Below are positions 1-26,844 of a DNA stretch of 26,844 nt, one piece after another. The notes under the pieces are model-generated. The model had not been told where the DNA came from and searched no databases. It worked only from the letters and a program-made list of their open reading frames with translations. Both the position numbers and the translations under genes were made by a program. The stretch is from positions 1-26,844 of the forward strand of contig JAQUMS010000001.1 in assembly GCA_028717985.1 (NCBI GenBank). Direction: 5' to 3'. This stretch comes from Candidatus Omnitrophota bacterium (GTDB lineage Bacteria > Omnitrophota > Gorgyraeia > Gygaellales > Profunditerraquicolaceae). Positions within the stretch are counted from its first letter, which is position 1. Each line of letters starts with the position of its first letter.

Positions 1-1
1 A

Positions 2-307
2 AGCCATCAAGAGAGAAACAGCGGCGCCGAAATAAATACTCGACTGAAACATGGATTTAAATTTCACCGCGAACTTTTTATCAAAAGCTTCTTCAAGCAG
101 GAACTGAACAACGGCAGTAAAGAATACAACTTTATACGCATATTCTCCGAATGCAAAGCCGTTTAGCACAACTGACTGATAAAAATAAGCCGTGTTAAAC
201 ACAATATCCCGGTTCATAGCTACCATACCTATGATAAACGTAAGTATATTAAATATCCTCAGATTGGTCTTAGTATACAATTTTAAGACTGCATTATCCG
301 TGGCTGA
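2..307 (-). other. Start of a hydrophobic, probably multi-pass membrane module (truncated by the window edge)
   Basis: After DGG at 308-316: LRIFNILTFIIGMVAM, VVFFTAVVQFLL, SIYFGAAVSLLMA, which are hydrophobic stretches of TM-like character. Family not assignable. Confidence 0.55.
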
Positions 308-3300
308 ACCTCCATCCTGCTCGAAAACTGATTTACCGGATGCCCCGTTAAATGTCATCGCGTCCCAATACATAAGAATATATTTTATGGCGCTGTTATT
401 CCAGGAGAAATCAACTTTGCGTAAATTTTCCAGTATTCGCAGCCAATGGTCTTCCTGAGAATACGTTTCCAGCGCCCTCTGGATCGCTTCCTGCAACGCT
501 TCAGGCGTCGGATCAAAAAACACAAAGCCGTATCCGGTCTTGCGCAAAGGATCATAATTTTCAATCGTATCCGCCAACCCTCCTACATACCGCACCACCG
601 CGGGCGTTCCGTAACGGGCAGCGATCATCTGAGTCAACCCGCACGGTTCATCAAGAGAGGGAACAAGGAAAATATCCGCGGAGGCGTATACGAGATGAAC
701 AATACTTTCATCAAGGAACTTAGGAAGGATGTACGCCCGGCCGCGGAAATCCCACTTCCCTTCAGGGTCGTATTCAAACGGCAGCCAACGAATCTGGTCA
801 ACAGACTGTTTGTCATATTCCCTGCCGGCAACAATGATCTGAGCGTTACGGTTTGCCTTCAAAATGTCGCGAATTTTAGCCGCAAGCAAACCTACTCCTT
901 TTTGGTCATCCAACCGGGCGATCAAAGCGATAACCGGCGCGGTCCGGTCAACTTTTAACCCTAATAATTTTTGGAGCACTTCCTTATTATTGCGTTTTTG
1001 CTCAAAACTTTCCCTGACATTGCCGTGCGCGAAGTCATACCGGAACGGTAAAATAGGATCAGTTGCCGGATTATAGAAATTATAATCAATACCGTTAATA
1101 ATACCGGAAAACCGGAATTCACGTGCTTTCTGTGATAACAACCAATCAAGATCCCTTCCGCCTTCGGCAGTAGTTAATTCGTACGCGTGGCGTTCGCTTA
1201 CGGTATTGGCTCTGTTGGATTTAACGATCCCGCCTTTCAATAAATTCATTGACCCGAAATTATCAAATACACCGCCATATTCATAGGGAAGATTCAACAG
1301 AGAGAACCGATCAAAAGAATGAACACCTTGATGCCGGATATTATTTATTGTCAGTATCGGCTGCATTCTGGAGAAATAATGCCTGAATTCGGGAAGCCCG
1401 TCTTTATAAACCAGAGATAACGCGCTGTCTTTATCATGCGCGTGAATAATATCGTAACTATTTTTATGTAATTCAGGGATATCTTTCATTGCCTGCAATG
1501 ATCCCCGTGATATAAGAATCGCCTGCTCAAGGCTTAGTTGATCCGAGTAAGGATATTCTGCCAATACACTGCCGCTTCCCACAGGTTCCAGCACATATCC
1601 GCGCAGGCGGCCTTTAAGATCGTGAATTCCCGGAAGAGTATGCAGGTTTGTCCTGTACACCTTCACTTCCACGGTCCAGGTACTGCCGATTGGAACCCAT
1701 ACGCTGCCGATATATTCGTAACGTAAATTTTGATCAGCGGGAGAATTAGTCGGCTTACTATATTTAAGGGTAAAGATATCAACATTATGCCCTATTTTAG
1801 CCAATTCCTTGGATAGACCATACCCGACATCGGCCAAACCTCCTACTTTATAGGTAAGACGGGTAACTTCAAGAGCAATTTCCGCGATCTGTAAACTCCG
1901 GAACGGCCTTTCCGGCCAGTCAGGGCGCAATAAAGTGATTACTTTCTTGAAATTAGCCGGCTGTAAATAATTACGTATATTTTTCCATGAACTTTCGTCG
2001 GCGGCGGGGATACGCAGACGGGAAACAGCCCGTAAAACAGTACTCATTAATTTAAGCGCTAATTCTTCGCTCGAAAAATCGTCTAATTTTTCAAAAATGT
2101 AGAGCGTCCGGCTGATAATATCAAAATACATTTCGGGAACCGGACGCGACGCTTCTTTAATAAGAATAATATTGCTTTCCCGTACCGCGCGGTACACATC
2201 TATTTTCCCAACTCCATACGGCAATTCCAATTCAATGCCGGCAATAAGAACCAAGGCATGCAGATACAGATCCACATCACGCTTCGCGGGATCCTTCCAT
2301 TGCGACATAATAACCGGATTCACTCCCTGGATACGGTATCCGCGTTCTTCCAGACGCGCTTTTTCTATCTCTGCATATGCGACATTAATTTCTTTTGTCT
2401 GACCGCGGGCTGATTTTTTCCGGCTGGTTCCGCCATCTTCAAGCACGCGCACTGAAATAGATTTAGCTTCTGCTCCAACTTTACGGATGGTAAACGCGAG
2501 CGGTTCAGCTATGGAAGCCAATAAATAATGGATATCATTCTCGGTTATATTCTCAAACATTTCCTTGGTCGGGACTACGATCTCTCCGCTTATCTCCTGC
2601 CAGCCGAAATCAAGGTATGTTTCATTGATAATAGGGAAAATCGATTTTCTCGGCAATATCACGATCTTTTTCTCCGGGCCGCTCCTCGCGAAGATCAGAT
2701 TATGCGGAATATTATTTCTTAAGAACTGAGCAATAATCATACTTGTCAGACGGGCGACTCCTAACGCGTTCTCCGAACGGACCACGTAACTTTCAGCCGG
2801 ATAATCGACTGTTTTTTCAAACAATACGCCGGAAATATCTTCAACCGTTTCGGTAGCGAATTTCTCCACCGGTATCACACCCCAATAATAGAATCCCTGG
2901 ATATGAAGATGAAACACCCTCGTTCCGCCGCCAAGGCTGTTAAAACCAAGCCTGAAATTGGAAGCCTTGCTCATATCAAGCAGTGCGAGCGCAACACGGA
3001 TCTCGCGTTCACTGATCACCTGAGGAAGGTTAGCTTTACGTTCCGGCACCATAAAGAAATTATAAGCGACTCGGGGCTGAATATTGATAAACAAATCCGT
3101 ATTAACTCCTCCCACGTTCAGCGACATCAGAAGCTCTTGCGGATTGGCTTTATGGAAATTAAATTTAGAAGGATTATAACCCTGGATAGGCGGCATCAAT
3201 TGTTTCATAAGATTTATCGTCATGGGCCGGTCCGGATGGAAAAGAACCTTGAATTTTCCTTCATCCCGTAAGGAAACGCGGGAAATGTCAAAACCAAATA

Positions 3301-6300
3301 AACCCTGTTTGAATTTCCTGTCCCATTCTCTTTTAAGATTCCTGTCAAACTCACTTTCATCTCCTCCGTCATTTTCCCTGTTTTGAGCAATAATGCCTCC
3401 TTGAGGCATGAAACCAGAAGCAGAAAATGCGGCGCCTTTTTCCGGCGCTAAAGGATACTGTATGCCCACGGCAGAAATACCGGCAATTTCTTCCAGCCGG
3501 GCCAACACGGAAGGCACCGAGTAAAGTTCATCAGTATTGAAAATTTTCCCTTCCGCTTTACGATAATTACGGGTATACCCGATAAGCAATTCAACGGTTT
3601 TCGGCGTCACCACCCATTCTTCATCAAAAACATATCCCCTTTTCGCTAACGCGCGGTGTATCGCGCCGAGCATATGGCTGCCAAAACCCGTCACGGTTTT
3701 TAATTGCGGCTGTTTAAGCTGATCTTTAATAATCCGTGCCAACACGTCGCTGTTGACTTCGCCTATCATAAAAAGCTGAAGCACCCGCTTCAATACATCA
3801 TCATTTTCCCGAAGATATTCAAAAATATCGGCATATTCCTGATCTCTCACGCTTAACGACTGTTTCCACTTTTCAGAAACATCCCCTGATTGGATTTCCA
3901 GGAATACCGCCATAATGGGATTATGCGTAATTTCATTGATGTTAAAATTTGATTTTTGCACTTTGATGATGGAAACGGCATTTCTAATCATAACGGCAAA
4001 CAAATAATCCTCTTTCATCAGATCTTGCAGCACGGCATATTGTTTTTCGGATACCACAGCCCTGGTTTCAGCATACACAGAATGGTACGGAAGATTTTCA
4101 TCAAGAGCTCTCAGCACATACCGATACGGGCCTACAATGCCGCTCGCCTGTGCAAGAGTTAATGATGATTTGTGAGCAATAATATCCTTGGCTTTATTAA
4201 GGATAATGAGCCTCTTATCCCAGAAGCCTATACCAAGAGCGGAATCAGCCTGAACGATCAATTCTTTAAGCTCGTCATTCTTTTTAACTTCGATCAATAG
4301 AGCTTCATACTCGGCGCTTGTCATTAAATTTTGCGCTTCGATATCCAAACCGCGATACGATACGTTATCAGCTAAACCTTCGAATATATATATATACCTG
4401 CCAAACAATTTTCGTGCAGACCAAAAATCTATTCTTTTGTCGAGCGCTAAAACTAAAGATGCTTTTTTGATTAACGATCCCGTGATATCGCGTTGATGAA
4501 TATAAATATTTCGCATAGCGTTGTTCACGATCTTGGTAAACTCAATATCCCGCTTTTTGTTCCCCAGAATATTTTCATATTCATCCTGGCTGATATTATC
4601 CCAGGCACAATGGTCTAATTCCTGATACGCCAGGGACCGGGAAAGTCCGCGTAAAACAAAATACGTATTCCCGATCAATTTGACGGCATCTTCCGGAGAC
4701 ATATTCGCGTTCTTTTTCGCGGCCAATACCTGGGCCCTCCCCATTAATATCTTTCTCCAGCCGTTCTTGGCAATAACCATCTGGTCGGCATGTATAATAT
4801 AATCAGCAAACATTTCATCCCGTTTCATTTCACCGAGCAAAAATTCATATGACGCTTTTACAAGGATTTTCTGCCTGCCCACAGGAGATATTTCAAACTG
4901 CTGGGCATGCGCCAGAGAATGAATAATAAGATAATTGTGGTTAATTTTAGCCTTAGCCTGAGTTATGCCCACTATTTCTTCGTCATTCACAATTTTGCGG
5001 GCACTGGCTAAAATTTTATTTTTGATGCCTTCCATCCTTATATTTATAGCCTTGCCGGAGGCGCGGACTATTTTTCTTCCGAAACCGGCGTCATCTACTA
5101 TCTCCCGGGCAAGATAATAATATATCCCTGCGGACAGTTGGCGCCGCGCGTAATCGCTTAGGGAAGAATACGGCATGCCTTCCGCTAAAATCCTCATTAC
5201 CTCAAAATGATACCCGATCAAACCTTCAGCCAACGCCCTGCTGATCTTACCTTCCTGTAAAAGCAGTAAATCCGCCTTGTCCTCCAAAACCTGTTTGTAA
5301 TATTCCGGAGTCACATCGATACCGGAGATACTTCCAGTTACCGCGCTCCTGAAAACAGGATTTCCAGTTAATGTTTCAACTATTTCATTATACGTATGGA
5401 ATGAAACCATTTCTAAACCGTTGCTGTGTAATTCCACGTATTTCAAGCCGCGGGCCAAGCCGAGTAAAACATAGGCATAATTGCCGATAAGTTTAAGACT
5501 ATCTTTAAGAATCAACTTCCCGTTTTCCGAGTCCGCCAATATCTTTGCTCTTTCCCAAACAGACTCGTGTTTAACCTTATCAGCCAAAACCATAGTGTCA
5601 GCTTCTGTTATAACCATTCCGAAAAGTTTATCGTTTACCATCTCGTCCTGCAAATACTCATAGGAATCCTCAGCTATGGTATTACGAAAATCTTCGCGCA
5701 AAGAAGAATACGGAAGGGAAACCGCAAGGGCATGTATAATATAATAGTATCTGCCGACGATATCCCGGGCCTCAAGAATATTCATCACCTCGCCTTTTGC
5801 CTTGATAGCGAGAGCTTTATCCGAAAAGGTTTTCTTTATTTGTAAAATCTTTATATTAACAATCTTGTGGGAGGCGGTTCTAATTGTTTTCTTAAAATGC
5901 GCATCAACGCCCATCAGGCTCAAAAGATATTCATAATTCTCCATTGCGATTTTTCTCTGGGCGCCTTTCTGAAGGCTGTCATACGCTGTACCGTTAGCCA
6001 GCGCCATAATAATATTCAACTGGTATCTGGAAATTAACTTCACGGCTTCCACTTCGCTCACCGGCGCGCGTAAAGCCCCAAGAATATCCGCTTTTTTGAG
6101 CAAAGTATCTTTAATATTCATCACCATTTTCTTGCGTGTTACAAGTATTTCATTCCCGGATTGGTTTTTGATACCGGAAGTAATAACGGTATTTTTATCA
6201 GCTATTCCACCGTCAAAAAACCGTTCGGGGCTTTCAAGGTCAACTTCGCATTTAAATCCGGATTGGGCAGGTTCACAGCTAAACATCCTGTAATATTGGA

Positions 6301-9300
6301 TCCGGGAAATAAGGCGGACTTCAAGCTTTTCAAGCAAAGCGACAAATTTCTTATATTCAGGAATTTCATGTGAACCGACGTATTCAAGATAATCCATCAT
6401 ATATTTTGAATCGGGCATATCTTCAAAAAGCTTGCGCAGGTAATTCATATAATCATGAAAAGAAACACCGCCCTTGCCGTTTACCTGTTTCATGGTAAAG
6501 AGAAAATCCTGTAATCCCGCGCTGTCCGCCATCCATCTGCCGCGAAGCGTATAAAATTCAAACGGTTTCATGTCGAATTTCCCTGAATTAAGCACGGTTT
6601 CCGCATTATCCAAGGTTGCTTTATTGATAAATGCTTCAACCAGGTTTTCTTCCATTTTCTCGTTTAATTTCTCAACAAATCTGAACAGAAAATAAGCTTT
6701 CAGGAAAGACGGCACGGGCTCCTGGGCAATTGTCTGTAAATACGCCATGATCTCTTCCCATCCCTTAACCCCTTTGAACATTGCGTCCATATATTTAATA
6801 AAATCCATAAAATCATTTTCAATAACAGGTTCGGCATGACGGTTAGCTATAAGATTTTTTAATACGGTTTCAAAACTCTTCAACCCGCTCGTCTCCGCGG
6901 TTACCGGACCGGAAACCGTTCTAAACGAAAAACTGTTGACGTTTTTATTCCCGATCATAAGAGTAGCCATCTGTTCTATCGTTAAACCGTTGACCCATGA
7001 TTCCACCAATCGATATTCGGAGCGCCGGGTAAACTGTTTCAGGAGCTCAAGCAGTTCTTTCATTTTTTCCTCGTCACTGATCTGCTTTGACCCGATGAAA
7101 CGCATATGTTTCACGAGTATATCTTTCGTGACGCATCCTTCGCATAAACCCGCGATATACCGGATAAAATGATAAAACGGCGTCCGGATCGTTGTCCCAT
7201 TTTTAAGAAGCATATTCGCCTTATTCATAAAACCGATTATACCCGCGGAATTAGCATACTGCATGCCTTCCGAAGTTTCGAAACCAAAGGGGAACATGCC
7301 GAATTTACCGAATAAAATATTCCGGGCATCGTTTACCTTGAAATCAACGGGGCACAAAGTTTCTATCAATTCATCTCCTTCAAGAGGATCATATTCTTCG
7401 GGAACAATCTCGAAAGACCTTACCTGCTGCCATAGGCCTGACGTCGCGCGGACCGTTCCTTTGAACGGCAAAGGAAAATCTTCCGGGATTGTGAGAGAAT
7501 ATTCAATCACGTTGTCATAAATCTTCCTCACGGGAGAGAACTTCAATCTGATCCCATGATCATTCACCAGTTCAACAAAAATGCTGTCTTCAGGTACCCT
7601 CGAACTGCCGAATGGCGCAAACTCAGGATCAACGCTGATACTAAGCGTTAAAATCAGATTCTTTGCCAGGTTTCCGACCTCTTTCTTTTTACCCATCAGA
7701 TAAAATTCATTTTCATCTTTGAAAATTGAGATCTCTCCCCGGGATGTTGTTGAAGTTAATGTGAGATATTTACTATCTATGCCGATTTCTCCTACCACAC
7801 GGGGATTTACAACCGCCCGTTTTCCTCTGAAACCGTTGTGCCAGAAACGTAAATACGCGGCCGCGGTATAACGAGCGTCAACAAAGCCGCTAATTTTATA
7901 GGCGTATGATTGTAATTGAGAAAGTTCGCCTGACTGATACTGTTCGTTCGCCCATAAGACTACTTTCAAATAAGATTCGGCGCTATCTTTTTCCGGCATT
8001 AAAACATTCCCGGTCATCTTTTCGCGGTTGACCAAATCACCCATAAAAGGAATCATACCTTCCCAATATGGAGTAGCCAACTGTAACCCGCCATTAGCCC
8101 CTATATCAGATTCAGTTGACCCGGCGGCCTCAGTTTCCCTGTCTGAATCCTGGATCTGAACATCGGTAGCGGCTAACGCCTTTCTTTGATCGTCAATGCT
8201 AAACTGGCTCTTAAAAATAAACCGCCCGGAATACACGTCCGGTTCTTTTTCTTTTTTAGATTTTAGATCAGCCTCCAGAGCTTCCAATTCCCCTCTCATT
8301 ACCGGATTCCAACGGGCAACTCCATAAATCACTACCTGTATCCCGGCTTTTACCATAGCTTCGATATTTACGTTGGTAAAAGCACGCTTTCGGCCGGCTT
8401 TTTCCGGAACAAGCCTGCCGAAATAACCGACAACCATCTGATACTGATTTAAACCCATTTCTTTTTTAACATATGATTTTGCCGCTAAAATTTCCAGCGG
8501 CGTAGGATGCAGATAATCACGTGAACCGGTTTTGATCAACGCATCCCTGAAAAATTCCGAAGAATACACGTAATTATCACCGTTAGTAACGCCGAAAAGA
8601 TCAACTGCCGGATCATATTTGTTTACTTCAAACGCGTGAACCGCCGCCACAGCTTTTGAGACATCGGAAGCCCGGACGCCGCCGCTGGTCAAATCCCAGA
8701 CAACTTTCCAGGTGCCGTAATCGTCTACAAAAATGTGCAGGAACAACCACAACCATTCATCCGGAATACCCGCCTTGCGTAAGAAGTTCTTTCCAAATTC
8801 AAAATCATCCGCCCACGCACGGTTATAATACGTGTGAGTAGTCCCGGAGAACAGCGCCGAGTTCATTATTTCAAATGCCTCATCCTTATCCGGCGCGGGA
8901 GCAATACTTTCTTTCTTACTATAAAAAGCCTTTCTAAAGGCGGCAACAGGCAATGTCTGCGCGTCGTTAGAATCTACAACACATGATTTATATTCCTCAT
9001 GAAGCAGTTCTTTTTCATGTTTTTTCTCAACTTCGCGTTTTCTGATCAATTCCAAAGCCGCTTTGTTGAAAAATTCGGTAAACTCCCAAATCGACGCGGG
9101 GCAATCGCACGTGCTGTATTCATAAAGGATGTTAATAATACGGCAGTGATAATTCTCGGGAATATCCCTTATTAAATAAATCGGAATCAGATTAACAGTA
9201 TCACCTCTCTTTACATTCAGGTATCCCTGGGCAACTTCAAACCGGACTTTACATCCCTGAATGAATGTTTCCATTGTTGCGTACGGTTTGATATCGGTTA

Positions 9301-12300
9301 TCGGATTGGGAAGTGATCCGTAATCAACCGTGTACAAATTGCCAAAACTATCCCTTGAATGCAAATACCAGGGAGCAACATAAATGCTATCCGCTCCTAA
9401 TTCAAACATAGCGTTTCCATGATACAATTCAACCCGGCCCAGGCCGCCGGCCATAGGGGAAATTTCCGCTGTTAAATGGTAAATACTTCTCCCTGTCAGT
9501 TCATACGCCTGCATTTTCAACCAATCCTGCACAGCACGTTCATAATCAAGATTTAAAGCAATTGCATCTTCTAACGCGGAGTTTCTCGGACCGCTTAAAA
9601 TCCAATCAGCCATAGTTTTACGGGATGATTCATCAAAAAACATTATTGCCCGGAGAATCACGTGATTTACCTCAACCGGATATCTGCCCCACAAAGCGGT
9701 AACTTTAGCGTATTCCGCGATCACATTAAGAAATTCTTCTTTGCCATGAATAAACCCTTCAGCAAGATCAACATTGATATCTTCCACGTTTCTGGACCAT
9801 ACCGCGTATAACCGGGCATTAAGATCAACGGTAACTTTATCTTCTTCAACGCTAAAATCTTTCCGGTTGCCGCTTTTTGCATTAACAATCAAACCTCTGC
9901 GGCGCAGGCCGTTCAACAAAGAAATCACGTGATCTCTATCCCAGGTAAAACCATGTGCTTCAAAAACATCTTTGGTTTTCTTTAAAATCCTATTTACGGT
10001 AATCTGGCGTGACGATCTTTCATTTAATTCCGAGATTGCCCATACCACCATAAAAGATTTAACCCATTCCGGATCATGAATACCGCGAATAGATTGTTTA
10101 TCCGGGAATGGCCAGGGGATTTCATAACTTCTCTGTCCCGCTTCCGTTCCCGTTGAATAGGCATTCGCAGGAGATATTACATTCCCATTAAGATATCCCG
10201 GATACGTTTCAATACCTCCATCAGACTGCTTCCTCTGCATGATATCTTTGATACGTTCCAAAAATTCATCGTAATCAGCTAAACCCAAATATTGTTTCCC
10301 ATCTATATGAACAACAGAAACGCCCGCTATCTTTAATATTACAGAAATATCGGGAAGAATAACTTCTTCATCCCCCAACGCAACGCGTGTTTGATATTCC
10401 TTAGCTTCTTTTTGAGTAAAATAGAACAAGGTTAATTTTTTATGGTCATATTTAATAAAGAATGTTTTAGGCCTCATCCCGGCTTCTATTTCCATTTCTT
10501 TTAAGACTTTCTGATCAGGTTGAACTGCCGTTATAATGATCCCGCCTTTGCCTTTTCCATTATAAATTTCTTCAAGAGAAGACCCTTCCAGTTGAGATCT
10601 GGAATCTTCGGCCGTTATACCGTTAGCCATCTGGTGGTTAAATCTTTTAAGATTTTCAATTCTTTTCCAGGTAGCAGGAGTGGAAGGAATACGCATTGTC
10701 CTCACAACTGGCTTTTCCCCCCCGTCTCTATAATTTATATCTTTTACTATCTTACTATTAACAAAATTGTCCTTCCCCATTCTGTCCTCAAAAAATTCAG
10801 GGCTATTTTTGTCTCCTAGTTGTAAAAAATCATTTAAATTATTTTCAATATCCAACAAAATCTTATTAATTAATAACAGCTTTTCAGTTTCTAAATTTAA
10901 TTTTGAAATACTCTTTAGAGTAATATATTTATTTATTAAAAAATTTATTTTCAATAGCCTTTCAATATCGTTTTTATTGAATTTTGCTTCGGGGAATCTT
11001 TTTTTATACATATATCGAATCCATTCTGATTTAGCTCGTGCGATAAAAGACAAAGTTGATTCACGTATAATACCAAGTTTACGATCTTCATAAATTAAAC
11101 TTATAGATTTCAATTCTGTAGTAAATATTTTCTTAAAATATGCATCTGAATTATTAATTTGCTGCTGTATACCCGCAGCAATACTTCCGTCAAATATTCC
11201 ATCCCATTCATCTAATTCTTTTTCTTCTCTCTGAGAAAGAGTATAATATCTTTCCACTTCAGCAGGCATCTGTCCGTACACTAATTCCCCTATTTCTGCA
11301 CCCCTTATAAAGGTACGAGCAATAATCTCCCTCCCAAACTCGTGTCCTGGGACAAAAGAGCGGAACCAACAAGAATGAAGACTTATAATATCTTTTTCGA
11401 TTTCGACATCAGCTTTGCCCAAAATTACATTTTTTGAAAAATAATATACTTGGGCTGAAGATAATTTTTCATCATAAAATTTCCACGCTTCAAATATCTG
11501 ATGACTTTCAGGAAACTCCCCATAATTACTAAACATTGGCAATAAACCTGTTTCCTCCAGAAAACCATACAAGATTCCTCGTGTTTCTTTAATGTCCTCT
11601 TTTCCTTCCCCACCGTCTTCTCCAGAGAAATCTTTTACTATTTCATGCAAGATACGAATCATACTTTCTTCTTTATACGCATATTTTCCGTTTATCTCGG
11701 AAAGCTTCACATCGGATACTTTGACAAAATACGATTTAATTCCTTTTCGTGCTAATTCCTCCTTAAGAGTATCCTTATTAAATTCCGCGGGATCTTCGGG
11801 AACAATTTTACTGTATTTTAATTCTCCAATCGCGATCCGTTTTTGGATTTCCGGTTGCTCCAAAATTTTCCTCTGTTCTTCTTTCAGCGCTTGAAACTTC
11901 CAATACGTTGCGGCATCAATCTCCTGAGGATCAAACAGAACTATATAATCACAGATATCCTTAAATTTAAAACTTTTGAAGGAAGTATTCATCCGAATGG
12001 AGCGTTCAATCAACTCTATCTGTTGTATTACAGAAAGACCTTTACTTTCCGTATCCTGCATTATTTTAAACATAAAAATTCTGGGGATATCTTTTCTGGC
12101 TGCCATTTCTTGAGGGATGCCTTCCGTCATCAAATTCGGCAGTAAAGATGTCACAAAACTACAATCGCCAAAAATAATCGCCTGTTTCGTTGAACGTATA
12201 CCTTCAATAGCTTCGAGATTCGCATATGAATATTCACCGGATTTCCGAAACGCATATGTCCTTATTTTTCCCTGTTGTACTCCTACTGCTTTCATTTCAA

Positions 12301-15300
12301 CATTCCTAAAAATAACTTTTTCTATTGGAGTCAAATGATAATCTTTAGCGTCGGATATATTGGTTTGTTCTTCTACCATACGGCTTTTAAATTCAATAAA
12401 AGAATGATTAATTTTAAGAAAAAACCAAGAGGTATTTGTTGGTAAAACATAATCCTGGTTCCGATATCGTATAAAAGTTTTACCTTCGTCTCCTTTATCC
12501 TCACTAATTGTAAATTTTTCACCGTTACATCTTAAAATAACACTGCCATTCTTATTAACGGTTAATTTTATTTTCTTTCCGCCAAGGGTAAAAGAAACTC
12601 CTTTTCTGCTAATCAAATGAAATTTATCTGTTTTTAATGGTGTGGTCCTAAAGAAAATTTTTCGTTCTTTCACATTTTTGCCATCTTCTATTCTCTCCAC
12701 ATTTATTACAATCCCCTCTACTTTCGTGTAATAAAAATTCCCGTTCGCCTTGCCGATAACCATAACTTCATCATTAATTTTAACTCCCATTCCCTGCAAA
12801 ATAGCCGCCATGGAAGACTGGTCAAAAGAACATGGCACGGCCAAACCATTGATAGCGCCTACCATTTCATAGACGCCCGGATATACTCTTCGTTCATTAC
12901 TAATATGTTGATTGCCCTTTTTCAATTCTCCGGTCAAATATCTGCTCATGACGTAAAAAAGATTTTGCCAGCTTGCTCTATTAACCCCAAAACTCGCCCC
13001 ATTCAAACTCTCGGTTATAATACCGGGAGCAACCCATTCCCGATCGATTCTCCGGGCAACAGAAAACATATTAGCGCAAAAGAAGTTCCAGTCTACAGGA
13101 AGATTATCACGAAAACGGAATGTAATATCTTTGATGTTTTCAAAAATCTGTTCCTCAACCGACTTTCCTGTAATCCTTTTCAATGTCAACAATTCTATTT
13201 TAGAATCACTCAAAGTAAATATGCTCGGGAAAACGCCAATATCTCCGGTCGCTAACGGATATTTATCCCATCCTGGAACATTCAATAATGAATCTTCCAG
13301 CTTTCGTATGTGGCCACCGTCATCAGAAACCCCATCTATCGCAAGAACAATTAATCTTTTATAATTCCTGTATTTATCGCCTGCTTTTTTCATAAAATAA
13401 TTAACTAACGATTTTAAAAAAGAAGTGGTTCTAATCCCTGCGCCTCCAATCCAAATGTACTCGATTGGAGGGGCACGCGCAAGTTTTGTAAAATTAAGGT
13501 TTGAATAAAGAGATTTTGAGTCTTTAATTTCAAGGATACCAACAATTCCCGCTACAATTTCATCTAAGAATCTTCCGGTGTGATCGGCTTCCACTTTAAG
13601 TATTTGCAGTACTTCATCGGCATCTTTCTGATATAATCTTTCAAATAAAACAAGATTCTGTTTATAATCTTCCTTACGGCTCATACCTAAGCCGCCGTCG
13701 TTTTGACTGGGGGCGGTTATTTCAGATTCAGATATTCTTATCAATGCTTCCAGTTCTTTAATCCCGAATAATCTCTCTCCTCTATGTTCTCTGGCGTATT
13801 CAACCGCACCTTTAAGCACCAATCCTGTCCCCACTTCATTCCCACCTACATAATTTTTATGCACAATATCCATGACATCTTTCTTTCCCTTAGACGTCAC
13901 ACTCACGCTTCTCTCAAATCCCATCTCCTCATACGCCGGCCAATCGTTCCCACCCTTCTTTTCGTCATCTCCCAGGTATATCGCATCCAGTTCTTCTTGT
14001 TCTTCTGCTTCCTCATTTAACGCGTTCAAACGGTATCCTGTATATTCCTTAATATTCCCCTCTTTATCAAACACATTCAAACTCGCCGCTCCATTGGCTA
14101 CAACTATAAACCGGTTCCGAATCTCTACCGGCAATGCATCTTCTGCTAATATCCTTTGTAATGTCAATCCTAAATCATTTCCCGAGATCAACATATATAC
14201 CCCGCCTGCATTCAAGTATTCTATTAACGCCCTGTATGCCGCGCTTTTCTTCAATATCGGGTTCTCTGTTGCAGTCGGTTTTCCATATAACGTTCCATCT
14301 CCATCTGACATCACGATTGTCATAGTCTTCCTTGCGTCTATTACGATTCCCGCTTCATATCCTGCCACTTCAAGGATTTCTACCAGATGGCTTCGTACGT
14401 ATCTGATCGGTAATGCTTTATCTACTCCGGCGATATTTGCTTCCACTGTCATGAATCCGCCCATCTTCAACGACATCTTCTCCGCCCCAGGCAATCTCCT
14501 AAATTCTTTCATTGTATCTTCTCGATAATTCAACGGTATCCCGATTATCGCTACCTGCGCTGCTTCTCCACTTGATTCATTCCTGCCTCTTACTTCTATA
14601 CGCGGAATACTACTACTATCGCGCTTTAATAAGGTTTCTGTGCTGTATTTTGCCGGTTCTTTTCCATATTCTTCTACTGCTTCCCACAACCCCTGCACTT
14701 TCGATAGGTCAGCATACGCGGATTTTCCGCCAGTACTCAGTTTCTCTAAGAATTTACGAATCTGCCTCCCTCCTTCTTCTACAAGCATCTCGGTCAATTC
14801 TTGACTTAATAAAGTACTGATTATATTATATTTTTGTTTAAGATTGAAAAATGTTCCTATAATATCATGATCATAAACATTAACACTAGCACAAAAATGT
14901 TCTAAATAAAGGTTGTCAACCAACAATAAAACCGACTGCTTTAAGGGCCTAAATTCTTCTATTTTTTCATATAATATTTTATGTTCCTCTTCTGTTAAAA
15001 GTTCTTTAACATAGAATAAAGTCATATGGTAAAGTACGGGATTAAATTGATTAAATTCCAAAAAAGACTCTTTCACACCCTTATTTATTGAATCGAATAT
15101 TTTATAGTCAGAAACGCCATCTGGATAAAATTCCAAGATAATAATGCCCCCTTTAAATGCTCCGATTTTTATCCCTGACAATCTTAAAGAACCAGGAAAT
15201 GAATCTTCTACTTTGTTTCTTAATAATAAAATAACATCATGATTATTAGGTGTTGCATTATTAATTACTCCGAGTGTAATATGTAAATCATGCTCTTTAA

Positions 15301-18300
15301 CAAAAATCATCTTTTTCTGTAATGATTCCGGCAATACCCCATATAATCCTTGCTGTATACTTAATATCTTTTTGGCATTTTCATCGTCAGGCCTTATAAT
15401 TGTTGATAAACCTTCTAATGGCAACGGATTATTATCTTTATCAATACAAACTGCAATCCCCAAATCTTTTCTCGTCTTTGCTACTGCTGCTCTACTAACT
15501 TTATAAACTTGCTTATACGCATCCTTATATTTTTGTTCAAGAGATGACTTATCATCTTTATTCTTTATTGTATTATTTTTTCTTTCTCCGCCGTCATTTT
15601 CAATTTTAGAGGGTTCATGTTCAACCCTGATCTTCTCAATAACCCCAACCAGATTCTCATTCTCATACAATGGACTCTGCGTCTCAATTCCTGTAACCTT
15701 GCTCTCATCTATCCTGACTATCTCTATTCCTCTCGCCTGAAGATCCGCCTCTTCTCCCTCTCCAAATAACGGCTGTCCTCCCTTTACATGCTTGCTAACC
15801 TGCGCGCTTCCCTGCAATACCAGCTTCGCGTCTTTCCCTTTAATCTTTACTTCCCCTAATTTTACTTTCGCGTCTTCTGATAATTCAGGCGCTATCACAT
15901 GCGAAATTATCTCTTCTATCTTTACTTCCCTTCCCAATACTTTGCTTATATGCCACGTTATCGCCTCAAGCTGTTTATTCAACGTCAATTGCTCGCTTAT
16001 ATTCAACTCATATTCTTCTTCTTCCTTTATATCCTTACTTTCAACTACCTTACCTTCTTTCTCTATCCTTACATCCTTTGATGTTTCCAAATCTGCTTTC
16101 ATCTTAGCTATATATACTACAGGCACTCCTAATCTTCTCCTGTTTACCAATTCTTCCGCTACTTCCTTATATAACAATACAGGCATCAATGATGTCCATA
16201 AGGACCCGTTCCCCATCACGATTGCTTTCGCCCTGCTCAACGCTTCAACCGCTTGCCTGCTCGCTTTTGGATAATTCTCCGAATTTATATCCAGTTCTAT
16301 AAAATTATTCGCTTCTTTACCTATATCTACCCGGTGCGTAAAGTATTCTTCCCTTATAAATTCTTTATGCGCCTTATCCGTCATGATCGTCTGCGCAGCT
16401 ACTAATCCACCATTCTCATATTTTCCTACCAGCGCACTATGTTCATAATCGTAACTTACGGGGATAAACTGCGTTTCTCCCAATGCCATCAGTTTATCAA
16501 GATTCGGGAATCCTACCGCTTGGCTGTCTTTTCCTCCACTCAGTAATCCCATGTCGTACGCCGCTCCCATCAACAACAAATTCGCGCTCGACATCTTCTT
16601 TAACGGTATGATACCTTGTCCTACTAATTCACGGTCTACCAACTCTCCCAGATTTAATACGCTGGATAAAAATATAAGATAATCTGTTGATTTTTCAAAT
16701 TCTTCGGATGGATTCTTTAATATCTTCCTGATGAGGCTCTTGATCTCTTCTTTTTGGGTGGGTTCTTCTATTGCAGTCAATACTTCACTTAATCTCTTTT
16801 CCCACACAGGATACAACTTCTCTCCCGTTATTCGCCCTTTAGTCGTTACGTATTCCGGCATTTTATCCGCGTCTGATTCACTCCAGAATAACGTGAATAT
16901 TTTGAAGTTATCGTTGCTTAAAAATATCGCCAGCCCTGACGCGTCTCCCGGAGGGATAAAATACATCCCCAGATTCTTGAACAGGCTCGCCATGATTTCC
17001 CAGCTCGCTCCTCCGTCATCTGATGATGATATTATACATGCTATCTTCCTCAATCCTTTGGCTATCAGCCTCTGTAAAAACGTTGTGGTCGCTTTCCCGC
17101 CGCCACCAAGGTATACTAAGTCTAATAACCCTTTCTTTTCCGGCGGACCTCTCCCTTCATACTGCTCTAAGATTGATTCCTTATATTTCTGGTAATACCC
17201 ATCCTGAAAATATCCTGCCAATATTCTCCCAACGCTTAATCCCGTGTTCTTCTTCACATCCCATACCGCTTCTTCCAACTGCCGGTTATTCCTCTTCAAA
17301 TTGTCTTTATACACCGATTCCAGAAAACCCAATGTCCTCGCCGCACGCGCATCTATCCCTGCATAGAATTTCATGAATTCTATTCCCTCTCTGCCTCCGT
17401 ATATTTTATCTGCTCCTGCAAAATACTCTTCCGCTGTCTTTGATACCTCATAAATATTTTTCATCTCTTCCAACGCTTCGTATAACTCTTCACCTCTCTT
17501 CATCCCTATCCCAAGCTGGTATAAATCTATCCAACTGGCACGGTTTAGATAATTTAAATTGAACTGCCGGTATACTTCCGACAATACTTCCATCCGTTCC
17601 GCAAACGTCAATGACCTGTTTACTCTCTTTACGTTCTGCCTCTTCAGATATGTCTCTGCCGCGTTTAAACAATAGTCTCCTGCTTCCCTCAACTCTACAA
17701 ACGTCTTCCCTTTGGACATACCATCCAGAAAATAATACACCACTCCCAATCCAAACCCGATATGCTTAAATCCTTCTACCTCATAATTTTCATCCGTCTT
17801 CTCTACGATATCATTTATATATCTTCTTACCCCTTCAACATTCTTAAACGGCAAATCTTCTGAATACACCTGCAGATTCCCGAATAATAACGCATCTTTC
17901 CCTTCTATCTCTCTGCTTAATAAGTAATCCCTTAACGCATGGTCTTTCCCTGTATGTCTCTTACGGATATCTATTGATGTAATGCCCGACTCCCTCACTG
18001 TGTATTCTTCCCAGAACAATGAATGGTATTTCTTCAACAATTCTATCGTCCCTCTGCAACATTCTTCTCGCGGCGACATCTCTCCTTCTTCTATATTAAC
18101 TATCTCCAGCTTCTTCGACGGCAGATGGATTATACTCACGCTATACACTCTTCCTTTGGCATCACGATGCAGGATCACTTCCGGCTTCTTGAACGGATAG
18201 TTCGGGTATTTGTTCCTCATCAAGCTCTTGTTCCCTTCATACTCCGCCCAGAATCGATTCGCCTGTTCCTTTAATACGCTTTCTATTACTTCTACCTGTT

Positions 18301-21300
18301 TCTCCGGAATATAATTCGAATTGTTGTAATCGTTCTCTGTCAACGGTATTCCGTATTCATTGTATTCTACCTTAAATGTCCCAGCCGACGCGTATACTGC
18401 CAGGTTCTTTCTTACGTCATACGGCAGGTATTTTACTATTCTCGTCGCTAATCCTTTTTCTCCCGTATGATCATCATCGTAATACCGTAAGTTACTGATC
18501 AACACGATCTTCTGCCCTTTCCTCAGCAGTTCCACCAACGGCTCCCGCACAAAGCTTTCTTTTAATGTCCCTTTACGGAATTTGTCATACGGCAAAATTA
18601 CTCCATCCGGACCTCCCAATACTATTACTTCCGGATTCCCGCTCCTTTCGTAGCCGCCGTCGCTAGTCATCCACGCTTTCAGCATATCCAGCGCAGGTTC
18701 AAGGATCGCTTTCACCTCGTCCAAATCCTTTGCGTCCCTTACTTCGAATATAATTGTCGGCGATCCGCCCAACGCCATCCTGATCACGTTGGCTATCCCA
18801 TACACATACGTCGCATCATCTACCGTGATATTCTCTTCTACCATCTGTGTCCCTAATCCTTTACCGTATGTATTGGTATATACTATCGCTATATTGAACA
18901 CATTCTCAGGATGCGACATGATCGCTTCTATACCCGTATGCGCCACTCCAGGCAACCCTAATAACGGACATGTGATCCCTTTCCCTGCGAACCGCTCTAC
19001 TATTCCTCGTGCAATCGCTTTGATCTTCGGGTTCTCCGCGTCCACTTCCATGAACGTCAACGGCATATACATCATTTTCTCTTTTCTGCCTGTGAACATC
19101 TTGATCAGATACATCCCCAACGCTTCTGCCGCGCTGTAGCCTTCTGTCTCTATCTCTTCTCCCTTTTCTACCGCGACTGATATCTTCATCTTATCCTGAT
19201 CTTGAGTCTCTATCACTACCTGCTGATTCAATGTTACAGGTTTATTATCTGTCTTTCTCATCGCATCCATAAACGATTTCCCAAACGCAGCTTCCATATC
19301 CGATATCTTGCTTCCGCCCGCTTCTGCAAAATCGCTCTTGAACACTTCTTCTGCTATCGCGCTCGTTAATACTCTCACCACTCTCGATTCTGCAATCATT
19401 AATTTTGTTCCCACCTCAACTATCGCTTCCATGAATGTCCTGAAATCTTCACCTTCCGCCTCTTCATATCCACGCCGTATAATTCGTTTTGTTTTATCTT
19501 TCTTATCCACATCTATGCTCTTTTCAGATTTTATACGGTTCTCGGTTTCTTTCGCCTGTATTTTGGATATAACGTCTTCAAAGGTTACACGGATATCTTT
19601 ATCTCCGCGCGCTTTCTTGGCTTTCTCTATCTCAAACATCGCCGCAGTGATCTCTCTGACGAATTTTACCGCGGGATTCGAATTCGCGTCCTGTTTCGTC
19701 AAATAGGTAAAGTACACTACCATATCCTGTAATAACGAGCTTGTCCTTCCGATGACTTCCAAATTATTCCTTAAATCTTCCTTTATATCTAATGATACTA
19801 TGATTACCGGGATCCCTCTTCTTTCAAGGCTTTCCGCATATTCGTATGCTTGTCTGTAATTACCATTGTTCCGGTTCAATAAGAAGATCGGCAACTGGGT
19901 ATTCCCTGCCTGCTCAAACACTGTTTCATATAAGGTACGGTCTGATTCCAAGCCATATCCTACCAACACGTTGTTATTCGTTCCGCCGGCAATGTTCTTG
20001 TTTGCCCCTTCGTTATTTAACTGCAGGAATTCTTTGGCTATGAATCTTAAATCATTGTCGTAGATTATCGCGAACCGGTTATGCCCATTCATTCTCTGCC
20101 TGAACAGCATTTCCGCAAGTTTGATTCCACCACTTTTTAAACCATTGCTATACGCTAATTCCTCATTGGCTCCTGCCATGGTCGAAACGTAGTATTCCAA
20201 ATATTTTCTCGCTTCTTCCACGTCTTTTAATCCGGCTACTAACCCTAAGTACAACGGGATATACACCATCAGGGTTTTCCTGTTCATCTGTCTGCCGCCG
20301 ATATCCCCGGGTATATCGTCTATAACCAATATTCTCGCGTCTGCATCTTTCATTAATTCTTTGCCTGCTTCATTTAATTTTCCGCTGTTGGCTGCTACAA
20401 TTCTCTGTTTAAACCGGTCTTTGGTCGCGTTGAAGAAATCCACTGTTTCTTTCGTGCTCCCGCTTCGGGACATTTCGAATATTAATGTGTTCTTGTTATT
20501 CGCTCCAGCAGGAATGATCTTCAAATGCGCCGGGTTATTCACTACCACCCATTTCACATGGATACCTCTCATCTCAAAGTATTTGTTCAATGCCCACGCC
20601 AGCTGATGTGTGTACATTTCATTCGCGCCAATCCCTGATGTGAACACGTATTCGATTCTTCCTAAGTCTACTGTCGCAAAATACGCGTCTAACCGCTCAA
20701 TTAATTCTTTCAGATCAGGATATTTACTTGCTCCTTTGATTGCGGTTAATCCAAGGAACCTGCCTGTGAAATCGTTCATGTTATCTCTGAACACAAACGA
20801 TACCATACCTGCTGTTTCTCTCATGAATCTCAAATACTCTGTTATTGCCCCGCCTTCTACACTGCTTTCGCCGCCTTCTATTCCATATCCTTCCGCTTGT
20901 ATATCCACGCTGATCTTTTTATCCGCGAATTCGCCTTTTCCGTATTCTTTTACCTGTCTTAGTTTGTAATCTTCTACCACTGGCCGGAAGAACTTCACTC
21001 CCTCTAATATCTCTGCCGCTTCGTCTGTTCCCAATCCTGCCGCTTCTGCCATTCCTTTTACAAACGCCACGCTGTCTATGGATGTCCTTAAGATCTGTAC
21101 CACTCTCTTGTAATCGCTGATTCCAAGCATCCTCATTACATAATCCAGTTCCACTAAGAATCTTCTCGCGTCTAAGCTAAAGGTACCTTGTCCTTCATTC
21201 GCTAAGACTTCCCCGCCGTCTCTATAGCTCTTAGAGTTTGCGTCCTTCGTCCTTCGTCCTTCGTCCTTCGGAGAAAATTCTCCGCCGTCGTTAGTGTTAA

Positions 21301-24300
21301 ACAATTCCATCATTTCAGCAGCTTTCTCCGCGTTCATCTTCACCACTTCTGCAATATGCGCCGCCGGTAATTCTGCCATCGCCTCTTCCATGGAAACCTG
21401 GCCTAAGCCCATGATAAACGGCCGTGAGTTAAACAGATAATCGGTTGTAAACGTGTGGATTAATCCATCCCGGGTCCTGCCCAGGGATTTCAATAACGCT
21501 TTTCCGGTCTGCTGAAGCGGTTTTCTGGTTTCGCGGTTCAACCAAGCCTTCAGACAAGGTTCCATTTCCGTCAAGATTGATATGGACATCGCGTCGCCCA
21601 TCTGAGCGATTCGTATAAATCTGCCTATCATCGCGTTGCTCACAGCACGGGTAAGTTTAACCGGTTTTATTTCCGCCCCATATTGATCTGCGGCTTCCTT
21701 CCCGAACAAATACGCCTTAAGCTCAATCAAAATACGATTAACCAGGTATGTTTCTTCAACAGGAATTGTTCCCAATGTCTTGATCTTGGCTATTTTAACC
21801 AGCATTGTTTTTTCCGCGTAGGCTGATTGCAATAATTCCATCACGATGTTTTCATCCGTAAATTTATGGTTTTTCTGCAAACCAATATCGTTAAGATATT
21901 CCGTCAAGAAGTTCACCGCGCGATACCGAACAAGCATATCTTCCGCGTCAATGCTTAATTCCACTAAAGCCTTTGGCAAATCAAAATTTTCGGCATTAAG
22001 TTTAATTAACGCGCGGTAAGCCTGGATCATTGTGTCGCGATTCGCAAGCGCTTCACTCAACGCGCTAATAACGGCTTCATCGTTTACGCCTAATTCTCCA
22101 AGCGCTTCCGCCATACGAACACCGGCCAATGGATCTTCGTTTTCCAATCTATTGATCAATACATGCTTTGTTTCTTCCGCGAAAACGGTATTCTGAAGCT
22201 GTTTCACTAATTCAAGAATACGCGTCCGGGAAATCTCAGTTCTTAAAAGTTCAACACCATCAGCAGTTACATCTGTTCTTCCGTCCACCATCCATTGTCC
22301 TTCGCCTCCCTGCTCAACATCCCCGCCGTCTCTATAGCTCATAGAGTTTGCGTCCTTCGTCCTTCGTCCTTCGTCCTTCGGATTAACATTTTCTTCCTGT
22401 CTATTTTTAATGTTATTTTCAATTAATTCTCTATCACTTTCAGATGGAGTATAGAATCGCGCGATTTCAGATAATTCCCTAGTTATCAATAACCGCTGTA
22501 GCCTGCTTAACGCAGGATTAACTTCCATGTTGCGTAATACTCCGACTTCATGCCTGAATAACTTCCGGGTAATAGGATGTATTTGCCTATTATCTCCACC
22601 GTCACGATAGCTCATAGATGATAGCAGATAGCTCGTAGTTCTTTGCTCTTTGCTCTTTCTCTTTGCAAAACCGTTATTGCCTTTACTCTGTGCGCTATAC
22701 TCTGTACTCGGTCCTTGAACTACTTGGTCTCTTGATCCCTTGAGCACTTGGGCACTTGTTTCTCCACCATCGTTGGTGTTCTTAGCTTCTTGGTCGCTTG
22801 GGTTCTTGGTCTCTTGGACACTTACATTTAGTGATTTCTTAAGAAATTCTGCCGCTTCCAATACATTCGCAGAAATTGATTCTAAACTGATCCAACCCTT
22901 AACTGAATACTCCTGAATTTTGTTGATTTCTGCTAAAGCATCAATAATTTCCTGATCTGTCCCTGTAACTGTGTATGGAGCGTAGGTATAAACATGAACC
23001 CTTAAAGGAGCTACCTGTTGCACGAAATGCTGTATAAAATCAAGATAGGATATTCTCATCTGTAAAGGCTTGGACATAAGAATCACGGTATAATCGCCGA
23101 AAGATAATAAACCGCTTGATAAAAGCATTTCCTTTGCATTTTTTATATTCTCATTTGTATTGGTCGATTTAGTTTCCAGGATAATCTTCTCTTCCGGAAC
23201 AACATGAAGCGTCAATAACTTCGCGATAATTTCAGCTTCGCTTAAAACTTCAATATTTTCAAATACATTGCCGAAACCGGCCTTCCTGACGTTTTCAATT
23301 AACGGAGCAGTTAACCTGCCTTGAGCGCCTGAAACCAAAATCTTATCAGTCTTTCCTTCAGTATACAACCCGGACGCATGCCTCATGGTTGATAGATCAT
23401 CATTACCTAATAAAATGGTCATATCAGCTTTATACACTGGCAGAACGCTGATCTTATCATGAGCCATAGTCAAATAATCGGCAATTGTCTGCAATGCTTT
23501 TGCCTGCTGTTCTCTGGGATCTGCTTTCTTTCCGGCTAACCATTCATTCAGCTTCCCGGTCTTATGGGCATACCACAAACCTGCTGCGAGGCCAATTCCA
23601 ACACCTGCCACAATACCGAAGAATTGAGTCTCAGCCATGAATTTCAAAAGCGAGCCATTGTCAACAAAGAAACCTCCATCGTTATGTTTTGCTTCTGTAA
23701 TTTCAATCAGGATATCTGCAAGATAATTATTTTCATAAAGCGGTTTCTGCTTTTTTATACCTGTTATATGATCTTCAGGCACATCAATGATTTTTATTCC
23801 TACCGCCTCCAAAGATTCCCGCTCAGTCCCCAGAAATAATGGCTGTTTACCTTGCACTTTTTTGCTTACCTGCGCCTTTCCTTCTTTAATCGCAAGGGCA
23901 TCTGTTCCCGTAATAATTATTGTGCTCAAATATTCCGAAGTTTCCGGTTTTAAATCAGGAACCACTACATGCGAAATAATATCTTCAATCTTGACTTCTT
24001 GATTAAGTGTCCTGCTTACATGCCGCCGTACAGCCTCAAGCTGCCATCCTAAAGATACCTGATCTTTAATATTTAATGTATACTTATCATCTTTACTCAA
24101 TGCCGCCTTATCAACCGGTTCACCTTTATTATCAAGAATCTTAATCGATTTTGCAGTCTCTAAATCCGCCTTTATCTTGGCTATGAATACTACCGGAACT
24201 CCAGCTTTTCTTCTTGATACCAATTCTTTGGCGATTTCAGGATATAACAACACTGGCATCAAAGATGTCCATAAAGAACCATTACCCATAATTATTGCTT

Positions 24301-26842
24301 CGGATTCATTTAACGCTTTGACCGCCTGACTGCTTGCCTTAGGATAATGTAACGACGTCTGGTCGAGTCTTACAAAATCACGGCTTGCCTTTTCTTCATC
24401 CGCACCTACACGATGATGAAAAAATATCTCCCAGACAAAATCATCGTGGATACTATCTGTCATTCTTGTCTGCGTCCTAATAGAATCCCCATTCATATAT
24501 ACACCTACAAGCGAGCTGTGTTCATAATCATAACTAACGGGTATAAACTGTGTTCCCTTCAACGCCAACAACTGCTCTACTGTGAAAAATTCTCCCGCCT
24601 GAACGCCTTTCTCGCCGATTAATCCGTTATCATATGCCGCTCCCATCAACAATAAATTAGCACTCGACATTTTCTTTAACGGAATTATACCTTTGCTGAT
24701 TAATTCACGGTCAAGCATCTTTCCTAGATTTAATATACTAGAGGTAAATACAAAAGAATCTTCAGGAATTTCAAAATTAACTCCTTCTTGGTTCAAGATT
24801 TCCCCGCTTTCTATTGCTGATCTTAATTGCGCTTTCCTGACAGGATTTGACATCGCGGAAAGCATTTCGGCAAGCCTTCTTTCCCATACGGGATAAACTT
24901 CTTCAGCGGTAATACGCCCTTTAGTTGTCACAAATACAGGCATTTCTTTAGGATTAGACTCGCACCAGAATAATGTTAGTATCTTAAAATTGTCATCGCT
25001 TAAGAATATTGCCAATCCCGACGTATCGCCCGGCGGGATAAAATAAATACCTAATTTATTGAATAAACTCGCCATAATTTCCCAGCTTGCTCCTCCATCA
25101 TCCGATGATGAAATAATACAAGCTAAAAGTCGTAAGCCTTTGGCGATAAATTGCTGTAGCAAAGTTGTAGTAGCCTTACCACCTCCACCTAAATAGGCGA
25201 TTTTCGGTGGTGCACGTCCAGATTTCCCTTTAAGTATCTCCTGTTTATATCTTAAATAATATCCATCCTGGAAATATCCCGCTAAGGTCCGGCTGATGCT
25301 AATCTGGGTCTCTTTATGCGCCGCTTCGATATCACGAATTAAATCTTCATTTGTTTTTTTCAAATGATCTTTATATAACCACTGTAAAAATGCGAGTGTA
25401 CGAGCAGCCCGAGGATCTGTTCCCGCATAAAAATCTATTAAATTCAAGCCGTGATGTTGCAAATAAATTCTATCTATTATTTTAAAATAATCATCTATAC
25501 AGGAAACAGTGTTATATGCTTGCATTACGTCCTGTAATGCCCTGTTTAATTCTTGGCCCTGAGCAACTTTCATTCCTTTCAAATAAAGCCTGGTCCATGT
25601 AGAACTTTTTAAATAAGTAAGATTAAATGAATCATAGGTTTCGCTTAAAAAATCAATTTTCTCTTTAAAAGTTAGATTGTTATATCGTCGGGAATTTAAT
25701 TGTTCCTCCAGATATAATAATGACGCTATCGAACAATAATCATGCGATTTATCTTTCAAATCTCTAAAGTTTCCGCCTTTGGATATTCCATCAAGGAAAT
25801 AATATATTGCTCCCAATCCAAAACCTATATGTTTAAAGGCACTCCCCGATATCAGCTGTTTATTTCTCCCGTTTACATCATTTATATAACGATGTATCCC
25901 AGGAACAAGTTTAAACGGTTCATCTTCCGAATAAACCTCAAGATTACCAAATAGTATTGCATCTTCCCCTTTAATCCCTCGCTCTTTTAGATAATCCTGC
26001 AACGCATGATCTTTACCCGTTTTAATATTCCTGATATCTATTGAAGTTACGCCGGATTCCCGGACTATTATTGTTTCTTTCAAATCAGGATTTTGTTCAA
26101 TTGCCGCCTTAATGTCTTTAAAATATGATTCTCGTAAAGATTGTTCTTTTGCCTCTAAATTAAAAACTTCCAATTTCCTTGAAGGAAGATATATCATACT
26201 TATACTGTATACTCTTCCGGAAATATCTTTGTGGAAAATTATCTCCAGATCTTTAAATGTAAAATTAGGATATTTATTTCTCCATACACTCTTGTTTTGT
26301 TGATATTCATCCCAATATTTTTTCTTTAAATCTTGCAGAATATTATTTATGGCAGATACGGACTTTTCGGTAATATATGTTTTTTCGTTATATGTGTTTT
26401 TAGTCAGAGGTATTCCGTATTCATTGAATTCCACCTTGAATGTTCCAGCTGACGCATATATTACCAAATTCTTTCTCACATCATACGGTATCAGCTCCAC
26501 GACTCTTGAATAAATACCCTTTTCTTTCGTATGATCGTCATCGTAATACCGTAAGTTACTAATCAGCACGATCTTCTGCCCTTTCCTCAGCAGTTCCACC
26601 AACGGCTCCCGTACAAAGCTTTCTTTTAATGTCCCTTTACGGAATTTGTCATACGGCAAAATTACTCCATCCGGACCTCCCAATACTATTACTTCCGGAT
26701 TCCCGCTCCTTTCGTAGCCGCCGTCATTTTCAATTTTAGAGGGTTCATGTTCAACCCTGATCTTCTCAATAACCCCAACCAGATTCTCATTCTCATACAA
26801 TGGACTCTGCGTCTCAATTCCTGTAACCTTGCTCTCATCTAT
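2..26842 (-). CDS. Giant multidomain protein, internal fragment (>=8,947 aa; start and stop both outside the window); DGG-delimited carbohydrate-metabolism and cell-envelope modules
   Basis: Manual translation of the minus-strand frame whose codons begin at + positions 2,5,8,... shows no TAA/TAG/TGA across the window. Recognisable enzyme motifs occur in this one frame from end to end (EPCGLTQ at 629-649, HLHIQ at 2897-2911, SDDGG three times, DGDGT at 14291-14305, STNTNEN near 23150). Confidence 0.96.
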   Translation of the reverse strand, partial: MDESKVTGIETQSPLYENENLVGVIEKIRVEHEPSKIENDGGYERSGNPEVIVLGGPDGVILPYDKFRKGTLKESFVREPLVELLRKGQKIVLISNLRYYDDDHTKEKGIYSRVVELIPYDVRKNLVIYASAGTFKVEFNEYGIPLTKNTYNEKTYITEKSVSAINNILQDLKKKYWDEYQQNKSVWRNKYPNFTFKDLEIIFHKDISGRVYSISMIYLPSRKLEVFNLEAKEQSLRESYFKDIKAAIEQNPDLKETIIVRESGVTSIDIRNIKTGKDHALQDYLKERGIKGEDAILFGNLEVYSEDEPFKLVPGIHRYINDVNGRNKQLISGSAFKHIGFGLGAIYYFLDGISKGGNFRDLKDKSHDYCSIASLLYLEEQLNSRRYNNLTFKEKIDFLSETYDSFNLTYLKSSTWTRLYLKGMKVAQGQELNRALQDVMQAYNTVSCIDDYFKIIDRIYLQHHGLNLIDFYAGTDPRAARTLAFLQWLYKDHLKKTNEDLIRDIEAAHKETQISISRTLAGYFQDGYYLRYKQEILKGKSGRAPPKIAYLGGGGKATTTLLQQFIAKGLRLLACIISSSDDGGASWEIMASLFNKLGIYFIPPGDTSGLAIFLSDDNFKILTLFWCESNPKEMPVFVTTKGRITAEEVYPVWERRLAEMLSAMSNPVRKAQLRSAIESGEILNQEGVNFEIPEDSFVFTSSILNLGKMLDRELISKGIIPLKKMSSANLLLMGAAYDNGLIGEKGVQAGEFFTVEQLLALKGTQFIPVSYDYEHSSLVGVYMNGDSIRTQTRMTDSIHDDFVWEIFFHHRVGADEEKASRDFVRLDQTSLHYPKASSQAVKALNESEAIIMGNGSLWTSLMPVLLYPEIAKELVSRRKAGVPVVFIAKIKADLETAKSIKILDNKGEPVDKAALSKDDKYTLNIKDQVSLGWQLEAVRRHVSRTLNQEVKIEDIISHVVVPDLKPETSEYLSTIIITGTDALAIKEGKAQVSKKVQGKQPLFLGTERESLEAVGIKIIDVPEDHITGIKKQKPLYENNYLADILIEITEAKHNDGGFFVDNGSLLKFMAETQFFGIVAGVGIGLAAGLWYAHKTGKLNEWLAGKKADPREQQAKALQTIADYLTMAHDKISVLPVYKADMTILLGNDDLSTMRHASGLYTEGKTDKILVSGAQGRLTAPLIENVRKAGFGNVFENIEVLSEAEIIAKLLTLHVVPEEKIILETKSTNTNENIKNAKEMLLSSGLLSFGDYTVILMSKPLQMRISYLDFIQHFVQQVAPLRVHVYTYAPYTVTGTDQEIIDALAEINKIQEYSVKGWISLESISANVLEAAEFLKKSLNVSVQETKNPSDQEAKNTNDGGETSAQVLKGSRDQVVQGPSTEYSAQSKGNNGFAKRKSKEQRTTSYLLSSMSYRDGGDNRQIHPITRKLFRHEVGVLRNMEVNPALSRLQRLLITRELSEIARFYTPSESDRELIENNIKNRQEENVNPKDEGRRTKDANSMSYRDGGDVEQGGEGQWMVDGRTDVTADGVELLRTEISRTRILELVKQLQNTVFAEETKHVLINRLENEDPLAGVRMAEALGELGVNDEAVISALSEALANRDTMIQAYRALIKLNAENFDLPKALVELSIDAEDMLVRYRAVNFLTEYLNDIGLQKNHKFTDENIVMELLQSAYAEKTMLVKIAKIKTLGTIPVEETYLVNRILIELKAYLFGKEAADQYGAEIKPVKLTRAVSNAMIGRFIRIAQMGDAMSISILTEMEPCLKAWLNRETRKPLQQTGKALLKSLGRTRDGLIHTFTTDYLFNSRPFIMGLGQVSMEEAMAELPAAHIAEVVKMNAEKAAEMMELFNTNDGGEFSPKDEGRRTKDANSKSYRDGGEVLANEGQGTFSLDARRFLVELDYVMRMLGISDYKRVVQILRTSIDSVAFVKGMAEAAGLGTDEAAEILEGVKFFRPVVEDYKLRQVKEYGKGEFADKKISVDIQAEGYGIEGGESSVEGGAITEYLRFMRETAGMVSFVFRDNMNDFTGRFLGLTAIKGASKYPDLKELIERLDAYFATVDLGRIEYVFTSGIGANEMYTHQLAWALNKYFEMRGIHVKWVVVNNPAHLKIIPAGANNKNTLIFEMSRSGSTKETVDFFNATKDRFKQRIVAANSGKLNEAGKELMKDADARILVIDDIPGDIGGRQMNRKTLMVYIPLYLGLVAGLKDVEEARKYLEYYVSTMAGANEELAYSNGLKSGGIKLAEMLFRQRMNGHNRFAIIYDNDLRFIAKEFLQLNNEGANKNIAGGTNNNVLVGYGLESDRTLYETVFEQAGNTQLPIFLLNRNNGNYRQAYEYAESLERRGIPVIIVSLDIKEDLRNNLEVIGRTSSLLQDMVVYFTYLTKQDANSNPAVKFVREITAAMFEIEKAKKARGDKDIRVTFEDVISKIQAKETENRIKSEKSIDVDKKDKTKRIIRRGYEEAEGEDFRTFMEAIVEVGTKLMIAESRVVRVLTSAIAEEVFKSDFAEAGGSKISDMEAAFGKSFMDAMRKTDNKPVTLNQQVVIETQDQDKMKISVAVEKGEEIETEGYSAAEALGMYLIKMFTGRKEKMMYMPLTFMEVDAENPKIKAIARGIVERFAGKGITCPLLGLPGVAHTGIEAIMSHPENVFNIAIVYTNTYGKGLGTQMVEENITVDDATYVYGIANVIRMALGGSPTIIFEVRDAKDLDEVKAILEPALDMLKAWMTSDGGYERSGNPEVIVLGGPDGVILPYDKFRKGTLKESFVREPLVELLRKGQKIVLISNLRYYDDDHTGEKGLATRIVKYLPYDVRKNLAVYASAGTFKVEYNEYGIPLTENDYNNSNYIPEKQVEVIESVLKEQANRFWAEYEGNKSLMRNKYPNYPFKKPEVILHRDAKGRVYSVSIIHLPSKKLEIVNIEEGEMSPREECCRGTIELLKKYHSLFWEEYTVRESGITSIDIRKRHTGKDHALRDYLLSREIEGKDALLFGNLQVYSEDLPFKNVEGVRRYINDIVEKTDENYEVEGFKHIGFGLGVVYYFLDGMSKGKTFVELREAGDYCLNAAETYLKRQNVKRVNRSLTFAERMEVLSEVYRQFNLNYLNRASWIDLYQLGIGMKRGEELYEALEEMKNIYEVSKTAEEYFAGADKIYGGREGIEFMKFYAGIDARAARTLGFLESVYKDNLKRNNRQLEEAVWDVKKNTGLSVGRILAGYFQDGYYQKYKESILEQYEGRGPPEKKGLLDLVYLGGGGKATTTFLQRLIAKGLRKIACIISSSDDGGASWEIMASLFKNLGMYFIPPGDASGLAIFLSNDNFKIFTLFWSESDADKMPEYVTTKGRITGEKLYPVWEKRLSEVLTAIEEPTQKEEIKSLIRKILKNPSEEFEKSTDYLIFLSSVLNLGELVDRELVGQGIIPLKKMSSANLLLMGAAYDMGLLSGGKDSQAVGFPNLDKLMALGETQFIPVSYDYEHSALVGKYENGGLVAAQTIMTDKAHKEFIREEYFTHRVDIGKEANNFIELDINSENYPKASRQAVEALSRAKAIVMGNGSLWTSLMPVLLYKEVAEELVNRRRLGVPVVYIAKMKADLETSKDVRIEKEGKVVESKDIKEEEEYELNISEQLTLNKQLEAITWHISKVLGREVKIEEIISHVIAPELSEDAKVKLGEVKIKGKDAKLVLQGSAQVSKHVKGGQPLFGEGEEADLQARGIEIVRIDESKVTGIETQSPLYENENLVGVIEKIRVEHEPSKIENDGGERKNNTIKNKDDKSSLEQKYKDAYKQVYKVSRAAVAKTRKDLGIAVCIDKDNNPLPLEGLSTIIRPDDENAKKILSIQQGLYGVLPESLQKKMIFVKEHDLHITLGVINNATPNNHDVILLLRNKVEDSFPGSLRLSGIKIGAFKGGIIILEFYPDGVSDYKIFDSINKGVKESFLEFNQFNPVLYHMTLFYVKELLTEEEHKILYEKIEEFRPLKQSVLLLVDNLYLEHFCASVNVYDHDIIGTFFNLKQKYNIISTLLSQELTEMLVEEGGRQIRKFLEKLSTGGKSAYADLSKVQGLWEAVEEYGKEPAKYSTETLLKRDSSSIPRIEVRGRNESSGEAAQVAIIGIPLNYREDTMKEFRRLPGAEKMSLKMGGFMTVEANIAGVDKALPIRYVRSHLVEILEVAGYEAGIVIDARKTMTIVMSDGDGTLYGKPTATENPILKKSAAYRALIEYLNAGGVYMLISGNDLGLTLQRILAEDALPVEIRNRFIVVANGAASLNVFDKEGNIKEYTGYRLNALNEEAEEQEELDAIYLGDDEKKGGNDWPAYEEMGFERSVSVTSKGKKDVMDIVHKNYVGGNEVGTGLVLKGAVEYAREHRGERLFGIKELEALIRISESEITAPSQNDGGLGMSRKEDYKQNLVLFERLYQKDADEVLQILKVEADHTGRFLDEIVAGIVGILEIKDSKSLYSNLNFTKLARAPPIEYIWIGGAGIRTTSFLKSLVNYFMKKAGDKYRNYKRLIVLAIDGVSDDGGHIRKLEDSLLNVPGWDKYPLATGDIGVFPSIFTLSDSKIELLTLKRITGKSVEEQIFENIKDITFRFRDNLPVDWNFFCANMFSVARRIDREWVAPGIITESLNGASFGVNRASWQNLFYVMSRYLTGELKKGNQHISNERRVYPGVYEMVGAINGLAVPCSFDQSSMAAILQGMGVKINDEVMVIGKANGNFYYTKVEGIVINVERIEDGKNVKERKIFFRTTPLKTDKFHLISRKGVSFTLGGKKIKLTVNKNGSVILRCNGEKFTISEDKGDEGKTFIRYRNQDYVLPTNTSWFFLKINHSFIEFKSRMVEEQTNISDAKDYHLTPIEKVIFRNVEMKAVGVQQGKIRTYAFRKSGEYSYANLEAIEGIRSTKQAIIFGDCSFVTSLLPNLMTEGIPQEMAARKDIPRIFMFKIMQDTESKGLSVIQQIELIERSIRMNTSFKSFKFKDICDYIVLFDPQEIDAATYWKFQALKEEQRKILEQPEIQKRIAIGELKYSKIVPEDPAEFNKDTLKEELARKGIKSYFVKVSDVKLSEINGKYAYKEESMIRILHEIVKDFSGEDGGEGKEDIKETRGILYGFLEETGLLPMFSNYGEFPESHQIFEAWKFYDEKLSSAQVYYFSKNVILGKADVEIEKDIISLHSCWFRSFVPGHEFGREIIARTFIRGAEIGELVYGQMPAEVERYYTLSQREEKELDEWDGIFDGSIAAGIQQQINNSDAYFKKIFTTELKSISLIYEDRKLGIIRESTLSFIARAKSEWIRYMYKKRFPEAKFNKNDIERLLKINFLINKYITLKSISKLNLETEKLLLINKILLDIENNLNDFLQLGDKNSPEFFEDRMGKDNFVNSKIVKDINYRDGGEKPVVRTMRIPSTPATWKRIENLKRFNHQMANGITAEDSRSQLEGSSLEEIYNGKGKGGIIITAVQPDQKVLKEMEIEAGMRPKTFFIKYDHKKLTLFYFTQKEAKEYQTRVALGDEEVILPDISVILKIAGVSVVHIDGKQYLGLADYDEFLERIKDIMQRKQSDGGIETYPGYLNGNVISPANAYSTGTEAGQRSYEIPWPFPDKQSIRGIHDPEWVKSFMVVWAISELNERSSRQITVNRILKKTKDVFEAHGFTWDRDHVISLLNGLRRRGLIVNAKSGNRKDFSVEEDKVTVDLNARLYAVWSRNVEDINVDLAEGFIHGKEEFLNVIAEYAKVTALWGRYPVEVNHVILRAIMFFDESSRKTMADWILSGPRNSALEDAIALNLDYERAVQDWLKMQAYELTGRSIYHLTAEISPMAGGLGRVELYHGNAMFELGADSIYVAPWYLHSRDSFGNLYTVDYGSLPNPITDIKPYATMETFIQGCKVRFEVAQGYLNVKRGDTVNLIPIYLIRDIPENYHCRIINILYEYSTCDCPASIWEFTEFFNKAALELIRKREVEKKHEKELLHEEYKSCVVDSNDAQTLPVAAFRKAFYSKKESIAPAPDKDEAFEIMNSALFSGTTHTYYNRAWADDFEFGKNFLRKAGIPDEWLWLFLHIFVDDYGTWKVVWDLTSGGVRASDVSKAVAAVHAFEVNKYDPAVDLFGVTNGDNYVYSSEFFRDALIKTGSRDYLHPTPLEILAAKSYVKKEMGLNQYQMVVGYFGRLVPEKAGRKRAFTNVNIEAMVKAGIQVVIYGVARWNPVMRGELEALEADLKSKKEKEPDVYSGRFIFKSQFSIDDQRKALAATDVQIQDSDRETEAAGSTESDIGANGGLQLATPYWEGMIPFMGDLVNREKMTGNVLMPEKDSAESYLKVVLWANEQYQSGELSQLQSYAYKISGFVDARYTAAAYLRFWHNGFRGKRAVVNPRVVGEIGIDSKYLTLTSTTSRGEISIFKDENEFYLMGKKKEVGNLAKNLILTLSISVDPEFAPFGSSRVPEDSIFVELVNDHGIRLKFSPVRKIYDNVIEYSLTIPEDFPLPFKGTVRATSGLWQQVRSFEIVPEEYDPLEGDELIETLCPVDFKVNDARNILFGKFGMFPFGFETSEGMQYANSAGIIGFMNKANMLLKNGTTIRTPFYHFIRYIAGLCEGCVTKDILVKHMRFIGSKQISDEEKMKELLELLKQFTRRSEYRLVESWVNGLTIEQMATLMIGNKNVNSFSFRTVSGPVTAETSGLKSFETVLKNLIANRHAEPVIENDFMDFIKYMDAMFKGVKGWEEIMAYLQTIAQEPVPSFLKAYFLFRFVEKLNEKMEENLVEAFINKATLDNAETVLNSGKFDMKPFEFYTLRGRWMADSAGLQDFLFTMKQVNGKGGVSFHDYMNYLRKLFEDMPDSKYMMDYLEYVGSHEIPEYKKFVALLEKLEVRLISRIQYYRMFSCEPAQSGFKCEVDLESPERFFDGGIADKNTVITSGIKNQSGNEILVTRKKMVMNIKDTLLKKADILGALRAPVSEVEAVKLISRYQLNIIMALANGTAYDSLQKGAQRKIAMENYEYLLSLMGVDAHFKKTIRTASHKIVNIKILQIKKTFSDKALAIKAKGEVMNILEARDIVGRYYYIIHALAVSLPYSSLREDFRNTIAEDSYEYLQDEMVNDKLFGMVITEADTMVLADKVKHESVWERAKILADSENGKLILKDSLKLIGNYAYVLLGLARGLKYVELHSNGLEMVSFHTYNEIVETLTGNPVFRSAVTGSISGIDVTPEYYKQVLEDKADLLLLQEGKISRALAEGLIGYHFEVMRILAEGMPYSSLSDYARRQLSAGIYYYLAREIVDDAGFGRKIVRASGKAINIRMEGIKNKILASARKIVNDEEIVGITQAKAKINHNYLIIHSLAHAQQFEISPVGRQKILVKASYEFLLGEMKRDEMFADYIIHADQMVIAKNGWRKILMGRAQVLAAKKNANMSPEDAVKLIGNTYFVLRGLSRSLAYQELDHCAWDNISQDEYENILGNKKRDIEFTKIVNNAMRNIYIHQRDITGSLIKKASLVLALDKRIDFWSARKLFGRYIYIFEGLADNVSYRGLDIEAQNLMTSAEYEALLIEVKKNDELKELIVQADSALGIGFWDKRLIILNKAKDIIAHKSSLTLAQASGIVGPYRYVLRALDENLPYHSVYAETRAVVSEKQYAVLQDLMKEDYLFAVMIRNAVSIIKVQKSNFNINEITHNPIMAVFLEIQSGDVSEKWKQSLSVRDQEYADIFEYLRENDDVLKRVLQLFMIGEVNSDVLARIIKDQLKQPQLKTVTGFGSHMLGAIHRALAKRGYVFDEEWVVTPKTVELLIGYTRNYRKAEGKIFNTDELYSVPSVLARLEEIAGISAVGIQYPLAPEKGAAFSASGFMPQGGIIAQNRENDGGDESEFDRNLKREWDRKFKQGLFGFDISRVSLRDEGKFKVLFHPDRPMTINLMKQLMPPIQGYNPSKFNFHKANPQELLMSLNVGGVNTDLFINIQPRVAYNFFMVPERKANLPQVISEREIRVALALLDMSKASNFRLGFNSLGGGTRVFHLHIQGFYYWGVIPVEKFATETVEDISGVLFEKTVDYPAESYVVRSENALGVARLTSMIIAQFLRNNIPHNLIFARSGPEKKIVILPRKSIFPIINETYLDFGWQEISGEIVVPTKEMFENITENDIHYLLASIAEPLAFTIRKVGAEAKSISVRVLEDGGTSRKKSARGQTKEINVAYAEIEKARLEERGYRIQGVNPVIMSQWKDPAKRDVDLYLHALVLIAGIELELPYGVGKIDVYRAVRESNIILIKEASRPVPEMYFDIISRTLYIFEKLDDFSSEELALKLMSTVLRAVSRLRIPAADESSWKNIRNYLQPANFKKVITLLRPDWPERPFRSLQIAEIALEVTRLTYKVGGLADVGYGLSKELAKIGHNVDIFTLKYSKPTNSPADQNLRYEYIGSVWVPIGSTWTVEVKVYRTNLHTLPGIHDLKGRLRGYVLEPVGSGSVLAEYPYSDQLSLEQAILISRGSLQAMKDIPELHKNSYDIIHAHDKDSALSLVYKDGLPEFRHYFSRMQPILTINNIRHQGVHSFDRFSLLNLPYEYGGVFDNFGSMNLLKGGIVKSNRANTVSERHAYELTTAEGGRDLDWLLSQKAREFRFSGIINGIDYNFYNPATDPILPFRYDFAHGNVRESFEQKRNNKEVLQKLLGLKVDRTAPVIALIARLDDQKGVGLLAAKIRDILKANRNAQIIVAGREYDKQSVDQIRWLPFEYDPEGKWDFRGRAYILPKFLDESIVHLVYASADIFLVPSLDEPCGLTQMIAARYGTPAVVRYVGGLADTIENYDPLRKTGYGFVFFDPTPEALQEAIQRALETYSQEDHWLRILENLRKVDFSWNNSAIKYILMYWDAMTFNGASGKSVFEQDGGSATDNAVLKLYTKTNLRIFNILTFIIGMVAMNRDIVFNTAYFYQSVVLNGFAFGEYAYKVVFFTAVVQFLLEEAFDKKFAVKFKSMFQSSIYFGAAVSLLMA
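368..1895 (-). other. glgA: GT5 glycogen/starch synthase domain
   Basis: LQIAEIALEVTRLTYKVGGLADV (KxGGL at 1835-1849), IIHAHD, LLKGGIVKSNRANTVS, GIINGIDY..NPATD, IARLDDQKG, VPSLDEPCGLTQMIAARYGT..VVRYVGGLADT, GFVF, DFSWNNSAIKYILMY. The full GlgA motif series is in the correct order. Confidence 0.95.
2438..3361 (-). other. HIT-superfamily GDP-hexose phosphorylase domain (GDP-L-galactose phosphorylase VTC2 / GDP-D-glucose phosphorylase GDPGP1-like)
   Basis: EWDRKFKQGLFGFD, YNPSKFNFHKANPQELL, LFINIQP..FFMVP..LPQVI, FRLGFNSLGGGTRVFHLHIQG (HxHxQ at 2897-2911), FGWQEISGEIVV. These parallel the VTC2 motifs EWEDR..GLFRYD, KFNFTK and FRLGYNSLGAFATINHLHFQ. DGG lies on both sides. Confidence 0.85.
3900..6040 (-). 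repeat. Eight degenerate ~90-aa helical protein repeats of unknown family
   Basis: The motif [LI][IVF]GxYxY(V/I)(L/I)x(A/G)LAxx(L/M)xY recurs with the Gly-position codon at 6029, 5753, 5483, 5213, 4940, 4670, 4400 and 4130. Spacings are 276, 270, 270, 273, 270, 270 and 270 nt. Confidence 0.8.
7442..9490 (-). other. Alpha-glucan phosphorylase (GT35)-like GT-B domain with C-terminal beta domain; PLP-lysine position is Asp
   Basis: YHLTAEISPMAGGLG, IYLIRDIPEN..ILY, DSNDAQ, FSGTTHT (8831-8842), SKAVAAVHAFEV, FGVTNG, GYFGRLVPEK, IQVVIYG, TDVQIQDSDRETEAAGSTESDIGANGGLQL (8105-8131 = EAAGSTESD), then a beta domain ending YSLTIP..GTVRA. Order and spacing match bacterial GlgP. Confidence 0.78.
10223..11608 (-). 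other. Two DGG-bounded modules of unknown function (294 aa at 10727-11608; 165 aa at 10223-10717)
   Basis: Open in the main frame and bounded by DGG at 11609, 10718 and 10214. No motif recognised. Part of the region is very AT-rich (8 G+C in the 60 nt of 10921-10980). Confidence 0.6.
11640..13470 (-). other. YvcK/GlmR (UPF0052, CofD-like) domain, divergent copy C, with a ~130-140 aa beta-rich insertion
   Basis: YIWIGGAGIRTT, LAIDGVSDDGGHIRKL, LATGDI, VEEQTNISD, ANLEAIEGIRSTKQAIIFGDCSFVTSLLPNLMTEGIPQEM, IPRIFMFKIMQDTES, AYKEESMIRIL. Confidence 0.75.
13750..14810 (-). other. HAD class IIB (Cof/PMM-like) phosphatase or mutase domain with non-canonical motif order
   Basis: EANIAGVDKA (motif III-like, 14414-14428) precedes SDGDGTL (motif I, 14291-14305), LISGN (motif II, 14177-14188), ANGA (14087-14098) and YLGDDEKKGGND (motif IV, 13943-13972). 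Confidence 0.8.
14880..15420 (-). other. 2H phosphoesterase (LigT / cyclic phosphodiesterase fold) domain
   Basis: Two Hx(T/S)-hydrophobic motifs 85 aa apart: DLHITLG (15272-15283) and LYHMTLF (15017-15028), preceded by EGLSTII. AT-rich segment. Confidence 0.75.
15588..15714. repeat. Perfect direct repeat of 26718-26844 (end of the YvcK module including the DGG codons; the match runs off the window)
   Basis: 127/127 identical, offset 11130 nt (in frame). Confidence 0.97.
15600..17130 (-). other. yvcK: YvcK/GlmR (UPF0052, CofD-like) domain, copy B
   Basis: LVYLGGGGKATT, ACIISSSDDGGASW, FIPPGD, SSANLLLMGA, QFIPVSYD, YPKASRQAVEALSRAKAIVMGNGSLWTSLMPVLLYKEVAEEL..PVVYIAK..LET. Confidence 0.85.
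17740..18652 (-). other. Degenerate (pseudo-)HAD IIB domain, copy B
   Basis: VIVLGGPDGVIL (motif I with the nucleophile Asp replaced by Gly), IVLISN, VYASAG, SGITSIDIRKRHTGKDHAL (motif III), LLFGNLQVYSEDLPF (motif IV, GD changed to GN). Confidence 0.65.
18464..18661. repeat. Near-identical direct repeat of 26528-26725 (start of the HAD-YvcK module up to the DGG codons)
   Basis: 198 nt with 4 mismatches, all synonymous; 18549-18661 is a perfect match. Offset 8064 nt. Confidence 0.95.
18670..19230 (-). other. Second, partial PGI-like C-terminal (SIS) segment
   Basis: MMYMP..ARGIVERFAGKGITCPLLGLPGVAHTGIEAIMSHPENVFNIAIV..ALGGSPTIIFEV parallels the PGI segment Y..L..QL.AESLGK.G..P....G..DQHS..Q...GP.D...A...GRP.I.I. 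It ends at DGG 18653. Confidence 0.5.
19640..20790 (-). other. pgi: Phosphoglucose isomerase (SIS)-like domain
   Basis: VFTSGIGANEM (20621-20638), LIFEMSRSGSTKET (20444-20470), IPGDIGGRQ (20291-20305), AIIYDNDLRFIAKEFLQLNNEGANK (19997-20023), YLTKQDANSNPAVKFVR (equivalent to NPFDQPGVE..K). Confidence 0.75.
21211..21272. repeat. 62-nt direct-repeat cassette copy 1, containing (CGTCCTT)4 and the RDGG codons
   Basis: Identical to 22321-22382 except one base (21231 T vs 22341 A). Encodes PKDEGRRTKDANSKSYRDGG. Confidence 0.97.
21290..22321 (-). other. Alpha-helical module with a HEAT/PBS-lyase-like repeat
   Basis: LINRLENEDPLAGVRMAEALGELGVNDEAVISALSEALANRDTMIQAYRALIKL (about 22010-22160). The module is flanked by the two 62-nt cassettes. 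Confidence 0.6.
22321..22382. repeat. 62-nt direct-repeat cassette copy 2, containing (CGTCCTT)4 and the RDGG codons
   Basis: 61/62 identical to 21211-21272, offset 1110 nt (in frame). Encodes PKDEGRRTKDANSMSYRDGG. Confidence 0.97.
22604..22830. repeat. Degenerate 7-nt-periodic tracts forming low-complexity in-frame linkers
   Basis: atagctc-atagatg-atagcag-atagctc-gtagttc-tttgctc-tttgctc; tactctg-tgcgcta-tactctg-tactcgg; tacttgg-tctcttg; tcttggt-cgcttgg-gttcttg-gtctctt. They lie between and next to DGG 22595 and DGG 22763. Confidence 0.75.
22850..23490 (-). other. YdcF / DUF218 (ElyC/SanA-like) domain
   Basis: IADYL..KADMTILLGNDDL..ASGLYTEGKTDKILVSGAQGR..SEAEIIAK..VPEEKIILETKSTNTNENIKNAKEML..VILMSKPLQMR. 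Confidence 0.85.
23563..23625 (-). other. Single predicted transmembrane helix preceding the YdcF domain
   Basis: FFGIVAGVGIGLAAGLWYA, uncharged and Gly-rich, followed by HKTGK. Confidence 0.75.
23700..25205 (-). other. yvcK: YvcK/GlmR (UPF0052, CofD-like) domain, copy A
   Basis: KIAYLGGGGKATT, ACIISSSDDGGASW, FIPPGD, SSANLLLMGA, YPKASSQAVKALNESEAIIMGNGSLWTSLMPVLLYPEIAKEL. Paralogous to 15600-17130 with many synonymous differences. Confidence 0.85.
25780..26716 (-). other. Degenerate (pseudo-)HAD IIB domain, copy A
   Basis: Same GGPDGVIL, IVLISN, SGVTSIDIRNIKTGKDHAL and ILFGNLEVYSEDEPF motifs as copy B. Confidence 0.65.
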
Positions 26843-26844
26843 CC

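What the first reader, a model, noticed from the sequence alone, without database searches (positions are those of the whole stretch)
2..26842. Hidden giant ORF (>8,900 aa, open at both ends) missed by the ORF track
Seen: one minus-strand frame has no stop in 26.8 kb, and at least a dozen recognisable domains lie in it. Known: giant genes of tens of kb are characteristic of Omnitrophota, including predatory or host-associated members such as Ca. Velamenicoccus archaeovorus. Inference: this is a slice of such a protein, whose true length may be several times larger.
Basis: partly seen in the sequence, partly recalled or inferred. Interest (0 to 1): 0.85.

Follow-up and report, generated by a model that had tools for sequence, protein, structure and literature searches.

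The report
Fragment of a punctuated giant Omnitrophota gene
The 26.8-kb contig is one unbroken piece of a giant multi-enzyme gene of an uncultured Omnitrophota bacterium, a kind already described, but its protein-sized modules are separated by a strict Asp-Gly-Gly mark that is a concrete candidate for where such giant proteins are cut.

Summary
The minus frame 2..26842 has no stop in 8,947 codons, while the other five frames have 266-787 stops. The window is a whole contig of a 1.63-Mb landfill MAG. The MAG's RpoB is 81% identical to a 'Candidatus Omnitrophica' MAG. The frame is coding: it contains GlgA, three CofD/YvcK domains and DUF218, and 30 of 40 listed differences from a ~95% relative fall at third codon positions. 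It is only a slice. Its C-terminus joins contig C52 in phase (at least ~11,400 aa). Thirty-five contigs (62,184 aa) are open end to end. Relatives in the same family have frames of 31,476-68,606 aa. Giant multi-enzyme proteins are already described in Omnitrophota (West-Roberts 2023; Nielsen & Lui 2026), so the finding itself is a new member of a known kind.

The added value is the junction mark. Seventeen [N/S]-D-G-G sites (20 DGG observed against 2.4 expected, with varied codons) delimit 16 complete units of 23-1,336 aa. Homology blocks stop at these sites. Alternative joints in other samples and a gene-conversion tract start exactly there. Relatives carry SSSP[LIV] or D-x-A-M at the same boundaries. 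Catalytically intact C39 (double-glycine) peptidase domains lie in sister fragments. Cleavage is inferred, not shown. This scan has already reported analogous marks (RSExR, GASLG, GARLA, DxAMTT) on other Omnitrophota DNA. Module order in the 13.7-26.8 kb region is not secure.

The parts
2..26842 (-). Stop-free reading frame of 8,947 codons, open at both ends (P0001); a fragment of a giant modular gene
   Evidence: Of 40 listed differences from ~95% relatives, 30 are at codon position 3.
26717..26842 (-). First 42 residues: a copy of the tail of module B ending in NDGG. The last 127 nt are 100% identical to 15588-15714, marking an assembly break at a repeat.
   Evidence: repeat D4, spacing 11,130 nt = 3,710 codons.
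23672..26716 (-). Module A (aa 43-1057): HAD-IIB-like domain + helical domain + CofD/YvcK-like domain
   Evidence: Pfam CofD 84.7 bits; Hydrolase_3 weak. NCBIfam YvcK and Cof-type HAD. Profile hit to UPF0052 structure 2q7x, E 1.8e-15.
22763..23671 (-). Module aa 1058-1360: one TM helix (aa 1074-1092) followed by DUF218
   Evidence: Pfam DUF218 52.8 bits; hydropathy scan.
22322..22762 (-). Two short DGG-bounded spacers (56 and 91 aa). The second carries the repeat ending in SYR-DGG and a 7-nt tandem (CGTCCTT x4.3 at 22351-22380).
   Evidence: (repeat D7).
21281..22321 (-). HEAT-repeat module (aa 1508-1854)
   Evidence: Pfam HEAT_2, E 1e-4, 23 bits, below the cut-off. A 66% paralogue lies on C268.
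21212..21280 (-). 23-aa spacer bounded by two DGG marks, containing the second 7-nt tandem (21241-21270)
18653..21211 (-). Module aa 1878-2730: SIS/phosphoglucose-isomerase-like (weak)
   Evidence: NCBIfam TIGR02128, E 2e-4. No PDB hit. A 33% relative lies in G010:C27, and a 99% copy of its last 98 aa lies on C268.
15587..18652 (-). Module B (aa 2731-3752): paralogue of A (58% aa identity). Its first ~40 codons after DGG are 99% identical to A at the nucleotide level.
13691..15586 (-). Module aa 3753-4384: by eye two HxT motifs (2H-phosphoesterase-like) plus a DxDxT HAD-IIB-like domain; only a weak Pfam PMM hit
   Evidence: PMM, E 0.017; no PDB hit; motifs read.
11609..13690 (-). Module aa 4385-5078: third, divergent CofD-like domain
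   Evidence: Pfam CofD 40.2 bits; NCBIfam CofD_rel_GAK, E 7e-8.
10214..11608 (-). Two modules with no recognisable family (297 and 168 aa); lowest GC3 in the frame (0.24 and 0.32)
   Evidence: The single-sequence AF2 model was uninformative (pLDDT 34).
6206..10213 (-). Module aa 5544-6879 (1,336 aa): possible divergent glycogen-synthase-like GT-B domain (lead only)
   Evidence: Atlas 0.90 with 160 shared features. No Pfam, NCBIfam or PDB hit.
3362..6205 (-). Module aa 6880-7827: helical repeat region with no family match
2429..3361 (-). Module aa 7828-8138: GDPGP1/DUF4922-like NDP-hexose phosphorylase (HIT superfamily)
   Evidence: Atlas 0.96 with 212 shared features. No Pfam or PDB hit by sequence.
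308..2428 (-). Module aa 8139-8845: 180-aa N-terminal extension plus full-length glycogen synthase GlgA (GT5)
   Evidence: TIGR02095 334 bits against a cut-off of 328. Pfam GT5 and GT1. A 69% orthologue in G052:C75 has DGG at both ends.
2..307 (-). Hydrophobic tail after the last DGG; continues in phase into contig C52 (multi-TM region)

Best explanation
SHOWN: The window is a real coding fragment of a giant modular gene of an Omnitrophota bacterium from a landfill metagenome. The fragment is at least 8,947 codons, and about 11,400 with contig C52. The gene is a multi-enzyme giant, of the 'Archaeovorin' type or class 1 'multi-enzyme metabolic cluster' type. It is an in-frame concatenation of protein-sized units, 16 of them complete (23-1,336 aa, median about 490). 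Many of the units look like whole enzymes of sugar-phosphate and alpha-glucan metabolism: HAD+YvcK-like x2, a third CofD-like, TM+DUF218, HEAT, PGI-like, GDPGP1-like and GlgA. The units are separated by a strict [N/S/F]-D-G-G-[D/E/N] mark. That mark is selected at the protein level, and the modules behave as exchangeable cassettes at it.

INFERRED (about 45%): The polypeptide is made as one membrane-associated chain and then cut after Gly-Gly at these marks by the C39-type (double-glycine) cysteine peptidase domains encoded in the same giant-gene fragments. This would release individual enzymes and small spacer peptides, making it a bacterial polyprotein.
For: Coding and real:
- There are 0 stops in this frame against 266-787 in the others.
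- Curated-threshold hits to CofD, DUF218, GT5/GT1 and GlgA lie in this frame.
- The same DNA is present in independent landfill, activated-sludge and sludge assemblies. One ~95%-identical contig spans 6.9 kb without net indels, and 30 of 40 listed differences are at third codon positions.
- There is no excess of promoter-like or terminator-like sites.

Giant, and Omnitrophota:
-; literature.

The mark:
- DGG occurs 20 times against 2.4 expected in C1, and 95 against 16 in the 35 open contigs. Codons are varied (GAY GGN GGN).
- The logo shows Asn at P4 enriched 6.4-fold, and D/E/N at P1' in 45 of 91 sites.
- The NDGG[DE] DNA pattern occurs 15 times here (control 0), against 0-6 in each of 80 other genera of the family.

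The mark delimits autonomous units:
- Full-length homology blocks start and end 0-14 aa from DGG, and only 1 of 16 HSPs crosses a mark.
- The G052 orthologue of the GlgA module is DGG-flanked at both ends.
- The GlgA module of G018 lies between two SSPV marks, and the HAD+CofD modules of G010 lie between SSP[IV] marks.
- Database homologues of the same module are flanked by NDGG (P0004), SSSP (P0005, P0008, P0012) or D-x-A-M (P0010, P0011).

Recombination at marks:
- Alternative joints 13690<->18651 and 13690<->26715 fall exactly after DGG on both sides and stay in frame.
- The A/B paralogues are 30% identical (nt) before the mark and 99% for the first 40 codons after it.
- C268 is 99% identical up to NDGG and then different.
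- GC3 steps between modules, from 0.24 to 0.49.

Protease:
- The MAG has four C39 domains, three of them inside fully open contigs, all keeping the Cys, His and Asp.
- A C39 domain lies at aa ~170-290 of the complete 68,606-aa G009 protein.
- West-Roberts et al. proposed C39 cleavage but state that the cleavage points are unknown.

Topology argument (inference):
- A single TM helix at aa 1074-1092 would place the paralogous nucleotide-sugar-type modules A and B on opposite sides of the membrane if the chain stayed intact.
Against: - No proteomic, transcript or biochemical evidence of cleavage exists here, and no RNA run was listed.
- C39 domains are also present in relatives whose marks are SSP rather than GG, so C39 presence does not track the mark.
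- Classical C39 substrates have hydrophobic residues at -4, -7 and -12. Here P4 is mostly Asn or Ser.
- TM helices are only about 1.6-fold enriched just after marks.
- G008's 31,476-aa frame shows no mark at all.
- Module order and copy number between about 13.7 and 26.8 kb are uncertain. Independent contigs break or branch at several marks, and the contig ends in a 127-nt repeat.
- Several enzyme assignments (PGI-like, HAD, second GT5-like) are weak.
Confidence: 0.8

Rival explanations
1. The giant protein stays intact as a membrane-tethered chain of enzymes (a metabolon on a string). DGG would be a recognised hinge, docking or modification mark rather than a cut site.
For: The published view leaves open that the proteins work as one chain. 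C39 presence does not correlate with mark type. G008 has no mark. DGG and SSP are both strong turn formers (general knowledge).
Against: Simple linkers are normally heterogeneous, whereas this is an exact tripeptide with P4 and P1' preferences, maintained with varied codons at 90+ sites. Different exact marks sit at homologous junctions in other lineages. An intact chain would place paralogous modules A and B on opposite sides of the single TM helix. Spacers of 23-91 aa bounded by two marks have no obvious role in a scaffold.
Confidence: 0.3
2. The long frame is an assembly artefact: a chimera of shorter genes or strains stitched together at repeats.
For: The contig ends in a 127-nt exact repeat of an internal stretch. 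Logan contigs break or branch at 13690, 15588, about 21200 and 22344, and alternative joints exist. A 99% module copy with another neighbour lies on C268.
Against: Nowhere in 26.8 kb is there a stop or a plausible gene start/stop pair. Independent contigs bridge the marks at 10213, 10717, 11608 (X1, X3), 13690 (X3), 18652 (X2), 21280 and 22321 (X1), and 23671 (X2). All alternative joints are in frame and mark-to-mark. Relatives on long contigs have complete frames of 31-69 kaa. A mis-join could change module order but would not create the open frame.
Confidence: 0.04
3. The marks act during translation or at the RNA level (peptide-bond skipping, internal initiation at SD-like GGNGG), yielding separate proteins without a protease.
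For: GAYGGNGGN is purine- and G-rich, and some copies read GGAGG.
Against: Codons vary at all three positions, so there is no conserved RNA motif. Only one mark is followed by a nearby Met. Relatives use SSSP or DxAM marks with unrelated codons. An earlier check in this scan priced bond skipping at 3 in 100 for an analogous mark (e1-2031463). There is no excess of promoter-like sites.
Confidence: 0.03

Closest known systems
Omnitrophota giant proteins: 'Archaeovorins' (West-Roberts et al. 2023, bioRxiv 10.1101/2023.11.21.568195) and class 1 'multi-enzyme metabolic clusters' (Nielsen & Lui 2026, bioRxiv 10.64898/2026.06.07.730766)
   Same: Same phylum. The protein is very long, membrane-associated and multi-domain. 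It has HEAT repeats, GT5 glycogen-synthase and GT1 domains, glucose-phosphate-isomerase-like, HAD and HIT-type content, and C39 peptidase domains in the same gene family. Much of the sequence is Pfam-dark. The gene is fragmented in short-read MAGs.
   Different: Neither paper reports junction marks or cleavage points. Here a strict [N/S]-D-G-G mark delimits the units, with SSSP[LIV] or DxAM at homologous junctions in relatives. No SecA DEAD-like domain was found in this 80%-complete MAG, though the complete G009 relative has one.
Viral polyproteins and precursors cut after Gly-Gly by papain-like or Ulp-like cysteine proteases (coronavirus PLpro LxGG, adenovirus protease, ASFV pS273R) - recalled from general knowledge
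   Same: Many whole proteins are encoded in one frame. A short recurrent motif ending in Gly-Gly sits at each junction. A cysteine protease is encoded in cis. Short spacer peptides lie between double sites.
   Different: This is a bacterial chromosomal gene more than ten times longer than those polyproteins. The cargo is metabolic enzymes. Cleavage is not demonstrated, and there is no sequence relationship.
Double-glycine leader processing by C39 peptidase domains of ABC exporters (bacteriocins, RTX-type systems)
   Same: C39 domains with an intact Cys/His/Asp are present in sister fragments. The candidate scissile position follows Gly-Gly.
   Different: Classical substrates are short N-terminal leaders with hydrophobic residues at -4, -7 and -12, cut once during export. 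Here there would be many internal sites with Asn/Ser at P4 and Asp at P3, and no ABC transporter fusion has been shown.
MARTX toxins (autoprocessing multi-effector proteins)
   Same: One very large protein carries several unrelated functional modules that are released by an in-cis cysteine protease at short inter-module sites. Modules are shuffled between strains.
   Different: The MARTX protease is an inositol-hexakisphosphate-activated C80 domain cutting after Leu. Its cargo is toxin effectors delivered into host cells. No such domains were seen here.

Membership tests
Omnitrophota giant proteins, Archaeovorin type (West-Roberts 2023) | Encoded in an Omnitrophota genome | tested here: met
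   RpoB is 81% identical to a Ca. Omnitrophica MAG, with the next best match at 64%. The nearest module relatives lie in giant frames of the same GTDB family.
Omnitrophota giant proteins, Archaeovorin type (West-Roberts 2023) | Giant length (their set: genes over 90 kb; over 30,000 aa) | tested here: inconclusive
   The window gives 8,947 aa open at both ends, or about 11,400 with C52. There are 62,184 aa of fully open contigs in the MAG, but it is unknown how many genes these form.
Omnitrophota giant proteins, Archaeovorin type (West-Roberts 2023) | Domain set: HEAT repeats, GT5/GT1 glycosyltransferases, sugar-phosphate enzymes | tested here: met
   GT5 + GT1/GlgA pass the cut-offs. HEAT_2 and PGI-like are weak. 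HAD, CofD and GDPGP1-like content is present.
Omnitrophota giant proteins, Archaeovorin type (West-Roberts 2023) | C39 peptidase domain (N-terminal region) in the giant protein | tested here: inconclusive
   There is none in the window. Three lie in other fully open contigs of the MAG (C170, C32, C294), with the catalytic residues kept. Whether they belong to the same gene is unknown.
Omnitrophota giant proteins, Archaeovorin type (West-Roberts 2023) | Divergent SecA DEAD-like domain | tested here: inconclusive
   No PF07517 match was found anywhere in the MAG, not even canonical SecA, and the MAG is 80% complete. The complete G009 relative has a divergent copy at 55.8 bits.
Omnitrophota giant proteins, Archaeovorin type (West-Roberts 2023) | Transmembrane segments along the chain | tested here: met
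   A TM helix lies at aa 1074-1092, and the hydrophobic C-terminal tail continues into the multi-TM start of C52. This rests on a hydropathy scan only.
Class 1 'multi-enzyme metabolic cluster' long proteins (Nielsen & Lui 2026) | Many distinct Pfam families tile the chain with none dominating by copy number; sugar-metabolism module (PF08323, PF00534) | tested here: met
   CofD, DUF218, HEAT_2, Hydrolase_3, PF08323 and PF00534 are present. The highest copy number is 3, for CofD.
Class 1 'multi-enzyme metabolic cluster' long proteins (Nielsen & Lui 2026) | Catalogue threshold of 10,000 aa or more | tested here: inconclusive
   8,947 aa are observed, and about 11,400 aa are inferred through the 38-nt in-phase overlap with C52 (1 mismatch).
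Proteolytically processed polyprotein | Recurrent short motif at every junction between autonomous proteins | tested here: met
   Seventeen marks occur in the window. Homology blocks end at them, and orthologous junctions are conserved in G052 and P0004.
Proteolytically processed polyprotein | Protease encoded in cis with matching specificity | tested here: inconclusive
   Intact C39 domains lie in sister fragments. Their specificity for x-D-G-G is untested, and C39 is also present in lineages with SSP marks.
Proteolytically processed polyprotein | Demonstrated cleavage products | not testable with these tools
   No proteomic data were available, and no RNA run was listed.

The most novel reading that the evidence does not exclude
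The [N/S]-D-G-G marks are the cleavage sites of a bacterial polyprotein. The giant chain would be cut after Gly-Gly by its own C39-type peptidase domains into about one enzyme per 500-700 residues plus small spacer peptides. SSSP[LIV], DxAM and the other marks seen by this scan would be lineage-specific versions of the same code, co-evolving with the protease. The marks would also serve as the safe in-frame breakpoints at which cassettes are exchanged. This would answer the stated open question of where, and whether, Omnitrophota giant proteins are cut.
Probability: 0.4. Interest if true: 0.8.

Novelty: new member of a known kind. Interest (0 to 1): 0.5.

Why it matters
In itself, a 9-kaa open fragment in an Omnitrophota MAG is ordinary for this phylum. 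According to Nielsen & Lui 2026, about a quarter of Omnitrophota contigs in some samples carry proteins of 10 kaa or more.

What matters is that the fragment is unusually legible. It shows that these giants are chains of whole proteins with an exact punctuation mark. It shows that the mark is under protein-level selection, and that it changes between lineages at homologous junctions (DGG, DNGG, SSSP[LIV], DxAM). It also shows that recombination and gene conversion begin at the mark.

The literature says explicitly that cleavage points are unknown, and that this has blocked structural and functional dissection. The marks provide rational cut points for splitting giants in silico, and a directly testable hypothesis: peptides ending in ...DGG in metaproteomes, and C39 assays.

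There is also a practical warning. Short-read contigs of such genes are single paths through a repeat-rich graph, so module order and copy number should not be trusted without long reads.

Tried and rejected
- The search for related loci with the two-paralogue alignment picked uninformative patterns and found nothing.
- Single-sequence PDB searches for four Pfam-dark modules returned nothing.
- Pfam on the membrane module at the C1/C52 joint returned nothing.
- The single-sequence AlphaFold2 model of aa 5079-5543 was useless (pLDDT 34), so no fold search was made.
- The word-indexed search for other giants carrying the GlgA module found only one protein.
- A Shine-Dalgarno or RNA-level reading of GAYGGNGGN was rejected because the codons vary, no start codons follow, and relatives use unrelated marks.
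- Signal-anchor enrichment after marks was rejected as evidence, being only 1.6-fold.
- A correlation of C39 or S8 presence with mark type was rejected. C39 is in all five relatives searched, and S8 occurs only as ordinary-size ORFs in G000.
- The marks reported elsewhere by the scan (RSExR, GASLG, GARLA, DxAMT) are absent from this family's frames.
- Contig-end overlap scaffolding beyond C52 found only 25-29-nt overlaps between other contigs and none for C1's high end.
- No Rfam family was found in the window.
- No RNA run was listed.

Full report
**1. Observation**

With open ends allowed, the ORF list shows a single frame, 2..26842 on the minus strand. It has 8,947 codons and is open at both ends. 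The translation has no stop. The other five frames contain 266-787 stops, and their longest open stretch is 224 codons, so chance is excluded. The window is the whole of contig C1 of a 1.63-Mb, 299-contig, 80%-complete MAG. The frame was "hidden" only because frames that run off both ends are not listed by default.

**2. It is coding**

These families pass curated cut-offs in this frame:
- CofD three times, DUF218, and Glyco_transf_5 plus Glycos_transf_1.
- A full-length GlgA match, TIGR02095, 334 bits against a cut-off of 328.
- A 17-sequence profile of the repeated module hits solved YvcK/UPF0052 structures (2q7x, E 1.8e-15).

Weaker assignments are:
- HEAT_2, HAD-IIB and SIS/PGI.
- A GDPGP1/DUF4922-like NDP-hexose phosphorylase (atlas 0.96).
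- A possible second GT5-like domain (atlas 0.90).

About 40% of the protein has no family.

The same DNA occurs in independent landfill, activated-sludge and sludge metagenome assemblies. A ~95%-identical contig covers 6845-13731 with no net indel, and 30 of 40 listed differences fall at third codon positions. Promoter-like and terminator-like sites are at background level. No RNA run was listed.

**3. Where it comes from, and how long it is**

The MAG's RpoB fragment is 81% identical to a "Candidatus Omnitrophica" MAG, with the next best match at 64%.

Genomes of the same GTDB family carry giant frames:
- G010:C5 is a 53.6-kb contig, entirely open (17,867 aa), with three to four copies of the HAD+CofD module.
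- G009:C1 holds a complete 68,606-aa gene at 129,221-335,038. It has a C39 domain at aa ~170-290 and a divergent SecA DEAD-like domain.
- G008:C1 has a frame of 31,476 aa, and G018:C2 one of at least 52,518 aa.

In this MAG, 35 contigs (62,184 aa, 186.6 kb) are open from end to end. The last 12 residues of C1 equal the first 12 of fully open C52, in phase (38 nt, 1 mismatch), and a multi-TM region continues across the joint.

The phenomenon is published. West-Roberts et al. 2023 describe Archaeovorins with HEAT, GT5, PGI-like and C39 content. Nielsen & Lui 2026 describe class 1 "multi-enzyme metabolic clusters" of up to 147,155 aa.

**4. Assembly caveat**

The last 127 nt of the contig are identical to 15588-15714, at 3,710 codons' distance. 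This looks like a k-mer-sized branch point of the assembly graph (inference).

Independent Logan contigs bridge the marks at these positions:
- 10213, 10717 and 11608 (X1, X3)
- 13690 (X3)
- 18652 (X2)
- 21280 and 22321 (X1)
- 23671 (X2)

Many contigs also end at marks, however. Alternative joints occur at 13690<->18651 (X8, and minor in X1) and at 13690<->26715 (X3). Contig C268 carries a 99% copy of the end of the PGI-like module, followed after NDGG by a different module.

The open frame is therefore safe. Module order and copy number between about 13.7 and 26.8 kb are one path among several.

**5. Anatomy: a punctuated chain**

The tripeptide DGG occurs 20 times against 2.4 expected. Three of these are the CofD active-site SDDGG. 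The other 17 divide the chain into 16 complete units of 23-1,336 aa, with a median of about 490. Codons vary (GAY GGN GGN), so selection acts on the peptide.

Across the 35 open contigs DGG occurs 95 times against 16 expected. The consensus is [N/S/F]-D-G-G-[D/E/N]. The NDGG[DE] DNA pattern occurs 15 times in this MAG (control 0), against 0-6 in each of 80 other genera of the family.

The units behave as autonomous cassettes:
- Full-length homology blocks to other giant frames begin and end 0-14 aa from a mark, and only 1 of 16 crosses one.
- The 69% orthologue of the GlgA unit in G052 has DGG at both ends.
- The MAG and 38 of 40 family genomes also have an ordinary stand-alone glgA, so the embedded copy is an extra paralogue.
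- GC3 steps from unit to unit, between 0.24 and 0.49.
- Paralogues A and B are unrelated before the mark. They are 99% identical for 40 codons after it, then decay to about 50-60%.
- The alternative joints in other samples are mark-to-mark and in frame.

**6. Other lineages use other marks at the same places**

- G010 has no junction DGG but has SSP 16 times against 2.3 expected, sitting just before its HAD+CofD modules.
- G018 has 53 SSP[LIV] sites at a median spacing of 708 aa, and its GlgA unit lies between two of them.
- G009 has GSV-DNGG-S 15 times against 0.6 expected, clustered at aa 21,000-29,200, where its CofD-like hit lies.
- G008 shows no mark.

An exhaustive profile search of 1.84 billion representatives found only 19 strong matches to the HAD+CofD module. 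Their flanks carry NDGG (P0004), SSSP (P0005, P0008, P0012) or D-x-A-M (P0010, P0011).

This scan's earlier follow-ups on other genomes reported analogous marks (RSExR, GASLG, GARLA, DxAMTT). Those marks are absent from this family. DGG/DNGG and SSSP[LIV] thus extend a phenomenon that the scan has already met on other DNA. I could not find it in the literature.

**7. Mechanism**

Shown: the modular, punctuated, recombining architecture.

Inferred: processing. The MAG has four C39 peptidase domains, three of them in fully open contigs, and all keep the Cys, His and Asp. C39 enzymes cut after Gly-Gly (established knowledge). West-Roberts et al. proposed C39 cleavage but lacked cleavage points.

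Three further features fit a polyprotein:
- A single TM helix at aa 1074-1092, opening a TM+DUF218 unit, would put paralogues A and B on opposite sides of the membrane in an intact chain.
- The units are protein-sized.
- Spacers of 23-91 aa are bounded by two marks.

Against this reading:
- C39 is present in SSP-type relatives too.
- P4 is not hydrophobic, unlike classical leaders.
- There are no expression or peptide data.

I put cleavage at about 0.4-0.45, an intact scaffold with recognised hinges at about 0.3, an assembly chimera at about 0.04, and translational or RNA mechanisms at about 0.03.

**8. Verdict**

The finding is a new member of a known kind. Its interest comes from the mark, which offers testable cut points for a question the literature calls open.

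Noticed in passing
window 21241-21270 and 22351-22380: Two perfect 7-nt tandem arrays (CGTCCTT x4.3) lie inside coding spacers (peptide KDEGRRTKDA), within 66-nt direct repeats that are 97% identical. Slippage by one unit would shift the frame of everything downstream. Independent contigs break at these places.
   Followed up: partly
window 26517-26725 vs 18453-18661: A gene-conversion tract links paralogous modules A and B. The first ~40 codons after the DGG mark are 99% identical (98% at third positions). Sequence before the mark is unrelated, and the rest of the modules has saturated third positions.
   Followed up: yes
window, per module (e.g. 10718-11608 GC3 0.24; 18653-21211 GC3 0.49): GC3 changes stepwise at module boundaries (0.24-0.49; genome GC 0.435), and paralogues A and B differ (0.32 against 0.46). 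This is a compositional mosaic suggesting cassettes of different age or origin.
   Followed up: partly
G000:C268 (L122) 2-298 and 383-1459: A second contig carries a 99%-identical copy of the last 98 aa of the PGI-like module. After NDGG it continues into a different spacer and a 66%-identical HEAT module. Near-identical cassettes with different neighbours therefore occur within one MAG.
   Followed up: partly
window aa 543, 3231, 4456 (nt about 25211-25222, 17147-17158, 13472-13483): The motif R-[A/G]-P-P (3 observed against 0.06 expected) sits 3-12 residues before the first Rossmann strand (YLGGGG or IGGAG) of all three CofD-like domains. It recurs before other domains in relatives: 6 against 0.16 in G010:C5, and 8 against 1.2 in G009.
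   Followed up: partly
P0002 (4,945 aa, ENA metagenome protein): This other multi-enzyme protein pairs GDPGP1-like and GlgA modules with GalE, UGDH, GT2 and kinase modules. It separates them by a repeated ~100-aa domain carrying HExxH (EGHELFHLL). A related small domain (IHPxLLARxxxHE) precedes the HAD+CofD module in P0008, P0010, P0014 and P0016. It may be an embedded metalloprotease-like separator.
   Followed up: no
G000 contigs C9, C32, C49, C71, C170, C212: The DGG-poor open contigs of the same MAG are tandem-repeat scaffolds. Tetrapeptides such as FQSN, MFQS and GHKG are enriched 200-400-fold. The MAG thus holds both multi-enzyme and repeat-scaffold giant content.
   Followed up: no
G018:C2 (L135-L143), frame of at least 52,518 aa: There are 53 SSP[LIV] sites (SSSP 36 observed against 0.6 expected) at a median spacing of 708 aa, usually preceded by S, G or A. 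This is the clearest example of the alternative mark in this family.
   Followed up: partly
G000:C162:2518-3573: An ordinary stand-alone glgA (463 aa, 38% identical to the embedded GlgA module) is present in this MAG and in 38 of 40 family genomes. The giant-embedded enzymes therefore duplicate housekeeping functions rather than replace them.
   Followed up: partly
window 3362-6205: A 948-aa unit of helical repeats has no Pfam, NCBIfam or other match. I did not analyse it.
   Followed up: no

Follow-up and report, generated by a model that had tools for sequence, protein, structure and literature searches.

A DGG tripeptide at the module borders of giant open reading frames in an Omnitrophota genome and its SSSP-type counterpart in relatives

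Proteins of 10,000-150,000 residues pose the question of how a cell makes, folds and uses them. The window considered here, a stretch of 26,844 nucleotides that is the entire contig C1 of an Omnitrophota metagenome-assembled genome (MAG, G000), raises it directly. Both contig ends leave its reading frame open; the protein exceeds 8,900 residues and is incomplete. Post-translational cleavage has been proposed for Omnitrophota giants ('Archaeovorins', West-Roberts et al. 2023, bioRxiv 10.1101/2023.11.21.568195; Nielsen & Lui 2026, bioRxiv 10.64898/2026.06.07.730766). According to one of these reports, it is not known where the cuts would fall; neither mentions a junction motif or 'DGG'. A preliminary description of the window proposed that a DGG tripeptide punctuates its modules and could be a processing signal, a recombination core or both, and was aware of no characterised system of this kind. 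The last point stands in that these two reports name no junction motif or cut site, but they had already proposed the cleavage of Omnitrophota giants.

The RpoC of the MAG is 87% identical to that of 'Ca. Omnitrophota bacterium STC_70', and its best 80 matches come almost entirely from MAGs titled Omnitrophota or Omnitrophica, or from auto-labelled ones that fall among these. By this comparison the giant ORF belongs to a member of the phylum Omnitrophota. In the MAG, 35 contigs consist of one ORF each from end to end. Uninterrupted ORFs of 30-58 kaa occur in relatives; the frame of the window has 8,947 codons with both ends open. The 2026 catalogue uses a length of at least 10 kaa (Nielsen & Lui 2026); the many enzyme families characteristic of such giants, a sugar-metabolism set included, are found in the window. 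The giants of G000 resemble the Archaeovorins and 'multi-enzyme metabolic clusters' in phylum, in long ORFs and in GT5/GT1, HAD, HEAT and C39 content. They differ in that a delimiter is defined here, where those reports give no junction motif. The MAG is fragmented, and its contig ends are repeats. Searches found no close homologues of residues 1058-1880 in the protein database, of residues 1361-1900 in 200 family genomes, or of the window modules in the genome contig collection, the five RpoC-closest genomes and JGI metagenomes. A search of STC_70 (G217), the closest MAG, located no giant ORFs.

Pfam matches over or near the cut-off are three CofD, DUF218, GT5 and GT1, with HEAT_2 just under it and Hydrolase_3 (HAD) below; they cover about 15% of the residues and are alone too sparse for a boundary test. 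The module inventory (Table 1) comprises two HAD-like plus YvcK/CofD modules, a third YvcK/CofD module, a transmembrane (TM) helix with DUF218, HEAT repeats, a GDPGP1/Apa2-like phosphorylase, a GT5 glycogen synthase and several modules without a family match in the scans. The window is best explained as a chain of complete, protein-sized modules.

Table 1. Positions of the open reading frame, DGG sites and modules in the window
Feature	Residues	Coordinates	Strand	Remarks
Single ORF, fragment of giant multi-enzyme protein P0001		2..26842	-	8,947 codons, no stop
DGG linker, KIEN-DGG-YERSG	40-42	26717..26725	-	paralogue homology ends at DGG
DGG linker, AKHN-DGG-FFVDN	1055-1057	23672..23680	-	16 aa ahead of only strong TM helix
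DGG linker, KNTN-DGG-ETSAQ	1358-1360	22763..22771	-	
DGG linker, MSYR-DGG-DNRQ	1414-1416	22595..22603	-	
DGG linker, MSYR-DGG-DVEQ	1505-1507	22322..22330	-	closes repeated cassette PKDEGRRTKDANSxSYRDGG
DGG linker, FNTN-DGG-EFSPK	1852-1854	21281..21289	-	
DGG linker, KSYR-DGG-EVLAN	1875-1877	21212..21220	-	cassette PKDEGRRTKDANSxSYRDGG, copy 2
DGG linker, WMTS-DGG-YERSG	2728-2730	18653..18661	-	exact start of homology to module S1
DGG linker, KIEN-DGG-ERKNN	3750-3752	15587..15595	-	paralogue homology
DGG linker, PSQN-DGG-LGMS	4382-4384	13691..13699	-	10-11 nt overlap joints in runs X1, X5, X8
DGG linker, FSGE-DGG-EGKED	5076-5078	11609..11617	-	third CofD module, C-terminal border
DGG linker, INYR-DGG-EKPVV	5373-5375	10718..10726	-	
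DGG linker, RKQS-DGG-IETYP	5541-5543	10214..10222	-	
DGG linker, ERFF-DGG-IADKN	6877-6879	6206..6214	-	
DGG linker, NREN-DGG-DESEF	7825-7827	3362..3370	-	GDPGP1/Apa2-like module, N-terminal border
DGG linker, RVLE-DGG-TSRKK	8136-8138	2429..2437	-	GDPGP1/Apa2-like module, C-terminal border
DGG linker, VFEQ-DGG-SATDN	8843-8845	308..316	-	14 aa past E. coli glycogen synthase C-terminus equivalent
SDDGG inside CofD/YvcK-like module 1, non-linker		25091..25099	-	
SDDGG inside CofD/YvcK-like module 2		17009..17017	-	
SDDGG inside CofD/YvcK-like module 3		13313..13321	-	
Module S1, weak HAD-hydrolase match (below Pfam cut-off) + CofD/YvcK-like	43-1054	23681..26716	-	paralogue of S8
Module S2, N-terminal TM helix, then DUF218	1058-1357	22772..23671	-	
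TM helix, acidic N-flank, Lys-rich C-flank	1074-1092	23567..23623	-	sole strong one in residues 1-8842
Module S8, HAD-YvcK paralogue of S1		15596-18652		homology breakpoints
Module S15, HIT-type nucleotide-sugar/Ap4A phosphorylase-like, GDPGP1/Apa2 fold, complete	7828-8135	2438..3361	-	DGG both sides
Module S16, unassigned ~170 aa, then GT5/GT1 glycogen or starch synthase	8139-8842	317..2428	-	

The 17 linker DGGs and the three CofD-internal SDDGGs lie exactly where the preliminary description had put them (frame 2..26842, minus strand). The residue before the linker DGG is N at seven sites and R at four, as it had counted, S and E at two each, and F and Q at one each. Its placement of DGG at domain borders also holds: the homology breakpoints of paralogous modules fall on the DGG codon itself. 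Among the giant fragments, 31% of BLAST HSP ends lie within 10 aa of a DGG, compared with 3.8% for random positions. DGG thus coincides with module borders to the codon. The phosphorylase-like module S15 does reach from one DGG to the next, as had been claimed. Alignments with 89 free-standing homologues, which carry Pfam GDPGP1_N and GDPGP1_C, begin two residues past the first DGG (median), and their projected C-termini lie five residues ahead of the second. S15 matches Apa2 (E 3e-11); PDB sequence searches with S15 and with the PGI-like module gave no match. In the AlphaFold (AF2) model of S15, a border check that the preliminary description had suggested, pLDDT is below 50 before the DGG, reaches 97 from four residues after it and decays at the next DGG. 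The position equivalent to the E. coli GlgA C-terminus is the end of a module, 14 aa upstream of DGG 8843. By alignment and model, S15 corresponds to whole free-standing homologues and the GlgA C-terminus to a module end; one ORF contains several complete proteins that fold independently.

The borders share an asymmetric layout. The last 25-30 residues or so of each module form a hydrophilic tail, with x-[N/S/R/F]-D-G-G-[D/E/N/T] at its close. The next module begins no more than a few residues downstream of GG, where composition is at background within about 10 residues. GG is invariant at 17/17 window sites and at 113 genome sites.

DGG occurs 20 times in the window, against 2.45 expected from composition. 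The comparison with shuffled controls that had been proposed gave a mean of 2.4 and a maximum of 9 in 2,000 shuffles. DGG is the most over-represented tripeptide of the window among those occurring more than twice, and 20 of its 64 GG dipeptides are preceded by D. The giant ORFs of G000 contain 119 DGGs (24.5 expected) and its ORFs of at least 1000 aa contain 99 (18.9 expected). ORFs below 600 aa have 53 against 86.8 expected, i.e., no enrichment. The excess (z = 11 in the window, z = 19 in the genome) is therefore confined to giant ORFs. Two or three sites are not independent, belonging to the duplicated HAD-YvcK module and a twin 62-nt cassette, but the remaining 14 or so are still far above expectation.

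Relatives carry another mark. In 17 giant ORFs of nine relatives, DGG is found 46 times (80 expected) and the pattern [S/A/T]-S-S-P-[L/I/V/M] 193 times (2.5 expected); the giants of G000 contain the latter once (0.8 expected). Around the GlgA and DUF218 modules the two marks are positionally equivalent. DGG thus belongs to a set of at least two marks that stand in for and exclude one another from genome to genome. What is new is the definition of a concrete delimiter and of its alternation between genomes, with SSSP-[LIV] replacing DGG in the giants of relatives. We considered avoidance of DGG in ordinary proteins as a diagnostic and rejected it: the observed/expected ratio of 0.61 matches the 0.58 of the relatives' giants and is the baseline. 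Two further Omnitrophota genomes, G222 and G223, have 80 DGGs in their giants against 8.4 expected and 40 against 5.1, respectively, ratios that are biased upwards by the choice of these ORFs through pattern matches. The genome-wide ratio of the coding pattern to its reversed control, which is unbiased, is about 3 in both, 4.2 in G000 and 0.6-1.1 in SSSP genomes. Therefore these two genomes also use DGG, and the mark is specific to a genome or lineage.

Chance, composition or misassembly could in principle create such an excess. The MAG is fragmented with repeats at its contig ends, and the DGG 40 junction lies inside such a repeat: the 125 nt upstream of it are identical to the stretch at residues 3711-3752. 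An artefact of this kind is nevertheless scarcely conceivable given the z scores above, the shortness of an 8-nt word as a cause of misassembly, the presence of the same mark in two other genomes, and contigs about 95% identical to the window that span many DGG junctions in metagenomes from other studies.

The preliminary description had also counted, correctly, the word GACGGCGG at seven of the 17 linker sites and offered it as a possible recombination core. Its use as evidence for such a core fails. At DGG, D is GAC in 75% of cases (26% overall) and G is GGC in 58% (26% overall). Throughout the genome, GAC encodes 62-64% of the D residues that precede a G (26% of all D), and GGC encodes 45-57% of the first glycines in GG. 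A role of GACGGCGG as a DNA-level signal was rejected on the same grounds, since DG and GG dipeptides have this codon bias wherever they occur, in giants as in ordinary genes. The sharing of GACGGCGG is a genome-wide codon-pair habit without linker specificity. The description's other suggestion is borne out: DGG is selected as a peptide, its codon bias being equal to that of DG/GG pairs elsewhere.

GACGGCGG could nevertheless be kept because it promotes the shuffling of modules, as a recombination core or a stretch of microhomology, and homology breakpoints do lie exactly on DGG. In contig C268 the same module tail leads, at a DGG, into another module, and independent metagenome contigs have alternative joints (18651->13690 and 26715->13690) with a 10-11 nt overlap at DGG codons. 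The word stands at 60/116 sites, where about 35-42% is expected from context. However, linker breakpoints are also expected if selection spares only in-frame exchanges of whole modules. The preference for GAC and GGC ahead of a G runs through the genome, ordinary genes included, other codons are used at 48% of sites, and the octamer is confined to frame 0. The equivalent SSSP marks of relatives lack DNA-level conservation, with 24-34 distinct 9-mers and freely mixed AGY and TCN serine codons. We regard this explanation as improbable.

What, then, does the peptide do? The same mark at all giant-ORF junctions of a genome, with chemically unrelated marks between genomes, points to a trans-acting, genome-encoded reader, and the replacement of DGG by SSSP-[LIV] argues that this reader is most simply a protease. 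Our preferred reading, to which we assign a probability of about 0.5, is that the giant is a bacterial polyprotein in which a trans-acting protease recognises DGG and probably cuts there. A site-specific endopeptidase would release individual enzymes and membrane proteins from the chain, perhaps while it is still being translated, in the manner of viral polyprotein processing. A cut after Gly-Gly by a papain-like cysteine peptidase would be the most economical chemistry, with the C39 double-glycine peptidase domains in the giant ORFs of G000 as candidate cutters. Some pieces between DGGs are only 20-88 aa long, which counts against cleavage; if cut, they would come off as small peptides. Cutting at DGG would also require that the three CofD-internal SDDGGs be protected by folding.

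A protease might be dispensable if the site broke by itself, either because Asp-Gly or Asn-Asp is spontaneously labile (succinimide chemistry) or because the chain adopts an autoproteolytic fold. No sequence forms succinimides more readily than Asp-Gly, and N precedes D at 7/17 sites. This chemistry, however, yields mainly isoaspartate rather than scission, no conserved fold surrounds the sites, and the CofD-internal SDDGGs would be labile too. The labile bond that the preliminary description had considered cannot account for the equivalent SSSP mark, and we find self-cleavage very hard to credit. A role in translation, as a ribosome pause for co-translational folding or as 2A-like skipping of a peptide bond, has equally little in its favour. 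Gly, Asp and Pro are slow substrates of peptidyl transfer, and pauses at borders could aid folding during the tens of minutes that translation of the ORF lasts. Yet almost nothing is conserved upstream of DGG, on the exit-tunnel side (at most 0.4 bits per position), and the codons at the sites are those usual in such a context. There is no NPGP-like consensus, and the 2A/StopGo pattern D(V/I)ExNPG|P with its conserved upstream nascent peptide is not found.

The mark may instead be read without any cut, as a hinge or turn, or as a motif that a chaperone, targeting factor or modifying enzyme recognises or docks on, with the protein staying intact. DGG lies in hydrophilic, low-pLDDT linkers, and Gly-Gly is intrinsically flexible. 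Cleavage of Omnitrophota giants is so far a proposal only, and the V. archaeovorus giant has been detected as peptides in data that are silent on processing. We consider an uncleaved linker rather unlikely all the same. A passive hinge needs no fixed sequence, so that its wholesale swap for the unrelated SSSP-[LIV] would be unexpected, and DGG has no hydroxyl, so that a common Ser/Thr modification cannot cover both marks.

Membrane topology is a further difficulty if the protein stays whole. Residues 1-8842 contain a single strong TM helix, with cytoplasmic-type paralogous HAD-YvcK modules on either side; the arrangement is consistent only with cutting of the chain or with a helix that stays out of the membrane. 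The TM-anchored DUF218 module begins in the manner of an N-terminal signal anchor, and a hydrophobic, membrane-like module follows DGG 8843. In the 40 aa downstream of the mark, a TM segment begins 14 times for DGG (7.0 expected) and 20 times for SSSP (8.8 expected), a modest enrichment (p = 0.01). There is no such enrichment ahead of either mark.

A search for a co-occurring protease, as had been proposed, did find the double-glycine-specific C39 inside giant ORFs of the same genome, but the type of C39 is uncorrelated with DGG. The domains are in three other giant-ORF contigs (C170, C294 and C32) with Cys and His intact, and that of C170 aligns to PCAT1, ComA and LahT. Among C39, S8, Trypsin_2, C48 and Prok-JAB, only C39 was found within giant frames: S8 and Trypsin_2 were confined to short frames, Prok-JAB gave one weak sub-threshold match in a 235-aa frame, and Peptidase_C48 was not found. 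A C39 type tied to DGG was rejected. In the SSSP lineages, too, N-terminal C39 domains look active, and each precedes a canonical E-x3-[VI]-L-G-A site of its own; G223 has C39 of this N-terminal type only, and in G222 no C39 domain was found. The classical double-glycine leader pattern (hydrophobic residues at -4, -7 and -12, Glu at -8) is absent at DGG sites. If the cut is placed behind GG, leader position -4 corresponds to logo position -1, occupied by the non-hydrophobic N/S/F/R, and leader positions -7, -8 and -12 are logo positions -4, -5 and -9, with 0.2-0.3 bits and no preference for hydrophobic residues or Glu. The C39 domains in the giant ORFs of G000 are thus a weak and rather doubtful candidate for the reader of DGG.

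The N-terminus of the window's ORF, where Omnitrophota giants would carry a C39 or S8 peptidase domain, lies beyond the contig; C39 was seen in three other giant-ORF contigs of the MAG. DGG sites share with the leaders cut by C39 (PCAT1, ComA, LahT) a Gly-Gly that ends the N-terminal-side segment. They are, however, internal and repeated, in place of a single N-terminal leader, and have no attached ABC transporter; C39 is, moreover, equally present in SSSP-using genomes. Both DGG and SSSP-[LIV] are short, strict border peptides of giants, kept as peptide rather than as codons and dependent on lineage, but only the DGG core, an acidic residue with two glycines, fits a known protease class (GG).

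Coronavirus PLpro recognises LXGG, and the polyproteins pp220 and pp62 of ASFV are cut by pS273R at Gly-Gly-X. (The ASFV case is described in PMC8728581.) As in these viruses, many proteins share one ORF, with a lineage-specific short consensus ending in GG at each junction. Here, in contrast, the organism is cellular, the modules are enzymes of metabolism, everything is ten to a hundred times larger in scale and cleavage is putative. The viral enzymes are papain-like or SUMO-protease-like cysteine proteases, and no C48-type protease was found here. MARTX toxins are autoprocessed at the linkers between effectors by an internal cysteine protease domain (C80), which is activated by inositol hexakisphosphate, acts in the host cell and cuts after Leu. 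They too are large bacterial multi-module proteins, with linkers cut by a protease in the chain; the modules here are housekeeping-type enzymes of sugar metabolism.

A strict genome-specific delimiter predicts termini at or beside DGG, which can be sought by semi-specific searches in metaproteomes of the landfill or sludge samples that contain this sequence. It also allows giants to be split computationally, module by module, before structures are predicted and functions annotated, and the exclusivity of DGG and SSSP is a comparative handle for finding the reader of the mark. If cleavage takes place, a cellular organism would use a polyprotein strategy at a scale unknown outside viruses. A broader proposal, somewhat short of even odds in our estimate, is that the giants are true bacterial polyproteins with one heritable 'cleavage dialect' per genome. 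A dedicated protease would read one short mark, which would be DGG in this subclade, SSSP-[LIV] in most relatives and something else in other lineages, and the hundred or more junctions of a genome would have co-evolved with it. The giants would then be operons without stop codons. The switch between SSSP and DGG within one RpoC subclade would reflect a change of protease specificity, or a swap of the protease, after which every junction was rewritten. The three DGG genomes do fall in one RpoC subclade, with borderline monophyly for a single gene and a group named after the tree had been viewed (AU test, p = 0.049). P0152, which is 30% identical, keeps DGG after its counterpart of the third CofD module, with a linker of different length.

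A single stop-free frame of 8,947 codons, open at both ends, spans the minus strand of the window, which is the entire contig C1 of its source MAG (G000; 1.63 Mb, 299 contigs). The RpoC of this MAG shares 87% identity with the one from 'Ca. Omnitrophota bacterium STC_70'; nearly all of its best 80 matches belong to Omnitrophota MAGs or to MAGs with automatic labels that fall among these. Of the MAG's contigs, 35 each consist wholly of a single ORF (62 kaa summed), and same-family genomes have ORFs of 30,624, 52,518 and 57,756 codons. Thus the window is a piece of one Omnitrophota giant gene of the kind described for the phylum. Giant-ORF fragments account for about 286 kb (17%) of the MAG (contigs C9, C32, C49, C52, C37, C65 and others). 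At many ends, a contig shares 76-198 aa with another contig (98-100% identity; e.g. C100/C292, C111/C196, C243/C266, C277/C9, C279/C98), so the giants are broken at repeated modules.

All 20 Asp-Gly-Gly (DGG) tripeptides reported for the translated frame (P0001) in the preliminary description are where it placed them, and its counts for the linker sites (N before seven, R before four, seven reading GACGGCGG) were reproduced. This number is well above background: 2.45 are expected from composition, and 2,000 shuffles gave a mean of 2.4 and a maximum of 9. DGG is the most over-represented window tripeptide among those occurring more than twice. Within the MAG the excess is limited to giant ORFs. 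ORFs of at least 1000 aa contain 99 DGG vs 18.9 expected, ORFs below 600 aa contain 53 vs 86.8, and in the giant fragments (95 kaa) DGG is far ahead as the top tripeptide (119 vs 24.5, z = 19).

The coordinates of the features are collected in the table.

Features of the window and of its translation P0001 (arrows denote joints in contigs of the metagenome runs X1, X2, X5 and X8)
Feature	Window (nt)	P0001 (residues)	Description
Repeated module tail		1-42 = 3711-3752	125/125 nt identical through DGG; unrelated from next codon on
Repeated module start		40 onward, 2728 onward	homologous from D of DGG (88.8% nt identity, 320 nt); unrelated upstream
TM helix		1074-1092	16 residues past DGG 1055; acidic N-flank, Lys-rich C-flank
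S14	3900-6040	6880-7824	between two DGGs; long helical repeat region, ~90 aa/unit
S15		7828-8135	GDPGP1/Apa2-like phosphorylase
Inter-DGG piece	21221-21280		20 residues
Inter-DGG piece	22331-22594		88 residues
Inter-DGG piece	22604-22762		53 residues
Twin cassettes	21211-22382		PKDEGRRTKDANSxSYRDGG either side of HEAT module
Alternative joint	18651->13690		X1, X8; 10-11 nt overlap at DGG codons
Alternative joint	26715->13690		X5; 10-11 nt overlap at DGG codons
Cassette joint	22344->21224 (or 22334)		X1, X2, X8; 37 other letters between
Omission within S1	23681->26265		X8; 2,583 nt, in frame
Omission within S1	23953->26483		X5; 2,529 nt, in frame

The proposed location of DGG at domain borders is borne out by paralogues, whose homology begins or ends at the tripeptide (the two repeats in the table). 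Contig C268 has the last part (98% identical) of the module preceding DGG 2728; next come a DGG and a HEAT-type module, where the window has HAD-YvcK. Of the HSPs between giant fragments, 31% end and 17% start no more than 10 aa from a DGG, vs 3.8% for random positions. When E. coli glycogen synthase is projected onto the window, its C-terminus falls 14 residues upstream of DGG 8843.

The phosphorylase module S15, which had been described as bounded by two DGGs, was searched with its flanks against 1.84 billion representatives, and 89 free-standing homologues of at most 400 aa were used. Alignments that extend into the N-terminal part begin at query position 40 (median; DGG at 36-38). The projected C-termini have a median of 342, and none goes beyond the next DGG (347-349). 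The AlphaFold2 model built with 90 sequences (mean pLDDT 83) agrees: pLDDT is below 50 at residues 1-31, reaches 97 from residue 41 and drops to 64 and 49 near the second DGG. The predicted fold matches yeast Ap4A phosphorylase Apa2 over the whole chain (E 3e-11), and the homologues carry Pfam GDPGP1_N and GDPGP1_C. P0037, a complete, non-giant GDPGP1-GT4 fusion of 2,012 aa encoded among ordinary genes on the ENA contig L168, also has a DGG immediately before the conserved FDxxLxxxWDxR helix opening its GDPGP1 module; the match in placement with the window may be due to chance.

The helical repeats of S14 have no Pfam match at E <= 0.01, and the pieces of 20, 88 and 53 residues match no domain. 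With DGG as a cut site, these pieces would be either released small basic peptides or spacers.

The logo of 113 DGG sites reads [N/S/F/R]-D-G-G-[D/E/N/T], with scant information past position -2; several contigs of the MAG carry a recurrent sub-family, ...(A)KSYRDGG. The 25-30 residues upstream are hydrophilic (binned Kyte-Doolittle means down to -0.8 to -0.9 vs a background of -0.25), and background composition is regained within about 10 residues downstream of GG. Codon usage at the sites is biased (GAC 75%, GGC 58%, each 26% overall), and GACGGCGG is found at 60 of 116 sites, in frame 0 without exception. Most of this bias is accounted for by codon-pair controls: D is GAC in 62-64% of any DG dipeptides of the MAG, in giant or ordinary genes, and the first G of any GG dipeptide is GGC in 45-57%. 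The residual excess of GACGGCGG (52% vs about 35-42%) is small and comes in part from paralogous junctions. We therefore reject a nucleotide-level signal; selection acts on the peptide, as had been suggested. The codon-pair bias itself, strong and genome-wide, might arise because ATG- or Shine-Dalgarno-like words are avoided.

The window sequence is present in four landfill metagenomes, and copies of about 95% identity occur in activated-sludge and sludge metagenomes from other studies. Matching contigs frequently stop at DGG junctions. Both alternative joints at 13690 link the tail before DGG 13691 to the start of a HAD-YvcK module, which indicates that the mark is the exact point at which modules change order or are repeated. 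Such breakpoints are compatible with the earlier proposal that DGG is a recombination core, but the codon controls, together with mixed serine codons in the equivalent mark of relatives, undercut that proposal and make it improbable. The cassette joints suggest variants or paralogues differing in the number of HEAT-type modules. The sludge contigs with omissions within S1 suggest that this module may be far shorter in related populations.

A profile search found two homologues dense in DGG, P0019 (GCA_041663465.1, G222) and P0152 (GCA_026387435.1, G223). Genome-wide, the DGG[D/E]-coding pattern and its reversed control gave 55/13 in G000, 44/15 in G223, 34/11 in G222, 18/30 in G018 and 41/38 in G219. 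Giant ORFs of G222 and G223 contain 80 DGG vs 8.4 expected (30.9 kaa) and 40 vs 5.1 (13 kaa), ratios that are inflated because the contigs were picked by pattern hits. The residue before D varies across DGG genomes (K/A, R/K/L or N/S/F/R). P0001 and P0152 (30% identical) both have a DGG after the CofD module, with linker lengths differing by 10 residues.

Giant ORFs of same-family genomes lack the DGG excess and have SSP as their top tripeptide, within [S/A/T]-S-S-P-[L/I/V/M] (xSSPh, or SSSP; 65 vs 8.4, 69 vs 6.1, 42 vs 2.9 and 41 vs 7.7 expected, among others). In the pooled giants of G000, observed and expected numbers are 119/24.5 for DGG and 1/0.8 for xSSPh; in 17 giant ORFs of nine relatives (316 kaa) they are 46/80 and 193/2.5. 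No SSSP was found in the giant ORFs fetched from G222 and G223. On contig C2 of G018, GlgA and DUF218 modules are flanked by SSSP at positions equivalent to the window DGGs. Serine codons of SSSP are mixed (AGY and TCN), with 24-34 distinct 9-mers per ORF; thus SSSP, like DGG, is a peptide signal. One mark is common to several giants of a genome (G018 C2 and C4; G022 C5 and C7; G010 C1 and C13). In the RpoC tree the three DGG genomes fall within one clade (support 100/99) together with the SSSP trio G018/G218/G219, and further SSSP genomes lie outside it. Forcing DGG monophyly costs 6.3 lnL (AU p = 0.049, borderline), which fits one switch or two.

A peptide mark that is uniform over the junctions and giants of a genome and chemically unrelated in sister genomes points to a trans-acting, genome-encoded factor that would read it. 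The simplest such reader would be a site-specific endopeptidase, in line with two preprints on Omnitrophota giants that propose cleavage and name no sites (bioRxiv 10.1101/2023.11.21.568195; bioRxiv 10.64898/2026.06.07.730766). An uncut hinge or docking motif would leave the wholesale change of mark between genomes unexplained, and we regard it as possible but doubtful. Spontaneous lability of the Asp-Gly bond, raised in the preliminary description, and translational skipping or pausing both fail on the chemically unrelated SSSP equivalent and on the absent upstream conservation; either is highly improbable.

For DGG, the obvious chemistry would be a papain-like cysteine peptidase cutting after Gly-Gly. 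The suggested search for a co-occurring protease yielded candidates, namely three C39 domains with Cys/His within giant-ORF contigs of G000, one of which matches PCAT1/ComA/LahT. A search for a C48 peptidase found none, and JAB gave one sub-threshold match only. Similar N-terminal C39 domains occur in SSSP genomes, with a canonical E-A-K-K-[VI]-L-G-A site after each, probably cut by the relatives' C39 itself. In G020:C5, G010:C1, G018:C4 and G219:C3, about 180-300 aa from the N-terminus of the giant, this domain keeps Cys/His, and E-A-K-K-[VI]-L-G-A-R-S (or A-M-K-I-M-G-A-A) follows about 100 aa past it. With Glu at -8, a hydrophobic residue at -4 and G at -2, this agrees with the classical double-glycine leader, a pattern that is missing at DGG sites. 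No special C39 was found in the other DGG genomes (G222, G223). On this evidence, we estimate the probability that DGG is a recognition or cleavage site at roughly 0.5 and consider C39 unlikely to be the enzyme acting there.

Membrane topology gives supportive but modest evidence for cutting at the mark. The TM helix is the single strong one in residues 1-8842, and paralogous HAD-YvcK modules flank it on either side; if the uncut chain really spanned the membrane, these would end up in separate compartments. Cutting at DGG 1055 would instead produce an N-out/C-in anchor with a short free N-terminal tail. In the 40 aa following a DGG, 14 TM segments begin vs 7.0 expected (p = 0.01), and those ending before DGG are no more frequent than expected.

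One of the preprints states that the cleavage points are unknown, and 'DGG' is absent from both. The window adds DGG as a new dialect of the junction mark, the mutual exclusion of DGG and SSSP genome by genome inside one subclade, and, from a structure model and homologue termini, the border precision of one module.

The giants G020:C5, G010:C7 and G017:C6 have neither DGG nor SSSP. RAPP occurs 12 times in G020:C5 (57,756 aa; 0.31 expected) and KPI 15 times in G010:C7 (13,532 aa; 2.4 expected); these may be additional marks or domain-start motifs. The window, too, has RAPP upstream of the GGGG loop of CofD.

What the first reader, a model, noticed from the sequence alone, without database searches (positions are those of the whole stretch)
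2438..3361. Bacterial VTC2/GDPGP1-like GDP-hexose phosphorylase directly upstream of glycogen synthase
Seen: close motif-for-motif match, including FRLGFNSLGG..HLHIQ. Known: this subfamily is characterised mainly in plants (ascorbate synthesis) and animals (GDP-glucose sanitising). Inference: here it could supply or remove the NDP-glucose used by the neighbouring GT5, as an alternative to GlgC. It would also be informative for the origin of the eukaryotic family.
Basis: partly seen in the sequence, partly recalled or inferred. Interest (0 to 1): 0.68.

Follow-up and report, generated by a model that had tools for sequence, protein, structure and literature searches.

The report
GDP-sugar phosphorylase domain in giant protein
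This stretch encodes an intact relative of the plant/animal GDP-hexose phosphorylases (VTC2/GDPGP1), but as one domain of a giant multi-enzyme protein of an uncultured, probably Omnitrophota bacterium, where the domain recurs widely and its position next to a glycogen synthase looks incidental.

Summary
Window 2438-3361 (minus strand) encodes a 308-aa domain bounded by DGG on both sides. It is a full-length member of the GDPGP1/VTC2 family: 193 bits (E 4e-61) against a profile of named eukaryotic enzymes only, phmmer E 1e-26 to an insect GDPGP1, and a confident model (pLDDT 94) with the GalT/Apa-branch HIT fold (Z 23 to yeast Apa2). The HLHIQ motif and all family-invariant residues are kept. 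One conserved Asn is uniquely Phe.

It is not a separate gene. The whole contig is one >8,947-aa open frame. The domain occurs in 99 of 401 sampled genomes of the phylum, almost always inside giant frames and mostly beside other sugar-phosphate or nucleotide-sugar enzymes. A glycogen synthase is adjacent in only 1 of 40 other loci. The genome has its own GlgC and ManC, so a role as a "GlgC alternative" is not supported. The tree backbone is unresolved and says nothing about eukaryotic origins.

Bacterial members of this family, and Omnitrophota multi-enzyme giant proteins, are already catalogued or described. This scan has also noted the same domain before in other Omnitrophota genomes. Verdict: a new member of a known kind, of moderate-low interest. 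Substrate and compartment remain untested.

The parts
2438..3361 (-). GDPGP1/VTC2-like HIT (GalT/Apa-branch) domain, 308 aa (P0001 residues 7828-8135)
   Evidence: phmmer E 1e-26 to a named GDPGP1. 193 bits against a eukaryote-only profile. AF2 model with pLDDT 94.3 and pTM 0.92. Z 23.3 to Apa2, 10.4 to At5g18200 and 8.5 to GalT.
2897..2911 (-). HIT motif H151-L-H153-I-Q155. H153 corresponds to the nucleophilic second histidine (H238 of Arabidopsis VTC2).
   Evidence: Translation. H153 is invariant in 60 prokaryotic and 21 eukaryotic sequences, and H151 is present in 45/60 and 21/21. The role of the second histidine is from the literature.
2927..2956 (-). FRLGFNSLGG block, holding the family-invariant N141 and the conserved S142
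2912..2914 (-). F150, where at least 90% of the family has Asn directly before the His triad. Unique to this module among the 81 sequences compared.
3362..3370 (-). DGG tripeptide at the N-terminal border of the domain
   Evidence: DGG occurs 20 times in the ORF against 2.4 expected. The model shows the folded domain starting right after it.
2429..2437 (-). DGG tripeptide at the C-terminal border of the domain
   Evidence: The junction is bridged by independent contigs in runs X1 and X2.
317..2428 (-). Next module in the same frame: about 180 aa of unassigned N-terminal region, then a GT5 + GT1 glycogen/starch synthase of the ADP-glucose type (Pfam domains at about window 449-1888)
   Evidence: PF08323 115 bits and PF00534 53 bits. 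TIGR02095 glgA 336 bits, cut-off 328.
3371..6205 (-). Preceding module in the same frame (P0001 residues 6880-7824), with no Pfam assignment.
   Evidence: No Pfam hit. Borders. Not studied further.
2..26842 (-). Single stop-free frame of 8,947 aa, open at both ends: a fragment of a giant multi-enzyme gene

Best explanation
The segment encodes an intact, probably catalytic domain of the GDPGP1/VTC2 family (Pfam GDPGP1_N + GDPGP1_C, GalT/Apa branch of the HIT superfamily). It is embedded in a giant multi-enzyme protein of an uncultured landfill bacterium, inferred to belong to Omnitrophota.

By analogy with the characterised plant and animal enzymes, it should interconvert an NDP-hexose and a hexose-1-phosphate through a covalent nucleotidyl-His153 intermediate: NDP-hexose + Pi <-> hexose-1-P + NDP, a reversible reaction. 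A GDP-hexose such as GDP-glucose is the leading candidate substrate.

It is one of many shuffled sugar-phosphate and nucleotide-sugar modules in such proteins. Its position next to an ADP-glucose-type GlgA module is specific to this lineage and is not a conserved functional pair. It is not needed as a substitute for GlgC. The most plausible local role is to return off-pathway NDP-hexose (for example GDP-glucose, a known side product of GDP-mannose pyrophosphorylases like the genome's ManC) to the glucose-1-phosphate pool that GlgC and GlgA draw on.

Shown: family membership, fold, retained catalytic motif, fusion, phyletic spread and partner domains. Inferred: activity, substrate, direction, compartment, and whether the domain is released at the DGG borders.
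For: Family:
- 551 homologues, with named eukaryotic GDPGP1/GGP among the best.
- 193 bits, E 4e-61, full length, against a eukaryote-only profile.
- Pfam's own GDPGP1_N and GDPGP1_C hit the closest relatives, P0002 (35% identical) and the Omnitrophica MAG protein P0171.

Fold: pLDDT 94.3. Apa2 Z 23.3 over 266 residues, ADP-glucose phosphorylase 1z84 Z 10.4, GalT 1gup Z 8.5.

Catalytic residues: Q114, N141, H153 and G259 are invariant and present. H151, Q155, E256, R45, N93 and P96 are also present. The mechanism of characterised members is from the literature.

Recurring module: 99 of 401 genomes of the phylum, nearly all inside frames of 1,000-74,522 aa. Neighbours include UDPGP, PFK, PGM/PMM, a dTDP-glucose-dehydratase-like domain plus GalE, a fucose-pyrophosphorylase domain, PGI-like plus DUF218, and GT5.

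Genome: GlgC, ManC and glucose-1-P cytidylyltransferase are present.

An animal precedent links GDPGP1 to glucose-1-P and glycogen levels.

The junctions are confirmed in two samples.
Against: - No activity data exist for any prokaryotic member.
- N150, at least 90% conserved and directly before the His triad, is Phe here and nowhere else among 81 sequences. H101 is Asn. Activity or specificity may be altered.
- Partner domains handle UDP-, dTDP-, ADP- and possibly GDP-sugars, so nucleotide specificity is open.
- The module is an orphan long branch with at most 35% identity to anything.
- The compartment is unknown. A 2026 preprint argues that much of the metabolic content of some Omnitrophota giants lies outside the cytoplasmic membrane, where NDP-sugars would be scarce. 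Here only one strong hydrophobic segment (residues 1074-1092) precedes the module in the fragment, and the true N-terminus is missing.
- The Omnitrophota assignment is inferred from named relatives and giant-gene content, not from marker genes.
Confidence: 0.6

Rival explanations
1. One reading: the domain runs in the synthetic direction (glucose-1-P + NDP -> NDP-glucose + Pi) and hands the product to the fused GT5 synthase, as a pyrophosphate-independent alternative to GlgC.
For: The reaction of VTC2 is reversible in vitro. The two domains are contiguous in one polypeptide, with junctions confirmed. A second lineage (G189, L055/P0137) also has GT5 and this domain adjacent, though in the opposite order. 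The same ORF holds PGI-like, HAD and GT35-like modules.
Against: The genome has a canonical GlgC. The GT5 module fits the ADP-glucose-type model, whereas the characterised relatives of this domain use GDP-sugars. Adjacency occurs in 1 of 40 other loci, about the chance level given 3 full GT5 modules in 161,423 aa. None of the other P0001 modules co-occurs with the domain elsewhere.
Confidence: 0.12
2. It is a GalT-like hexose-1-phosphate nucleotidyltransferase or phosphorylase acting on UDP- or ADP-hexoses rather than GDP-hexoses, comparable to the ADP-glucose phosphorylase At5g18200 or to a Leloir-type GalT.
For: Same fold as 1z84 (Z 10.4), 6k5z (Z 10.1) and 1gup (Z 8.5). A sister module in G266 directly follows a GalE above cut-off, and others lie with UDPGP. 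The neighbour here is an ADP-glucose-type GlgA.
Against: Sequence similarity is to GDPGP1/VTC2 (193 bits) and not to GalT or ADP-glucose phosphorylase families. The module has no Pfam GalT hit at E<=10. Structural Z-scores to the GalT types are less than half that to Apa2.
Confidence: 0.15
3. It is an Ap4A / dinucleoside-polyphosphate phosphorylase, like yeast Apa1/Apa2.
For: The best solved structural match by far is Apa2 (Foldseek E 5e-11, Z 23.3). Some relatives give weak hits to ATP_transf and Ap4A_phos_N.
Against: No Ap4A_phos_N or ATP_transf hit for the module at E<=10. Ap4A_phos_N was found in 0 of 151 genomes of the phylum. No GDPGP1/VTC2 structure came up in the PDB searches, so Apa2 is simply the nearest solved relative. 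The sequence profile evidence points to GDPGP1. Partner domains are sugar enzymes.
Confidence: 0.06
4. It is a degenerate or repurposed domain, for example a nucleotide-sugar-binding or scaffold module without turnover. This could result from relaxed constraint in a fast-evolving giant gene.
For: The unique N150F change next to the catalytic histidines and H101N. A long orphan branch (end branch about 1.5 changes per column). Sister modules vary at H151 (Q, S or D in 13 of 60).
Against: All four family-invariant residues, both histidines and Q155 are retained. The model is very confident across the whole domain. H101N also occurs in bona fide eukaryotic members.
Confidence: 0.1

Closest known systems
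GDP-D-glucose phosphorylase 1 (GDPGP1 / C. elegans MCP-1; Pfam GDPGP1_N PF26217 + GDPGP1_C PF26216)
   Same: Full-length homology (E 1e-26 to an insect orthologue; 193 bits to a eukaryote-only profile). Same conserved blocks and HxHx[Q/H] motif. A functional link to glucose-1-P and glycogen pools is reported in animals.
   Different: About 25-31% identity. Here it is a domain inside a giant bacterial protein, not a roughly 385-aa cytosolic enzyme. It has Q rather than H as the fifth motif residue, and F in place of the conserved Asn before the triad. Its activity is untested.
GDP-L-galactose phosphorylase VTC2/VTC5 (GGP) of plants
   Same: Same family. The HLH-x-Q motif has Gln as in plants and algae, and the nucleophilic second histidine is kept.
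   Different: No evidence for ascorbate synthesis in prokaryotes. No L-galactose pathway context. Weaker similarity (E 8e-12 to the Asparagus protein).
Yeast Ap4A phosphorylase Apa2 (PDB 4i5t/4i5v/4i5w)
   Same: Closest solved fold: a two-lobed GalT/Apa-branch HIT fold, Z 23.3 with 266 aligned residues.
   Different: Only about 15% identity. The Ap4A phosphorylase Pfam models do not hit the module.
Omnitrophota giant multi-enzyme proteins ('multi-enzyme metabolic clusters', bioRxiv 10.64898/2026.06.07.730766; 'Archaeovorins', bioRxiv 10.1101/2023.11.21.568195)
   Same: A stop-free frame of thousands of residues tiled with GT5, GT1, HAD, HEAT and similar domains. C39 peptidase domains lie in giant frames of the same genome. 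HIT content is mentioned in passing in the 2026 preprint.
   Different: Term searches of those papers found no occurrence of 'GDP', so the GDPGP1/VTC2 identity of the HIT domain appears unnamed there. They could not describe borders, whereas here DGG marks them.
Stand-alone bacterial GDPGP1/DUF4922 proteins (uncharacterised)
   Same: Same family. P0010 (315 aa, bacterial gene neighbourhood) carries GDPGP1_N/C and nests among the phylum's modules in the tree. Atlas clusters exist in Pseudomonadota, Bacteroidota, Planctomycetota and other phyla.
   Different: They are single-domain proteins. None has a known function.

Membership tests
GDPGP1/VTC2 family (GDP-hexose phosphorylases; Pfam PF26217 GDPGP1_N + PF26216 GDPGP1_C) | Significant full-length sequence similarity to known members or a family profile | tested here: met
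   phmmer E 1.2e-26 to Planococcus GDPGP1. 193 bits, E 4e-61, model positions 34-342 of 364 against a profile of 17 named eukaryotic members.
GDPGP1/VTC2 family (GDP-hexose phosphorylases; Pfam PF26217 GDPGP1_N + PF26216 GDPGP1_C) | Direct hit of the Pfam GDPGP1_N / GDPGP1_C models above threshold | not testable with these tools
   The local Pfam copy lacks PF26216 and PF26217, so the empty scan is uninformative. Even the bona fide GDPGP1 P0005 gave no hit. Precomputed annotations show both models on the closest relatives, P0002 and P0171.
GDPGP1/VTC2 family (GDP-hexose phosphorylases; Pfam PF26217 GDPGP1_N + PF26216 GDPGP1_C) | HxHx[Q/H] HIT motif with the nucleophilic second histidine | tested here: met
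   H151-L-H153-I-Q155. H153 is invariant in 81 sequences. Its role is described in the literature.
GDPGP1/VTC2 family (GDP-hexose phosphorylases; Pfam PF26217 GDPGP1_N + PF26216 GDPGP1_C) | Other family-conserved residues (R45, F69, N93, P96, P106, Q114, N141, S142, N150, E256, G259) | tested here: inconclusive
   All are present except N150, which is Phe and unique to this module. H101, common in the family, is Asn, as in some eukaryotic members.
GDPGP1/VTC2 family (GDP-hexose phosphorylases; Pfam PF26217 GDPGP1_N + PF26216 GDPGP1_C) | Phosphate-dependent cleavage of GDP-D-glucose or GDP-L-galactose | not testable with these tools
   Needs an enzyme assay. No prokaryotic member appears to have been characterised.
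GalT/Apa1 branch of the HIT superfamily | Two-lobed (duplicated HIT-like) fold | tested here: met
   AF2 pLDDT 94.3. Apa2 Z 23.3, At5g18200 Z 10.4, uridylyltransferase 6k5z Z 10.1, GalT 1gup Z 8.5, and single-domain HIT proteins Z about 5.
Ap4A phosphorylase (Apa1/Apa2; Pfam PF19327 + PF09830) | Hit to Ap4A_phos_N / ATP_transf models | tested here: not met
   No hit at E<=10 for the module. PF19327 was found in 0 of 151 genomes of the phylum.
Omnitrophota multi-enzyme giant proteins | Very long stop-free frame tiled with many distinct enzyme domains, including GT5 | tested here: met
   More than 8,947 aa with HAD, CofD x3, DUF218, HEAT and GT5+GT1. 15 further contigs of the MAG are whole-contig open frames. 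The class is described in the preprints.
Omnitrophota multi-enzyme giant proteins | The organism belongs to phylum Omnitrophota | tested here: inconclusive
   Inferred only. A cluster-mate of a close relative is labelled Candidatus Omnitrophica/Omnitrophota, and same-phylum genomes carry the module in frames of up to 74,522 aa. Look-ups of housekeeping proteins returned no names.

The most novel reading that the evidence does not exclude
The DGG-bounded GDPGP1-like domain and the fused GlgA may form a working pair on a membrane-anchored assembly line. The HIT domain would make NDP-glucose from glucose-1-P and NDP without spending NTP or releasing pyrophosphate, and the synthase would extend a glucan beside the C-terminal hydrophobic segment. 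More broadly, the deep and diverse prokaryotic radiation of this domain (several long-branched clades against essentially one eukaryotic clade) may mean that the eukaryotic GDPGP1/VTC2 enzymes descend from such bacterial modules.
Probability: 0.1. Interest if true: 0.7.

Novelty: new member of a known kind. Interest (0 to 1): 0.35.

Why it matters
The GDPGP1/VTC2 family has been studied only in plants (the committed step of vitamin C synthesis) and in animals (clearing GDP-glucose, with a link to neuronal glycogen). This work shows that an intact relative is a common building block of the giant multi-enzyme proteins of a bacterial phylum: about a quarter of the sampled genomes carry it, usually beside other sugar-nucleotide enzymes. 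That gives a concrete, easily expressed 308-aa unit, with natural borders, for asking what the prokaryotic members do. It also names one of the unannotated "HIT" parts of these giants. It does not by itself reveal a new pathway. The glycogen-synthase neighbour is probably a product of module shuffling, and the question of eukaryotic origin stays open.

Tried and rejected
- **Local Pfam and NCBIfam scans of the module** gave nothing. I first read this as evidence against membership, then found that the local Pfam copy lacks PF26216 and PF26217, so the result is uninformative.
- **PDB sequence search:** only a chance hit.
- **The search for related loci on genome contigs:** the alignment was too diverse, and the single-protein query found no confirmed relative. 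I replaced it with the genome search over the phylum.
- **Outgroup rooting:** no Ap4A phosphorylase was found in the phylum, and other outgroups are only about 15% identical, so the trees are unrooted. The backbone stayed unresolved in the careful tree.
- **Naming the organism from housekeeping proteins:** no names were returned.
- **Adler 2011 and Linster 2007** could not be read. Their content is cited only through papers that were held.
- **Rejected: the DUF4922-versus-GDPGP1 dichotomy**.
- **Rejected: a conserved GT5 partnership**.
- **Rejected: a eukaryote-to-bacterium recent transfer.** The domain is spread over many families of the phylum with deep divergence.
- **Not possible:** residue-level inspection of the model's active site, because coordinates are not exposed.

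Full report
**What is there.** The whole 26,844-base window is a complete contig (C1) of a 1.63-Mb, 299-contig MAG that is about 80% complete. It consists of a single minus-strand frame without a stop, 8,947 residues long and open at both ends. Fifteen further contigs of the MAG are likewise whole-contig open frames of 1,500-4,200 residues. Pfam finds HAD, three CofD/YvcK-like domains, DUF218, HEAT and a GT5+GT1 glycogen synthase in the frame. The tripeptide DGG occurs 20 times, against 2.4 expected from shuffling (maximum 9 in 2,000 shuffles). It is the most enriched tripeptide and sits at module borders. The finding's coordinates, 2438-3361, are exactly one DGG-to-DGG unit of 308 residues (P0001 7828-8135). 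The quoted motif FRLGFNSLGGGTRVFHLHIQ is at 2897-2956.

**Is the similarity real?** Yes. An exhaustive HMMER search of 1.84 billion representatives gave 551 hits at E<=1e-3 and 159 at E<=1e-10. Named hits include GDPGP1 of the mealybug Planococcus citri (1.2e-26, covering query residues 3-248) and a coral GDPGP1-like protein (1e-21). They also include Diplonema GDP-L-galactose phosphorylase, Balamuthia and Prasinoderma GDPGP1, and an Asparagus GDP-L-galactose phosphorylase 2-like protein. A profile that I built from 17 named eukaryotic proteins alone scores the module 193 bits (E 4e-61) over model positions 34-342 of 364. The initial lack of any Pfam hit is not evidence against this. The local Pfam copy does not contain PF26216/PF26217 (GDPGP1_C/GDPGP1_N), and it also returned nothing for the bona fide insect enzyme. 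Precomputed annotations show both Pfam models on the module's closest relatives: P0002 (35% identical, from GCA_001804395.1) and P0171 (an Omnitrophica MAG protein with the architecture NAGPA + DUF218 + GDPGP1_N + GDPGP1_C).

**Fold and catalytic residues.** With an 80-sequence alignment, AlphaFold2 gives pLDDT 94.3 and pTM 0.92. The ordered domain starts at residue 4 and ends at residue 307, so the DGG borders coincide with the fold's borders. No GDPGP1/VTC2 structure came up in any of the PDB searches. The nearest solved fold is yeast Ap4A phosphorylase Apa2 (Foldseek E 5e-11; Z 23.3 over 266 residues). It is followed by a DUF4931 protein (Z 13.0), Arabidopsis ADP-glucose phosphorylase At5g18200 (10.4), a uridylyltransferase (10.1), E. 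coli GalT (8.5) and single-domain HIT proteins (about 5). This is the GalT/Apa branch of the HIT superfamily, to which VTC2 is assigned in the literature. In VTC2 the second histidine of HxHxQ forms the covalent guanylyl intermediate, and the reaction is reversible. In a comparison of 60 prokaryotic and 21 named eukaryotic sequences, Q114, N141, H153 and G259 are invariant, and all four are present here. H151, Q155, E256, R45, N93 and P96 are present too. Two conserved positions differ: N150, directly before the triad, is Phe here and in no other sequence, and H101 is Asn, as in a few eukaryotic members. I therefore regard the domain as probably active, with a caveat about altered activity or specificity.

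**Distribution.** Searching 401 genomes of the same phylum with the alignment found the domain in 99 (82 of 340 high-quality genomes). Almost all matches lie inside open frames of 1,000 to 74,522 residues, sometimes in two or three tandem copies. This MAG has a second, very divergent copy (23% identity, motif NHFHYQ) on contig C169, in another giant-frame fragment that also carries a cytidylyltransferase-like domain. Stand-alone bacterial members exist. P0010 lies between an ECF sigma factor, Fe-SOD and a two-component system and carries GDPGP1_N/C. The ESM Atlas lists bacterial clusters with GDPGP1_N/C and DUF4922 in Pseudomonadota, Bacteroidota, Planctomycetota, Thermodesulfobacteriota and Actinomycetota. 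DUF4922 is not a rival family. It is the domain that papers report in human, mouse and worm GDPGP1 and in plant GGP, and it hits some sister modules over their N-terminal half.

**Phylogeny.**
- A FastTree of 191 sequences puts the query in a group of modules from the phylum's genomes, metagenomic large proteins and a few bacterial stand-alone proteins. All named eukaryotic sequences fall in another group.
- A careful IQ-TREE (58 rows, LG+C20) leaves the backbone unresolved. Nineteen of the 21 eukaryotic rows form one clade (84/92), the prokaryotic modules form several deep, long-branched clades, and the query is an orphan branch with no supported sister.
- A single eukaryotic clade is not rejected (p-AU 0.315).
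- There is no usable outgroup. Ap4A_phos_N is absent from 151 genomes searched, and the solved relatives are only about 15% identical.
- Nothing can therefore be said about the direction of descent.

**The glycogen-synthase neighbour.** The next module (window 317-2428) passes NCBIfam's model for glycogen/starch synthase of the ADP-glucose type (336 bits, cut-off 328). Logan contigs of two landfill-metagenome runs bridge both DGG junctions of the HIT domain without a difference (X1 1694-3001 and 3104-5973; X2 2170-2825 and 3189-3469). The fusion is therefore real DNA.

The pairing is not conserved:
- Of 30 large metagenomic proteins with the domain, two also have GT5, and none shares any other module of this ORF.
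- In 40 loci from 39 genomes (161,423 residues of module-bearing frames), a GT5 profile finds three full GT5 modules. Only one is adjacent (L055, genome G189), and there the order is reversed. That is about what GT5 density alone predicts.

What does recur around sister modules is sugar-phosphate and nucleotide-sugar enzymology:
- UDPGP.
- Phosphofructokinase, a PGM/PMM domain and a fucose-pyrophosphorylase domain with HEAT repeats.
- A dTDP-glucose-dehydratase-like domain plus a GalE above cut-off, directly upstream in G266.
- PGI-like plus DUF218.

This supports hexose-1-P / NDP-hexose chemistry but leaves the nucleotide open.

**GlgC.** The MAG encodes a canonical glucose-1-phosphate adenylyltransferase (576 bits, cut-off 470). 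It also encodes a mannose-1-phosphate guanylyltransferase/isomerase (535 bits, cut-off 373) and a glucose-1-phosphate cytidylyltransferase. An alternative to GlgC is thus unnecessary. A ManC is the kind of enzyme known, from my own knowledge of Adler et al. 2011, to make GDP-glucose as a side product. In animals, loss of GDPGP1 lowers glucose-1-P and glycogen. I therefore favour a salvage or interconversion role that feeds the glucose-1-P pool, with modest confidence.

**Compartment and processing.** Only one strong hydrophobic segment (residues 1074-1092) precedes the module in the fragment. A hydrophobic stretch follows the GT5 module at the C-terminal end. The real N-terminus is missing, so the side of the membrane is unknown. 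The 2026 preprint argues that some giants expose their metabolic domains outside the cytoplasmic membrane. The genome has four Peptidase_C39 (double-glycine peptidase) matches, three of them inside large open frames. West-Roberts et al. suggested C39-mediated cleavage of such giants but lacked cleavage sites. DGG is a candidate site, and this is untested.

**Novelty.** Omnitrophota giant proteins rich in GT5 are published. So is a class of "multi-enzyme metabolic cluster" giants with starch-synthase, PGM and scattered HIT content. Pfam and the Atlas already catalogue bacterial GDPGP1-family proteins. Earlier follow-ups of this scan reached the same reading for this domain in other Omnitrophota genomes, and my own tests agree with them independently. 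I found no paper that names the GDPGP1/VTC2 identity of the domain in these giants or that characterises any prokaryotic member. I class the finding as a new member of a known kind.

Noticed in passing
window 308-26725 (17 DGG borders); loci L065, L070, L073; L053, L067, L072, L074, L081, L084, L086; L051, L056, L058, L064, L082, L087: Short border motifs differ by lineage. DGG flanks the HIT module here and in some same-family genomes. In other lineages the same borders carry [RK]SE[VM]R or SSP[ILV]. These could be lineage-specific linker or processing signals.
   Followed up: partly
G000 contigs C170:1683-2039, C294:425-817, C32:2047-2316 (loci L008, L010, L011): Peptidase_C39 (double-glycine peptidase) domains lie inside large open frames of the same genome. 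This fits the idea that GG-containing borders are cleavage sites.
   Followed up: no
G000:C169:2145-2999 (L088): A second, very divergent GDPGP1/DUF4922-like domain (23% identity, canonical NHFHYQ) sits in another giant-frame fragment, together with a cytidylyltransferase-like domain at residues 44-174.
   Followed up: partly
L059 (G266:C40), residues about 2300-3340 of the frame: A dTDP-glucose-4,6-dehydratase-like domain, a GalE (281 bits, above cut-off), the GDPGP1-like domain and a Peptidase_M50 domain follow one another in one frame. The arrangement resembles a Leloir-like epimerase plus HIT transferase pair.
   Followed up: partly
L057, L058, L064, L070: Two or three GDPGP1-like domains occur in tandem within a single giant frame in several genomes.
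   Followed up: no
window 822-1225 and 6861-7000: Run X3 holds a variant with 15 differences in 404 bases of the GT5 module and 7 in 140 bases further up. A related strain is therefore present in another sample of the same landfill study.
   Followed up: no
window 2-307 (P0001 residues 8846-8947): After the last DGG, the frame continues into a hydrophobic, membrane-like stretch directly behind the glycogen-synthase module. The contig ends inside it.
   Followed up: no
tool library: The local Pfam-A copy lacks PF26216 and PF26217, although precomputed annotations use them. Empty Pfam scans for this family are therefore false negatives.
   Followed up: yes

Follow-up and report, generated by a model that had tools for sequence, protein, structure and literature searches.

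What is the tandem repeat of about 90 residues that occupies one module of a giant Omnitrophota protein, and what could eight copies of it do there? We addressed this question computationally in the window, meaning the whole 26,844-base stretch of DNA analysed, which is a complete contig of a 1.63-Mb, 80%-complete MAG.

An eight-copy repeat array within a DGG-bounded unit

A single stop-free minus-strand frame, P0001, runs across the entire contig and encodes at least 8,947 amino acids, with both ends open. Its Pfam domains include CofD (three copies), DUF218, HAD-like, HEAT-like and GT5/GT1 domains, and a PGI-type domain is also present. The tripeptide Asp-Gly-Gly (DGG) is strongly enriched in P0001 (20 occurrences, 2.4 expected) and is found at module borders. 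Two of these, at residues 6877–6879 (window 6206–6214) and 7825–7827 (window 3362–3370), enclose the unit that carries the repeats.

A sequence-only reading of the window had described eight copies of a tandem repeat at positions 3900–6040. Consistently, a profile HMM of the copies identified exactly eight tandem units in P0001, each with an E value of 1e-29 to 1e-35. The array covers residues 6910–7630 (window 3953–6115, minus strand), so that the earlier span overlaps it but loses the first helix of copy 1. Copies start at residues 6910, 7001, 7091, 7182, 7273, 7362, 7452 and 7542. BLOSUM62 self-comparison of residues 6941–7650 peaked at offsets of 271, 361, 90 and 180 amino acids (means 0.50, 0.25, 0.09 and 0.06, respectively), whereas best-offset scores of 500 shuffles averaged −0.54 and their maximum never rose above −0.34. 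The repeat was thus borne out both by its profile and by a periodicity beyond that of every shuffle. The features of the array and its host frame are as follows.

2–26842, minus strand: slice of the giant open reading frame (P0001), at least 8,947 amino acids, open at both ends
3362–6214, minus strand: DGG-bounded unit holding the array (module, residues 6880–7824)
6116–6205, minus strand: 30-residue leader from DGG to repeat copy 1, delimited by the profile HMM copy boundaries and DGG positions
5849–6115, minus strand: repeat copy 1, residues 6910–6998
5576–5842, minus strand: repeat copy 2, residues 7001–7089, modelled in the two-unit structure
5306–5572, minus strand: repeat copy 3, residues 7091–7179, modelled in the two-unit structure
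5036–5302, minus strand: repeat copy 4, residues 7182–7269
4763–5026, minus strand: repeat copy 5, residues 7273–7360, modelled in the four-unit structure
4493–4759, minus strand: repeat copy 6, residues 7362–7450, modelled in the four-unit structure
4223–4489, minus strand: repeat copy 7, residues 7452–7540, modelled in the four-unit structure
3953–4219, minus strand: repeat copy 8, residues 7542–7630, modelled in the four-unit structure
3371–3952, minus strand: C-terminal tail of the array unit, about 194 residues, with no Pfam match and no family assignment

The period is 89–91 amino acids (267–273 nt), where 270 nt had been proposed earlier. The motif GxYxY..AL..LxY, from which the repeat had been recognized, corresponds to the consensus LIGxYxYIxxxLAxxLxYxxL. 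The maintenance of unit length at 89–91 amino acids despite divergence of the copies suggests a geometric constraint on the array. By eye, the beginning of the tail in P0001 could be taken for a degenerate partial ninth copy. A neighbouring repeat of ~125 amino acids was compared with the 90-residue repeat and found to be unrelated.

The array had been placed between two glucan enzymes, which is roughly right: the unit upstream, residues 5541–6876, has a weak starch-synthase (GT5) Pfam match (23.9 bits against a cut-off of 22.7), and the second unit downstream, residues 8139–8842, holds a strong GT5 plus GT1 glycogen synthase. However, the unit directly adjoining downstream, residues 7828–8135, gave no match in Pfam or PDB sequence searches. 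Between residues ~1072 and ~8863 of P0001 we detected no hydrophobic membrane-like segment except one weak strand-like stretch, suggesting that the array shares one compartment with the PGI-, CofD- and GT5-type enzyme domains, presumably the cytoplasm.

The repeat unit represents a candidate domain family

Searches of Pfam, NCBIfam and PDB sequences with the array and with the copy profile returned no match. Scanning residues 6900–7700 and three sub-stretches with hmmscan at E values up to 10 yielded noise only (best E 0.029, YqbF, 16 residues), and the whole-P0001 Pfam scan placed HEAT_2 only at residues 1561–1643, outside the array. The repeat is therefore rightly called unrecognized and distinct from TPR, ankyrin, HEAT and ARM, in that no Pfam repeat model matched the array significantly. 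An ESM Atlas search by features with four units produced no usable match. When the whole DGG-bounded unit was used in word-index searches, no homologue of giant or fragment length was retrieved.

The sequence-only reading had proposed building a profile from the eight copies and searching with it. Applied to 1.84 billion representative proteins, this profile retrieved two further carriers from other organisms (E values of 9e-26 and 7e-4). Copy number is eight in P0001, four in the second carrier (P0002) and one in the third (P0003). The single copy of P0003 lies 27 residues after a DGG inside a 225-residue unit, and this 27-residue leader resembles the 30-residue leader of the P0001 array. DGG occurs 23 times in P0003 (1.6 expected) and 13 times in the gene upstream of P0002 (1.3 expected); all three carriers are DGG-punctuated giant proteins. 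Neighbouring Pfam domains are GNAT and HTH in P0002, and kinase, M48 and SecA in P0003. A relative of P0003 at 83% identity was also found. Five weak partial matches (35–42 residues) in genomes of the phylum were not accepted as family members, and one weak genome match (L017), in which an HGxLHLLGYD motif looks YbeY-like by eye, was treated as a chance match. Collectively, the best reading of these comparisons is that the unit represents a putative undescribed, lineage-restricted domain family of about 90 residues with three carriers.

The duplication is old, as had been surmised from the lack of DNA-level identity. After codon alignment, the copies agree with one another at 40% of nucleotides and 23% of amino acids (pairwise range 8–34%), identical residues are encoded by identical codons in 40% of cases, and Tandem Repeats Finder reported no repeat with a period of ~270 nt in the DNA. 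In a tree of the 13 copies from the three carriers, terminal branches are ~2 substitutions per site long. The P0002 copies are set apart from those of P0001 and P0003 (89/96), and copies 1 and 4 pair weakly; the topology is otherwise unresolved, so we claim no duplication history.

The unit is predicted to be a small six-helix domain

We followed the earlier suggestion of structure prediction combined with Foldseek, and obtained a six-helix model without significant structural match. In the AF2 model of copies 2 and 3, built on a very shallow alignment of 6 rows (mean pLDDT 82.7, pTM 0.55), both units contain six helices, and one one-residue β-bridge per unit connects the loop after helix 1 to the segment after helix 6. 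The model of copies 5–8, built on only 3 rows, is of low confidence (pTM 0.40); its helices follow the same pattern with less regularity, and it lacks the β-bridges. The junctions also differ: there is a break between the units of the two-unit model, whereas helix 6 is continuous with the next helix 1 in the four-unit model. Given this disagreement, the array may be either a rod or a flexible chain. Burial and inter-unit packing were judged from sequence periodicity, the pTM values and a dip of pLDDT at the junction.

As modelled, the β-bridge would close each unit on itself, and the very hydrophobic helix 3, which contains the GxYxYIxxxLA segment, is probably central to it. The unit can probably fold alone, since P0003 carries a single copy. 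The helical solenoid suggested by the sequence-only reading is hence retained only in part: the prediction is all-helical, but the per-unit β-bridge and the single-copy carrier point to a unit that may close on itself and fold alone, and inter-unit packing is predicted with low confidence. Nor is the unit a pair of shorter repeats, the reading that would have linked it to known families. The N- and C-terminal halves of the 13-copy alignment, split at three points, aligned to each other in hhalign with a probability of only 0.2–0.4%, and none of the top self-similarity offsets was near 45 amino acids, so a composition of two 45-residue units was rejected. Foldseek searches of the PDB (with both models), AFDB clusters and ESM Atlas structures identified nothing at E ≤ 0.001, and an exhaustive VIA-align scan of 48,161 PDB chains identified none at Z ≥ 5. 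The best structural matches were all insignificant (Foldseek E > 1, VIA Z ≤ 4.6).

Conservation falls largely on probable core positions

In the 13-copy alignment, columns 6, 10, 13, 20, 25, 28, 29, 33, 35, 36, 39, 45, 48, 56, 61, 64, 68, 77, 78 and 85 are at least 80% hydrophobic. Nearly all of them form i/i+3/i+4/i+7 series on helices or lie at the β-bridge; Tyr45 and Tyr61 are among these columns, and Tyr34 and Phe74 belong to the same series. Within helix 3, columns 33, 35, 36 and 39 are 85–100% hydrophobic and columns 34 and 40 are 77% hydrophobic. Beyond these columns, recurrence is limited to Gly30, which lies in a turn, Gly42, a partial Asp71 and Lys9, and a search of the alignment for a strongly conserved polar position identified none. 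The conserved Tyr and Phe residues look buried, judging from the core-like spacing that they share with aliphatic residues. Tyr45 lies in a loop and is retained in 11 of the 13 copies; it might be surface-exposed and have a function. The surfaces of the copies seem to vary, because copy pI ranges from 4.9 to 9.7, with 3 of 8 copies acidic and a net charge of +8 over the 721 residues of the array. That only fold-determining residues are conserved argues against a catalytic or common ligand site in the domain.

A spacer or docking role is favored

The reading that we favor, with slightly better than even confidence, is that the array is a non-catalytic series of structural domains serving as a spacer or docking rod within one DGG-bounded unit. 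Eight small globular helical domains would form a rod or chain of roughly 20–30 nm by our estimate, and this would space the neighbouring enzyme units. Alternatively, the array might dock partners through copy-specific, fast-evolving surfaces. That the array spaces or docks, that it has the geometry of a rod and that cleavage might occur at DGG are inferences from the features above, and arguments from context are weak because there are only three carriers. The spacer or scaffold idea of the sequence-only reading is thus plausible.

Release of the unit by proteolysis offers another explanation, in which a protein of ~950 residues would be freed at the flanking DGG, with its function residing mainly in the 194-residue tail and the repeats serving oligomerization or targeting. 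C39 peptidases cleave after double-glycine motifs, and Peptidase_C39 is matched four times in the same genome, on three occasions within a long open frame. In each of the three carriers, module borders are strongly enriched in DGG. It has been proposed that C39 or S8 domains cleave the giant proteins of Omnitrophota, at unknown sites (10.1101/2023.11.21.568195). The tail might hold the real activity. However, no family matches it, and the tails that follow the repeats in the three carriers showed no similarity when compared. We consider release with a tail-borne function unlikely; it is compatible with the structural-spacer explanation, and the two are not mutually exclusive.

The sequence-only reading had also raised an aromatic-lined carbohydrate-binding scaffold, in which the conserved tyrosines would hold an α-glucan (glycogen) between neighbouring GT5-type enzymes. 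In favor of this, the P0001 array has a divergent GT5-like unit on one side and a canonical GT5/GT1 glycogen synthase on the other, and the loop residue Tyr45 is retained; multivalency of the array would also fit a polymeric ligand. Carbohydrate-binding modules are mostly β-sandwiches, whereas the predicted fold is all-helical. The conserved aromatics show core-type spacing, no polar sugar-ligating position is conserved, and aromatic content is not enriched in the array (Tyr 5.4% vs 4.4%, Phe 2.5% vs 4.5%). Further arguing against glucan binding, the adjoining downstream unit is not recognizable as a glucan enzyme, and P0002 and P0003 have no glucan-enzyme Pfam domain at E ≤ 0.001. The carbohydrate binder accordingly finds little support, and we regard it as distinctly improbable. 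The same holds for a bolder version of the structural reading, namely a new fold found only in DGG giant proteins, whose eight copies act as a rigid ruler or docking rail, maybe freed as a 950-residue protein by DGG cutting, and fix the geometry of neighbouring glucan-synthesis enzymes while each copy docks a different partner; taken as a whole, this would be a long shot.

A degenerate helix-turn-helix (HTH) array that binds nucleic acid is very improbable. The unit bears a passing resemblance to sigma-70 region 4 and LuxR/GerE domains, in that helix 2, a turn with Gly30 and helix 3 lead into an LAxG..Y..L....IS..tY segment. About 40 residues ahead of its first copy, P0002 has an HTH_8 match of the Fis type (23.3 bits; cut-off 22), and sigma factors, DnaA C-terminal domains, TetR and Myb/TRF are among the structural matches, all of them below significance. 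Using hhalign, however, the 13-copy alignment reached a probability of 0.8% against 22 Sigma70_r4_2 segments and 0.1% against 11 GerE segments, while the positive control, sigma against GerE with segments from related genomes, reached 94.8%. Kinship with sigma region 4 or LuxR, which had arisen from weak partial matches and the shape of the motif, was rejected on this basis. Moreover, no other segment of the unit is as hydrophobic as the would-be recognition helix (helix 3), and the small net charge and variable pI of the copies argue against a nucleic-acid-binding array.

Finally, that the repeat is an artefact, whether of periodic composition or of chance resemblance within a long helical stretch, as the low pairwise identity might insinuate, is next to impossible and refuted by the profile E values, the shuffle test and the independent matches in other organisms.

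Significance of the domain family

Most of the sequence in Omnitrophota giant proteins, with their dozens of enzyme modules, lacks annotation, and the array is one self-contained piece of it. As a candidate new domain family it is sharply delimited and varies in copy number (1, 4 or 8), and its unit, predicted with confidence, is small enough for expression and structure solution. The DGG-bounded unit would also lend itself as a substrate for testing whether double-glycine processing occurs as proposed. The gain lies in improved annotation and an experimental handle rather than in a new mechanism; the structural-domain reading most likely describes a new domain family, but an unsurprising kind of thing.

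Comparison with known systems

The unit bears a superficial likeness to sigma-70 region 4 and LuxR/GerE domains (LAxG..Y..L...IS..tY in the unit, LAxGxSxxEIAxxLxISxxTV in the HTH), but differs in the hydrophobic equivalent of the recognition helix and in a profile probability of <1%, far below the control. ARM/HEAT α-solenoids (importin-β, CAND1, APC, Armc8) are among the top neighbours of a single unit, with VIA Z of 3.4–4.2 over 55–65 residues; these values are below the useful threshold, and the unit has neither a 40–45-residue sub-repeat nor a Pfam match. Unlike HEAT, TPR, ARM and ANK, it has a 90-residue period without a half-period, and in the two-unit model it has the appearance of a closed domain, not of a solenoid turn made of two helices.

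In having a fixed-length unit without variable linkers, the array would resemble spectrin-type rods (helical-bundle repeats of ~106 residues). Helical continuity from the end of one unit into the start of the next, as in spectrin, is predicted only by the low-confidence four-unit model. The unit differs from the three long helices of spectrin in its six short helices, and there is no sequence or significant structural match between them.

A close parallel in arrangement lies within the phylum. Surveys of Omnitrophota describe 'repeat scaffolding' and 'multi-enzyme metabolic cluster' giant proteins (bioRxiv 10.64898/2026.06.07.730766; 10.1101/2023.11.21.568195), and in these proteins the DNA-level tandem repeat dissolves while the protein architecture persists (bioRxiv 10.64898/2026.06.07.730766). 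Like the HEAT, TPR and NHL scaffold segments of the 'multi-enzyme metabolic cluster' and Archaeovorin-type proteins, the array is an old, probably non-catalytic repeated helical segment between enzyme modules of a giant DGG-punctuated protein.

The repeat array lies within a giant protein

The window is a complete contig (26,844 bases) of a 1.63-Mb metagenome-assembled genome that is roughly 80% complete. A minus-strand frame of 8,947 codons runs stop-free across the whole window and is open at both ends; the repeat region thus lies inside a giant protein, P0001, covering approximately residues 6910–7630 (residue numbers refer to P0001 unless another protein is named). About 15 more contigs of this genome (C9, C32, C49, C52, C37, C65, C71, C79 and others) are also end-to-end stop-free frames, of 1,500–4,235 aa, many with several Asp-Gly-Gly (DGG) motifs. 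The giant gene or genes of this genome are much longer than the window and are split up in the assembly.

Set out in rows of 90 residues, the region aligns in columns. Self-comparison with BLOSUM62 gave maxima at offsets of 271, 361, 90 and 180 residues (mean scores 0.50 to 0.06), whereas the best offset per shuffle averaged −0.54 and never rose above −0.34 (n = 500), excluding a chance origin. A profile HMM of the copies found exactly eight units in P0001, with start-to-start spacing of 89–91 residues, and no further unit, whether elsewhere in this 8,947-residue protein or in other parts of the genome. Eight tandem copies with a period of about 270 nt, as proposed in the sequence-only reading, were thus confirmed (period 267–273 nt). 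Their location was also right, but the limits of 3900–6040 were slightly off, as the array occupies window 3953–6115. Mean identity between copies is 23% for amino acids and 40% for nucleotides, Tandem Repeats Finder returned nothing at the array, and in a maximum-likelihood tree the copies sit on terminal branches of ~2 substitutions per site, with branching not resolved. The repeat is real and old, consistent with the old duplication suspected earlier.

The repeat also proved to be unrecognised, as had been claimed: neither the array region nor the copy profile matched Pfam, NCBIfam or PDB sequences. The alternative that the 90-aa unit is a pair of known shorter repeats was rejected, because self-comparison gave no half-period signal and profile–profile alignment of the N-terminal and C-terminal halves had a probability below 1%.

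Predicted fold and conservation of the unit

An AlphaFold2 model of two adjacent units, built on a shallow alignment (six rows, with units taken from three proteins), had a mean pLDDT of 82.7 and a pTM of 0.55. In this model, each unit begins with a 14-residue helix 1, a one-residue β-bridge and two short helices linked by a Gly turn, followed by a short 3-10 element, a four-residue helix, two helices of 12–13 residues and the β-bridge partner. A four-unit model, also from a shallow alignment (pLDDT 69, pTM 0.40), showed the same helix pattern, less regular and without β-bridges. The junctions differ between the models, with a break in one and helix 6 continuous with the next helix 1 in the other. 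Foldseek searches of the PDB, AFDB clusters and ESM Atlas structures gave no significant match to the predicted unit. Exhaustive VIA-align comparison with 48,161 PDB chains yielded none at Z ≥ 5; the top match reached Z 4.6, and those ranked below it were mixed helical fragments, ARM/HEAT among them. On this evidence, the repeat unit is a small predicted helical fold without structural assignment.

Over 13 copies, nearly all columns that are at least 80% hydrophobic follow i/i+3/i+4/i+7 series within a helix or sit at the β-bridge. The motif aromatics Tyr34, Tyr45, Tyr61 and Phe74 belong to the same series as Leu, Ile, Met and Ala, and helix 3 is hydrophobic on most faces, as expected of a buried central helix. 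Other recurrent residues are Gly30 (turn), Gly42, Lys9 and, partially, Asp71, where a helix starts; no polar position was strongly conserved over the 13 copies. The copies range in pI from 4.9 to 9.7, and their aromatic content is not enriched.

DGG punctuation and neighbouring units

DGG occurs 20 times in P0001 (2.4 expected). Three are within CofD-like domains, and the other 17 apparently mark module borders. Peptidase_C39 is matched four times in the window's genome, including three times within long open frames (contigs C32, C170 and C294). C39 peptidases cleave after double-glycine motifs, making DGG a candidate processing site. The array belongs to a DGG-to-DGG unit (residues 6880–7824) comprising a 30-residue leader, the eight copies and a 194-residue tail.

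Features of P0001 around the array
Window 3371–3952 (residues 7631–7824), minus strand: 194-residue tail, no match anywhere
Window 6233–7384 (residues 6487–6870), minus strand: second repeat, C-terminal within the DGG unit that precedes the array unit
Window 8903–9484 (residues 5787–5980): upstream match to Glyco_transf_5 (starch synthase catalytic domain), 23.9 bits (cut-off 22.7)
Border DGG across the whole window, residues 40, 1055, 1358, 1414, 1505, 1852, 1875, 2728, 3750, 4382, 5076, 5373, 5541, 6877, 7825, 8136 and 8843

By eye, the first ~60 residues of the tail resemble the C-terminal half of the repeat, so that the tail may start with a degenerate ninth copy, although none is recognised there by the HMM. 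The second repeat, directly upstream of the array, has three copies of ~115–130 residues (pairwise BLASTP E values of 6e-11 for units 1 and 3 and 5e-8 for units 2 and 3), matches neither Pfam nor NCBIfam, and is not similar at profile level to the 90-aa repeat.

The array had been placed between two glucan enzymes. The upstream 'phosphorylase-like' unit matches only Glyco_transf_5, weakly but above threshold, and no PDB sequence; it is therefore a GT-B glucan enzyme of high divergence. Downstream, the second unit after the array is a canonical GT5/GT1 glycogen synthase, and the first has no Pfam or PDB sequence match; the description is approximately correct. In a hydropathy scan, membrane-like segments of P0001 occurred only near residues 1072 and 8863, with one weak strand-like hydrophobic stretch besides (~5493–5513). 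We infer a common compartment for the array and the sugar-phosphate and nucleotide-sugar enzymes, which would be the cytoplasm.

Other carriers of the repeat

Scoring the eight-copy profile against 1.84 billion representative proteins (E ≤ 0.001) identified two further carriers. P0002 (1,559 aa, E 9e-26) contains four copies (residues 735–1120), together with a GNAT domain and a Fis-type HTH match. Its contig, L010, is 58% GC, compared with 44% in the window's genome, and therefore comes from a different organism. The P0002 ATG lies ten codons past a single TAG that ends a >8,152-aa gene in the same frame (L010 9968–10003; two samples), and two PilZ genes lie downstream. P0002 and the upstream giant gene, which has 13 DGG (1.3 expected), may be one gene interrupted by a single stop, with readthrough, a recent nonsense mutation or true coupling as the options.

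P0003 (6,949 aa, E 7e-4) carries a single copy alongside kinase, M48 peptidase and SecA domains, and has 23 DGG (1.6 expected). Judging from coordinates and frame length, it appears to be a 6,966-aa open frame of G166, a genome from the same family as the window, and it has an 83%-identical relative listed under Candidatus Omnitrophota bacterium. Its copy begins 27 residues past a DGG, within a 225-residue unit; the domain thus seems able to fold alone, with variable copy number (1, 4 or 8). The post-repeat tails of the three carriers are unrelated.

Six-frame searches found the repeat in none of 40 relatives and, among 400 genomes sampled separately from the phylum, in G166 only; five partial matches (35–42 residues) in that sample were rejected as family members. 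Word-index searches for homologues of the whole unit, at giant or fragment length, returned none. Because giant genes assemble poorly, these absences are weaker than they appear. The repeat defines an undescribed domain family, so far confined to three DGG-punctuated giant proteins.

Role of the array

Hydrophobic core-type conservation, variable surfaces and the lack of a strongly conserved polar position indicate a fold kept for shape and point to a non-catalytic structural domain, and the unit length, held tightly despite very long divergence, suggests that array geometry matters. On these grounds, the earlier spacer idea is kept as the best reading, and somewhat more probably than otherwise the array separates enzyme units as a spacer or serves as a docking rod between them. 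With cleavage at the DGG sites, the array unit would instead be a free scaffold protein. Compatible with the spacer or rod, a released protein whose function resides in the 194-residue tail is unlikely, though conceivable.

The proposed aromatic-lined carbohydrate scaffold found little support. Glucan binding would fit the adjacency to glucan enzymes, its sole support and seen in one of three carriers, but the predicted fold is all-helical, the aromatics are spaced like core residues and the contexts of P0002 and P0003 speak against it, making it rather improbable. An HTH-like nucleic-acid binder, suggested by the Gly turn, a motif resembling LuxR/sigma-r4 and recurrent weak sigma-factor matches, is very improbable, as hhalign against alignments built from related genomes gave probabilities of 0.8% (sigma-r4) and 0.1% (GerE) versus 94.8% in the control.

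The repeat family should help annotation and offer a handle for experiments. The domain family is new; its probable role, repeat scaffolding, is already recognised in such giant proteins and would not surprise a specialist.

What the first reader, a model, noticed from the sequence alone, without database searches (positions are those of the whole stretch)
7442..9490. Glycogen-phosphorylase-like domain with Asp at the PLP-lysine site and GT5-like motifs
Seen: phosphorylase signatures (YLIRDIPEN, NDAQ, TTHT, TNG, C-terminal beta domain), but EAAGSTESD (8105-8131) where phosphorylases have EASGTS/GxMK. Known: that Lys forms the Schiff base with PLP, which GT35 enzymes require, and the equivalent segment in GT4 enzymes is the E-x7-E nucleotide-sugar motif. 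The N-terminus (HLTAEISPMAGGLG) and GRLVPEK also resemble GT5/GT4. Inference: a PLP-independent, possibly NDP-sugar-using member intermediate between synthases and phosphorylases, or a glucan-binding pseudoenzyme.
Basis: partly seen in the sequence, partly recalled or inferred. Interest (0 to 1): 0.8.

Follow-up and report, generated by a model that had tools for sequence, protein, structure and literature searches.

The report
Cofactor-less cousin of glycogen phosphorylase
One module of a giant bacterial protein belongs to an undescribed enzyme family that sits between glycogen synthases and glycogen phosphorylases: it keeps their shared catalytic residues but never has the lysine that holds the phosphorylases' vitamin-B6 cofactor, so it may show what phosphorylases were like before they adopted that cofactor.

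The parts
6206..10222 (-). Whole DGG-bounded module of the giant ORF (P0001 residues 5541-6879): N-extension, GT-B core, beta-domain, helical tail
   Evidence: DGG motifs at residues 5541 and 6877. Stand-alone homologs align over N-extension, core and beta-domain.
9506..10213 (-). Family-specific N-terminal extension (residues 5544-5779) with conserved P.E...P.L.A and LLML...W motifs
   Evidence: Aligned with stand-alone homologs. No Pfam hit. No relation to the N-termini of GT35, GT5 or GT4 by hhalign.
7808..9505 (-). GT-B catalytic core (residues 5780-6345)
9434..9448 (-). GGLGR glycine loop (G5799-R5803). The Arg replaces the Asp of GT5 KxGGLxD and matches classical GT35 GGLGR. The GT5 Lys position (5797) is Met here and never conserved as Lys.
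   Evidence: Roles of the GT5 Lys and Asp in ribose binding: PMC6086201.
8957..8968 (-). NDAQ (N5959 D5960 Q5962), equivalent to HDWH of GT5 and NDTH of GT35
8831..8842 (-). TTHT: invariant His-6003 and Thr-6004 (GT35-type H-T; GT5 has H-N)
8579..8590 (-). VTNG: invariant Asn-6087 (= EcGS N246, MalP N450)
8399..8419 (-). GRLVPEK: invariant Arg-6143 and Lys-6148, the phosphate-binding pair (= EcGS R300/K305, MalP R535/K540); Glu-6147 is family-specific
   Evidence: AtSS4 Arg332/Lys337 bind the ADP phosphates (PMC6086201).
8105..8131 (-). EAAGSTESD: catalytic Glu-6238 (= EcGS E377, MalP E638), Gly-6241, Thr-6243, invariant Glu-6244, and Asp-6246 at the PLP-Lys position
7418..7807 (-). C-terminal Ig-like beta-sandwich domain (residues 6346-6475), present in about 20 of the family members fetched
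6215..7417 (-). Helical tail of the module (residues 6476-6876), function unknown
   Evidence: No Pfam hit above cut-off.

Best explanation
The domain is a catalytically competent, PLP-independent, retaining alpha-glucosyltransferase. It belongs to a distinct, undescribed GT-B family that branches between GT5 glycogen/starch synthases and GT35 phosphorylases, most likely on the GT35 stem. Shown: the fold; the family's separateness; the retention of the glucose-subsite and phosphate-binding residues common to GT5 and GT35 (Asp-5960, His-6003, Asn-6087, Arg-6143, Lys-6148, Glu-6238); and the complete absence of a PLP-binding Lys. Inferred: it transfers glucose between a phosphate-type leaving group and an alpha-1,4-glucan end by the same front-face mechanism as its neighbours. 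Most likely (about even odds) the donor is a nucleotide-glucose. In that reading the base stacks on Phe-6214 (F/W in 103 of 114). The ribose is held by the C-domain acidic residues Glu-6244 and Asp-6246, in the manner of the GT4 E-x7-E motif, rather than by the N-domain Lys and Asp that GT5 uses. The beta-sandwich that follows the core may hold the glucan. Within the giant protein it sits with PGI-like, HAD-mutase-like, GDP-hexose-phosphorylase-like and canonical glycogen-synthase modules, consistent with a sugar-phosphate/glucan assembly line.
Against: The two residues that bind the ADP ribose in GT5 (Lys and Asp of KxGGLxD) are replaced (position 18 is A/L/P/E/V; position 24 is Arg). The hydrophobic partner of the adenine sandwich is Ser. 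The family adds two active-site carboxylates (Glu-6147, Glu-6244) where GT5 has Gln, which is odd for binding a dianionic NDP. Eight of 21 stand-alone homologs have Sec-type signal peptides, and exported copies would not meet NDP-sugars. AU tests do not reject family+GT5 (p 0.35) or GT5+GT35 (p 0.41). Gene neighbourhoods of stand-alone homologs show no glycogen genes.
Confidence: 0.5

Rival explanations
1. Cofactor-free alpha-glucan phosphorylase. The enzyme uses orthophosphate and Glc-1-P like GT35, but a protein carboxylate (invariant Glu-6244, next to the helix N-terminus that holds the PLP 5'-phosphate in GT35) takes over the acid/base role of the PLP phosphate. This would suit copies exported unfolded through Sec, which could not carry a cofactor and would meet phosphate but not NDP-sugars.
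For: The C-terminal catalytic segment is of GT35 type: same Ser-to-Glu spacing, EA(A/S)G, and N-G after the Lys position. The motif segment scores 45.5 against GT35c and 19 against GT5. GGLGR and H-T are as in GT35. The tree favours a sister relation to GT35. GT5's ribose-binding Lys and Asp are lost (PMC6086201). Eight of 21 stand-alone homologs have signal peptides. A C-terminal beta domain is present as in clade-2 GPs (PMC12912991). In GT35 the PLP 5'-phosphate is the acid/base (PMC11046441).
Against: No precedent for a PLP-free GT35-type phosphorylase. A carboxylate is a poor mimic of a phosphate that must shuttle a proton to orthophosphate. The aromatic that stacks on adenine or PLP is still conserved, which suggests a planar ligand is still bound. 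The geometry could not be checked. The giant protein's neighbouring modules use cytoplasmic metabolites.
Confidence: 0.25
2. Merely a fast-evolving GT5 subfamily. On this view the GT35-like motifs are convergent or ancestral leftovers, the sister-to-GT35 position is a tree artefact, and the enzyme is an ordinary ADP- or UDP-glucose glycogen synthase. This rival concerns classification and overlaps with the best explanation on function.
For: The best structural and profile match is GT5. Pfam sees only PF08323, at 24.3 bits. NCBI names homologs 'glycogen/starch synthase'. The AU test does not reject family+GT5 (p 0.35). G-x-T-(Q/E) resembles GT5 GLTQ.
Against: The defining KxGGL Lys and the following Asp are missing. 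The family is far from GT4 (32) whereas GT5 is close to it (125). Both half-domains independently group with GT35. Long-branch attraction would pull GT35 towards GT4, not towards the family. There is a score gap of at least 329 versus at most 46 bits to canonical GT5.
Confidence: 0.3
3. Catalytically dead glucan-binding or scaffold module (pseudoenzyme) within the giant protein.
For: It lacks the cofactor Lys of GT35 and the KxGGL Lys of GT5. It sits in a giant protein rich in repeats and spacers. It has a possible CBM-like beta domain.
Against: Thirteen invariant positions in 114 sequences at about 35% identity coincide with the catalytic residues of GT5 and GT35. The relocation of the catalytic Glu is always compensated, at least 6 times. 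Stand-alone versions exist in several phyla.
Confidence: 0.07

Closest known systems
GT5 bacterial/plant glycogen and starch synthases (E. coli GlgA, PDB 2QZS; Arabidopsis SS4, 6GNE)
   Different: No KxGGL Lys. Arg instead of the Asp that binds ribose. H-T instead of H-N. Two extra residues between Ser and the catalytic Glu. Glu instead of Gln at two active-site positions. No PF00534 match in the C-domain. About 90 residues longer. Extra N-extension and beta-domain.
GT35 alpha-glucan-family (clade 2) phosphorylases (Segatella copri GP, PDB 9L6I/20YR; Omnitrophota homologs)
   Same: Profile score 158. The C-domain profile is closest (84). Same S-x4-E-A-(S/A)-G...N-G catalytic segment. H-T and T-N-G motifs. 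A beta-sheet domain follows the core. Favoured sister group in trees (PMC12912991).
GT4 retaining glycosyltransferases (E-x7-E motif)
   Different: Profile similarity is not significant (32, E 3e-3). The second acidic residue is not conserved. The invariant Glu is at +6, not +8.
'GT5 / starch-synthase domains' reported in Omnitrophota giant proteins (West-Roberts et al. 2023, bioRxiv 10.1101/2023.11.21.568195; 10.64898/2026.06.07.730766)
   Same: Same kind of host protein and same Pfam label (PF08323). Those papers list GT5 as one of the commonest domains in these giants.
   Different: Those surveys work at Pfam level. They do not separate this family from canonical synthase modules (one of which lies at the C-terminal end of this same ORF). 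They also do not note the GT35-type motif or the missing Lys.

Membership tests
GT35 (glycogen/starch/maltodextrin phosphorylase) | Lys forming the Schiff base with PLP in the E-A-S-G-T-x-x-x-K segment | tested here: not met
   Asp-6246 is at that column. 0 of 114 family members have Lys; 26 of 26 GT35 controls do.
GT35 (glycogen/starch/maltodextrin phosphorylase) | Match to Pfam PF00343 above its gathering score | tested here: not met
   No PF00343 hit even at E up to 10. One relative (G008:C1) gets a weak partial hit.
GT35 (glycogen/starch/maltodextrin phosphorylase) | Phosphate-binding Arg and Lys five residues apart, and glucose-subsite His, Asn, Glu | tested here: met
   R6143/K6148, H6003, N6087 and E6238 align with MalP R535/K540, H346, N450 and E638.
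GT35 (glycogen/starch/maltodextrin phosphorylase) | Branches inside the GT35 clade | tested here: not met
   GT35a+GT35c form a 100/100 clade that excludes the family. The family is the favoured sister group (99/95), but the alternatives are not rejected by AU.
GT35 (glycogen/starch/maltodextrin phosphorylase) | Phosphorolysis of alpha-1,4-glucan / PLP bound | not testable with these tools
   Needs purified protein.
GT5 (glycogen/starch synthase) | Pfam PF08323 N-terminal catalytic domain | tested here: met
   24.3 bits against a cut-off of 22.7, partial (model positions 2-156 of 239). Marginal.
GT5 (glycogen/starch synthase) | K-x-G-G-L Lys and the following Asp that bind the ADP ribose | tested here: not met
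   Position 18 is Met here (A/L/P/E/V in the family). Position 24 is Arg in 105 of 114. Residue roles from PMC6086201.
GT5 (glycogen/starch synthase) | Catalytic Glu in S-x-x-E-P-C-G | tested here: inconclusive
   The Glu is present (E6238 = EcGS E377), but with two extra residues after the Ser, in an E-A-A-G context. It is moved three residues in 46 of 114 members.
GT5 (glycogen/starch synthase) | Closest solved structures are GT5 | tested here: met
GT5 (glycogen/starch synthase) | Branches inside the GT5 clade | tested here: not met
   GT5 (16 rows, including this ORF's own C-terminal synthase module and the genome's GlgA) is a 100/99 clade without the family.
GT4 (E-x7-E retaining transferases) | E-x7-E motif and PF00534 C-domain | tested here: not met
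   E-x7-D here; the second position is D/N/H/A/P in the family. No PF00534 hit. hhalign 32, not significant.

The most novel reading that the evidence does not exclude
This family preserves the pre-cofactor state of the phosphorylase lineage. On this reading it is a living intermediate showing that GT35 phosphorylases arose from nucleotide-sugar synthases. The acidic ribose-binding residue (Glu in GT4, Asp/Asn here) was replaced by a Lys that tethers PLP as a built-in mimic of the nucleotide's ribose-phosphate. Alternatively, it is the first phosphorylase-type enzyme that does the chemistry with a protein carboxylate instead of PLP.
Probability: 0.3. Interest if true: 0.85.

Novelty: new variant of a known kind. 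Interest (0 to 1): 0.66.

Why it matters
Why glycogen phosphorylase uses PLP, and uses only its phosphate, is a classic puzzle, as is how that dependence arose from nucleotide-sugar enzymes. A well-populated clade with a GT35-type catalytic segment, no cofactor Lys and intact catalytic residues gives a concrete protein on which to test it. The tests are donor specificity, Asp-to-Lys and Glu-to-Gln swaps, and a structure with ligands. The finding also means that many 'GT5 / glycogen synthase' labels on Omnitrophota giant proteins, and on stand-alone MAG proteins from PVC-group and deltaproteobacterial lineages, cover at least two different enzyme families. The repeated, always-compensated relocation of the catalytic Glu is a clean natural example of active-site residue migration.

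Tried and rejected
1. One search is superseded. My first profile-profile table used a GT5 reference set in which 14 of 32 ORFs were the wrong gene (longest ORF in the locus). Its statement that GT5 and GT35 'barely see each other' was wrong for GT35a. One search, with cleaned sets, replaces it.
2. Ligand co-fold with ADP. The tool did not fold it, so there is no evidence either way.
3. Gene neighbourhoods of stand-alone homologs P0010, P0003 and P0017 show no glycogen or sugar-nucleotide genes and no conserved operon.
4. Pfam on 11 multi-domain relatives gave only weak PF08323 and one sub-threshold ROK hit.
5. Pfam, NCBIfam and PDB sequence searches with the single domain gave nothing beyond PF08323.
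6. The ESM Atlas feature search of the beta-domain and N-extension gave scores below 0.9, which are leads only.
7. The N-extension compared with the N-termini of GT35, GT5 and GT4 showed no similarity.
8. Chimera idea (GT5 N-half fused to a GT35 C-half): rejected, because both halves give the same tree.
9. I first took the weak PF00343 hits (model positions 526-591) in other giant ORFs to be members of this family. The family profile confirmed only G008:C1, so the others remain unassigned.
10. AU tests could not secure the deep branching order.
11. The search for another Lys that could bind PLP found only columns 343, 347 and 369, all of which have other known equivalents.
Full report
**Context.** The window is a whole 26.8-kb contig of a 1.63-Mb, 80%-complete MAG. 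It consists of a single open frame on the minus strand, 8,947 codons long and open at both ends. The frame is divided by recurring (N/R/S/E)-D-G-G junctions into enzyme-like modules: three CofD/YvcK-like, DUF218, HEAT, HAD, and a canonical GT5+GT1 glycogen synthase near the C-terminus. Earlier notes of this scan and two preprints identify such proteins as the giant multi-enzyme proteins of Candidatus Omnitrophota. In those proteins 'GT5 / starch synthase' (PF08323) is among the commonest Pfam labels. The finding corresponds to residues about 5785-6467 of this frame, inside the module bounded by DGG at 5541 and 6877.

**Observation.** All the quoted strings are present at the quoted coordinates. 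Pfam sees only a marginal, partial PF08323 match (24.3 bits; cut-off 22.7) and no PF00343 even at E up to 10. NCBIfam and a PDB sequence search with the single domain gave nothing informative.

**The family.** An exhaustive phmmer search of 1.84 billion cluster representatives returned 232 proteins at E up to 1e-3 (147 at E up to 1e-30). Most are 1,000-7,300 aa long and none is a canonical synthase or phosphorylase. A word-indexed search added stand-alone proteins of 800-1,100 aa. These come from MAGs named as Deltaproteobacteria, Omnitrophica, Aureabacteria/Auribacterota, Alphaproteobacteria and Rectinemataceae, and some are auto-named 'glycogen/starch synthase'. In 61 sampled Omnitrophota genomes, true members score at least 329 bits with the family profile and canonical GT5 at most 46. 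Members occur in 11 genomes, one copy each, in ORFs of 1,256-9,506 aa. AlphaFold DB holds one unnamed cluster representative.

**Conservation.** In 114 aligned cores (A2) the invariant positions are E14, G20-G21-L22, V25, Q183, H224-T225, N308, R364, K369, S454 and E465 (add 5779 for ORF numbering). Profile-profile alignment maps them onto E. coli GlgA and MalP as follows:
- E14 = GlgA E9
- GGL = GlgA G17-L19 = MalP G114-L116
- D181 = GlgA D137 = MalP D308
- H224 = GlgA H161 = MalP H346
- N308 = GlgA N246 = MalP N450
- R364/K369 = GlgA R300/K305 = MalP R535/K540
- E459 = GlgA E377 = MalP E638

These are the glucose-subsite and phosphate-binding residues common to both families.

**The PLP-Lys position and the migrating Glu.** The column reads D75, N25, A6, H4, P3 and is never Lys. 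By contrast, 26 of 26 GT35 rows have Lys, 17 of 17 alpha-glucan-type GT35 of the phylum read EASGTSGMK, and 5 of 6 GT4 rows have the second Glu of E-x7-E. The genome's own GT35 fragment (contig C58) and GlgA (C162) are fully canonical. The only Lys-rich columns in the family are 343, 347 and 369, all with non-PLP equivalents in GT5 and GT35. Position 467 changes at least 15 times on a 36-member tree, so it is a tolerant site. In contrast, the catalytic Glu is either at 459 with Gly at 462 (68 sequences) or at 462 with Gly at 459 (46 sequences), and never otherwise. This coupled switch occurred at least 6 times. That pattern, together with the invariant set, argues strongly for an active enzyme.

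|---|---|---|
| AtSS4 (6GNE), GT5 | 32.3 | 460 residues, 2.7 Å, 21% identity |
| E. coli GS (2QZS), GT5 | 31.4 | |
| GBSS (6GNF), GT5 | 29.6 | |
| P. abyssi GS (2BIS), GT5 | 27.5 | |
| GT4 enzymes | 23-26 | |
| GT35 phosphorylases | 22-23 | about 490-515 residues aligned at 3.5-3.9 Å |

Foldseek gives similar E-values for both families. Its TM-score on the query side is slightly higher for GT35 (0.70-0.74) than for GT5 (0.55-0.69).

**Position between the families.** The family HMM hits PDB sequences of both kinds almost equally: AtSS4 36.5 bits, S. copri GP 34.6 and S. mutans GP 33.3. The GT5 alignment stops just before the catalytic segment, whereas the GT35 alignments run through it. With cleaned reference profiles, hhalign scores are as follows (one search is superseded):

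| Comparison | Score |
|---|---|
| family-GT5 | 188 |
| family-GT35a | 158 |
| family-GT35c | 47.5 |
| family-GT4 | 32 (not significant) |
| GT5-GT4 | 125 |
| GT5-GT35a | 96 |
| GT5-GT35c | 25 (not significant) |

The N-half is nearer GT5 (135 versus 79). The C-half is nearer GT35a (84 versus 64). The motif segment is nearest classical GT35 (45.5, against 19 for GT5).

GT35-type characters are:
- G-G-L-G-R, where GT5 has Asp at the last position
- N-D
- H-T, where GT5 has H-N
- T-N-G
- the S-x4-E spacing
- E-A-(A/S)-G
- N-G four residues after the Lys position

GT5-type characters are the YLID strand, Q183 (as in plant HDWQ) and G-x-T-(Q/E).

**Phylogeny.** A maximum-likelihood tree was built with LG+C20+F+G4 PMSF on 82 rows and 513 columns, rooted on four GT4 rows. 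It gives (GT4,(GT5,(family,(GT35a,GT35c)))). Support for family+GT35 is 99 (ultrafast bootstrap) and 95 (SH-aLRT), and every group is at 100/99 or better. The same grouping appears with the N-half alone (92), with the C-half alone (81) and without the long-branched classical GT35 (95), so the core is not a chimera. It is also the opposite of what attraction between the long GT35 and GT4 branches would produce. However, AU tests do not reject family+GT5 (delta lnL 5.4, p 0.35) or GT5+GT35 (delta lnL 3.7, p 0.41). The placement is therefore favoured, not proven. The reference sets come almost entirely from one phylum plus E. coli.

**Donor site.** In AtSS4 the ribose hydroxyls of ADP are held by the Lys and Asp of KxGGLxD. 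Adenine stacks between Tyr390 and Ile330. The phosphates are bound by Gly42 N, Leu416 N, Arg332 and Lys337 (PMC6086201). In the family the Lys position is A/L/P/E/V, the Asp position is Arg (105 of 114), and the Ile position is Ser/Thr. The stacking aromatic (F69, W34), the Arg/Lys pair and the G-x-T helix start are kept. Two GT5 glutamines (EcGS Q304 and Q383) are glutamates here: E368 in 110 of 114 and E465 invariant. GT35 enzymes need covalently bound PLP, whose 5'-phosphate is the acid/base (PMC11046441). In S. copri GP the cofactor sits on Lys609 (PMC12912991). From general knowledge of GT-B enzymes (my own, not tested here), an acidic residue on this helix commonly binds the nucleotide ribose diol. 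Glu-6244 and Asp-6246 could do that, which is the basis for preferring an NDP-glucose donor. The alternative is that Glu-6244 replaces the PLP phosphate in a cofactor-free phosphorylase. That would fit the Sec-type signal peptides found on 8 of 21 stand-alone homologs. I could not examine coordinates, and the ligand co-fold was not run by the tool, so this remains open.

**Verdict.** It is wrong in giving weight to the Asp itself and to the pseudoenzyme option, and it is untested on the donor. I file the domain in neither GT5 nor GT35, because defining features of both were tested and not met. It works like both in its conserved catalytic core. It is a new family-level variant of the retaining GT-B alpha-glucan enzymes.

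Noticed in passing
Proteins P0002, P0003, P0009, P0017, P0020, P0022, P0098, P0120 (stand-alone homologs, first 60 residues): Eight of 21 stand-alone family members begin with a classical Sec signal peptide (for example ...SSNIALA|EP). It is followed within a few residues by a recurring L-A-P or L-S-P motif. Exported GT-B glucan enzymes would be unusual.
   Followed up: partly
G035:C8 (15,194-aa ORF), G046:C37, G028:C24, and weak hits in G052:C78, G032:C13, G026:C22, G024:C73, G030:C56, G006:C10, G044:C14, G038:C68: Other Omnitrophota giant ORFs carry PF00343 (phosphorylase) matches from 17 to 65 bits that the family profile does not claim at E up to 1e-10. These may be further divergent phosphorylase-like modules inside giant proteins.
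   Followed up: no
G009 (1.2 Mb, about 90% complete), contig C109, 8,619-aa ORF: In this small genome no canonical GT35 or GT5 gene was found in the searches. A member of the family (725 bits) is present inside a giant ORF, and it may be the only alpha-glucan GT-B enzyme there.
   Followed up: no
window 6215-7417 (-), residues 6476-6876: The helical tail of the same module has a sub-threshold Pfam hit to the type VI effector TseH-like family (18.4 bits against a cut-off of 27, residues about 6542-6637). It is probably chance.
   Followed up: no
window 2 to about 300 (-), residues after about 8860: The last roughly 90 residues of the frame, after the canonical glycogen-synthase module and a final DGG, are strongly hydrophobic. 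They look like transmembrane segments and run off the contig end. A further hydrophobic stretch lies at about residue 1065.
   Followed up: no
G000 contigs C58 (186-941) and C162 (799-2190 of L004): The same genome encodes an ordinary alpha-glucan-type GT35 (EASGTSGMK intact; gene cut by the contig end), an ordinary GlgA (KTGGLADV, EPCGL) and five NTP-transferase-type genes. The giant protein's glucan modules therefore come on top of a normal glycogen toolkit.
   Followed up: partly
window 1-26844 (-): residues 1-40 versus 3710-3750, and 41 onwards versus 2729 onwards: Large internal duplications of modules occur within the giant ORF, with near-identical sequence at the DGG junctions. This was already noted by other readers of this window.
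   Followed up: no

Follow-up and report, generated by a model that had tools for sequence, protein, structure and literature searches.

Proteins of the YvcK/GlmR/CuvA family (UPF0052) have been described from B. subtilis, Listeria and mycobacteria and are about 310 aa in length (structures 2O2Z, 2HZB, 2PPV and 2Q7X). YvcK of B. subtilis and B. halodurans contacts UDP-GlcNAc through T14, N218, Y265 and R301 (B. subtilis numbering; PMC5482804), and the canonical yvcK locus is syntenic with yvcJ/rapZ (PMC7525490). Listeria GlmR has been reported to be an accessory uridyltransferase with D40, D41 and N198 as predicted catalytic residues (PMC10128056), and N198 is one of three residues that were mutated together in the inactive Listeria GlmR3 variant (residue roles from PMC5482804, PMC7525490 and PMC10128056). 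The role of YvcK/GlmR is disputed, with the protein viewed either as a UDP-GlcNAc-gated regulator of GlmS or as an accessory uridyltransferase. CofD/FbiA, the 2-phospho-L-lactate or PEP transferase of F420 synthesis, belongs to the same Pfam family (PF01933) and has the superfamily fold. To our knowledge, the only long-established chemistry in the CofD superfamily is the transfer of 2-phospho-L-lactate from a GDP-activated donor.

Giant multi-enzyme proteins have been reported from Omnitrophota, where GT5, HEAT, sugar-phosphate enzymes and repeated Pfam domains are the rule (bioRxiv 10.1101/2023.11.21.568195; bioRxiv 10.64898/2026.06.07.730766). The main texts of these two reports mention neither CofD/YvcK domains nor the tri-domain module and junction motifs described here. 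The window, by which we mean the whole 26,844-nt stretch that was analysed, is the entire contig C1 of a landfill metagenome MAG of an uncultured Omnitrophota bacterium and is filled by a single minus-strand ORF (Table 1). Its length (>8.9 kaa) and many unrelated enzyme domains place this ORF with the Omnitrophota giants ('Archaeovorins'; 'multi-enzyme metabolic' class, class Gorgyraeia), with which it also shares a GT5 starch/glycogen synthase, GT1, HEAT, sugar-phosphate enzymes, TM segments and repeated domains of old divergence. C39 peptidase domains, another point of likeness, are present in other giant-ORF fragments of the same genome. CofD, DUF218, GT5 (glycogen synthase) and GT1 score above their Pfam cutoffs, the matches to HEAT, HAD-IIB and PGI-type domains stay under the curated cutoffs (the PGI-like NCBIfam match is weak), and one module has an intact SDGDGT HAD motif. 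If joined with contig C52, the ORF is probably longer than 11 kaa. Its relatives are recorded as Candidatus Omnitrophota and Ca. Aceula meridiana, and they have frames of 17,867 and 68,606 aa.

Table 1. Positions of the features discussed in the text.
Feature	Coordinates	Strand	Description
Giant ORF fragment	2..26842	-	8,947 aa, stop-free, running off the contig at both ends; 17 'x-D-G-G' junctions between modules
Module A	23672..26716	-	Giant residues 43-1057; HAD-IIB/PMM-like fold ~25763-26701, helical domain, YvcK-like domain 23672-25207
Module B	15587..18652	-	Giant residues 2731-3752; HAD-IIB/PMM-like fold ~17699-18637, helical domain, YvcK-like domain 15587-17140
Module C	~11609..13690	-	Giant residues 4385-5078; YvcK-like domain of the second type, carrying a ~150-aa beta-rich insert
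DUF218 (YdcF/ElyC-type) module	22763..23671	-	A single strong hydrophobic helix at the N terminus (giant residues 1074-1092); immediately downstream of copy A
Terminal 127-mer	26718..26844	-	100% identical to 15588-15714; encodes the final 42 aa of a YvcK-like domain of A/B type and DGG
Internal twin of terminal 127-mer (tail of B)	15588..15714	-	Logan contig break only at its DGG-side edge
Start of module A	26538..26725	-	~98-99% nucleotide-identical, also at synonymous sites, to the start of module B (18474-18661)

The initial annotation had placed three YvcK/GlmR-like domains in the window, and our analysis recovered them at essentially the same positions, all on the minus strand. Scored individually, each exceeds the 30-bit gathering cutoff of Pfam PF01933 (CofD/UPF0052), with 50.0 bits for B, 47.9 for A and 40.2 for C; the objection that the domains might not be UPF0052 by HMM thus falls away. 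A scan of the genome for YvcK-like domains found exactly these three places, and no A/B- or C-type pieces were found in the other contigs of the bin. Copies A and B share 57% amino-acid identity and are paralogues of a conserved, ~1,000-aa tri-domain module, in which the YvcK-like domain carries two insertions. Module B is orthologous to the module of the relative L020, and the duplication that gave A and B is older than the divergence from the nearest relative's genome. Copy C represents a second, older type that keeps the SDDGG motif and the 'LPN' Asn.

We then compared the domains with YvcK and CofD. The YvcK-like domain aligns with canonical YvcK over its full length (hhalign probability 99.7%, E 1.6e-25), and no match to the CofD equivalog model TIGR01819 was found for A, B or C at E <= 0.01. 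The AF2 model of module B (pLDDT 88.4, pTM 0.87) and the AlphaFold model of C (pLDDT 68) predict a CofD/YvcK fold over the full domain, and the best Foldseek matches for both are the YvcK/UPF0052 crystal structures 2ppv, 2hzb, 2o2z and 2q7x. TM scores by hit fall around 0.7-0.8 for the family, with B. subtilis YvcK at 0.79 for B and 0.67 for C. CofD/FbiA was absent among the matches listed for B (50 from the PDB and 30 from Swiss-Prot) and gave weak, partial matches to C. Sequence matches in the PDB also back the assignment to this family. The domains are therefore YvcK-like rather than CofD-like in both profile and fold, as first annotated, but they are not additional copies of the housekeeping protein: against a curated cutoff of 196 bits for TIGR01826 (YvcK), A, B and C score 51.4, 55.1 and 29.4 bits, whereas standalone YvcK proteins of the relatives reach 389-397 bits. 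In a superfamily tree with a set of canonical YvcK sequences, which is quick, unrooted, long-branched and built without a CofD outgroup, they group with other domains embedded in giant genes and are separated from canonical YvcK by a long branch with full support. They are also larger than the known proteins (~500-630 aa, with large insertions), are fused in A and B to a HAD-like and a helical domain, and occur several times per gene. Together, these results show that the three domains form part of a YvcK-lineage branch that is found almost only in very long ORFs, and that this branch is an old offshoot from housekeeping YvcK that diversified within giant genes.

Searches of 1.84 billion representatives gave 65 matches, of which 16 were strong and nearly all were in long proteins. 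A single-sequence query of genome contigs with module B returned 0 matches, and the relatives were found with an alignment-based query. Overall identity between modules is only 35-45%. Both the A/B and C types occur almost exclusively within very long Omnitrophota ORFs, often with two or three per ORF (three in G010, two each in L020 and L024). Canonical YvcK is normally single-copy, as the initial annotation held, and about 118 of 120 genomes of the family have exactly one; this copy is standalone, while the extra copies sit in long frames.

The motifs common to YvcK/GlmR/CuvA (Gly-rich loop, DDGG, PPGD and GxGSxxTS) recur in the giant-gene modules as GGGG-x-ATT, SSSDDGG, FIPPGD and GNGSLxTS. 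These are nearly or fully invariant, and the strong conservation suggests that a nucleotide/phosphate site is retained. In contrast, the UDP-GlcNAc contacts of Bacillus GlmR appear to have been exchanged for a different set of residues. In profile and motif alignments, an invariant Lys within IAKIKxDLETS takes the place of N218, the C-terminal RHDP motif of the R301 region is replaced by P-L/M-Y-x-N, and the Y265 region aligns without a conserved Tyr; both new motifs are themselves (nearly) invariant. The positions of Listeria N198 and of B. subtilis Y265 and R301 were placed by such alignment without a named Listeria or B. subtilis sequence. The DD of SDDGG is conserved in all three copies, and motif mapping puts Asn at the N198-equivalent position in C and subclade I modules and Val in A, B and their subclade. 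Because of this Val, catalysis may have been lost in A, B and their subclade.

The N-terminal domain of A and B has a HAD-IIB/PMM-like fold (TM 0.6-0.8). HAD motif I (DxDx(T/V), DxDGT) reads GGPDG(V/I) in 15 of 16 aligned module copies, P0005 being unaligned there. The domain has thus lost the nucleophile Asp of HAD phosphatases and mutases, yet it retains the Lys of motif III and some of motif IV, and this pseudo-HAD domain may provide a site for binding sugar phosphates. The ESM Atlas contains independent clusters of HAD_2-YvcK and of GT2-CofD fusions. The former (531 aa, 414 members, commonest in Planctomycetota) likewise joins a HAD-superfamily domain to a YvcK-like domain, but that protein is small, stands alone and has a HAD domain of another subclass (PF13419) rather than a HAD-IIB/PMM-like fold.

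Sugar enzymes recur around the modules in other genomes. Pfam domains found nearby in relatives include ROK sugar kinase, NUDIX, LigT/2H phosphoesterase, HAD, HEAT and PHP, and in Ca. Aceula a ROK kinase lies directly upstream and a NUDIX domain directly downstream of the module. The neighbouring modules vary from genome to genome, so that no partner enzyme stands out as constant. Judging from motifs and neighbours, we think the best explanation as a whole, and a somewhat probable one, is that the giant-gene branch of YvcK binds a sugar ligand other than UDP-GlcNAc and acts in cis with sugar enzymes. The ligand would most likely be another nucleotide-activated or phosphorylated sugar, and the adjoining partners would be hexose-phosphate, NDP-sugar and alpha-glucan enzyme modules. 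The domains could work as ligand-gated regulators, or as nucleotidyl- or phospho-transferases of the kind reported for Listeria GlmR and CofD. The fusion, and its recurrence in the company of sugar kinases, NUDIX hydrolases, isomerases and glycogen synthases, suggest sugar phosphates or nucleotide sugars as what the family acts on. The natural and strongly conserved YvcK-like and PMM-like fusion offers an independent context for the dispute over YvcK/GlmR, with defined constructs to test, and the tri-domain module is a recognisable, previously unremarked building block of the little-understood giant genes of Omnitrophota.

We considered the possibility that the giant ORF is a bacterial polyprotein, from which the modules, including the tri-domain YvcK-like units, are freed as complete proteins by cleavage at a lineage-specific junction motif. 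DGG occurs 20 times in the ORF compared to an expected 2.45 (three of the 20 are the CofD SDDGG motif). The junction motif is x-D-G-G in the window and its closest relative and (T/A/G)-S-S-P in G010. A signal at the DNA level was rejected, because the codons at DGG junctions vary synonymously. The C39 domains of this genome, as double-glycine peptidases, could perform the cleavage. In that case, the YvcK-like modules would work unattached, as nucleotide-sugar enzymes or regulators produced in fixed stoichiometry with enzymes of the glucan pathway. We regard this scheme as unlikely. If the protein is not cleaved, the single TM helix predicted between A and B/C would put these copies on opposite membrane faces, which complicates a single common role for them.

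The initial annotation proposed that the multiple copies, together with the YdcF/ElyC-type module, sense or manipulate envelope-precursor pools. In its full form, the domains would be GlmR/CuvA-like UDP-GlcNAc sensors that monitor or manipulate peptidoglycan or envelope precursors with DUF218, either in the cell itself or in prey. The YvcK-like fold and family, the placement of a DUF218 module with an N-terminal TM helix directly after copy A, and the proposal that Omnitrophota giant proteins act on cell walls (bioRxiv 10.1101/2023.11.21.568195) all fit this idea. However, the UDP-sugar contacts of Bacillus YvcK (PMC5482804) are replaced by other invariant residues, the TIGR01826 scores are far under the cutoff, and the neighbourhoods of the modules have hexose-phosphate and NDP-sugar enzymes as their conserved theme. 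The genome (80% complete) gave no match to rapZ/yvcJ (PF03668), and the copies lie inside a giant ORF rather than in the canonical yvcK synteny or a whiA neighbourhood. A functional coupling between DUF218 and the modules was rejected, because no DUF218/YdcF match was found near the modules in the G010 contig or in the compared stretches of L020, L024, L031 and L032. The envelope reading is therefore weakly supported and in our judgement rather improbable, and the YvcK-like modules are probably not GlmS/RapZ-linked sensors of envelope precursors.

It is similarly doubtful that the domains are dead scaffolds, devoid of both catalysis and ligand binding, that give shape or docking surfaces to the giant protein. 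The lost nucleophile of the HAD-like domain, the missing N198-equivalent Asn of A and B and the extreme divergence from YvcK would fit such scaffolds. Near-invariance of the nucleotide-site and new motifs would not be expected of them, given how little of the remaining sequence is conserved between modules. Still less probable is a CofD-type phosphotransferase that would use an NDP-activated donor and a sugar or polyol acceptor to make a phosphodiester, as in the synthesis of a phospho-glycopolymer. Membership of the CofD superfamily, the conserved DD motif and the CofD-GT2 fusions of the ESM Atlas are consistent with this chemistry, but the domains do not match TIGR01819, have no F420 context and resemble CofD/FbiA structures weakly and partially at best.

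Finally, the multiplicity could be an artefact of collapsed or chimeric strain variants of one module, as the MAG is fragmented (299 contigs) and the giant gene contains repeats that are exact over 127 nt or more, as well as almost identical tracts near the junctions, but we give this almost no credence since A and B differ at 43% of residues, C is of a different type, and better-assembled relatives likewise have two or three copies per ORF, so that doubt touches only a fourth copy. Such a copy had been proposed just upstream of A, because the right end of the window encodes the same tail as copy B. The two tails are indeed identical, but the match is exactly as long as the k of the assembler (127 nt). 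Contigs C52 and C268 likewise have a common terminal 127-mer, indicating that the window ends at an assembly-graph branch point and not in independent fourth-copy sequence. No other contigs sharing the terminal k-mers of C1 were found.

An A/B-type YvcK-like tail (C-terminal strand and helix) does precede A. The longest exact run between the starts of A and B is 113 nt, which is shorter than 127 nt, and therefore the order of module tail, DGG and module A is backed by spanning k-mers. Thus, some A/B-type module ends directly upstream of A, although its tail is indistinguishable from that of copy B. In the Logan assembly of the source run, one unbranched contig spans 15588-16867, so the upstream tail is either identical to B over at least 1.28 kb or B itself. 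Logan contig depth is ~5-10 and roughly 1.5-fold higher, with noise, over 13.6-16.9 kb. Tandem duplication of the whole 11.1-kb A-to-B unit was not supported, as there is no two-fold depth over the unit. The nearly identical starts of A and B form a gene-conversion tract that abuts the junction, and junction-proximal tracts of this kind, common to paralogous modules, are why giant genes shatter in short-read assemblies.

The initial annotation had placed three YvcK/GlmR-like domains in the window, and profile searches recovered all three where it had put them. Membership of UPF0052 had been set beforehand as the test that could refute this assignment, and copies A, B and C each scored singly above the Pfam gathering threshold. 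Among NCBIfam models, copies A and B matched YvcK (TIGR01826) best and copy C matched the GAK CofD-like model TIGR04357 (32 bits), with YvcK close behind (29 bits); none of the three matched the model for CofD proper. An A/B-type profile aligned over its full length with a profile of canonical YvcK, the ordinary standalone housekeeping protein (hhalign probability 99.7%, E 1.6e-25), and the best PDB sequence matches of copy B were the UPF0052 structures 2Q7X, 2O2Z, 2HZB, 2P0Y and 2PPV. The AlphaFold model of the whole of module B was confident (pLDDT 88.4, pTM 0.87), and the best structural matches of its residues 505-1011 were YvcK proteins (TM by hit 0.79 for those of B. subtilis and Listeria, 0.72 for E. 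coli YbhK and 0.63 for M. leprae), with neither CofD nor FbiA among the matches listed. The copy C model was weaker (pLDDT 68) and gave the same structural ranking, CofD and FbiA being weak, partial matches only.

The modules share only about 40% identity, and strictly or nearly invariant among them are the Gly-rich loop GGGG-x-ATT and the motifs SSSDDGG, FIPPGD and GNGSLxTS. Mutating D40, D41 and N198 together abolishes the uridyltransferase activity of Listeria GlmR (PMC10128056). By motif mapping, the two Asp residues of SSSDDGG correspond to D40 and D41, and the Asn that maps to N198 is present in module subclade I and in copy C (as LPN); copies A and B and the other members of their subclade have Val there. 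In the B. halodurans structure NAD is contacted by T14, N218, Y265 and R301, and B. subtilis YvcK requires these residues to bind UDP-GlcNAc (PMC5482804; PMC7525490); they are largely lost in the giant-gene domains. The N218 position is occupied by an invariant Lys inside IAKIKxDLETS, an invariant P-L/M-Y-x-N stands in place of the canonical C-terminal RHDP, and the canonical GDIRN Arg and QYRF motif are also absent.

The conserved unit in A and B extends beyond the YvcK-like domain and is the whole module of ~1,000 aa between x-D-G-G (DGG) junctions. Module B spans giant ORF residues 2731-3752, of which 3235-3752 form its YvcK-like domain, and module C spans 4385-5078. Its N-terminal HAD-like domain carries GGPDG(V/I) at the position of the DxDGT nucleophile motif in 15 of 16 aligned module copies, the sixteenth (P0005) having no alignment over this stretch, and retains the Lys of motif III (TGKDHAL) together with some of motif IV. 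On this pattern the domain is a conserved pseudo-phosphatase or pseudo-mutase, which plausibly binds a sugar phosphate. The nucleophile motif (SDGDGT) is intact in the HAD domain of the module after B. That module also contains H-x-T-type 2H phosphoesterase-like motifs and a weak PMM Pfam match.

Positions of the features discussed, in window nucleotides unless another contig is named
Feature	Position	Residues	Character
Module of copy A	23672-26716, minus strand		YvcK-like copy
Module of copy B	15587-18652, minus strand		YvcK-like copy
Copy C	11609-13690, minus strand		YvcK-like copy
A/B module, first part		module 6-318	HAD-IIB fold, nearest phosphomannomutase-type proteins, TM 0.6-0.8
A/B module, second part		module about 320-500	all-helical
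A/B module, third part		module about 505-1011	YvcK-like
Module after B	13697-15586	giant ORF 3753-4384	HAD domain
Hydrophobic helix	23566-23622	giant ORF 1074-1092	at start of DUF218 module
DGG-marked boundaries	308-26725		17 boundaries
Start of A	26538-26725		similar to start of B
Start of B	18474-18661		similar to start of A
Copy of window's last 127 nt	15588-15714		exact
Unbranched Logan contig	15588 to 16867		source run
PGI-like module tail	18667-18946		repeated on contig C268
Overlap with contig C52	1-38		38 nt, 1 mismatch
Peptidase_C39 match	C170:1683-2039		double-glycine peptidase
Peptidase_C39 match	C294:425-817		double-glycine peptidase
Peptidase_C39 match	C32:2047-2316		double-glycine peptidase
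Peptidase_C39 match	C101:898-1317		double-glycine peptidase

The minus strand of the window is a single stop-free ORF of 8,947 codons, open at both ends. Single ORFs open at both ends also fill 24 or more further contigs of the bin, a fragmented assembly (1.63 Mb, 299 contigs, 79.8% complete, GC 43.5%) in which the window is the longest contig. Contig C52 (7,397 nt) is one 2,465-aa ORF whose first 12 residues are the last 12 of the window ORF, and this in-frame overlap suggests that the giant gene probably continues for ~2,450 codons into C52, which would bring its product to about 11,400 aa or more. Pfam domains in the window ORF comprise GT5 glycogen/starch synthase, GT1, DUF218 and CofD, with weaker HEAT, HAD-IIB and glucose-6-phosphate-isomerase-type matches under the curated cutoffs. 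This content is consistent with the giant multi-enzyme proteins previously reported from Omnitrophota (bioRxiv 10.1101/2023.11.21.568195; bioRxiv 10.64898/2026.06.07.730766), 65% of which repeat at least one Pfam domain, the repeats being old (bioRxiv 10.64898/2026.06.07.730766). A landfill metagenome run contained the window DNA in full and sludge, wastewater and soil runs contained part of it, and the records with related loci are labeled Candidatus Omnitrophota bacterium or Candidatus Aceula meridiana, with a Planctomycetales label on some third-party MAGs. Open frames of 68,606 aa (G009:C1, locus L006), 57,099 aa (G069:C6) and 57,756 aa (G020:C5) in relatives each contain divergent CofD-family domains, two of them less than 4 kb apart in L006.

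The whole A/B module is kept at 35-62% identity across other genomes and metagenomes. HMMER, run exhaustively against 1.84 billion representative proteins, returned only 65 matches (16 strong), nearly all in long proteins with ~500 residues preceding the domain. The nearest genome's locus (L020) has two modules in one ORF with DGG flanking both, locus L024 also has two, and in P0025, another module-bearing sequence, a module tail is followed by a module start within about 47 residues. Among 151 genomes sampled across the order, 12 had the copy C type, its own genome counted, and all 12 belong to its own family; the matches are all within long frames (1,524-57,099 aa), and one genome, G004, has two full-length copies.

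YvcK had been described as normally single-copy, and this holds for the standalone canonical gene, which occurs once in essentially every one of 121 same-family genomes (411-466 aa frame, about 380-400 bits). About one quarter of these genomes have extra, far weaker CofD-family matches, most of them within frames roughly 1,700 to 68,606 aa long; a small number are second standalone paralogues. The standalone YvcK of two relatives (L011 in G024, L012 in G013) is a full TIGR01826 member located between a PtsN-like IIA gene and ptsI. Both are the family's ordinary YvcK with an N-terminal extension of ~115 aa, which the alignment shows to be hydrophobic (TM-like), and rapZ does not adjoin them. 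No canonical YvcK was seen in the window's genome, and this absence is most simply a gap in an 80%-complete MAG.

Three old subclades were resolved when 25 complete modules were placed in a maximum-likelihood tree, and the three copies of genome G010, all in one 17,867-aa ORF, fall one per subclade. Copies A and B share a subclade as (A,(B,L020)), with support of 100/99. By this topology the A/B duplication predates the divergence of the window's genome from its nearest sampled relative and postdates the family-level paralogy. In a quick, unrooted superfamily tree, the giant-embedded domains (A/B, C and others) are separated from canonical YvcK by a long, fully supported branch, which fits a single old origin of the giant-embedded domains in a tree with long branches and no CofD outgroup. 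Giant multi-enzyme genes with repeated domains in Omnitrophota are already known, as are the YvcK and CofD families. CofD/YvcK domains are unmentioned in the main text of either giant-gene paper (bioRxiv 10.1101/2023.11.21.568195; bioRxiv 10.64898/2026.06.07.730766), and our literature search found no published link between CofD/YvcK and Omnitrophota. What is new is a remodelled, giant-gene-specific branch of YvcK that is fused to a pseudo-PMM domain.

DGG occurs 20 times in the window ORF against 2.45 expected, an eight-fold enrichment, and its codons vary at synonymous sites, which puts selection at the peptide level. The closest relative, L020, has x-D-G-G junctions as well. The giant ORF of G010:C5 (loci L016-L019) has no junction DGG; its boundaries read (T/A/G)SSP(I/V), with 16 SSP against 2.3 expected, and locus L029 has D-(A/S)-A-M-L around its module. 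The motif at inter-module junctions is lineage-specific. Four Peptidase_C39 domain matches were found in the window's genome, three within long open frames (851-2,880 aa); the C170 and C32 frames are whole-contig ORFs. These domains are candidates for cleavage after the junction GG.

Contig C268 repeats the PGI-like module tail at 98.6% nt identity and then continues with a HEAT-like module, 65% identical in aa sequence to giant residues 1530-1880, where the window has module B. Sequence near the junctions is thus homogenised again and again between paralogous places, and the mosaic junctions account for the shattered assembly.

The initial annotation had also proposed a fourth copy just upstream of A, from the sequence at the window's right end. 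The 127 nt repeated there equal the assembler's k, and terminal 127-mers are common to another contig pair, C268 and C52, at their gene-sense 3' ends. Over about 190 nt, modules A and B begin with sequences that are about 98-99% identical, synonymous sites included, and identity falls to background by about 300 nt; this stretch is a gene-conversion tract that borders the DGG junction. Because the longest exact run between the two starts is 113 nt, spanning 127-mers connect the tail with module A, and therefore a real module tail precedes A. The Logan contig assembled from the source run has its sole break at the repeat's DGG-side edge, so the upstream tail either matches B exactly over no less than 1.28 kb or is B itself. 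Two-fold depth over the 11.1-kb A-to-B unit was not seen in the noisy depth profile. No A/B- or C-type module pieces were present on the other contigs of the bin, which has no contigs under 2.5 kb and may therefore lack a copy that was collapsed or shattered. The claim therefore stands as far as the module tail preceding A, but this tail is indistinguishable from that of B, and a fourth copy beyond A, B and C is plausible.

In Ca. Aceula, a ROK sugar kinase lies directly upstream of the module and a NUDIX domain directly downstream; LigT/2H phosphoesterase, HAD, HEAT and PHP domains are also found around modules in other genomes (all by Pfam), and HAD_2-YvcK and GT2-CofD fusions occur independently. 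On the most economical reading, the YvcK-like domains would bind a nucleotide-activated or phosphorylated sugar in a pocket remodelled away from UDP-GlcNAc, and may cooperate, as regulators or transferases, with the giant protein's own hexose-phosphate, NDP-sugar and glucan modules. The earlier proposal that the copies, together with the DUF218 (YdcF/ElyC) module, sense or manipulate envelope-precursor pools is possible but less well supported: the contact residues are replaced, rapZ/yvcJ was not found in the window's genome, and the DUF218 module, which follows copy A, was matched neither by the G010 contig nor by the stretches of L020, L024, L031 and L032 that were compared. The DUF218 module resembles a complete TM-anchored ElyC/YdcF-type protein, and the helix at its start is the single strong hydrophobic helix of the first 8,800 residues. 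If the giant protein is uncleaved, copy A would lie on the membrane face opposite B and C.

What the first reader, a model, noticed from the sequence alone, without database searches (positions are those of the whole stretch)
13750..14810. HAD phosphatase with permuted motif order (cap, III, I, II, IV)
Seen: the cap-like segment and GVDKA lie N-terminal to DGDGT, and only about 35 aa separate ANGA from GD..GGND, where the C2 cap normally sits. Known: canonical IIB order is I, II, cap, III, IV. Inference: a circular permutation, or the remnant of a nested double HAD whose outer N-terminal half was replaced by the 2H domain. All catalytic Asp residues are present, so it may be active.
Basis: partly seen in the sequence, partly recalled or inferred. 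Interest (0 to 1): 0.62.

Follow-up and report, generated by a model that had tools for sequence, protein, structure and literature searches.

The report
HAD enzyme with relocated cap domain
One module of a giant Omnitrophota protein is a HAD-type phosphatase/mutase whose lid domain and one catalytic lysine are encoded in front of the catalytic core instead of inside it. About a hundred related sequences share this swap and a sister family keeps the normal order, so it is a real and apparently undescribed rewiring of a well-studied enzyme fold.

Summary
On the minus strand (window 13733-14818, aa 4009-4370 of a >8947-aa open frame) the order is C2B-type cap, GVDK (motif III), DGDGT (I), ISGN (II), GDDEKKGGND (IV).

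The order is a family trait:
- About 105 cluster representatives share it. Many are stand-alone 350-400-aa proteins that begin at the cap.
- The Lys and all catalytic Asp residues are nearly invariant.
- AlphaFold2 is confident (pLDDT 94). The core superposes on PMM, alpha-PGM and T6PP with their caps skipped (Z 11-13).
- The N-terminal part folded alone matches almost only HAD-IIB caps.

A sister family of about 28 sequences keeps the canonical order. Profile-profile alignments (E 3e-23 and 9e-27) place the breakpoints after "YRxxAL" and after the helix that follows the Lys. With A = strand 1 to YRxxAL, B = cap-Lys-helix and C = motif IV to the end, A-B-C became B-A-C.

This is therefore a swap of two adjacent segments. 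It is neither a circular permutation nor an outer half replaced by the 2H domain, which is absent from all 18 other multidomain homologues checked.

The likely function is Mg-dependent hexose-phosphate transfer. I favour a mutase because four representatives are fused to hexokinase and one gene lies in a glycogen cluster.

The Lys-Asp distance could not be measured.

The parts
13733..14818 (-). Whole rearranged HAD domain (giant-protein aa 4009-4370), equal to the extent of stand-alone homologues
   Evidence: Stand-alone homologues of 350-400 aa cover query residues 20-380. AF2 gives pLDDT 94.3 and pTM 0.91.
14432..14818 (-). Segment B, part 1: C2B-type cap (aa 4009-4137) with N-terminal helices and four strands. 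Conserved Arg4081, Glu4083, Arg4085, Gln4096, Arg4107, Gly4129, Glu4134
   Evidence: The N-domain model (pLDDT 96.2) was aligned to 48,161 PDB chains. Of the best 27 matches, 24 are cap regions of HAD-IIB enzymes, Z 5-7.4. Conservation.
14417..14428 (-). Motif III, GVDK (Lys4142)
   Evidence: Lys in 76 of 77 homologues. It aligns with the GWDK motif III of phosphomannomutases and with the invariant GVDK of the canonical sister family.
14363..14416 (-). Segment B, part 2: helix after the Lys (aa 4143-4160), the counterpart of the canonical helix that normally leads into strand 4 and here leads into strand 1
   Evidence: DSSP helix at query residues 154-171. Seven PDB alignments of the N-domain run on through the Lys and this helix.
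14321..14362 (-). New junction B to A: loop GYEAGIVIDARKTM (aa 4161-4174)
   Evidence: hhalign breakpoints. Conserved Y-x-x-G-x-x-I-D-A.
14015..14320 (-). Segment A (aa 4175-4276): strand 1 with motif I DGDGT (14291-14305), flap, helix, strand 2 with motif II ISGN (14177-14188), helix, strand 3 ANGA (14087-14098), hairpin, helix YRLNAL
   Evidence: It aligns to residues about 14-139 of canonical-order relatives, iE 1e-15 to 1e-23, and by hhalign at E 9e-27. The model core aligns to HAD-IIB cores.
13988..14014 (-). New junction A to C: short acidic, poorly conserved linker EEAEEQEEL (aa 4277-4285), sitting where canonical enzymes have the roughly 140-residue cap-Lys-helix segment
   Evidence: Variable columns in alignments A1 and A2. 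Lower pLDDT here, 91-92.
13733..13987 (-). Segment C (aa 4286-4370): strand 4 with motif IV GDDEKKGGND (13943-13972), strand 5 and C-terminal helices
   Evidence: PMM-type motif IV with the same Asp-to-Asp spacing aligns with PMM and alpha-PGM. Asp4300 is invariant.
14843..15586 (-). Upstream 2H-like segment of the same DGG-delimited unit (HITLG and HMTLF). It is not part of the HAD family domain
   Evidence: Two HxT motifs. Language-model neighbours are 2H/LigT clusters, score 0.93. No Pfam hit. Not conserved upstream in other homologues.
13691..13699 (-). DGG junction tripeptide that closes the unit

Best explanation
The region encodes a catalytically complete HAD phosphotransferase related to HAD-IIB (the PMM / alpha-PGM / T6PP neighbourhood) with a rewired chain. 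The segment that canonical enzymes carry between strand 3 and strand 4 (C2B cap, motif III Lys and the helix after it, here called B) has changed places with the N-terminal half of the core (strand 1 with DxDxT through strand 3 and the YRxxAL helix, called A). The canonical order A-B-C has become B-A-C. The helix after the Lys now feeds strand 1. A 9-residue linker joins the YRxxAL helix to strand 4. The cap is held by one connection instead of two. Shown here: the order, its conservation, the fold of both halves, and a canonical-order sister family that fixes the breakpoints. Inferred: chemistry is the usual HAD one. Asp4180 is phosphorylated, Asp4182 acts as acid/base, Ser4220 and Lys4142 hold the phosphoryl group, and Asp4292/4293 and Asp4300 bind Mg2+. 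The Arg- and Glu-rich cap binds a hexose phosphate. I favour a PMM/alpha-PGM-like mutase (hexose-6-P to hexose-1-P, about 45%) over a sugar-phosphate phosphatase (about 35%).
For: The arrangement is a family trait: 105 representatives, many of them stand-alone and starting at the cap. They are annotated only as hypothetical proteins in Omnitrophota and Chlamydiae MAGs. Family profiles match PMMs in three pieces out of order: I/II to PMM residues 5-61, cap end plus Lys to 150-205, and IV to 207-222. In the AF2 model (pLDDT 94.3, pTM 0.91) residues 183-362 superpose on whole HAD-IIB chains with the target's cap skipped. The best is alpha-PGM 4bnd at Z 13.2 with 141 residues at 2.7 A. The N-domain folded alone finds almost only HAD-IIB caps among 48,161 chains. 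A canonical-order sister family exists. hmmsearch and hhalign show the swap: B to columns 138-278 at E 3e-23, and A to columns 36-139 at E 9e-27. On a tree of segment A one branch (93/97) separates 77 rearranged from 27 canonical sequences. No other AFDB or Atlas cluster shares the whole fold. For function: the nearest solved relatives are PMM and alpha-PGM. Hexokinase follows the domain directly in P0005, P0008, P0009 and P0010. One stand-alone gene lies beside glycogen synthase, a GH57 enzyme and glycogen phosphorylase. The window's own protein carries starch-synthase (GT5) and GT1-family domains.
Against: The tools return no coordinates, so the Lys4142-Asp4180 distance and the cap's position over the active site were not measured. 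They rest on chain geometry, the high pTM and conservation. Both structures are predictions. No biochemical data exist for any member. The function is ambiguous. T6PP and Cof-type phosphatases are almost as close as PMM. One homologue is fused to a canonical PGM/PMM (P0003), and canonical phosphohexomutases occur in all five genomes checked, so a mutase would be redundant there. Gene neighbourhoods differ between lineages: NUDIX/GCHY-1, a trp/men operon, or unrelated genes. The window's copy has Leu where 58 of 77 homologues have Arg, at query residue 237.
Confidence: 0.8

Rival explanations
1. Simple circular permutation of a HAD-IIB enzyme (old termini joined, new termini opened before the cap).
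For: The cap and motif III do precede motif I.
Against: A circular permutant would read cap-III-IV-I-II. Here motif IV and the C-terminal helices remain last. The helix after the Lys joins strand 1 directly through a 14-residue loop with no room for strands 4 and 5. The canonical sister shows that only segments A and B changed places.
Confidence: 0.02
2. Remnant of a nested or double HAD whose outer N-terminal half was replaced by the 2H domain.
For: A 2H-like segment lies upstream in the same DGG-delimited unit. Tandem copies of the domain occur in other giant proteins (P0001, P0002, P0014), so duplication is frequent in this setting.
Against: Dozens of stand-alone homologues begin at the cap, with no upstream domain and no outer motif I. 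None of 18 other multidomain homologues has a pair of HxT/S motifs upstream; six show a single chance-level match. A partial duplication A-B-A-B-C followed by loss of the first A and the second B is a possible history, but no intermediate was found.
Confidence: 0.05
3. Canonical topology after all: the true motif III residue lies between motif II and motif IV, and GVDK is an unrelated look-alike in a separate N-terminal domain.
For: Lys4261 and Lys4266 lie in the hairpin after strand 3. A short helix (YRLNAL) precedes strand 4.
Against: No Lys or Arg between motifs II and IV is conserved apart from Arg at query residue 282 (50 of 77), while Lys153 is kept in 76 of 77. The GVDK segment is homologous to the motif III segment of PMM, T6PP and the canonical sister. 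YRxxAL is also present in the canonical sister, before its cap.
Confidence: 0.04
4. The fold is rearranged as described, but the module is not a hexose-phosphate mutase. It is a phosphomonoesterase acting after a phosphodiesterase or pyrophosphatase, for example on the product of the fused 2H domain or of the NUDIX partner (a nucleotide-sugar or ADP-ribose-derived sugar phosphate).
For: A NUDIX gene directly follows the stand-alone gene, abutting or overlapping it by one base, in three Omnitrophota loci. A 2H-like segment is fused in the window. A 2H-SAK gene follows a canonical-order relative, and Macro and NUDIX genes lie near another.
Against: The 2H partners show no significant mutual similarity and are not conserved. 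Fusion to hexokinase would make a phosphatase of hexose-6-P futile.
Confidence: 0.35
5. Assembly or prediction artefact in this metagenome-assembled genome.
For: The contig comes from a 299-contig MAG that is 80% complete.
Against: The same order is seen in more than 100 independent sequences from many samples and at least four phylum labels: Omnitrophota, Chlamydiae, Planctomycetota and Margulisiibacteriota.
Confidence: 0.01

Closest known systems
Eukaryotic-type phosphomannomutases (PMM1/PMM2, Leishmania and Plasmodium PMM) and the Lactococcus lactis HAD-type alpha-phosphoglucomutase (PDB 4bnd)
   Same: These are the best sequence-profile hits in the PDB and the best structural matches to the core, Z 11-13. 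The cap end 'GGxxSxE/D...G(V/W)DK' matches. Motif IV 'GDx5-6GND' has the same Asp-to-Asp spacing. The cap is C2B type.
   Different: In PMM and alpha-PGM the cap and Lys lie between strand 3 and strand 4. Here they are N-terminal. The Pfam PMM score is 17 bits against a cut-off of 22.4. Overall Foldseek TM is at most 0.3 because the chains are not collinear. I did not find PMM's flap Arg, 9 residues after the nucleophile as I recall it; that position is a conserved Pro here.
Uncharacterised canonical-order sister family (P0090, P0098, P0113-P0132 and others; about 28 metagenomic proteins of 325-411 aa)
   Same: All three segments are homologous: A at E 9e-27, B at E 3e-23, and C matched in P0094. 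The signatures are shared: DxDGT...P.L.ESPA..WL..GG, NGGA, YRxxA, PRIEVR, Q(I/V)A..G(I/V)P, EIN..GVDKAL and G.NE.GT..LL.
   Different: The order is A-B-C (canonical HAD-IIB). Motif IV is GDRPxxNDAP (Asp+6) rather than GDDxxxxGND (Asp+8). On the segment-A tree one branch separates the two groups.
Trehalose-6-phosphate phosphatases and Cof-type HAD-IIB sugar phosphatases (5dxl, 6qj6, 1u02, 3niw, YidA, BT4131)
   Same: The C2B cap fold (top matches of the N-domain) and the Rossmannoid core.
   Different: Canonical connectivity. Sequence similarity is weaker than to PMM.
Permuted motif orders in DNA amino-methyltransferases (alpha, beta, gamma classes); conceptual analogue, cited from my own knowledge
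   Same: A Rossmann-like enzyme family in which conserved motif blocks occur in different linear orders while the 3D active site is kept.
   Different: A different fold and chemistry. Those cases are usually described as circular permutations, whereas this one is a swap of two adjacent segments.

Membership tests
HAD superfamily | Motif I DxDx(T/V) at the end of strand 1 | tested here: met
   DGDGT at aa 4180-4184. Asp 77/77, Asp+2 73/77 and Thr 76/77 in homologues. It aligns with motif I of PMM.
HAD superfamily | Motif II Ser/Thr at the end of strand 2 | tested here: met
   Ser4220 in ISGN. Ser or Thr in 77/77.
HAD superfamily | Motif III Lys placed next to the nucleophile in the active site | tested here: inconclusive
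   Lys4142 is conserved in 76/77 and is homologous to the motif III Lys of PMM and of the canonical sister. Its position in space could not be measured because model coordinates are not returned.
HAD superfamily | Motif IV acidic residues (DD or GDxxxD type) at the end of strand 4 | tested here: met
   GDDEKKGGND at aa 4291-4300. Asp4300 is invariant. It aligns with motif IV of PMM and alpha-PGM.
HAD superfamily | Rossmannoid alpha/beta core fold | tested here: met
   Model residues 183-362 align to HAD cores at Z 9.5-13.2, with 127-163 residues at 2.6-4.5 A.
HAD subfamily IIB (C2B cap) | Cap with the C2B alpha+beta fold | tested here: met
   The N-domain model was compared with 48,161 chains. 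Of the best 27 matches, 24 are cap regions of HAD-IIB enzymes, Z 5-7.4.
HAD subfamily IIB (C2B cap) | Cap inserted between strand 3 (after motif II) and motif III | tested here: not met
   The cap is N-terminal to motif I. Only 39 residues lie between ANGA and motif IV.
Pfam PMM (PF03332) / Hydrolase_3 (PF08282) | Score above the curated gathering threshold | tested here: not met
   PMM scores 15.4-17.2 bits against a cut-off of 22.4. Hydrolase_3 gives only weak hits in 11 of 33 homologues. NCBIfam gives nothing relevant.
Circular permutant of HAD-IIB | Order cap-III-IV-(C-terminus joined to N-terminus)-I-II | tested here: not met
   The observed order is cap-III-I-II-IV.
HAD-type phosphohexomutase (PMM / alpha-PGM function) | Mutase activity dependent on a hexose-1,6-bisphosphate activator | not testable with these tools
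   Only indirect evidence: nearest relatives, hexokinase fusions and one glycogen cluster.

The most novel reading that the evidence does not exclude
This family represents a third way of attaching a cap to the HAD core, besides the C1 and C2 insertion sites on which the superfamily's classification rests. A C2B cap together with the motif III helix was moved to the N-terminus by a single swap of adjacent segments. The result is a lid with one hinge and a catalytic Lys supplied from upstream of the nucleophile. The enzyme still works, as a HAD-type hexose-phosphate mutase used both alone and as a module next to hexokinase and YvcK/CofD-like domains in giant multi-enzyme proteins.
Probability: 0.45. 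Interest if true: 0.68.

Novelty: new variant of a known kind. Interest (0 to 1): 0.6.

Why it matters
HAD enzymes are classified, and their substrate specificity is explained, by where the cap is inserted into an otherwise invariant chain order (motifs I, II, III, IV). A natural and conserved family with two large segments in swapped order shows that the fold tolerates a non-cyclic rewiring of its central sheet. The rearranged segments include the one that carries a catalytic residue.

A canonical-order sister family pins the breakpoints to a few residues. That makes this a good test case for how such rearrangements arise, for example by partial duplication followed by loss, and for how a single-hinge cap gates catalysis.

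There is also a practical lesson. Collinear tools under-call the family: Pfam gives nothing above threshold and Foldseek TM is at most 0.3. All members I could check are annotated as hypothetical.

Functionally, the module may be a missing hexose-phosphate step in the glucan-metabolism assembly lines of Omnitrophota giant proteins.

Tried and rejected
- Pfam and NCBIfam on the unit gave only a sub-threshold PMM hit.
- phmmer of the single sequence against PDB found nothing relevant. Profiles were needed.
- BLASTP against the window's other HAD-like module was not significant.
- The search for related loci in genome contigs failed twice: no conserved stretch in A1, and no confirmed relative for the single protein.
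- The idea that the family replaces a missing canonical phosphoglucomutase is rejected. PF02878 proteins are present in the window's genome and in four genomes that carry the family.
- A conserved 2H partnership is rejected. The 2H-SAK gene next to P0098, the 166-aa gene next to P0090 and the window's 2H-like segment show no significant similarity. A pair of HxT motifs is absent upstream in all 18 other multidomain homologues checked.
- Gene neighbourhood as a single functional clue is rejected because contexts differ between lineages.
- Three literature searches for permuted or circularly permuted HAD enzymes found nothing relevant (papers checked).
- I could not measure the Lys-Asp distance because structure prediction returns no coordinates and none reach the Python box.
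Full report
**Setting**

The 26,844-base window is a complete contig of a 1.63-Mb, 299-contig genome that is 80% complete. It consists of a single minus-strand open frame of 8947 codons, open at both ends. Pfam finds CofD/YvcK-like, DUF218, HEAT, starch-synthase (GT5) and GT1-family domains in it. The tripeptide DGG occurs 20 times, 17 of them at domain borders.

The finding lies in the DGG-delimited unit aa 3753-4384 (window 13691-15586). This unit holds a 2H-like segment followed by the HAD-like domain. Relatives in the same phylum carry open frames of up to 34,487 aa. Named homologues come from Omnitrophota MAGs.

GVDKA starts at aa 4139, DGDGT at 4180, ANGA at 4249 and GGND at 4297. Lys4142 precedes Asp4180 by 38 residues, and 39 residues separate ANGA from the GD of motif IV.

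**The order is a family trait**

An exhaustive phmmer search found 105 cluster representatives, 50 of them at E below 1e-30.
- Many are stand-alone proteins of 350-400 aa that cover query residues 20-380. They begin at the cap-like part and have nothing upstream.
- Others are modules in proteins of up to 6186 aa.
- Where named, they are 'hypothetical protein' from Omnitrophota or Chlamydiae MAGs, or they are named after a fused domain in Planctomycetota and Margulisiibacteriota MAGs.

Conservation across 77 aligned members:

| Residue | Kept in |
|---|---|
| GVDK Lys | 76 (1 Arg) |
| Nucleophile Asp | 77 |
| Asp+2 | 73 |
| Thr | 76 |
| Motif II Ser/Thr | 77 |
| Motif IV Asp residues | 73, 64 and 77 |

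The cap-like part carries conserved Arg92, Glu94, Arg96, Gln107, Arg118, Gly140 and Glu145 (query numbering). No Lys between motifs II and IV is conserved. The window's copy keeps every one of these residues.

No Pfam or NCBIfam model reaches threshold.

**Non-collinearity with solved HAD enzymes**

Family profiles searched against all PDB sequences hit phosphomannomutases first, then T6PP and the HAD-type alpha-PGM (full-sequence E 2e-4 to 1e-3). The matches always fall in pieces that are out of order:
- family 183-244 (motifs I and II) to PMM 5-61;
- family 115-168 (cap end plus GVDK) to PMM 150-205 (GWDK);
- family 301-316 (motif IV) to PMM 207-222.

**Predicted structure**

With a 77-sequence alignment AlphaFold2 gives mean pLDDT 94.3 and pTM 0.91. 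Secondary structure runs as follows:
- N-terminal helices;
- four strands and a helix (residues 92-148);
- Lys153;
- a long helix (154-171);
- a standard five-strand alpha/beta core (186-325) with C-terminal helices.

Foldseek finds only HAD enzymes, but weakly (TM at most 0.31), as expected for a chain that is not collinear with them. VIA-align superposes model residues 183-362 on entire HAD-IIB chains with the target's cap left out. The best is alpha-PGM 4bnd at Z 13.2, with 141 residues at 2.7 A. PMMs, T6PPs and ISN1 score Z 11-12.

The N-terminal 166 residues folded alone (pLDDT 96.2) were aligned to 48,161 PDB chains. Of the best 27 matches, 24 are the cap regions of HAD-IIB enzymes, for example T6PP 5dxl 108-187, 3niw 86-194, 4bnd 90-189 and PMM 6i5x 96-202 (Z 5-7.4). 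Seven alignments continue through the Lys and the following helix.

The N-terminal part is therefore a genuine C2B cap plus the motif III element. Neither the AlphaFold DB cluster library (best TM 0.43/0.46) nor the ESM Atlas contains another cluster with the whole fold. In the Atlas only the family's own Omnitrophota cluster matches, at TM 0.68/0.77.

**A canonical-order sister family fixes the breakpoints**

The weakest two-stretch hits are proteins of 325-411 aa. They carry the same signatures in the normal order:
- DMDGT near the N-terminus;
- P.L.ESPA..WL..GG, NGGA, YRxxA;
- cap helices;
- PRIEVR, Q(I/V)A..G(I/V)P, EIN..GVDKAL;
- GDRPxxNDAP.

A further search brought this family to about 28 sequences, all unnamed.

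The rearranged family's HMM (Z set to 1e6) matches these sequences as follows:
- positions about 188-288 match their residues about 14-150, iE 1e-15 to 1e-23;
- positions about 8-170 match their residues about 145-298, iE 1e-10 to 5e-4 for all but three members (P0093 0.04, P0100 1.1, P0089 no match).

Profile-profile comparison gives:
- cap+Lys block to canonical columns 138-278, probability 99.5%, E 3e-23;
- motif I-to-YRxxAL block to canonical columns 36-139, probability 99.7%, E 9e-27.

The two blocks abut in the canonical family and are swapped in ours. Motif IV and the C-terminal part stay last, and P0094 shows all three pieces in canonical order. On a maximum-likelihood tree of the shared block A, a single branch (UFBoot 93, SH-aLRT 97; 91% of bootstrap trees) separates 77 rearranged from 27 canonical sequences. 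One rearrangement event is therefore sufficient. The tree has no outgroup, so polarity rests on every other HAD having the canonical order.

**What kind of rearrangement**

Define A as strand 1 to YRxxAL, B as cap-Lys-helix, and C as strand 4 to the end.

The alternative, an outer N-terminal half replaced by the 2H domain, is contradicted in two ways. Stand-alone members start at B. None of 18 other multidomain homologues has a pair of HxT/S motifs upstream.

A plausible history is partial tandem duplication (A-B-A-B-C) followed by loss of the first A and the second B. This is inference. Tandem copies of the whole domain do occur (P0001, P0002, P0014), but no intermediate was found.

In three dimensions (inferred):
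- The helix after the Lys runs antiparallel to the sheet and now enters strand 1 through a conserved 14-residue loop. Canonically it enters the neighbouring strand 4.
- The YRxxAL helix canonically begins the excursion into the cap. Here a 9-residue acidic, variable linker joins it to strand 4.
- Lys4142 sits at the N-terminus of a helix whose C-terminus feeds strand 1, so it should lie near the C-terminal end of that strand, where Asp4180 is.

I could not verify the last point because no coordinates are available.

**Mechanism and function**

By homology the chemistry is that of HAD phosphotransferases:
- an aspartyl-phosphate forms on Asp4180;
- Asp4182 acts as acid/base;
- Ser4220 and Lys4142 hold the phosphoryl group;
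- Asp4292/4293 and Asp4300 bind Mg2+.

A large C2B cap with three conserved Arg and two Glu points to a small anionic sugar substrate.

Evidence for hexose phosphates, and tentatively for a mutase:
- The nearest solved relatives are PMM and alpha-PGM.
- The Asp-to-Asp spacing in motif IV is the PMM one.
- A hexokinase domain follows the module directly in P0005, P0008, P0009 and P0010, often with a CofD/YvcK-like domain in front. A CofD-like module also follows it in the window.
- A stand-alone gene lies beside glycogen synthase, a GH57 enzyme and glycogen phosphorylase.

Evidence against a mutase:
- One homologue is fused to a canonical PGM/PMM plus a 6-phosphogluconolactonase-like domain.
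- Canonical phosphohexomutases are present in all five genomes tested.
- Other contexts are a directly following NUDIX gene (abutting or overlapping by one base) with GCHY-1 and MoCF_biosynth genes, a trp/men operon, or nothing informative.

My estimate is mutase about 45%, sugar-phosphate phosphatase about 35%, other 20%.

**Novelty**

Three full-text searches found no description of a HAD enzyme with a permuted motif order (with checks). All members I could look up are unnamed or hypothetical. The scan's own notes hold no earlier record of this family on other DNA.

I did not test it.

I rate this a new variant of a known kind. The enzyme is clearly a HAD, related to subfamily IIB, but it fails the connectivity criterion that defines cap class C2.

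**Limits**

Both structural models are predictions. The key distance was not measured. No biochemistry exists. The direction of the rearrangement rests on parsimony.

Noticed in passing
window 2-26842 (-), DGG sites listed: The DGG punctuation at module borders is peculiar to this protein. Eighteen other multidomain homologues of the HAD module have 0-3 DGG in 546-6186 aa. One canonical-order relative (P0091) starts with MRNDGG immediately before its motif I strand, as if cut from a DGG-punctuated giant protein.
   Followed up: partly
P0005, P0009, P0001, P0010, P0008, P0037; window 11640-13690 (-): A module order recurs: CofD/YvcK-like, then rearranged HAD, then hexokinase (P0005, P0009). Shorter versions are HAD-hexokinase (P0008, P0010), CofD-HAD (P0001) and HAD-CofD (P0037). 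In the window a CofD-like module follows the HAD after the DGG.
   Followed up: partly
P0001 1106-1475 and 1499-1858; P0002 315-674 and 743-1132; P0014 723-1022 and 1068-1385: Two rearranged HAD domains lie in tandem within single giant proteins.
   Followed up: no
L002 8001-11134; L003; L008 4751-7878: In Omnitrophota the stand-alone gene is preceded by a small 81-87-aa ORF and directly followed (abutting or overlapping by one base) by a NUDIX gene, then GCHY-1 and a 170-aa MoCF_biosynth protein. In L002 a glycogen cluster (GT5/GT4 synthase, DUF4912, GH57, GT35 phosphorylase) lies directly upstream.
   Followed up: partly
L020 2913-12646, L021, L022: In three genomes of one family (same class as the window's genome) the gene sits inside a conserved trpG-trpD-trpC-trpF-[HAD]-ubiE-chorismate-binding-MenD-like string.
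   Followed up: partly
window 14843-15586 (-): The upstream 2H-like segment (HITLG, HMTLF) gets no Pfam hit even at E of 10 or less. Its language-model neighbours are 2H-phosphodiesterase and LigT clusters, score 0.93. A 2H-SAK gene follows the canonical-order relative P0098 but shows no significant similarity to it.
   Followed up: partly
window 25700-26716 (-) and 17640-18650 (-): The two other HAD-like modules of the giant protein have the canonical order but read LGGPDGV where motif I should be, so the nucleophile Asp is missing. Hydrolase_3 matches only weakly, 17 bits.
   Followed up: no
ESM Atlas rows 2, 3 and 5: Three clusters of Saccharimonadota hypothetical proteins (291-325 aa) align with the model over residues 17-358 at TM 0.32-0.44. 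They could be another HAD group with an N-terminal cap-like part. Their sequences were not retrievable.
   Followed up: no
G252:C2, G270:C8, G119:C2, G276:C58: Genomes of the same phylum carry open frames of 16,749 to 34,487 aa that contain partial matches to the HAD core.
   Followed up: no

Follow-up and report, generated by a model that had tools for sequence, protein, structure and literature searches.

Near-identical DNA at a DGG junction between old paralogous modules of a giant Omnitrophota gene points to recent gene conversion

The giant gene and its duplicated module

The window analysed here, a stretch of 26,844 nt, is the entire contig C1 of a metagenome-assembled genome (MAG) of 299 contigs, so that position 26844 is also a contig end. 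It is read through on the minus strand by a single frame of more than 8,900 aa, in which starch synthase (GT5/GT1), HAD, CofD, DUF218 and HEAT domains are tiled; PPDK and radical SAM domains lie on contig C52 of the same genome. Family-level relatives carry open frames of 17,867 aa and 68,606 aa. A single very long ORF, unrelated enzyme families and relatives with a like gene identify the locus as a giant multi-enzyme gene of the Omnitrophota. In length, such genes rank with the longest known. The same tiling of many unrelated enzyme domains is seen in the Archaeovorins (West-Roberts et al. 2023, bioRxiv 10.1101/2023.11.21.568195) and in the "class 1, multi-enzyme metabolic clusters" (bioRxiv 10.64898/2026.06.07.730766). 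According to these two preprints, the repeated Pfams of giant genes are mostly old duplications and the cleavage points of the giant proteins are unknown; term searches of them gave no mention of junction motifs, of junction-bounded near-identical dispersed tracts or of gene conversion.

A module with a HAD-like and a CofD-like part occurs in the gene in at least two copies (A and B), and probably in a third (C) directly upstream of A. The features on which the analysis draws are the following.

2-26842, minus strand: giant multi-enzyme gene fragment, 8947 aa, both ends open, modules parted by Asp-Gly-Gly (DGG) junctions
23672-26716, minus strand: copy A, HAD-like plus CofD-like module, aa 43-1057 of P0001
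15587-18652, minus strand: copy B, HAD-like plus CofD-like module, aa 2731-3752, 58% aa identity to A
26528-26725, minus strand: near-identical tract at the start of A, including the upstream DGG codons (26717-26725); perfect run 26613-26725
18464-18661, minus strand: partner tract at the start of B, including the upstream DGG codons (18653-18661); perfect run 18549-18661
26718-26844, minus strand: contig-terminal 127-mer, equal to the end of B; merge vertex in the k=127 assembly graph and putative stub of copy C upstream of A
15588-15714, minus strand: last 42 codons of copy B (...KIENDGG), same sequence as the contig-terminal stub
15588-16921, minus strand: B-type 3' segment, the probable full extent shared with a third copy or strain variant, as Logan contigs suggest
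21207-21272, minus strand: linker mini-cassette ending in ...SYRDGG, partner of 22317-22382
22317-22382, minus strand: second copy of the linker mini-cassette, partner of 21207-21272

Synonymous divergence between the two copies

Copies A and B are ancient duplicates, with 58% amino acid identity and saturated synonymous sites, and they lie on one contig, linked by 8 kb of unique sequence. Read in the protein direction, they match exactly from the first base of DGG (26725 in A and 18661 in B), which is the first base of GAC, to offset +103 (26613 and 18549), a perfect run of 113 nt that includes the 9 nt of DGG. Four mismatches, all synonymous, come next, at offsets 104, 150, 155 and 179 (positions 26612, 26566, 26561 and 26537), and divergence sets in from offset 189. 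Over codons 1 to 63 of the tract, dS was 0.10 and dN was 0 (NG86; 4 synonymous and 0 nonsynonymous differences), and outside the tract dS was >2 or undefined. Synonymous divergence within the tract is therefore far below that of the flanking homologous sequence. Furthermore, the longest identical run within the module was 104 nt, compared with a maximum of 32 nt in 2000 shuffles. The ends of the two copies are only ~54 to 55% identical. These results support a recent exchange between old paralogs, which is the only reading that fits a dS of 0.10 next to saturated dS.

The coordinates and the dS profile thus agree with the first-pass annotation, which had described A and B as diverged at synonymous sites throughout, except for the first 198 nt after DGG with four mismatches and 113 nt perfect; both counts are correct, but both take in the DGG codons and so do not begin after them. 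In base composition the tract in A is B-like (GC content of 47.5% and GC skew of 0.36, against 36.7% and 0.21 in the rest of A), which hints that B was the donor. At the amino acid level, the tract is among the better conserved parts of the module.

We also looked at relatives of the MAG. Only G010, a better-assembled genome of a different genus, gave strong matches; it holds three old copies of the module (37 to 48% amino acid identity), and A and B are mutually closest in every segment. G010 gives no orthologous pair, and no close relative with both copies was found. G010 does carry a 1447-nt intragenic repeat with 99.93% identity, whose start coincides exactly with I-SSPI, the junction motif of G010 itself, and which stops 20 codons short of the next junction. 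In the 68,606-aa giant ORF of G009 there was no enriched junction tripeptide and no repeat of >93% identity longer than 123 nt, the longest repeat being 265 nt at 90%.

The contig end and a probable third copy

The last 127 nt of the contig (26718 to 26844) match the end of copy B (15588 to 15714) at 127 of 127 positions. This number is the k-mer size of the assembler: 30 contig ends of the MAG carry exact 126- or 127-mers that occur in other contigs (k=127). The terminal identity is thus a k-mer stub and not a measured tract, so that the B-type identity at this end is at least 127 nt, its length being set by the assembler. Among the identities considered here, only this one has a length of exactly k at a contig end. 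It had been claimed that the end of B is identical to the module upstream of A and not to the end of A; the identity stands, as does the contrast with the end of A, but its length reflects k. The companion claim, that the junction at 26717 to 26725 joins a B-type end to a B-type start, is overstated: both identities are present in the contig, but the join sits within 328 nt of the end of this contig, whose coverage is low; the final 240 nt are 100% B-type on both sides of DGG, and none of the Logan contigs aligned to the window spans the A junction. Only reads that span ~115 nt could connect the first base specific to A with the first one that separates the B-type end from the end of the PGI module upstream of DGG.

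Evidence independent of the MAG assembly came from Logan contigs (k=31; contigs, not raw reads) of the landfill run X1, the probable source, which we aligned to the window. One X1 contig has its break precisely at 15588 and continues without interruption to 16867 at a depth of 9.4. A second tracks B to 16921 and then continues into a third, diverged version of the module, which encodes PGDAAGLATF in place of the PGDASGLAIF of B and the PGDTSGLAIF of A and which is absent from the MAG. Since the N-terminal part of B itself is also present in X1, with 100% of its words, both branches exist in this run; an apparent hole in X1 over 16928 to 18455 was dismissed as a sampling or filter effect, as X1 holds 100% of the words of that stretch. 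Depth was lowest over the A region (4.2 to 4.8), and just downstream of B (bin 15400 to 15781) its mean was 10.3, as high as at the end of B. Such ratios are equally compatible with a two-copy repeat and with a mixture of two strains. Together, the contigs suggest a shared B-type end of ~1.3 kb, extending to 16921 and coming from an unassembled third copy or from a strain variant.

Searches for the remainder of copy C covered several sources. The body of copy C was not found on another contig by tblastn of all modules against the MAG. An exact-pattern scan of JGI metagenome contigs gave no match to a 37-mer from the end of B or to a 30-mer from the third variant, and when proteins were searched for fragments that cross the junction or the breakpoint at 16921, only distant relatives came up, with 42% and 53% identity. 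One of these, the metagenome protein fragment P0002, contains a module end of the A/B family followed directly by a module start; a tandem arrangement is thus known for this module family.

DGG junctions and the origin of the tracts

Across the genome, 17 junction pairs show homology, and in 16 of them it is confined to one side of DGG, with the switch falling exactly on the motif; for six pairs of dispersed repeats, a boundary falls no more than 9 nt from a DGG. These results indicate that modules have been moved or copied as DGG-bounded units, with a short conserved motif as the exact point at which homology switches. The spelling of the junction is also biased: Asp is encoded by GAC in 85 of 114 junctions (background, 27%) and Gly by GGC in 66 of 114 (background, 26%). 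Of the octamer GACGGCGG there are 106 copies where ~21 would be expected, with 61 in frame within giant ORFs and none off frame. As a general footprint, a peak of identity at DGG, as proposed in the first-pass annotation, did not hold up. In the C52/C268 and C100/C292 pairs the gradient is the opposite: homology begins at DGG, but mismatches are most frequent next to it and become sparser further away. Relatives of the linker mini-cassette were found at junctions on contigs C52, C268, C292, C243 and C211.

We favor, with a probability of about 0.6, a recent exchange by gene conversion or recombination that involved three or more paralogous modules and was limited by the module junction. Homologous recombination of a non-reciprocal kind (gene conversion, or a crossover with subsequent repair) would have overwritten the first 189 nt of A or of B with the sequence of the other, and a separate or linked event would have given copy C the same 3' end as B. 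Both tracts would stop exactly at the DGG codons because homology between differently flanked modules ends there; GACGGCGG, as the strongly preferred junction spelling, may also act as an in-frame microhomology. The contig would end at a graph vertex merging into the B path because the assembler could not pass the C/B repeat and stopped one k-mer (127 nt) into it. Against this conversion reading speak the position of the join at a low-coverage contig end, a depth that suits two strains as well as two copies, the somewhat unparsimonious abutment of two independent tracts on one junction, and the two repeat pairs just described, in which identity rises away from DGG. An unequal crossover between A and B was rejected, as it would place the end of the PGI module, not a B-type end, upstream of the hybrid, and the observed order disagrees.

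An arrangement produced by the assembler, in which the last 240 to 328 nt are a mis-extension or a chimeric path through mixed strains and a B-type end followed by a B-type start lies upstream of A in no genome, seems improbable to us, although much about the contig end would suit it: the terminal identity has length k, the final 240 nt are wholly B-type, coverage is low (k=31 depth of 4 to 10), a third variant is present in the same sample, and contig ends of this MAG often have overlaps of 100 to 400 nt that are 98 to 99% identical to other contigs. The tract itself argues otherwise. It is neither a verbatim copy nor a join through a shared k-mer, with 4 of 198 nt differing and nothing shared past offset 189; with its four differences from B it does not simply repeat B reads, and over offsets 104 to 188 it is still ~95% B-like while being continuous with the body of A. 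Moreover, no exact match between A and B reaches k, as a switch of graph path would need (the longest is 113 nt), and a chimeric read would need a template switch on 9 nt. The break of the X1 contig at 15588 is as expected from two continuations of a B-type end, and further repeats bounded by junctions are found on other contigs and in a second genome. A real structure of a different kind, a unit of 11,130 nt that reaches from where A starts to where B ends, is tandemly duplicated or circular and was traversed once by the assembler, would explain why the 127-mer at the contig end recurs 11,130 nt (3710 codons, in frame) upstream on the plus strand, giving the shape of a lollipop loop. We hold it to be very improbable: the A region has the lowest depth in X1, not twice that of the flank beyond B, and the third variant, which diverges at 16921, provides the entry to the repeat that was missing.

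Selection on the nucleic acid (for an RNA structure, an internal start or a regulatory site), holding the 198 nt identical without recombination, is scarcely credible. The position of the tract at the module start and its well-conserved amino acid sequence would fit, but its fold is no better than that of shuffles (z = -0.18), there is no Rfam match in the window and no similar sequence at other module starts, and the module starts of G010 match it only once, over 36 nt at 89%. In addition, constraint on sites would not yield a 113-nt perfect run beside saturated synonymous sites. A dedicated recombination anchored at DGG is a more substantial alternative, though still a doubtful one. Here microhomology-mediated template switching or a site-specific activity on GACGGCGG would shuffle cassettes in frame and diversify the giant gene. 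It would account for boundaries that in many pairs are defined to the nucleotide at DGG, for a junction spelling far more uniform than the peptide needs and for the parallel sharp start of the G010 repeat at a junction motif. However, ordinary conversion tracts, and likewise selection against broken modules, predict the same boundary, uniform codons could come by descent with copied junctions, and the 60-nt linker cassettes at some junctions would supply ordinary homology. The G010 repeat, moreover, ends 20 codons before a junction, and neither low-frequency junction-to-junction joins nor strain-level differences in module order were seen in four runs (low coverage, contigs only). What survives of the first-pass proposal of recent recombination anchored at DGG is thus the recency and the edge at the first base of DGG; anchoring does not follow, since a boundary is also expected there if homology simply stops.

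If gene conversion bounded by junctions is the correct account, modules of giant genes still exchange DNA and the junction is respected to the nucleotide, which would offer a concrete route to growth and rearrangement without loss of the reading frame. It would also explain why short-read assemblies of giant genes break where they do. As contig ends in such genes lie on paralogous repeats, identities of exactly k at these ends should not be taken for biology.

Assembly-line polyketide synthases (PKS) are a precedent, their modules undergoing gene conversion that includes GRINS (Nivina et al. 2021, PMC8256042). There too tracts are exchanged non-reciprocally among paralogous modules of one giant gene, leaving parts of the paralogs far more alike than the rest. 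Unlike in the PKS, the modules here are unrelated enzymes that form no assembly line, and the edge of the tract is a three-residue junction motif that has no PKS counterpart. A GRINS-like skew was considered and rejected, as the GC skew (0.36 to 0.38) and AT skew (0.14 to 0.15) of the tract lie inside the 5 to 95% range of the gene in 200-nt windows. Polymorphic toxins exchange cassettes at conserved motifs, VENN in CdiA and PxxxxDPxGL in Rhs, and likewise have a short conserved motif as the exact switch point of homology between alternative downstream parts. In contrast to the toxins, exchange here would involve internal modules of one gene, to either side of the motif. Toxin tips and immunity genes are absent, orphan cassettes are not known, and replacement between strains was not seen in the four runs.

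It is tempting, if rather speculative, to assign DGG a dual role, as a processing mark in the peptide and, in the DNA as GACGGCGG, as an in-frame recombination point at which modules are copied, swapped and permuted. In that case the permuted patch of B-type end, DGG and B-type start upstream of A would be a scar left by one such event, possibly by way of a tandem or circular module intermediate. A role of DGG as a processing mark would fit the C39 double-glycine peptidase domains, which are present within giant ORFs of the same genome.

The giant gene and the start of copies A and B

The metagenome-assembled genome (MAG; GCA_028717985.1) is fragmented (299 contigs, 1.63 Mb, 43.5% GC). Its contig C1 (JAQUMS010000001.1), which is the entire window, forms one frame of 8,947 codons on the minus strand, open at both ends, with Pfam matches to CofD (three times), DUF218, Cof-type HAD, HEAT repeats, and GT5 plus GT1 glycogen/starch synthase. 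This frame contains 20 DGG (Asp-Gly-Gly) motifs, 17 between modules and 3 forming the internal SDDGG of CofD-like domains. Across the MAG, 35 contigs (187 kb) are open end to end in one frame and 39 carry an open frame over at least 90% of their length, and DGG density is about 2 to 4 per 1000 aa in frames of at least 800 aa vs 0.15 in shorter ones. Relatives of the same family have open frames of 17,867 and 68,606 aa. The C1 gene matches the class of Omnitrophota giant proteins published as "Archaeovorins" (bioRxiv 10.1101/2023.11.21.568195) or multi-enzyme metabolic clusters (bioRxiv 10.64898/2026.06.07.730766). Contig C52 (minus strand; 38-nt overlap, 1 mismatch) probably continues the gene beyond window position 1 and would add 2465 aa of PPDK-like, methyltransferase and radical-SAM-like modules.

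HAD-like plus CofD-like modules compared
23672-26716, minus strand, copy A
15587-18652, minus strand, copy B

As proteins, A and B are 58% identical. Read in protein direction, their exact match spans 113 nt, from the initial base of the DGG codons to offset +103; four differences follow, all synonymous (offsets 104, 150, 155 and 179), before divergence sets in at offset 189. Over codons 1 to 63, dS was 0.10 and dN was 0; dS was saturated over the remainder. These values bear out the first-pass annotation, which had described the copies as diverged except for 198 nt at DGG, with 4 mismatches and 113 nt perfect beside the motif. The longest identical run within the module was 104 nt (at most 32 in 2000 shuffles), and the ends of A and B were only about 55% identical. 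The copies also differ in GC content (36.7% in A vs 42.1% in B) and coding-strand GC skew (0.21 vs 0.39), a gap that is unusual within one gene and may reflect different module ages or origins. The near-identical tract of A has a composition like that of B and unlike the rest of A, which hints at B as the donor.

The contig end and the sequence upstream of copy A

The 127 nt that close B (15588-15714) recur without a difference as the terminal 127 nt of C1 (26718-26844), where they encode the end of the module preceding A. As the first-pass annotation had claimed, the end of B matches the module end upstream of A and not the end of A; the identity stands at 127/127 nt, and the length of the tract is the assembler's k-mer. 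In the MAG, 30 contig ends match other contigs exactly over their terminal 126 or 127 nt, by far the commonest length class, and the assembly k was therefore 127. At the third base of the last Gly codon, position 26717 differs from 15587, and C1 stops exactly 127 nt on, at 26844, because of its repeat with the end of B: the contig end is the vertex where the unique path of A joins the one that the end of B had already taken. The terminal identity is at least 127 nt. Other contig ends behave likewise: C52 and C268 each run from a DGG into a common module and stop on the same 127-mer, and C100 stops within a repeat common to C292. C268 starts inside a second copy of the end of the PGI module, which precedes B (98.6% nucleotide identity to 18667-18946), and a second HEAT module comes after it (65% amino acid identity).

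The near-identical start of A could be suspected of being an assembly artefact. It carries four differences from B, the longest exact A/B match (113 nt) is shorter than k, and past offset 189 the copies share nothing through which the graph could switch; it is therefore real sequence in the sample. Residual doubt attaches to the final 240 nt of C1, B-type throughout (100%) to either side of DGG, where, at this coverage, the link hangs on few reads spanning 115 nt. The artefact that the first-pass annotation had named as a refutation accordingly touches the assembler-set terminal length and leaves the internal start tract in place.

The public run X1, from a landfill metagenome, is probably the source and contains the region; the evidence from it consists of Logan contigs (independent assemblies, k = 31). 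One X1 contig starts exactly at 15588 and continues unbroken to 16867 at a depth of 9.4; those over A have depths of 4.2-4.8. A second contig tracks B to 16921 and then enters homologous but strongly diverged sequence encoding PGDAAGLATF (PGDASGLAIF in B, PGDTSGLAIF in A), a version found on no MAG contig. All words sampled from the N-terminal part proper to B occur in X1 as well, so both branches at 16921 exist in that run. Contigs from two further runs pass 15587/15588 (X4, in which the start of A is hardly covered) and 18661 (X2) unbroken. This is the pattern of a segment of about 1.3 kb (15588-16921) with two continuations at each end. Its partner could be a third copy, C, with a 3′ part identical to that of B, or it could be a second strain, in keeping with a bin just beyond B that equals the end of B in depth. 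The link of a B-type end to the start of A is putative, the Logan contigs leaving the A junction uncovered. The body of C was not found in the MAG by tblastn of the modules, and pattern and protein searches beyond it (JGI metagenome contigs; proteins) returned nothing close to C. A metagenome protein fragment from a relative (P0002) contains a module end of the A/B family that is separated by a short linker from another module start of this type, so a tandem pair is a known arrangement for this family.

Probable exchange among paralogous modules

We take these observations to reflect ordinary homologous exchange between three or more old, paralogous modules. One recent tract would comprise the opening 189 nt of A and B, with B as the possible donor of the start of A, and another would comprise the 3′ end of B and the putative C. 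On this reading both tracts end at the DGG codons because the three copies have unrelated neighbours, beyond which a heteroduplex cannot extend. The earlier proposal of recent recombination anchored at DGG survives in its placement of the boundary on the DGG codons; the stop itself would be explained by homology ending there. A single complex event, in which the template switched at the 8-nt spelling of the junction or a tandem or circular B intermediate took part, is a less likely and speculative reading that would explain a patch resembling circularly permuted B. An 11-kb tandem duplication is not favoured, since the X1 depths run against it. Unequal A/B crossover would set the PGI-module end upstream of the hybrid and is therefore excluded, and selection on an RNA element is unsupported (fold no better than shuffles; no Rfam match in the window).

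Modular polyketide synthases offer a well-known case of gene conversion among the modules of a single giant gene (PMC8256042). The GRINS of those synthases have a defining skew, which the A/B tract lacks. Polymorphic toxins exchange cassettes, with homology switching at a short conserved motif; the likeness lies in that switch, and the low-coverage contigs of four runs showed no difference in module order between strains. Term searches of the two giant-gene preprints turned up neither junction motifs nor exchange bounded by junctions.

Junction motifs, peptidases and repeats across the genome

Among the 113 junction DGGs in frames of at least 800 aa, 17 distinct junction pairs reach 75% identity or more across the 60 nt of one flank, and only 1/17 is homologous on the other flank as well. 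Six dispersed repeat pairs on giant-ORF contigs had a sharp boundary 0-9 nt from DGG (chance, about 2% per boundary). DGG is thus a general homology boundary in this MAG. A small linker cassette, ...KDEGRRTKDANSxSYRDGG, is repeated at junctions of five or more contigs. Homology within the pairs C52/C268 and C100/C292 starts at DGG, with mismatches densest there and sparser with distance, ending in an exact 127-mer. This reverse gradient contradicts the idea that identity peaking at DGG is a general footprint; the peak is a property of the A/B event and no rule.

Junction codon choice is not free. The Asp codon is GAC in 85/114 junctions (background, 27%), and the junction codon GGC occurs in 66/114 (background, 26%). 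Over the whole MAG, the octamer GACGGCGG was counted 106 times vs about 21 expected; within frames of at least 800 aa it lies 61 times in frame, never off frame and twice antisense. DGG junctions, including 26717-26725, 18653-18661 and 15587-15595, are spelled with non-preferred GC-rich codons.

The motif varies between lineages, since G010, a much better assembled relative of another genus, has SSP[IVL] and not DGG. Its contig C5 has a contig-spanning frame of 17,867 aa whose modules are divided by SSP[I/V/L], with a 1,447-nt repeat (18319-19765 / 26236-27682; 99.93% identity, a single mismatch) that starts exactly at I-SSPI and ends 20 codons short of the next junction.

Peptidase_C39 (double-glycine peptidase) domains
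C170:1683-2039
C294:425-817
C32:2047-2316
C101:898-1317

Three of these four domains belong to giant frames that span their contigs. The domains are candidate proteases for cleavage after ...DGG, and their presence in giant-ORF contigs fits DGG also being a putative processing site.

Tandem arrays of 7 nt, (AGCTCTT)n and (GCTCTTT)n, 5 to 17 copies, at eight or more places
C29:1-125
C18:9005-9091
C12:6252-6298
C108:4115-4188
C87:2194-2261
C8:10190-10292
C25:4410-4458
C4:2730-2766

As 7 nt is not divisible by three, slippage would change the reading frame of any gene that contains such an array. The linker cassettes of the window carry a different heptamer array, (CGTCCTT)4, adjoining ...AGCTCTTAG... 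A dispersed family of repeats of about 60-75 nt (90-98% identity, short inverted repeats inside), often several in a row, lies outside the contig-spanning giant frames on C5, C6, C10, C12, C14, C21, C39, C99, C103, C125, C180 and others (examples, C10:6399-6473 and C39:7222-7292). These look like REP- or MITE-type elements.
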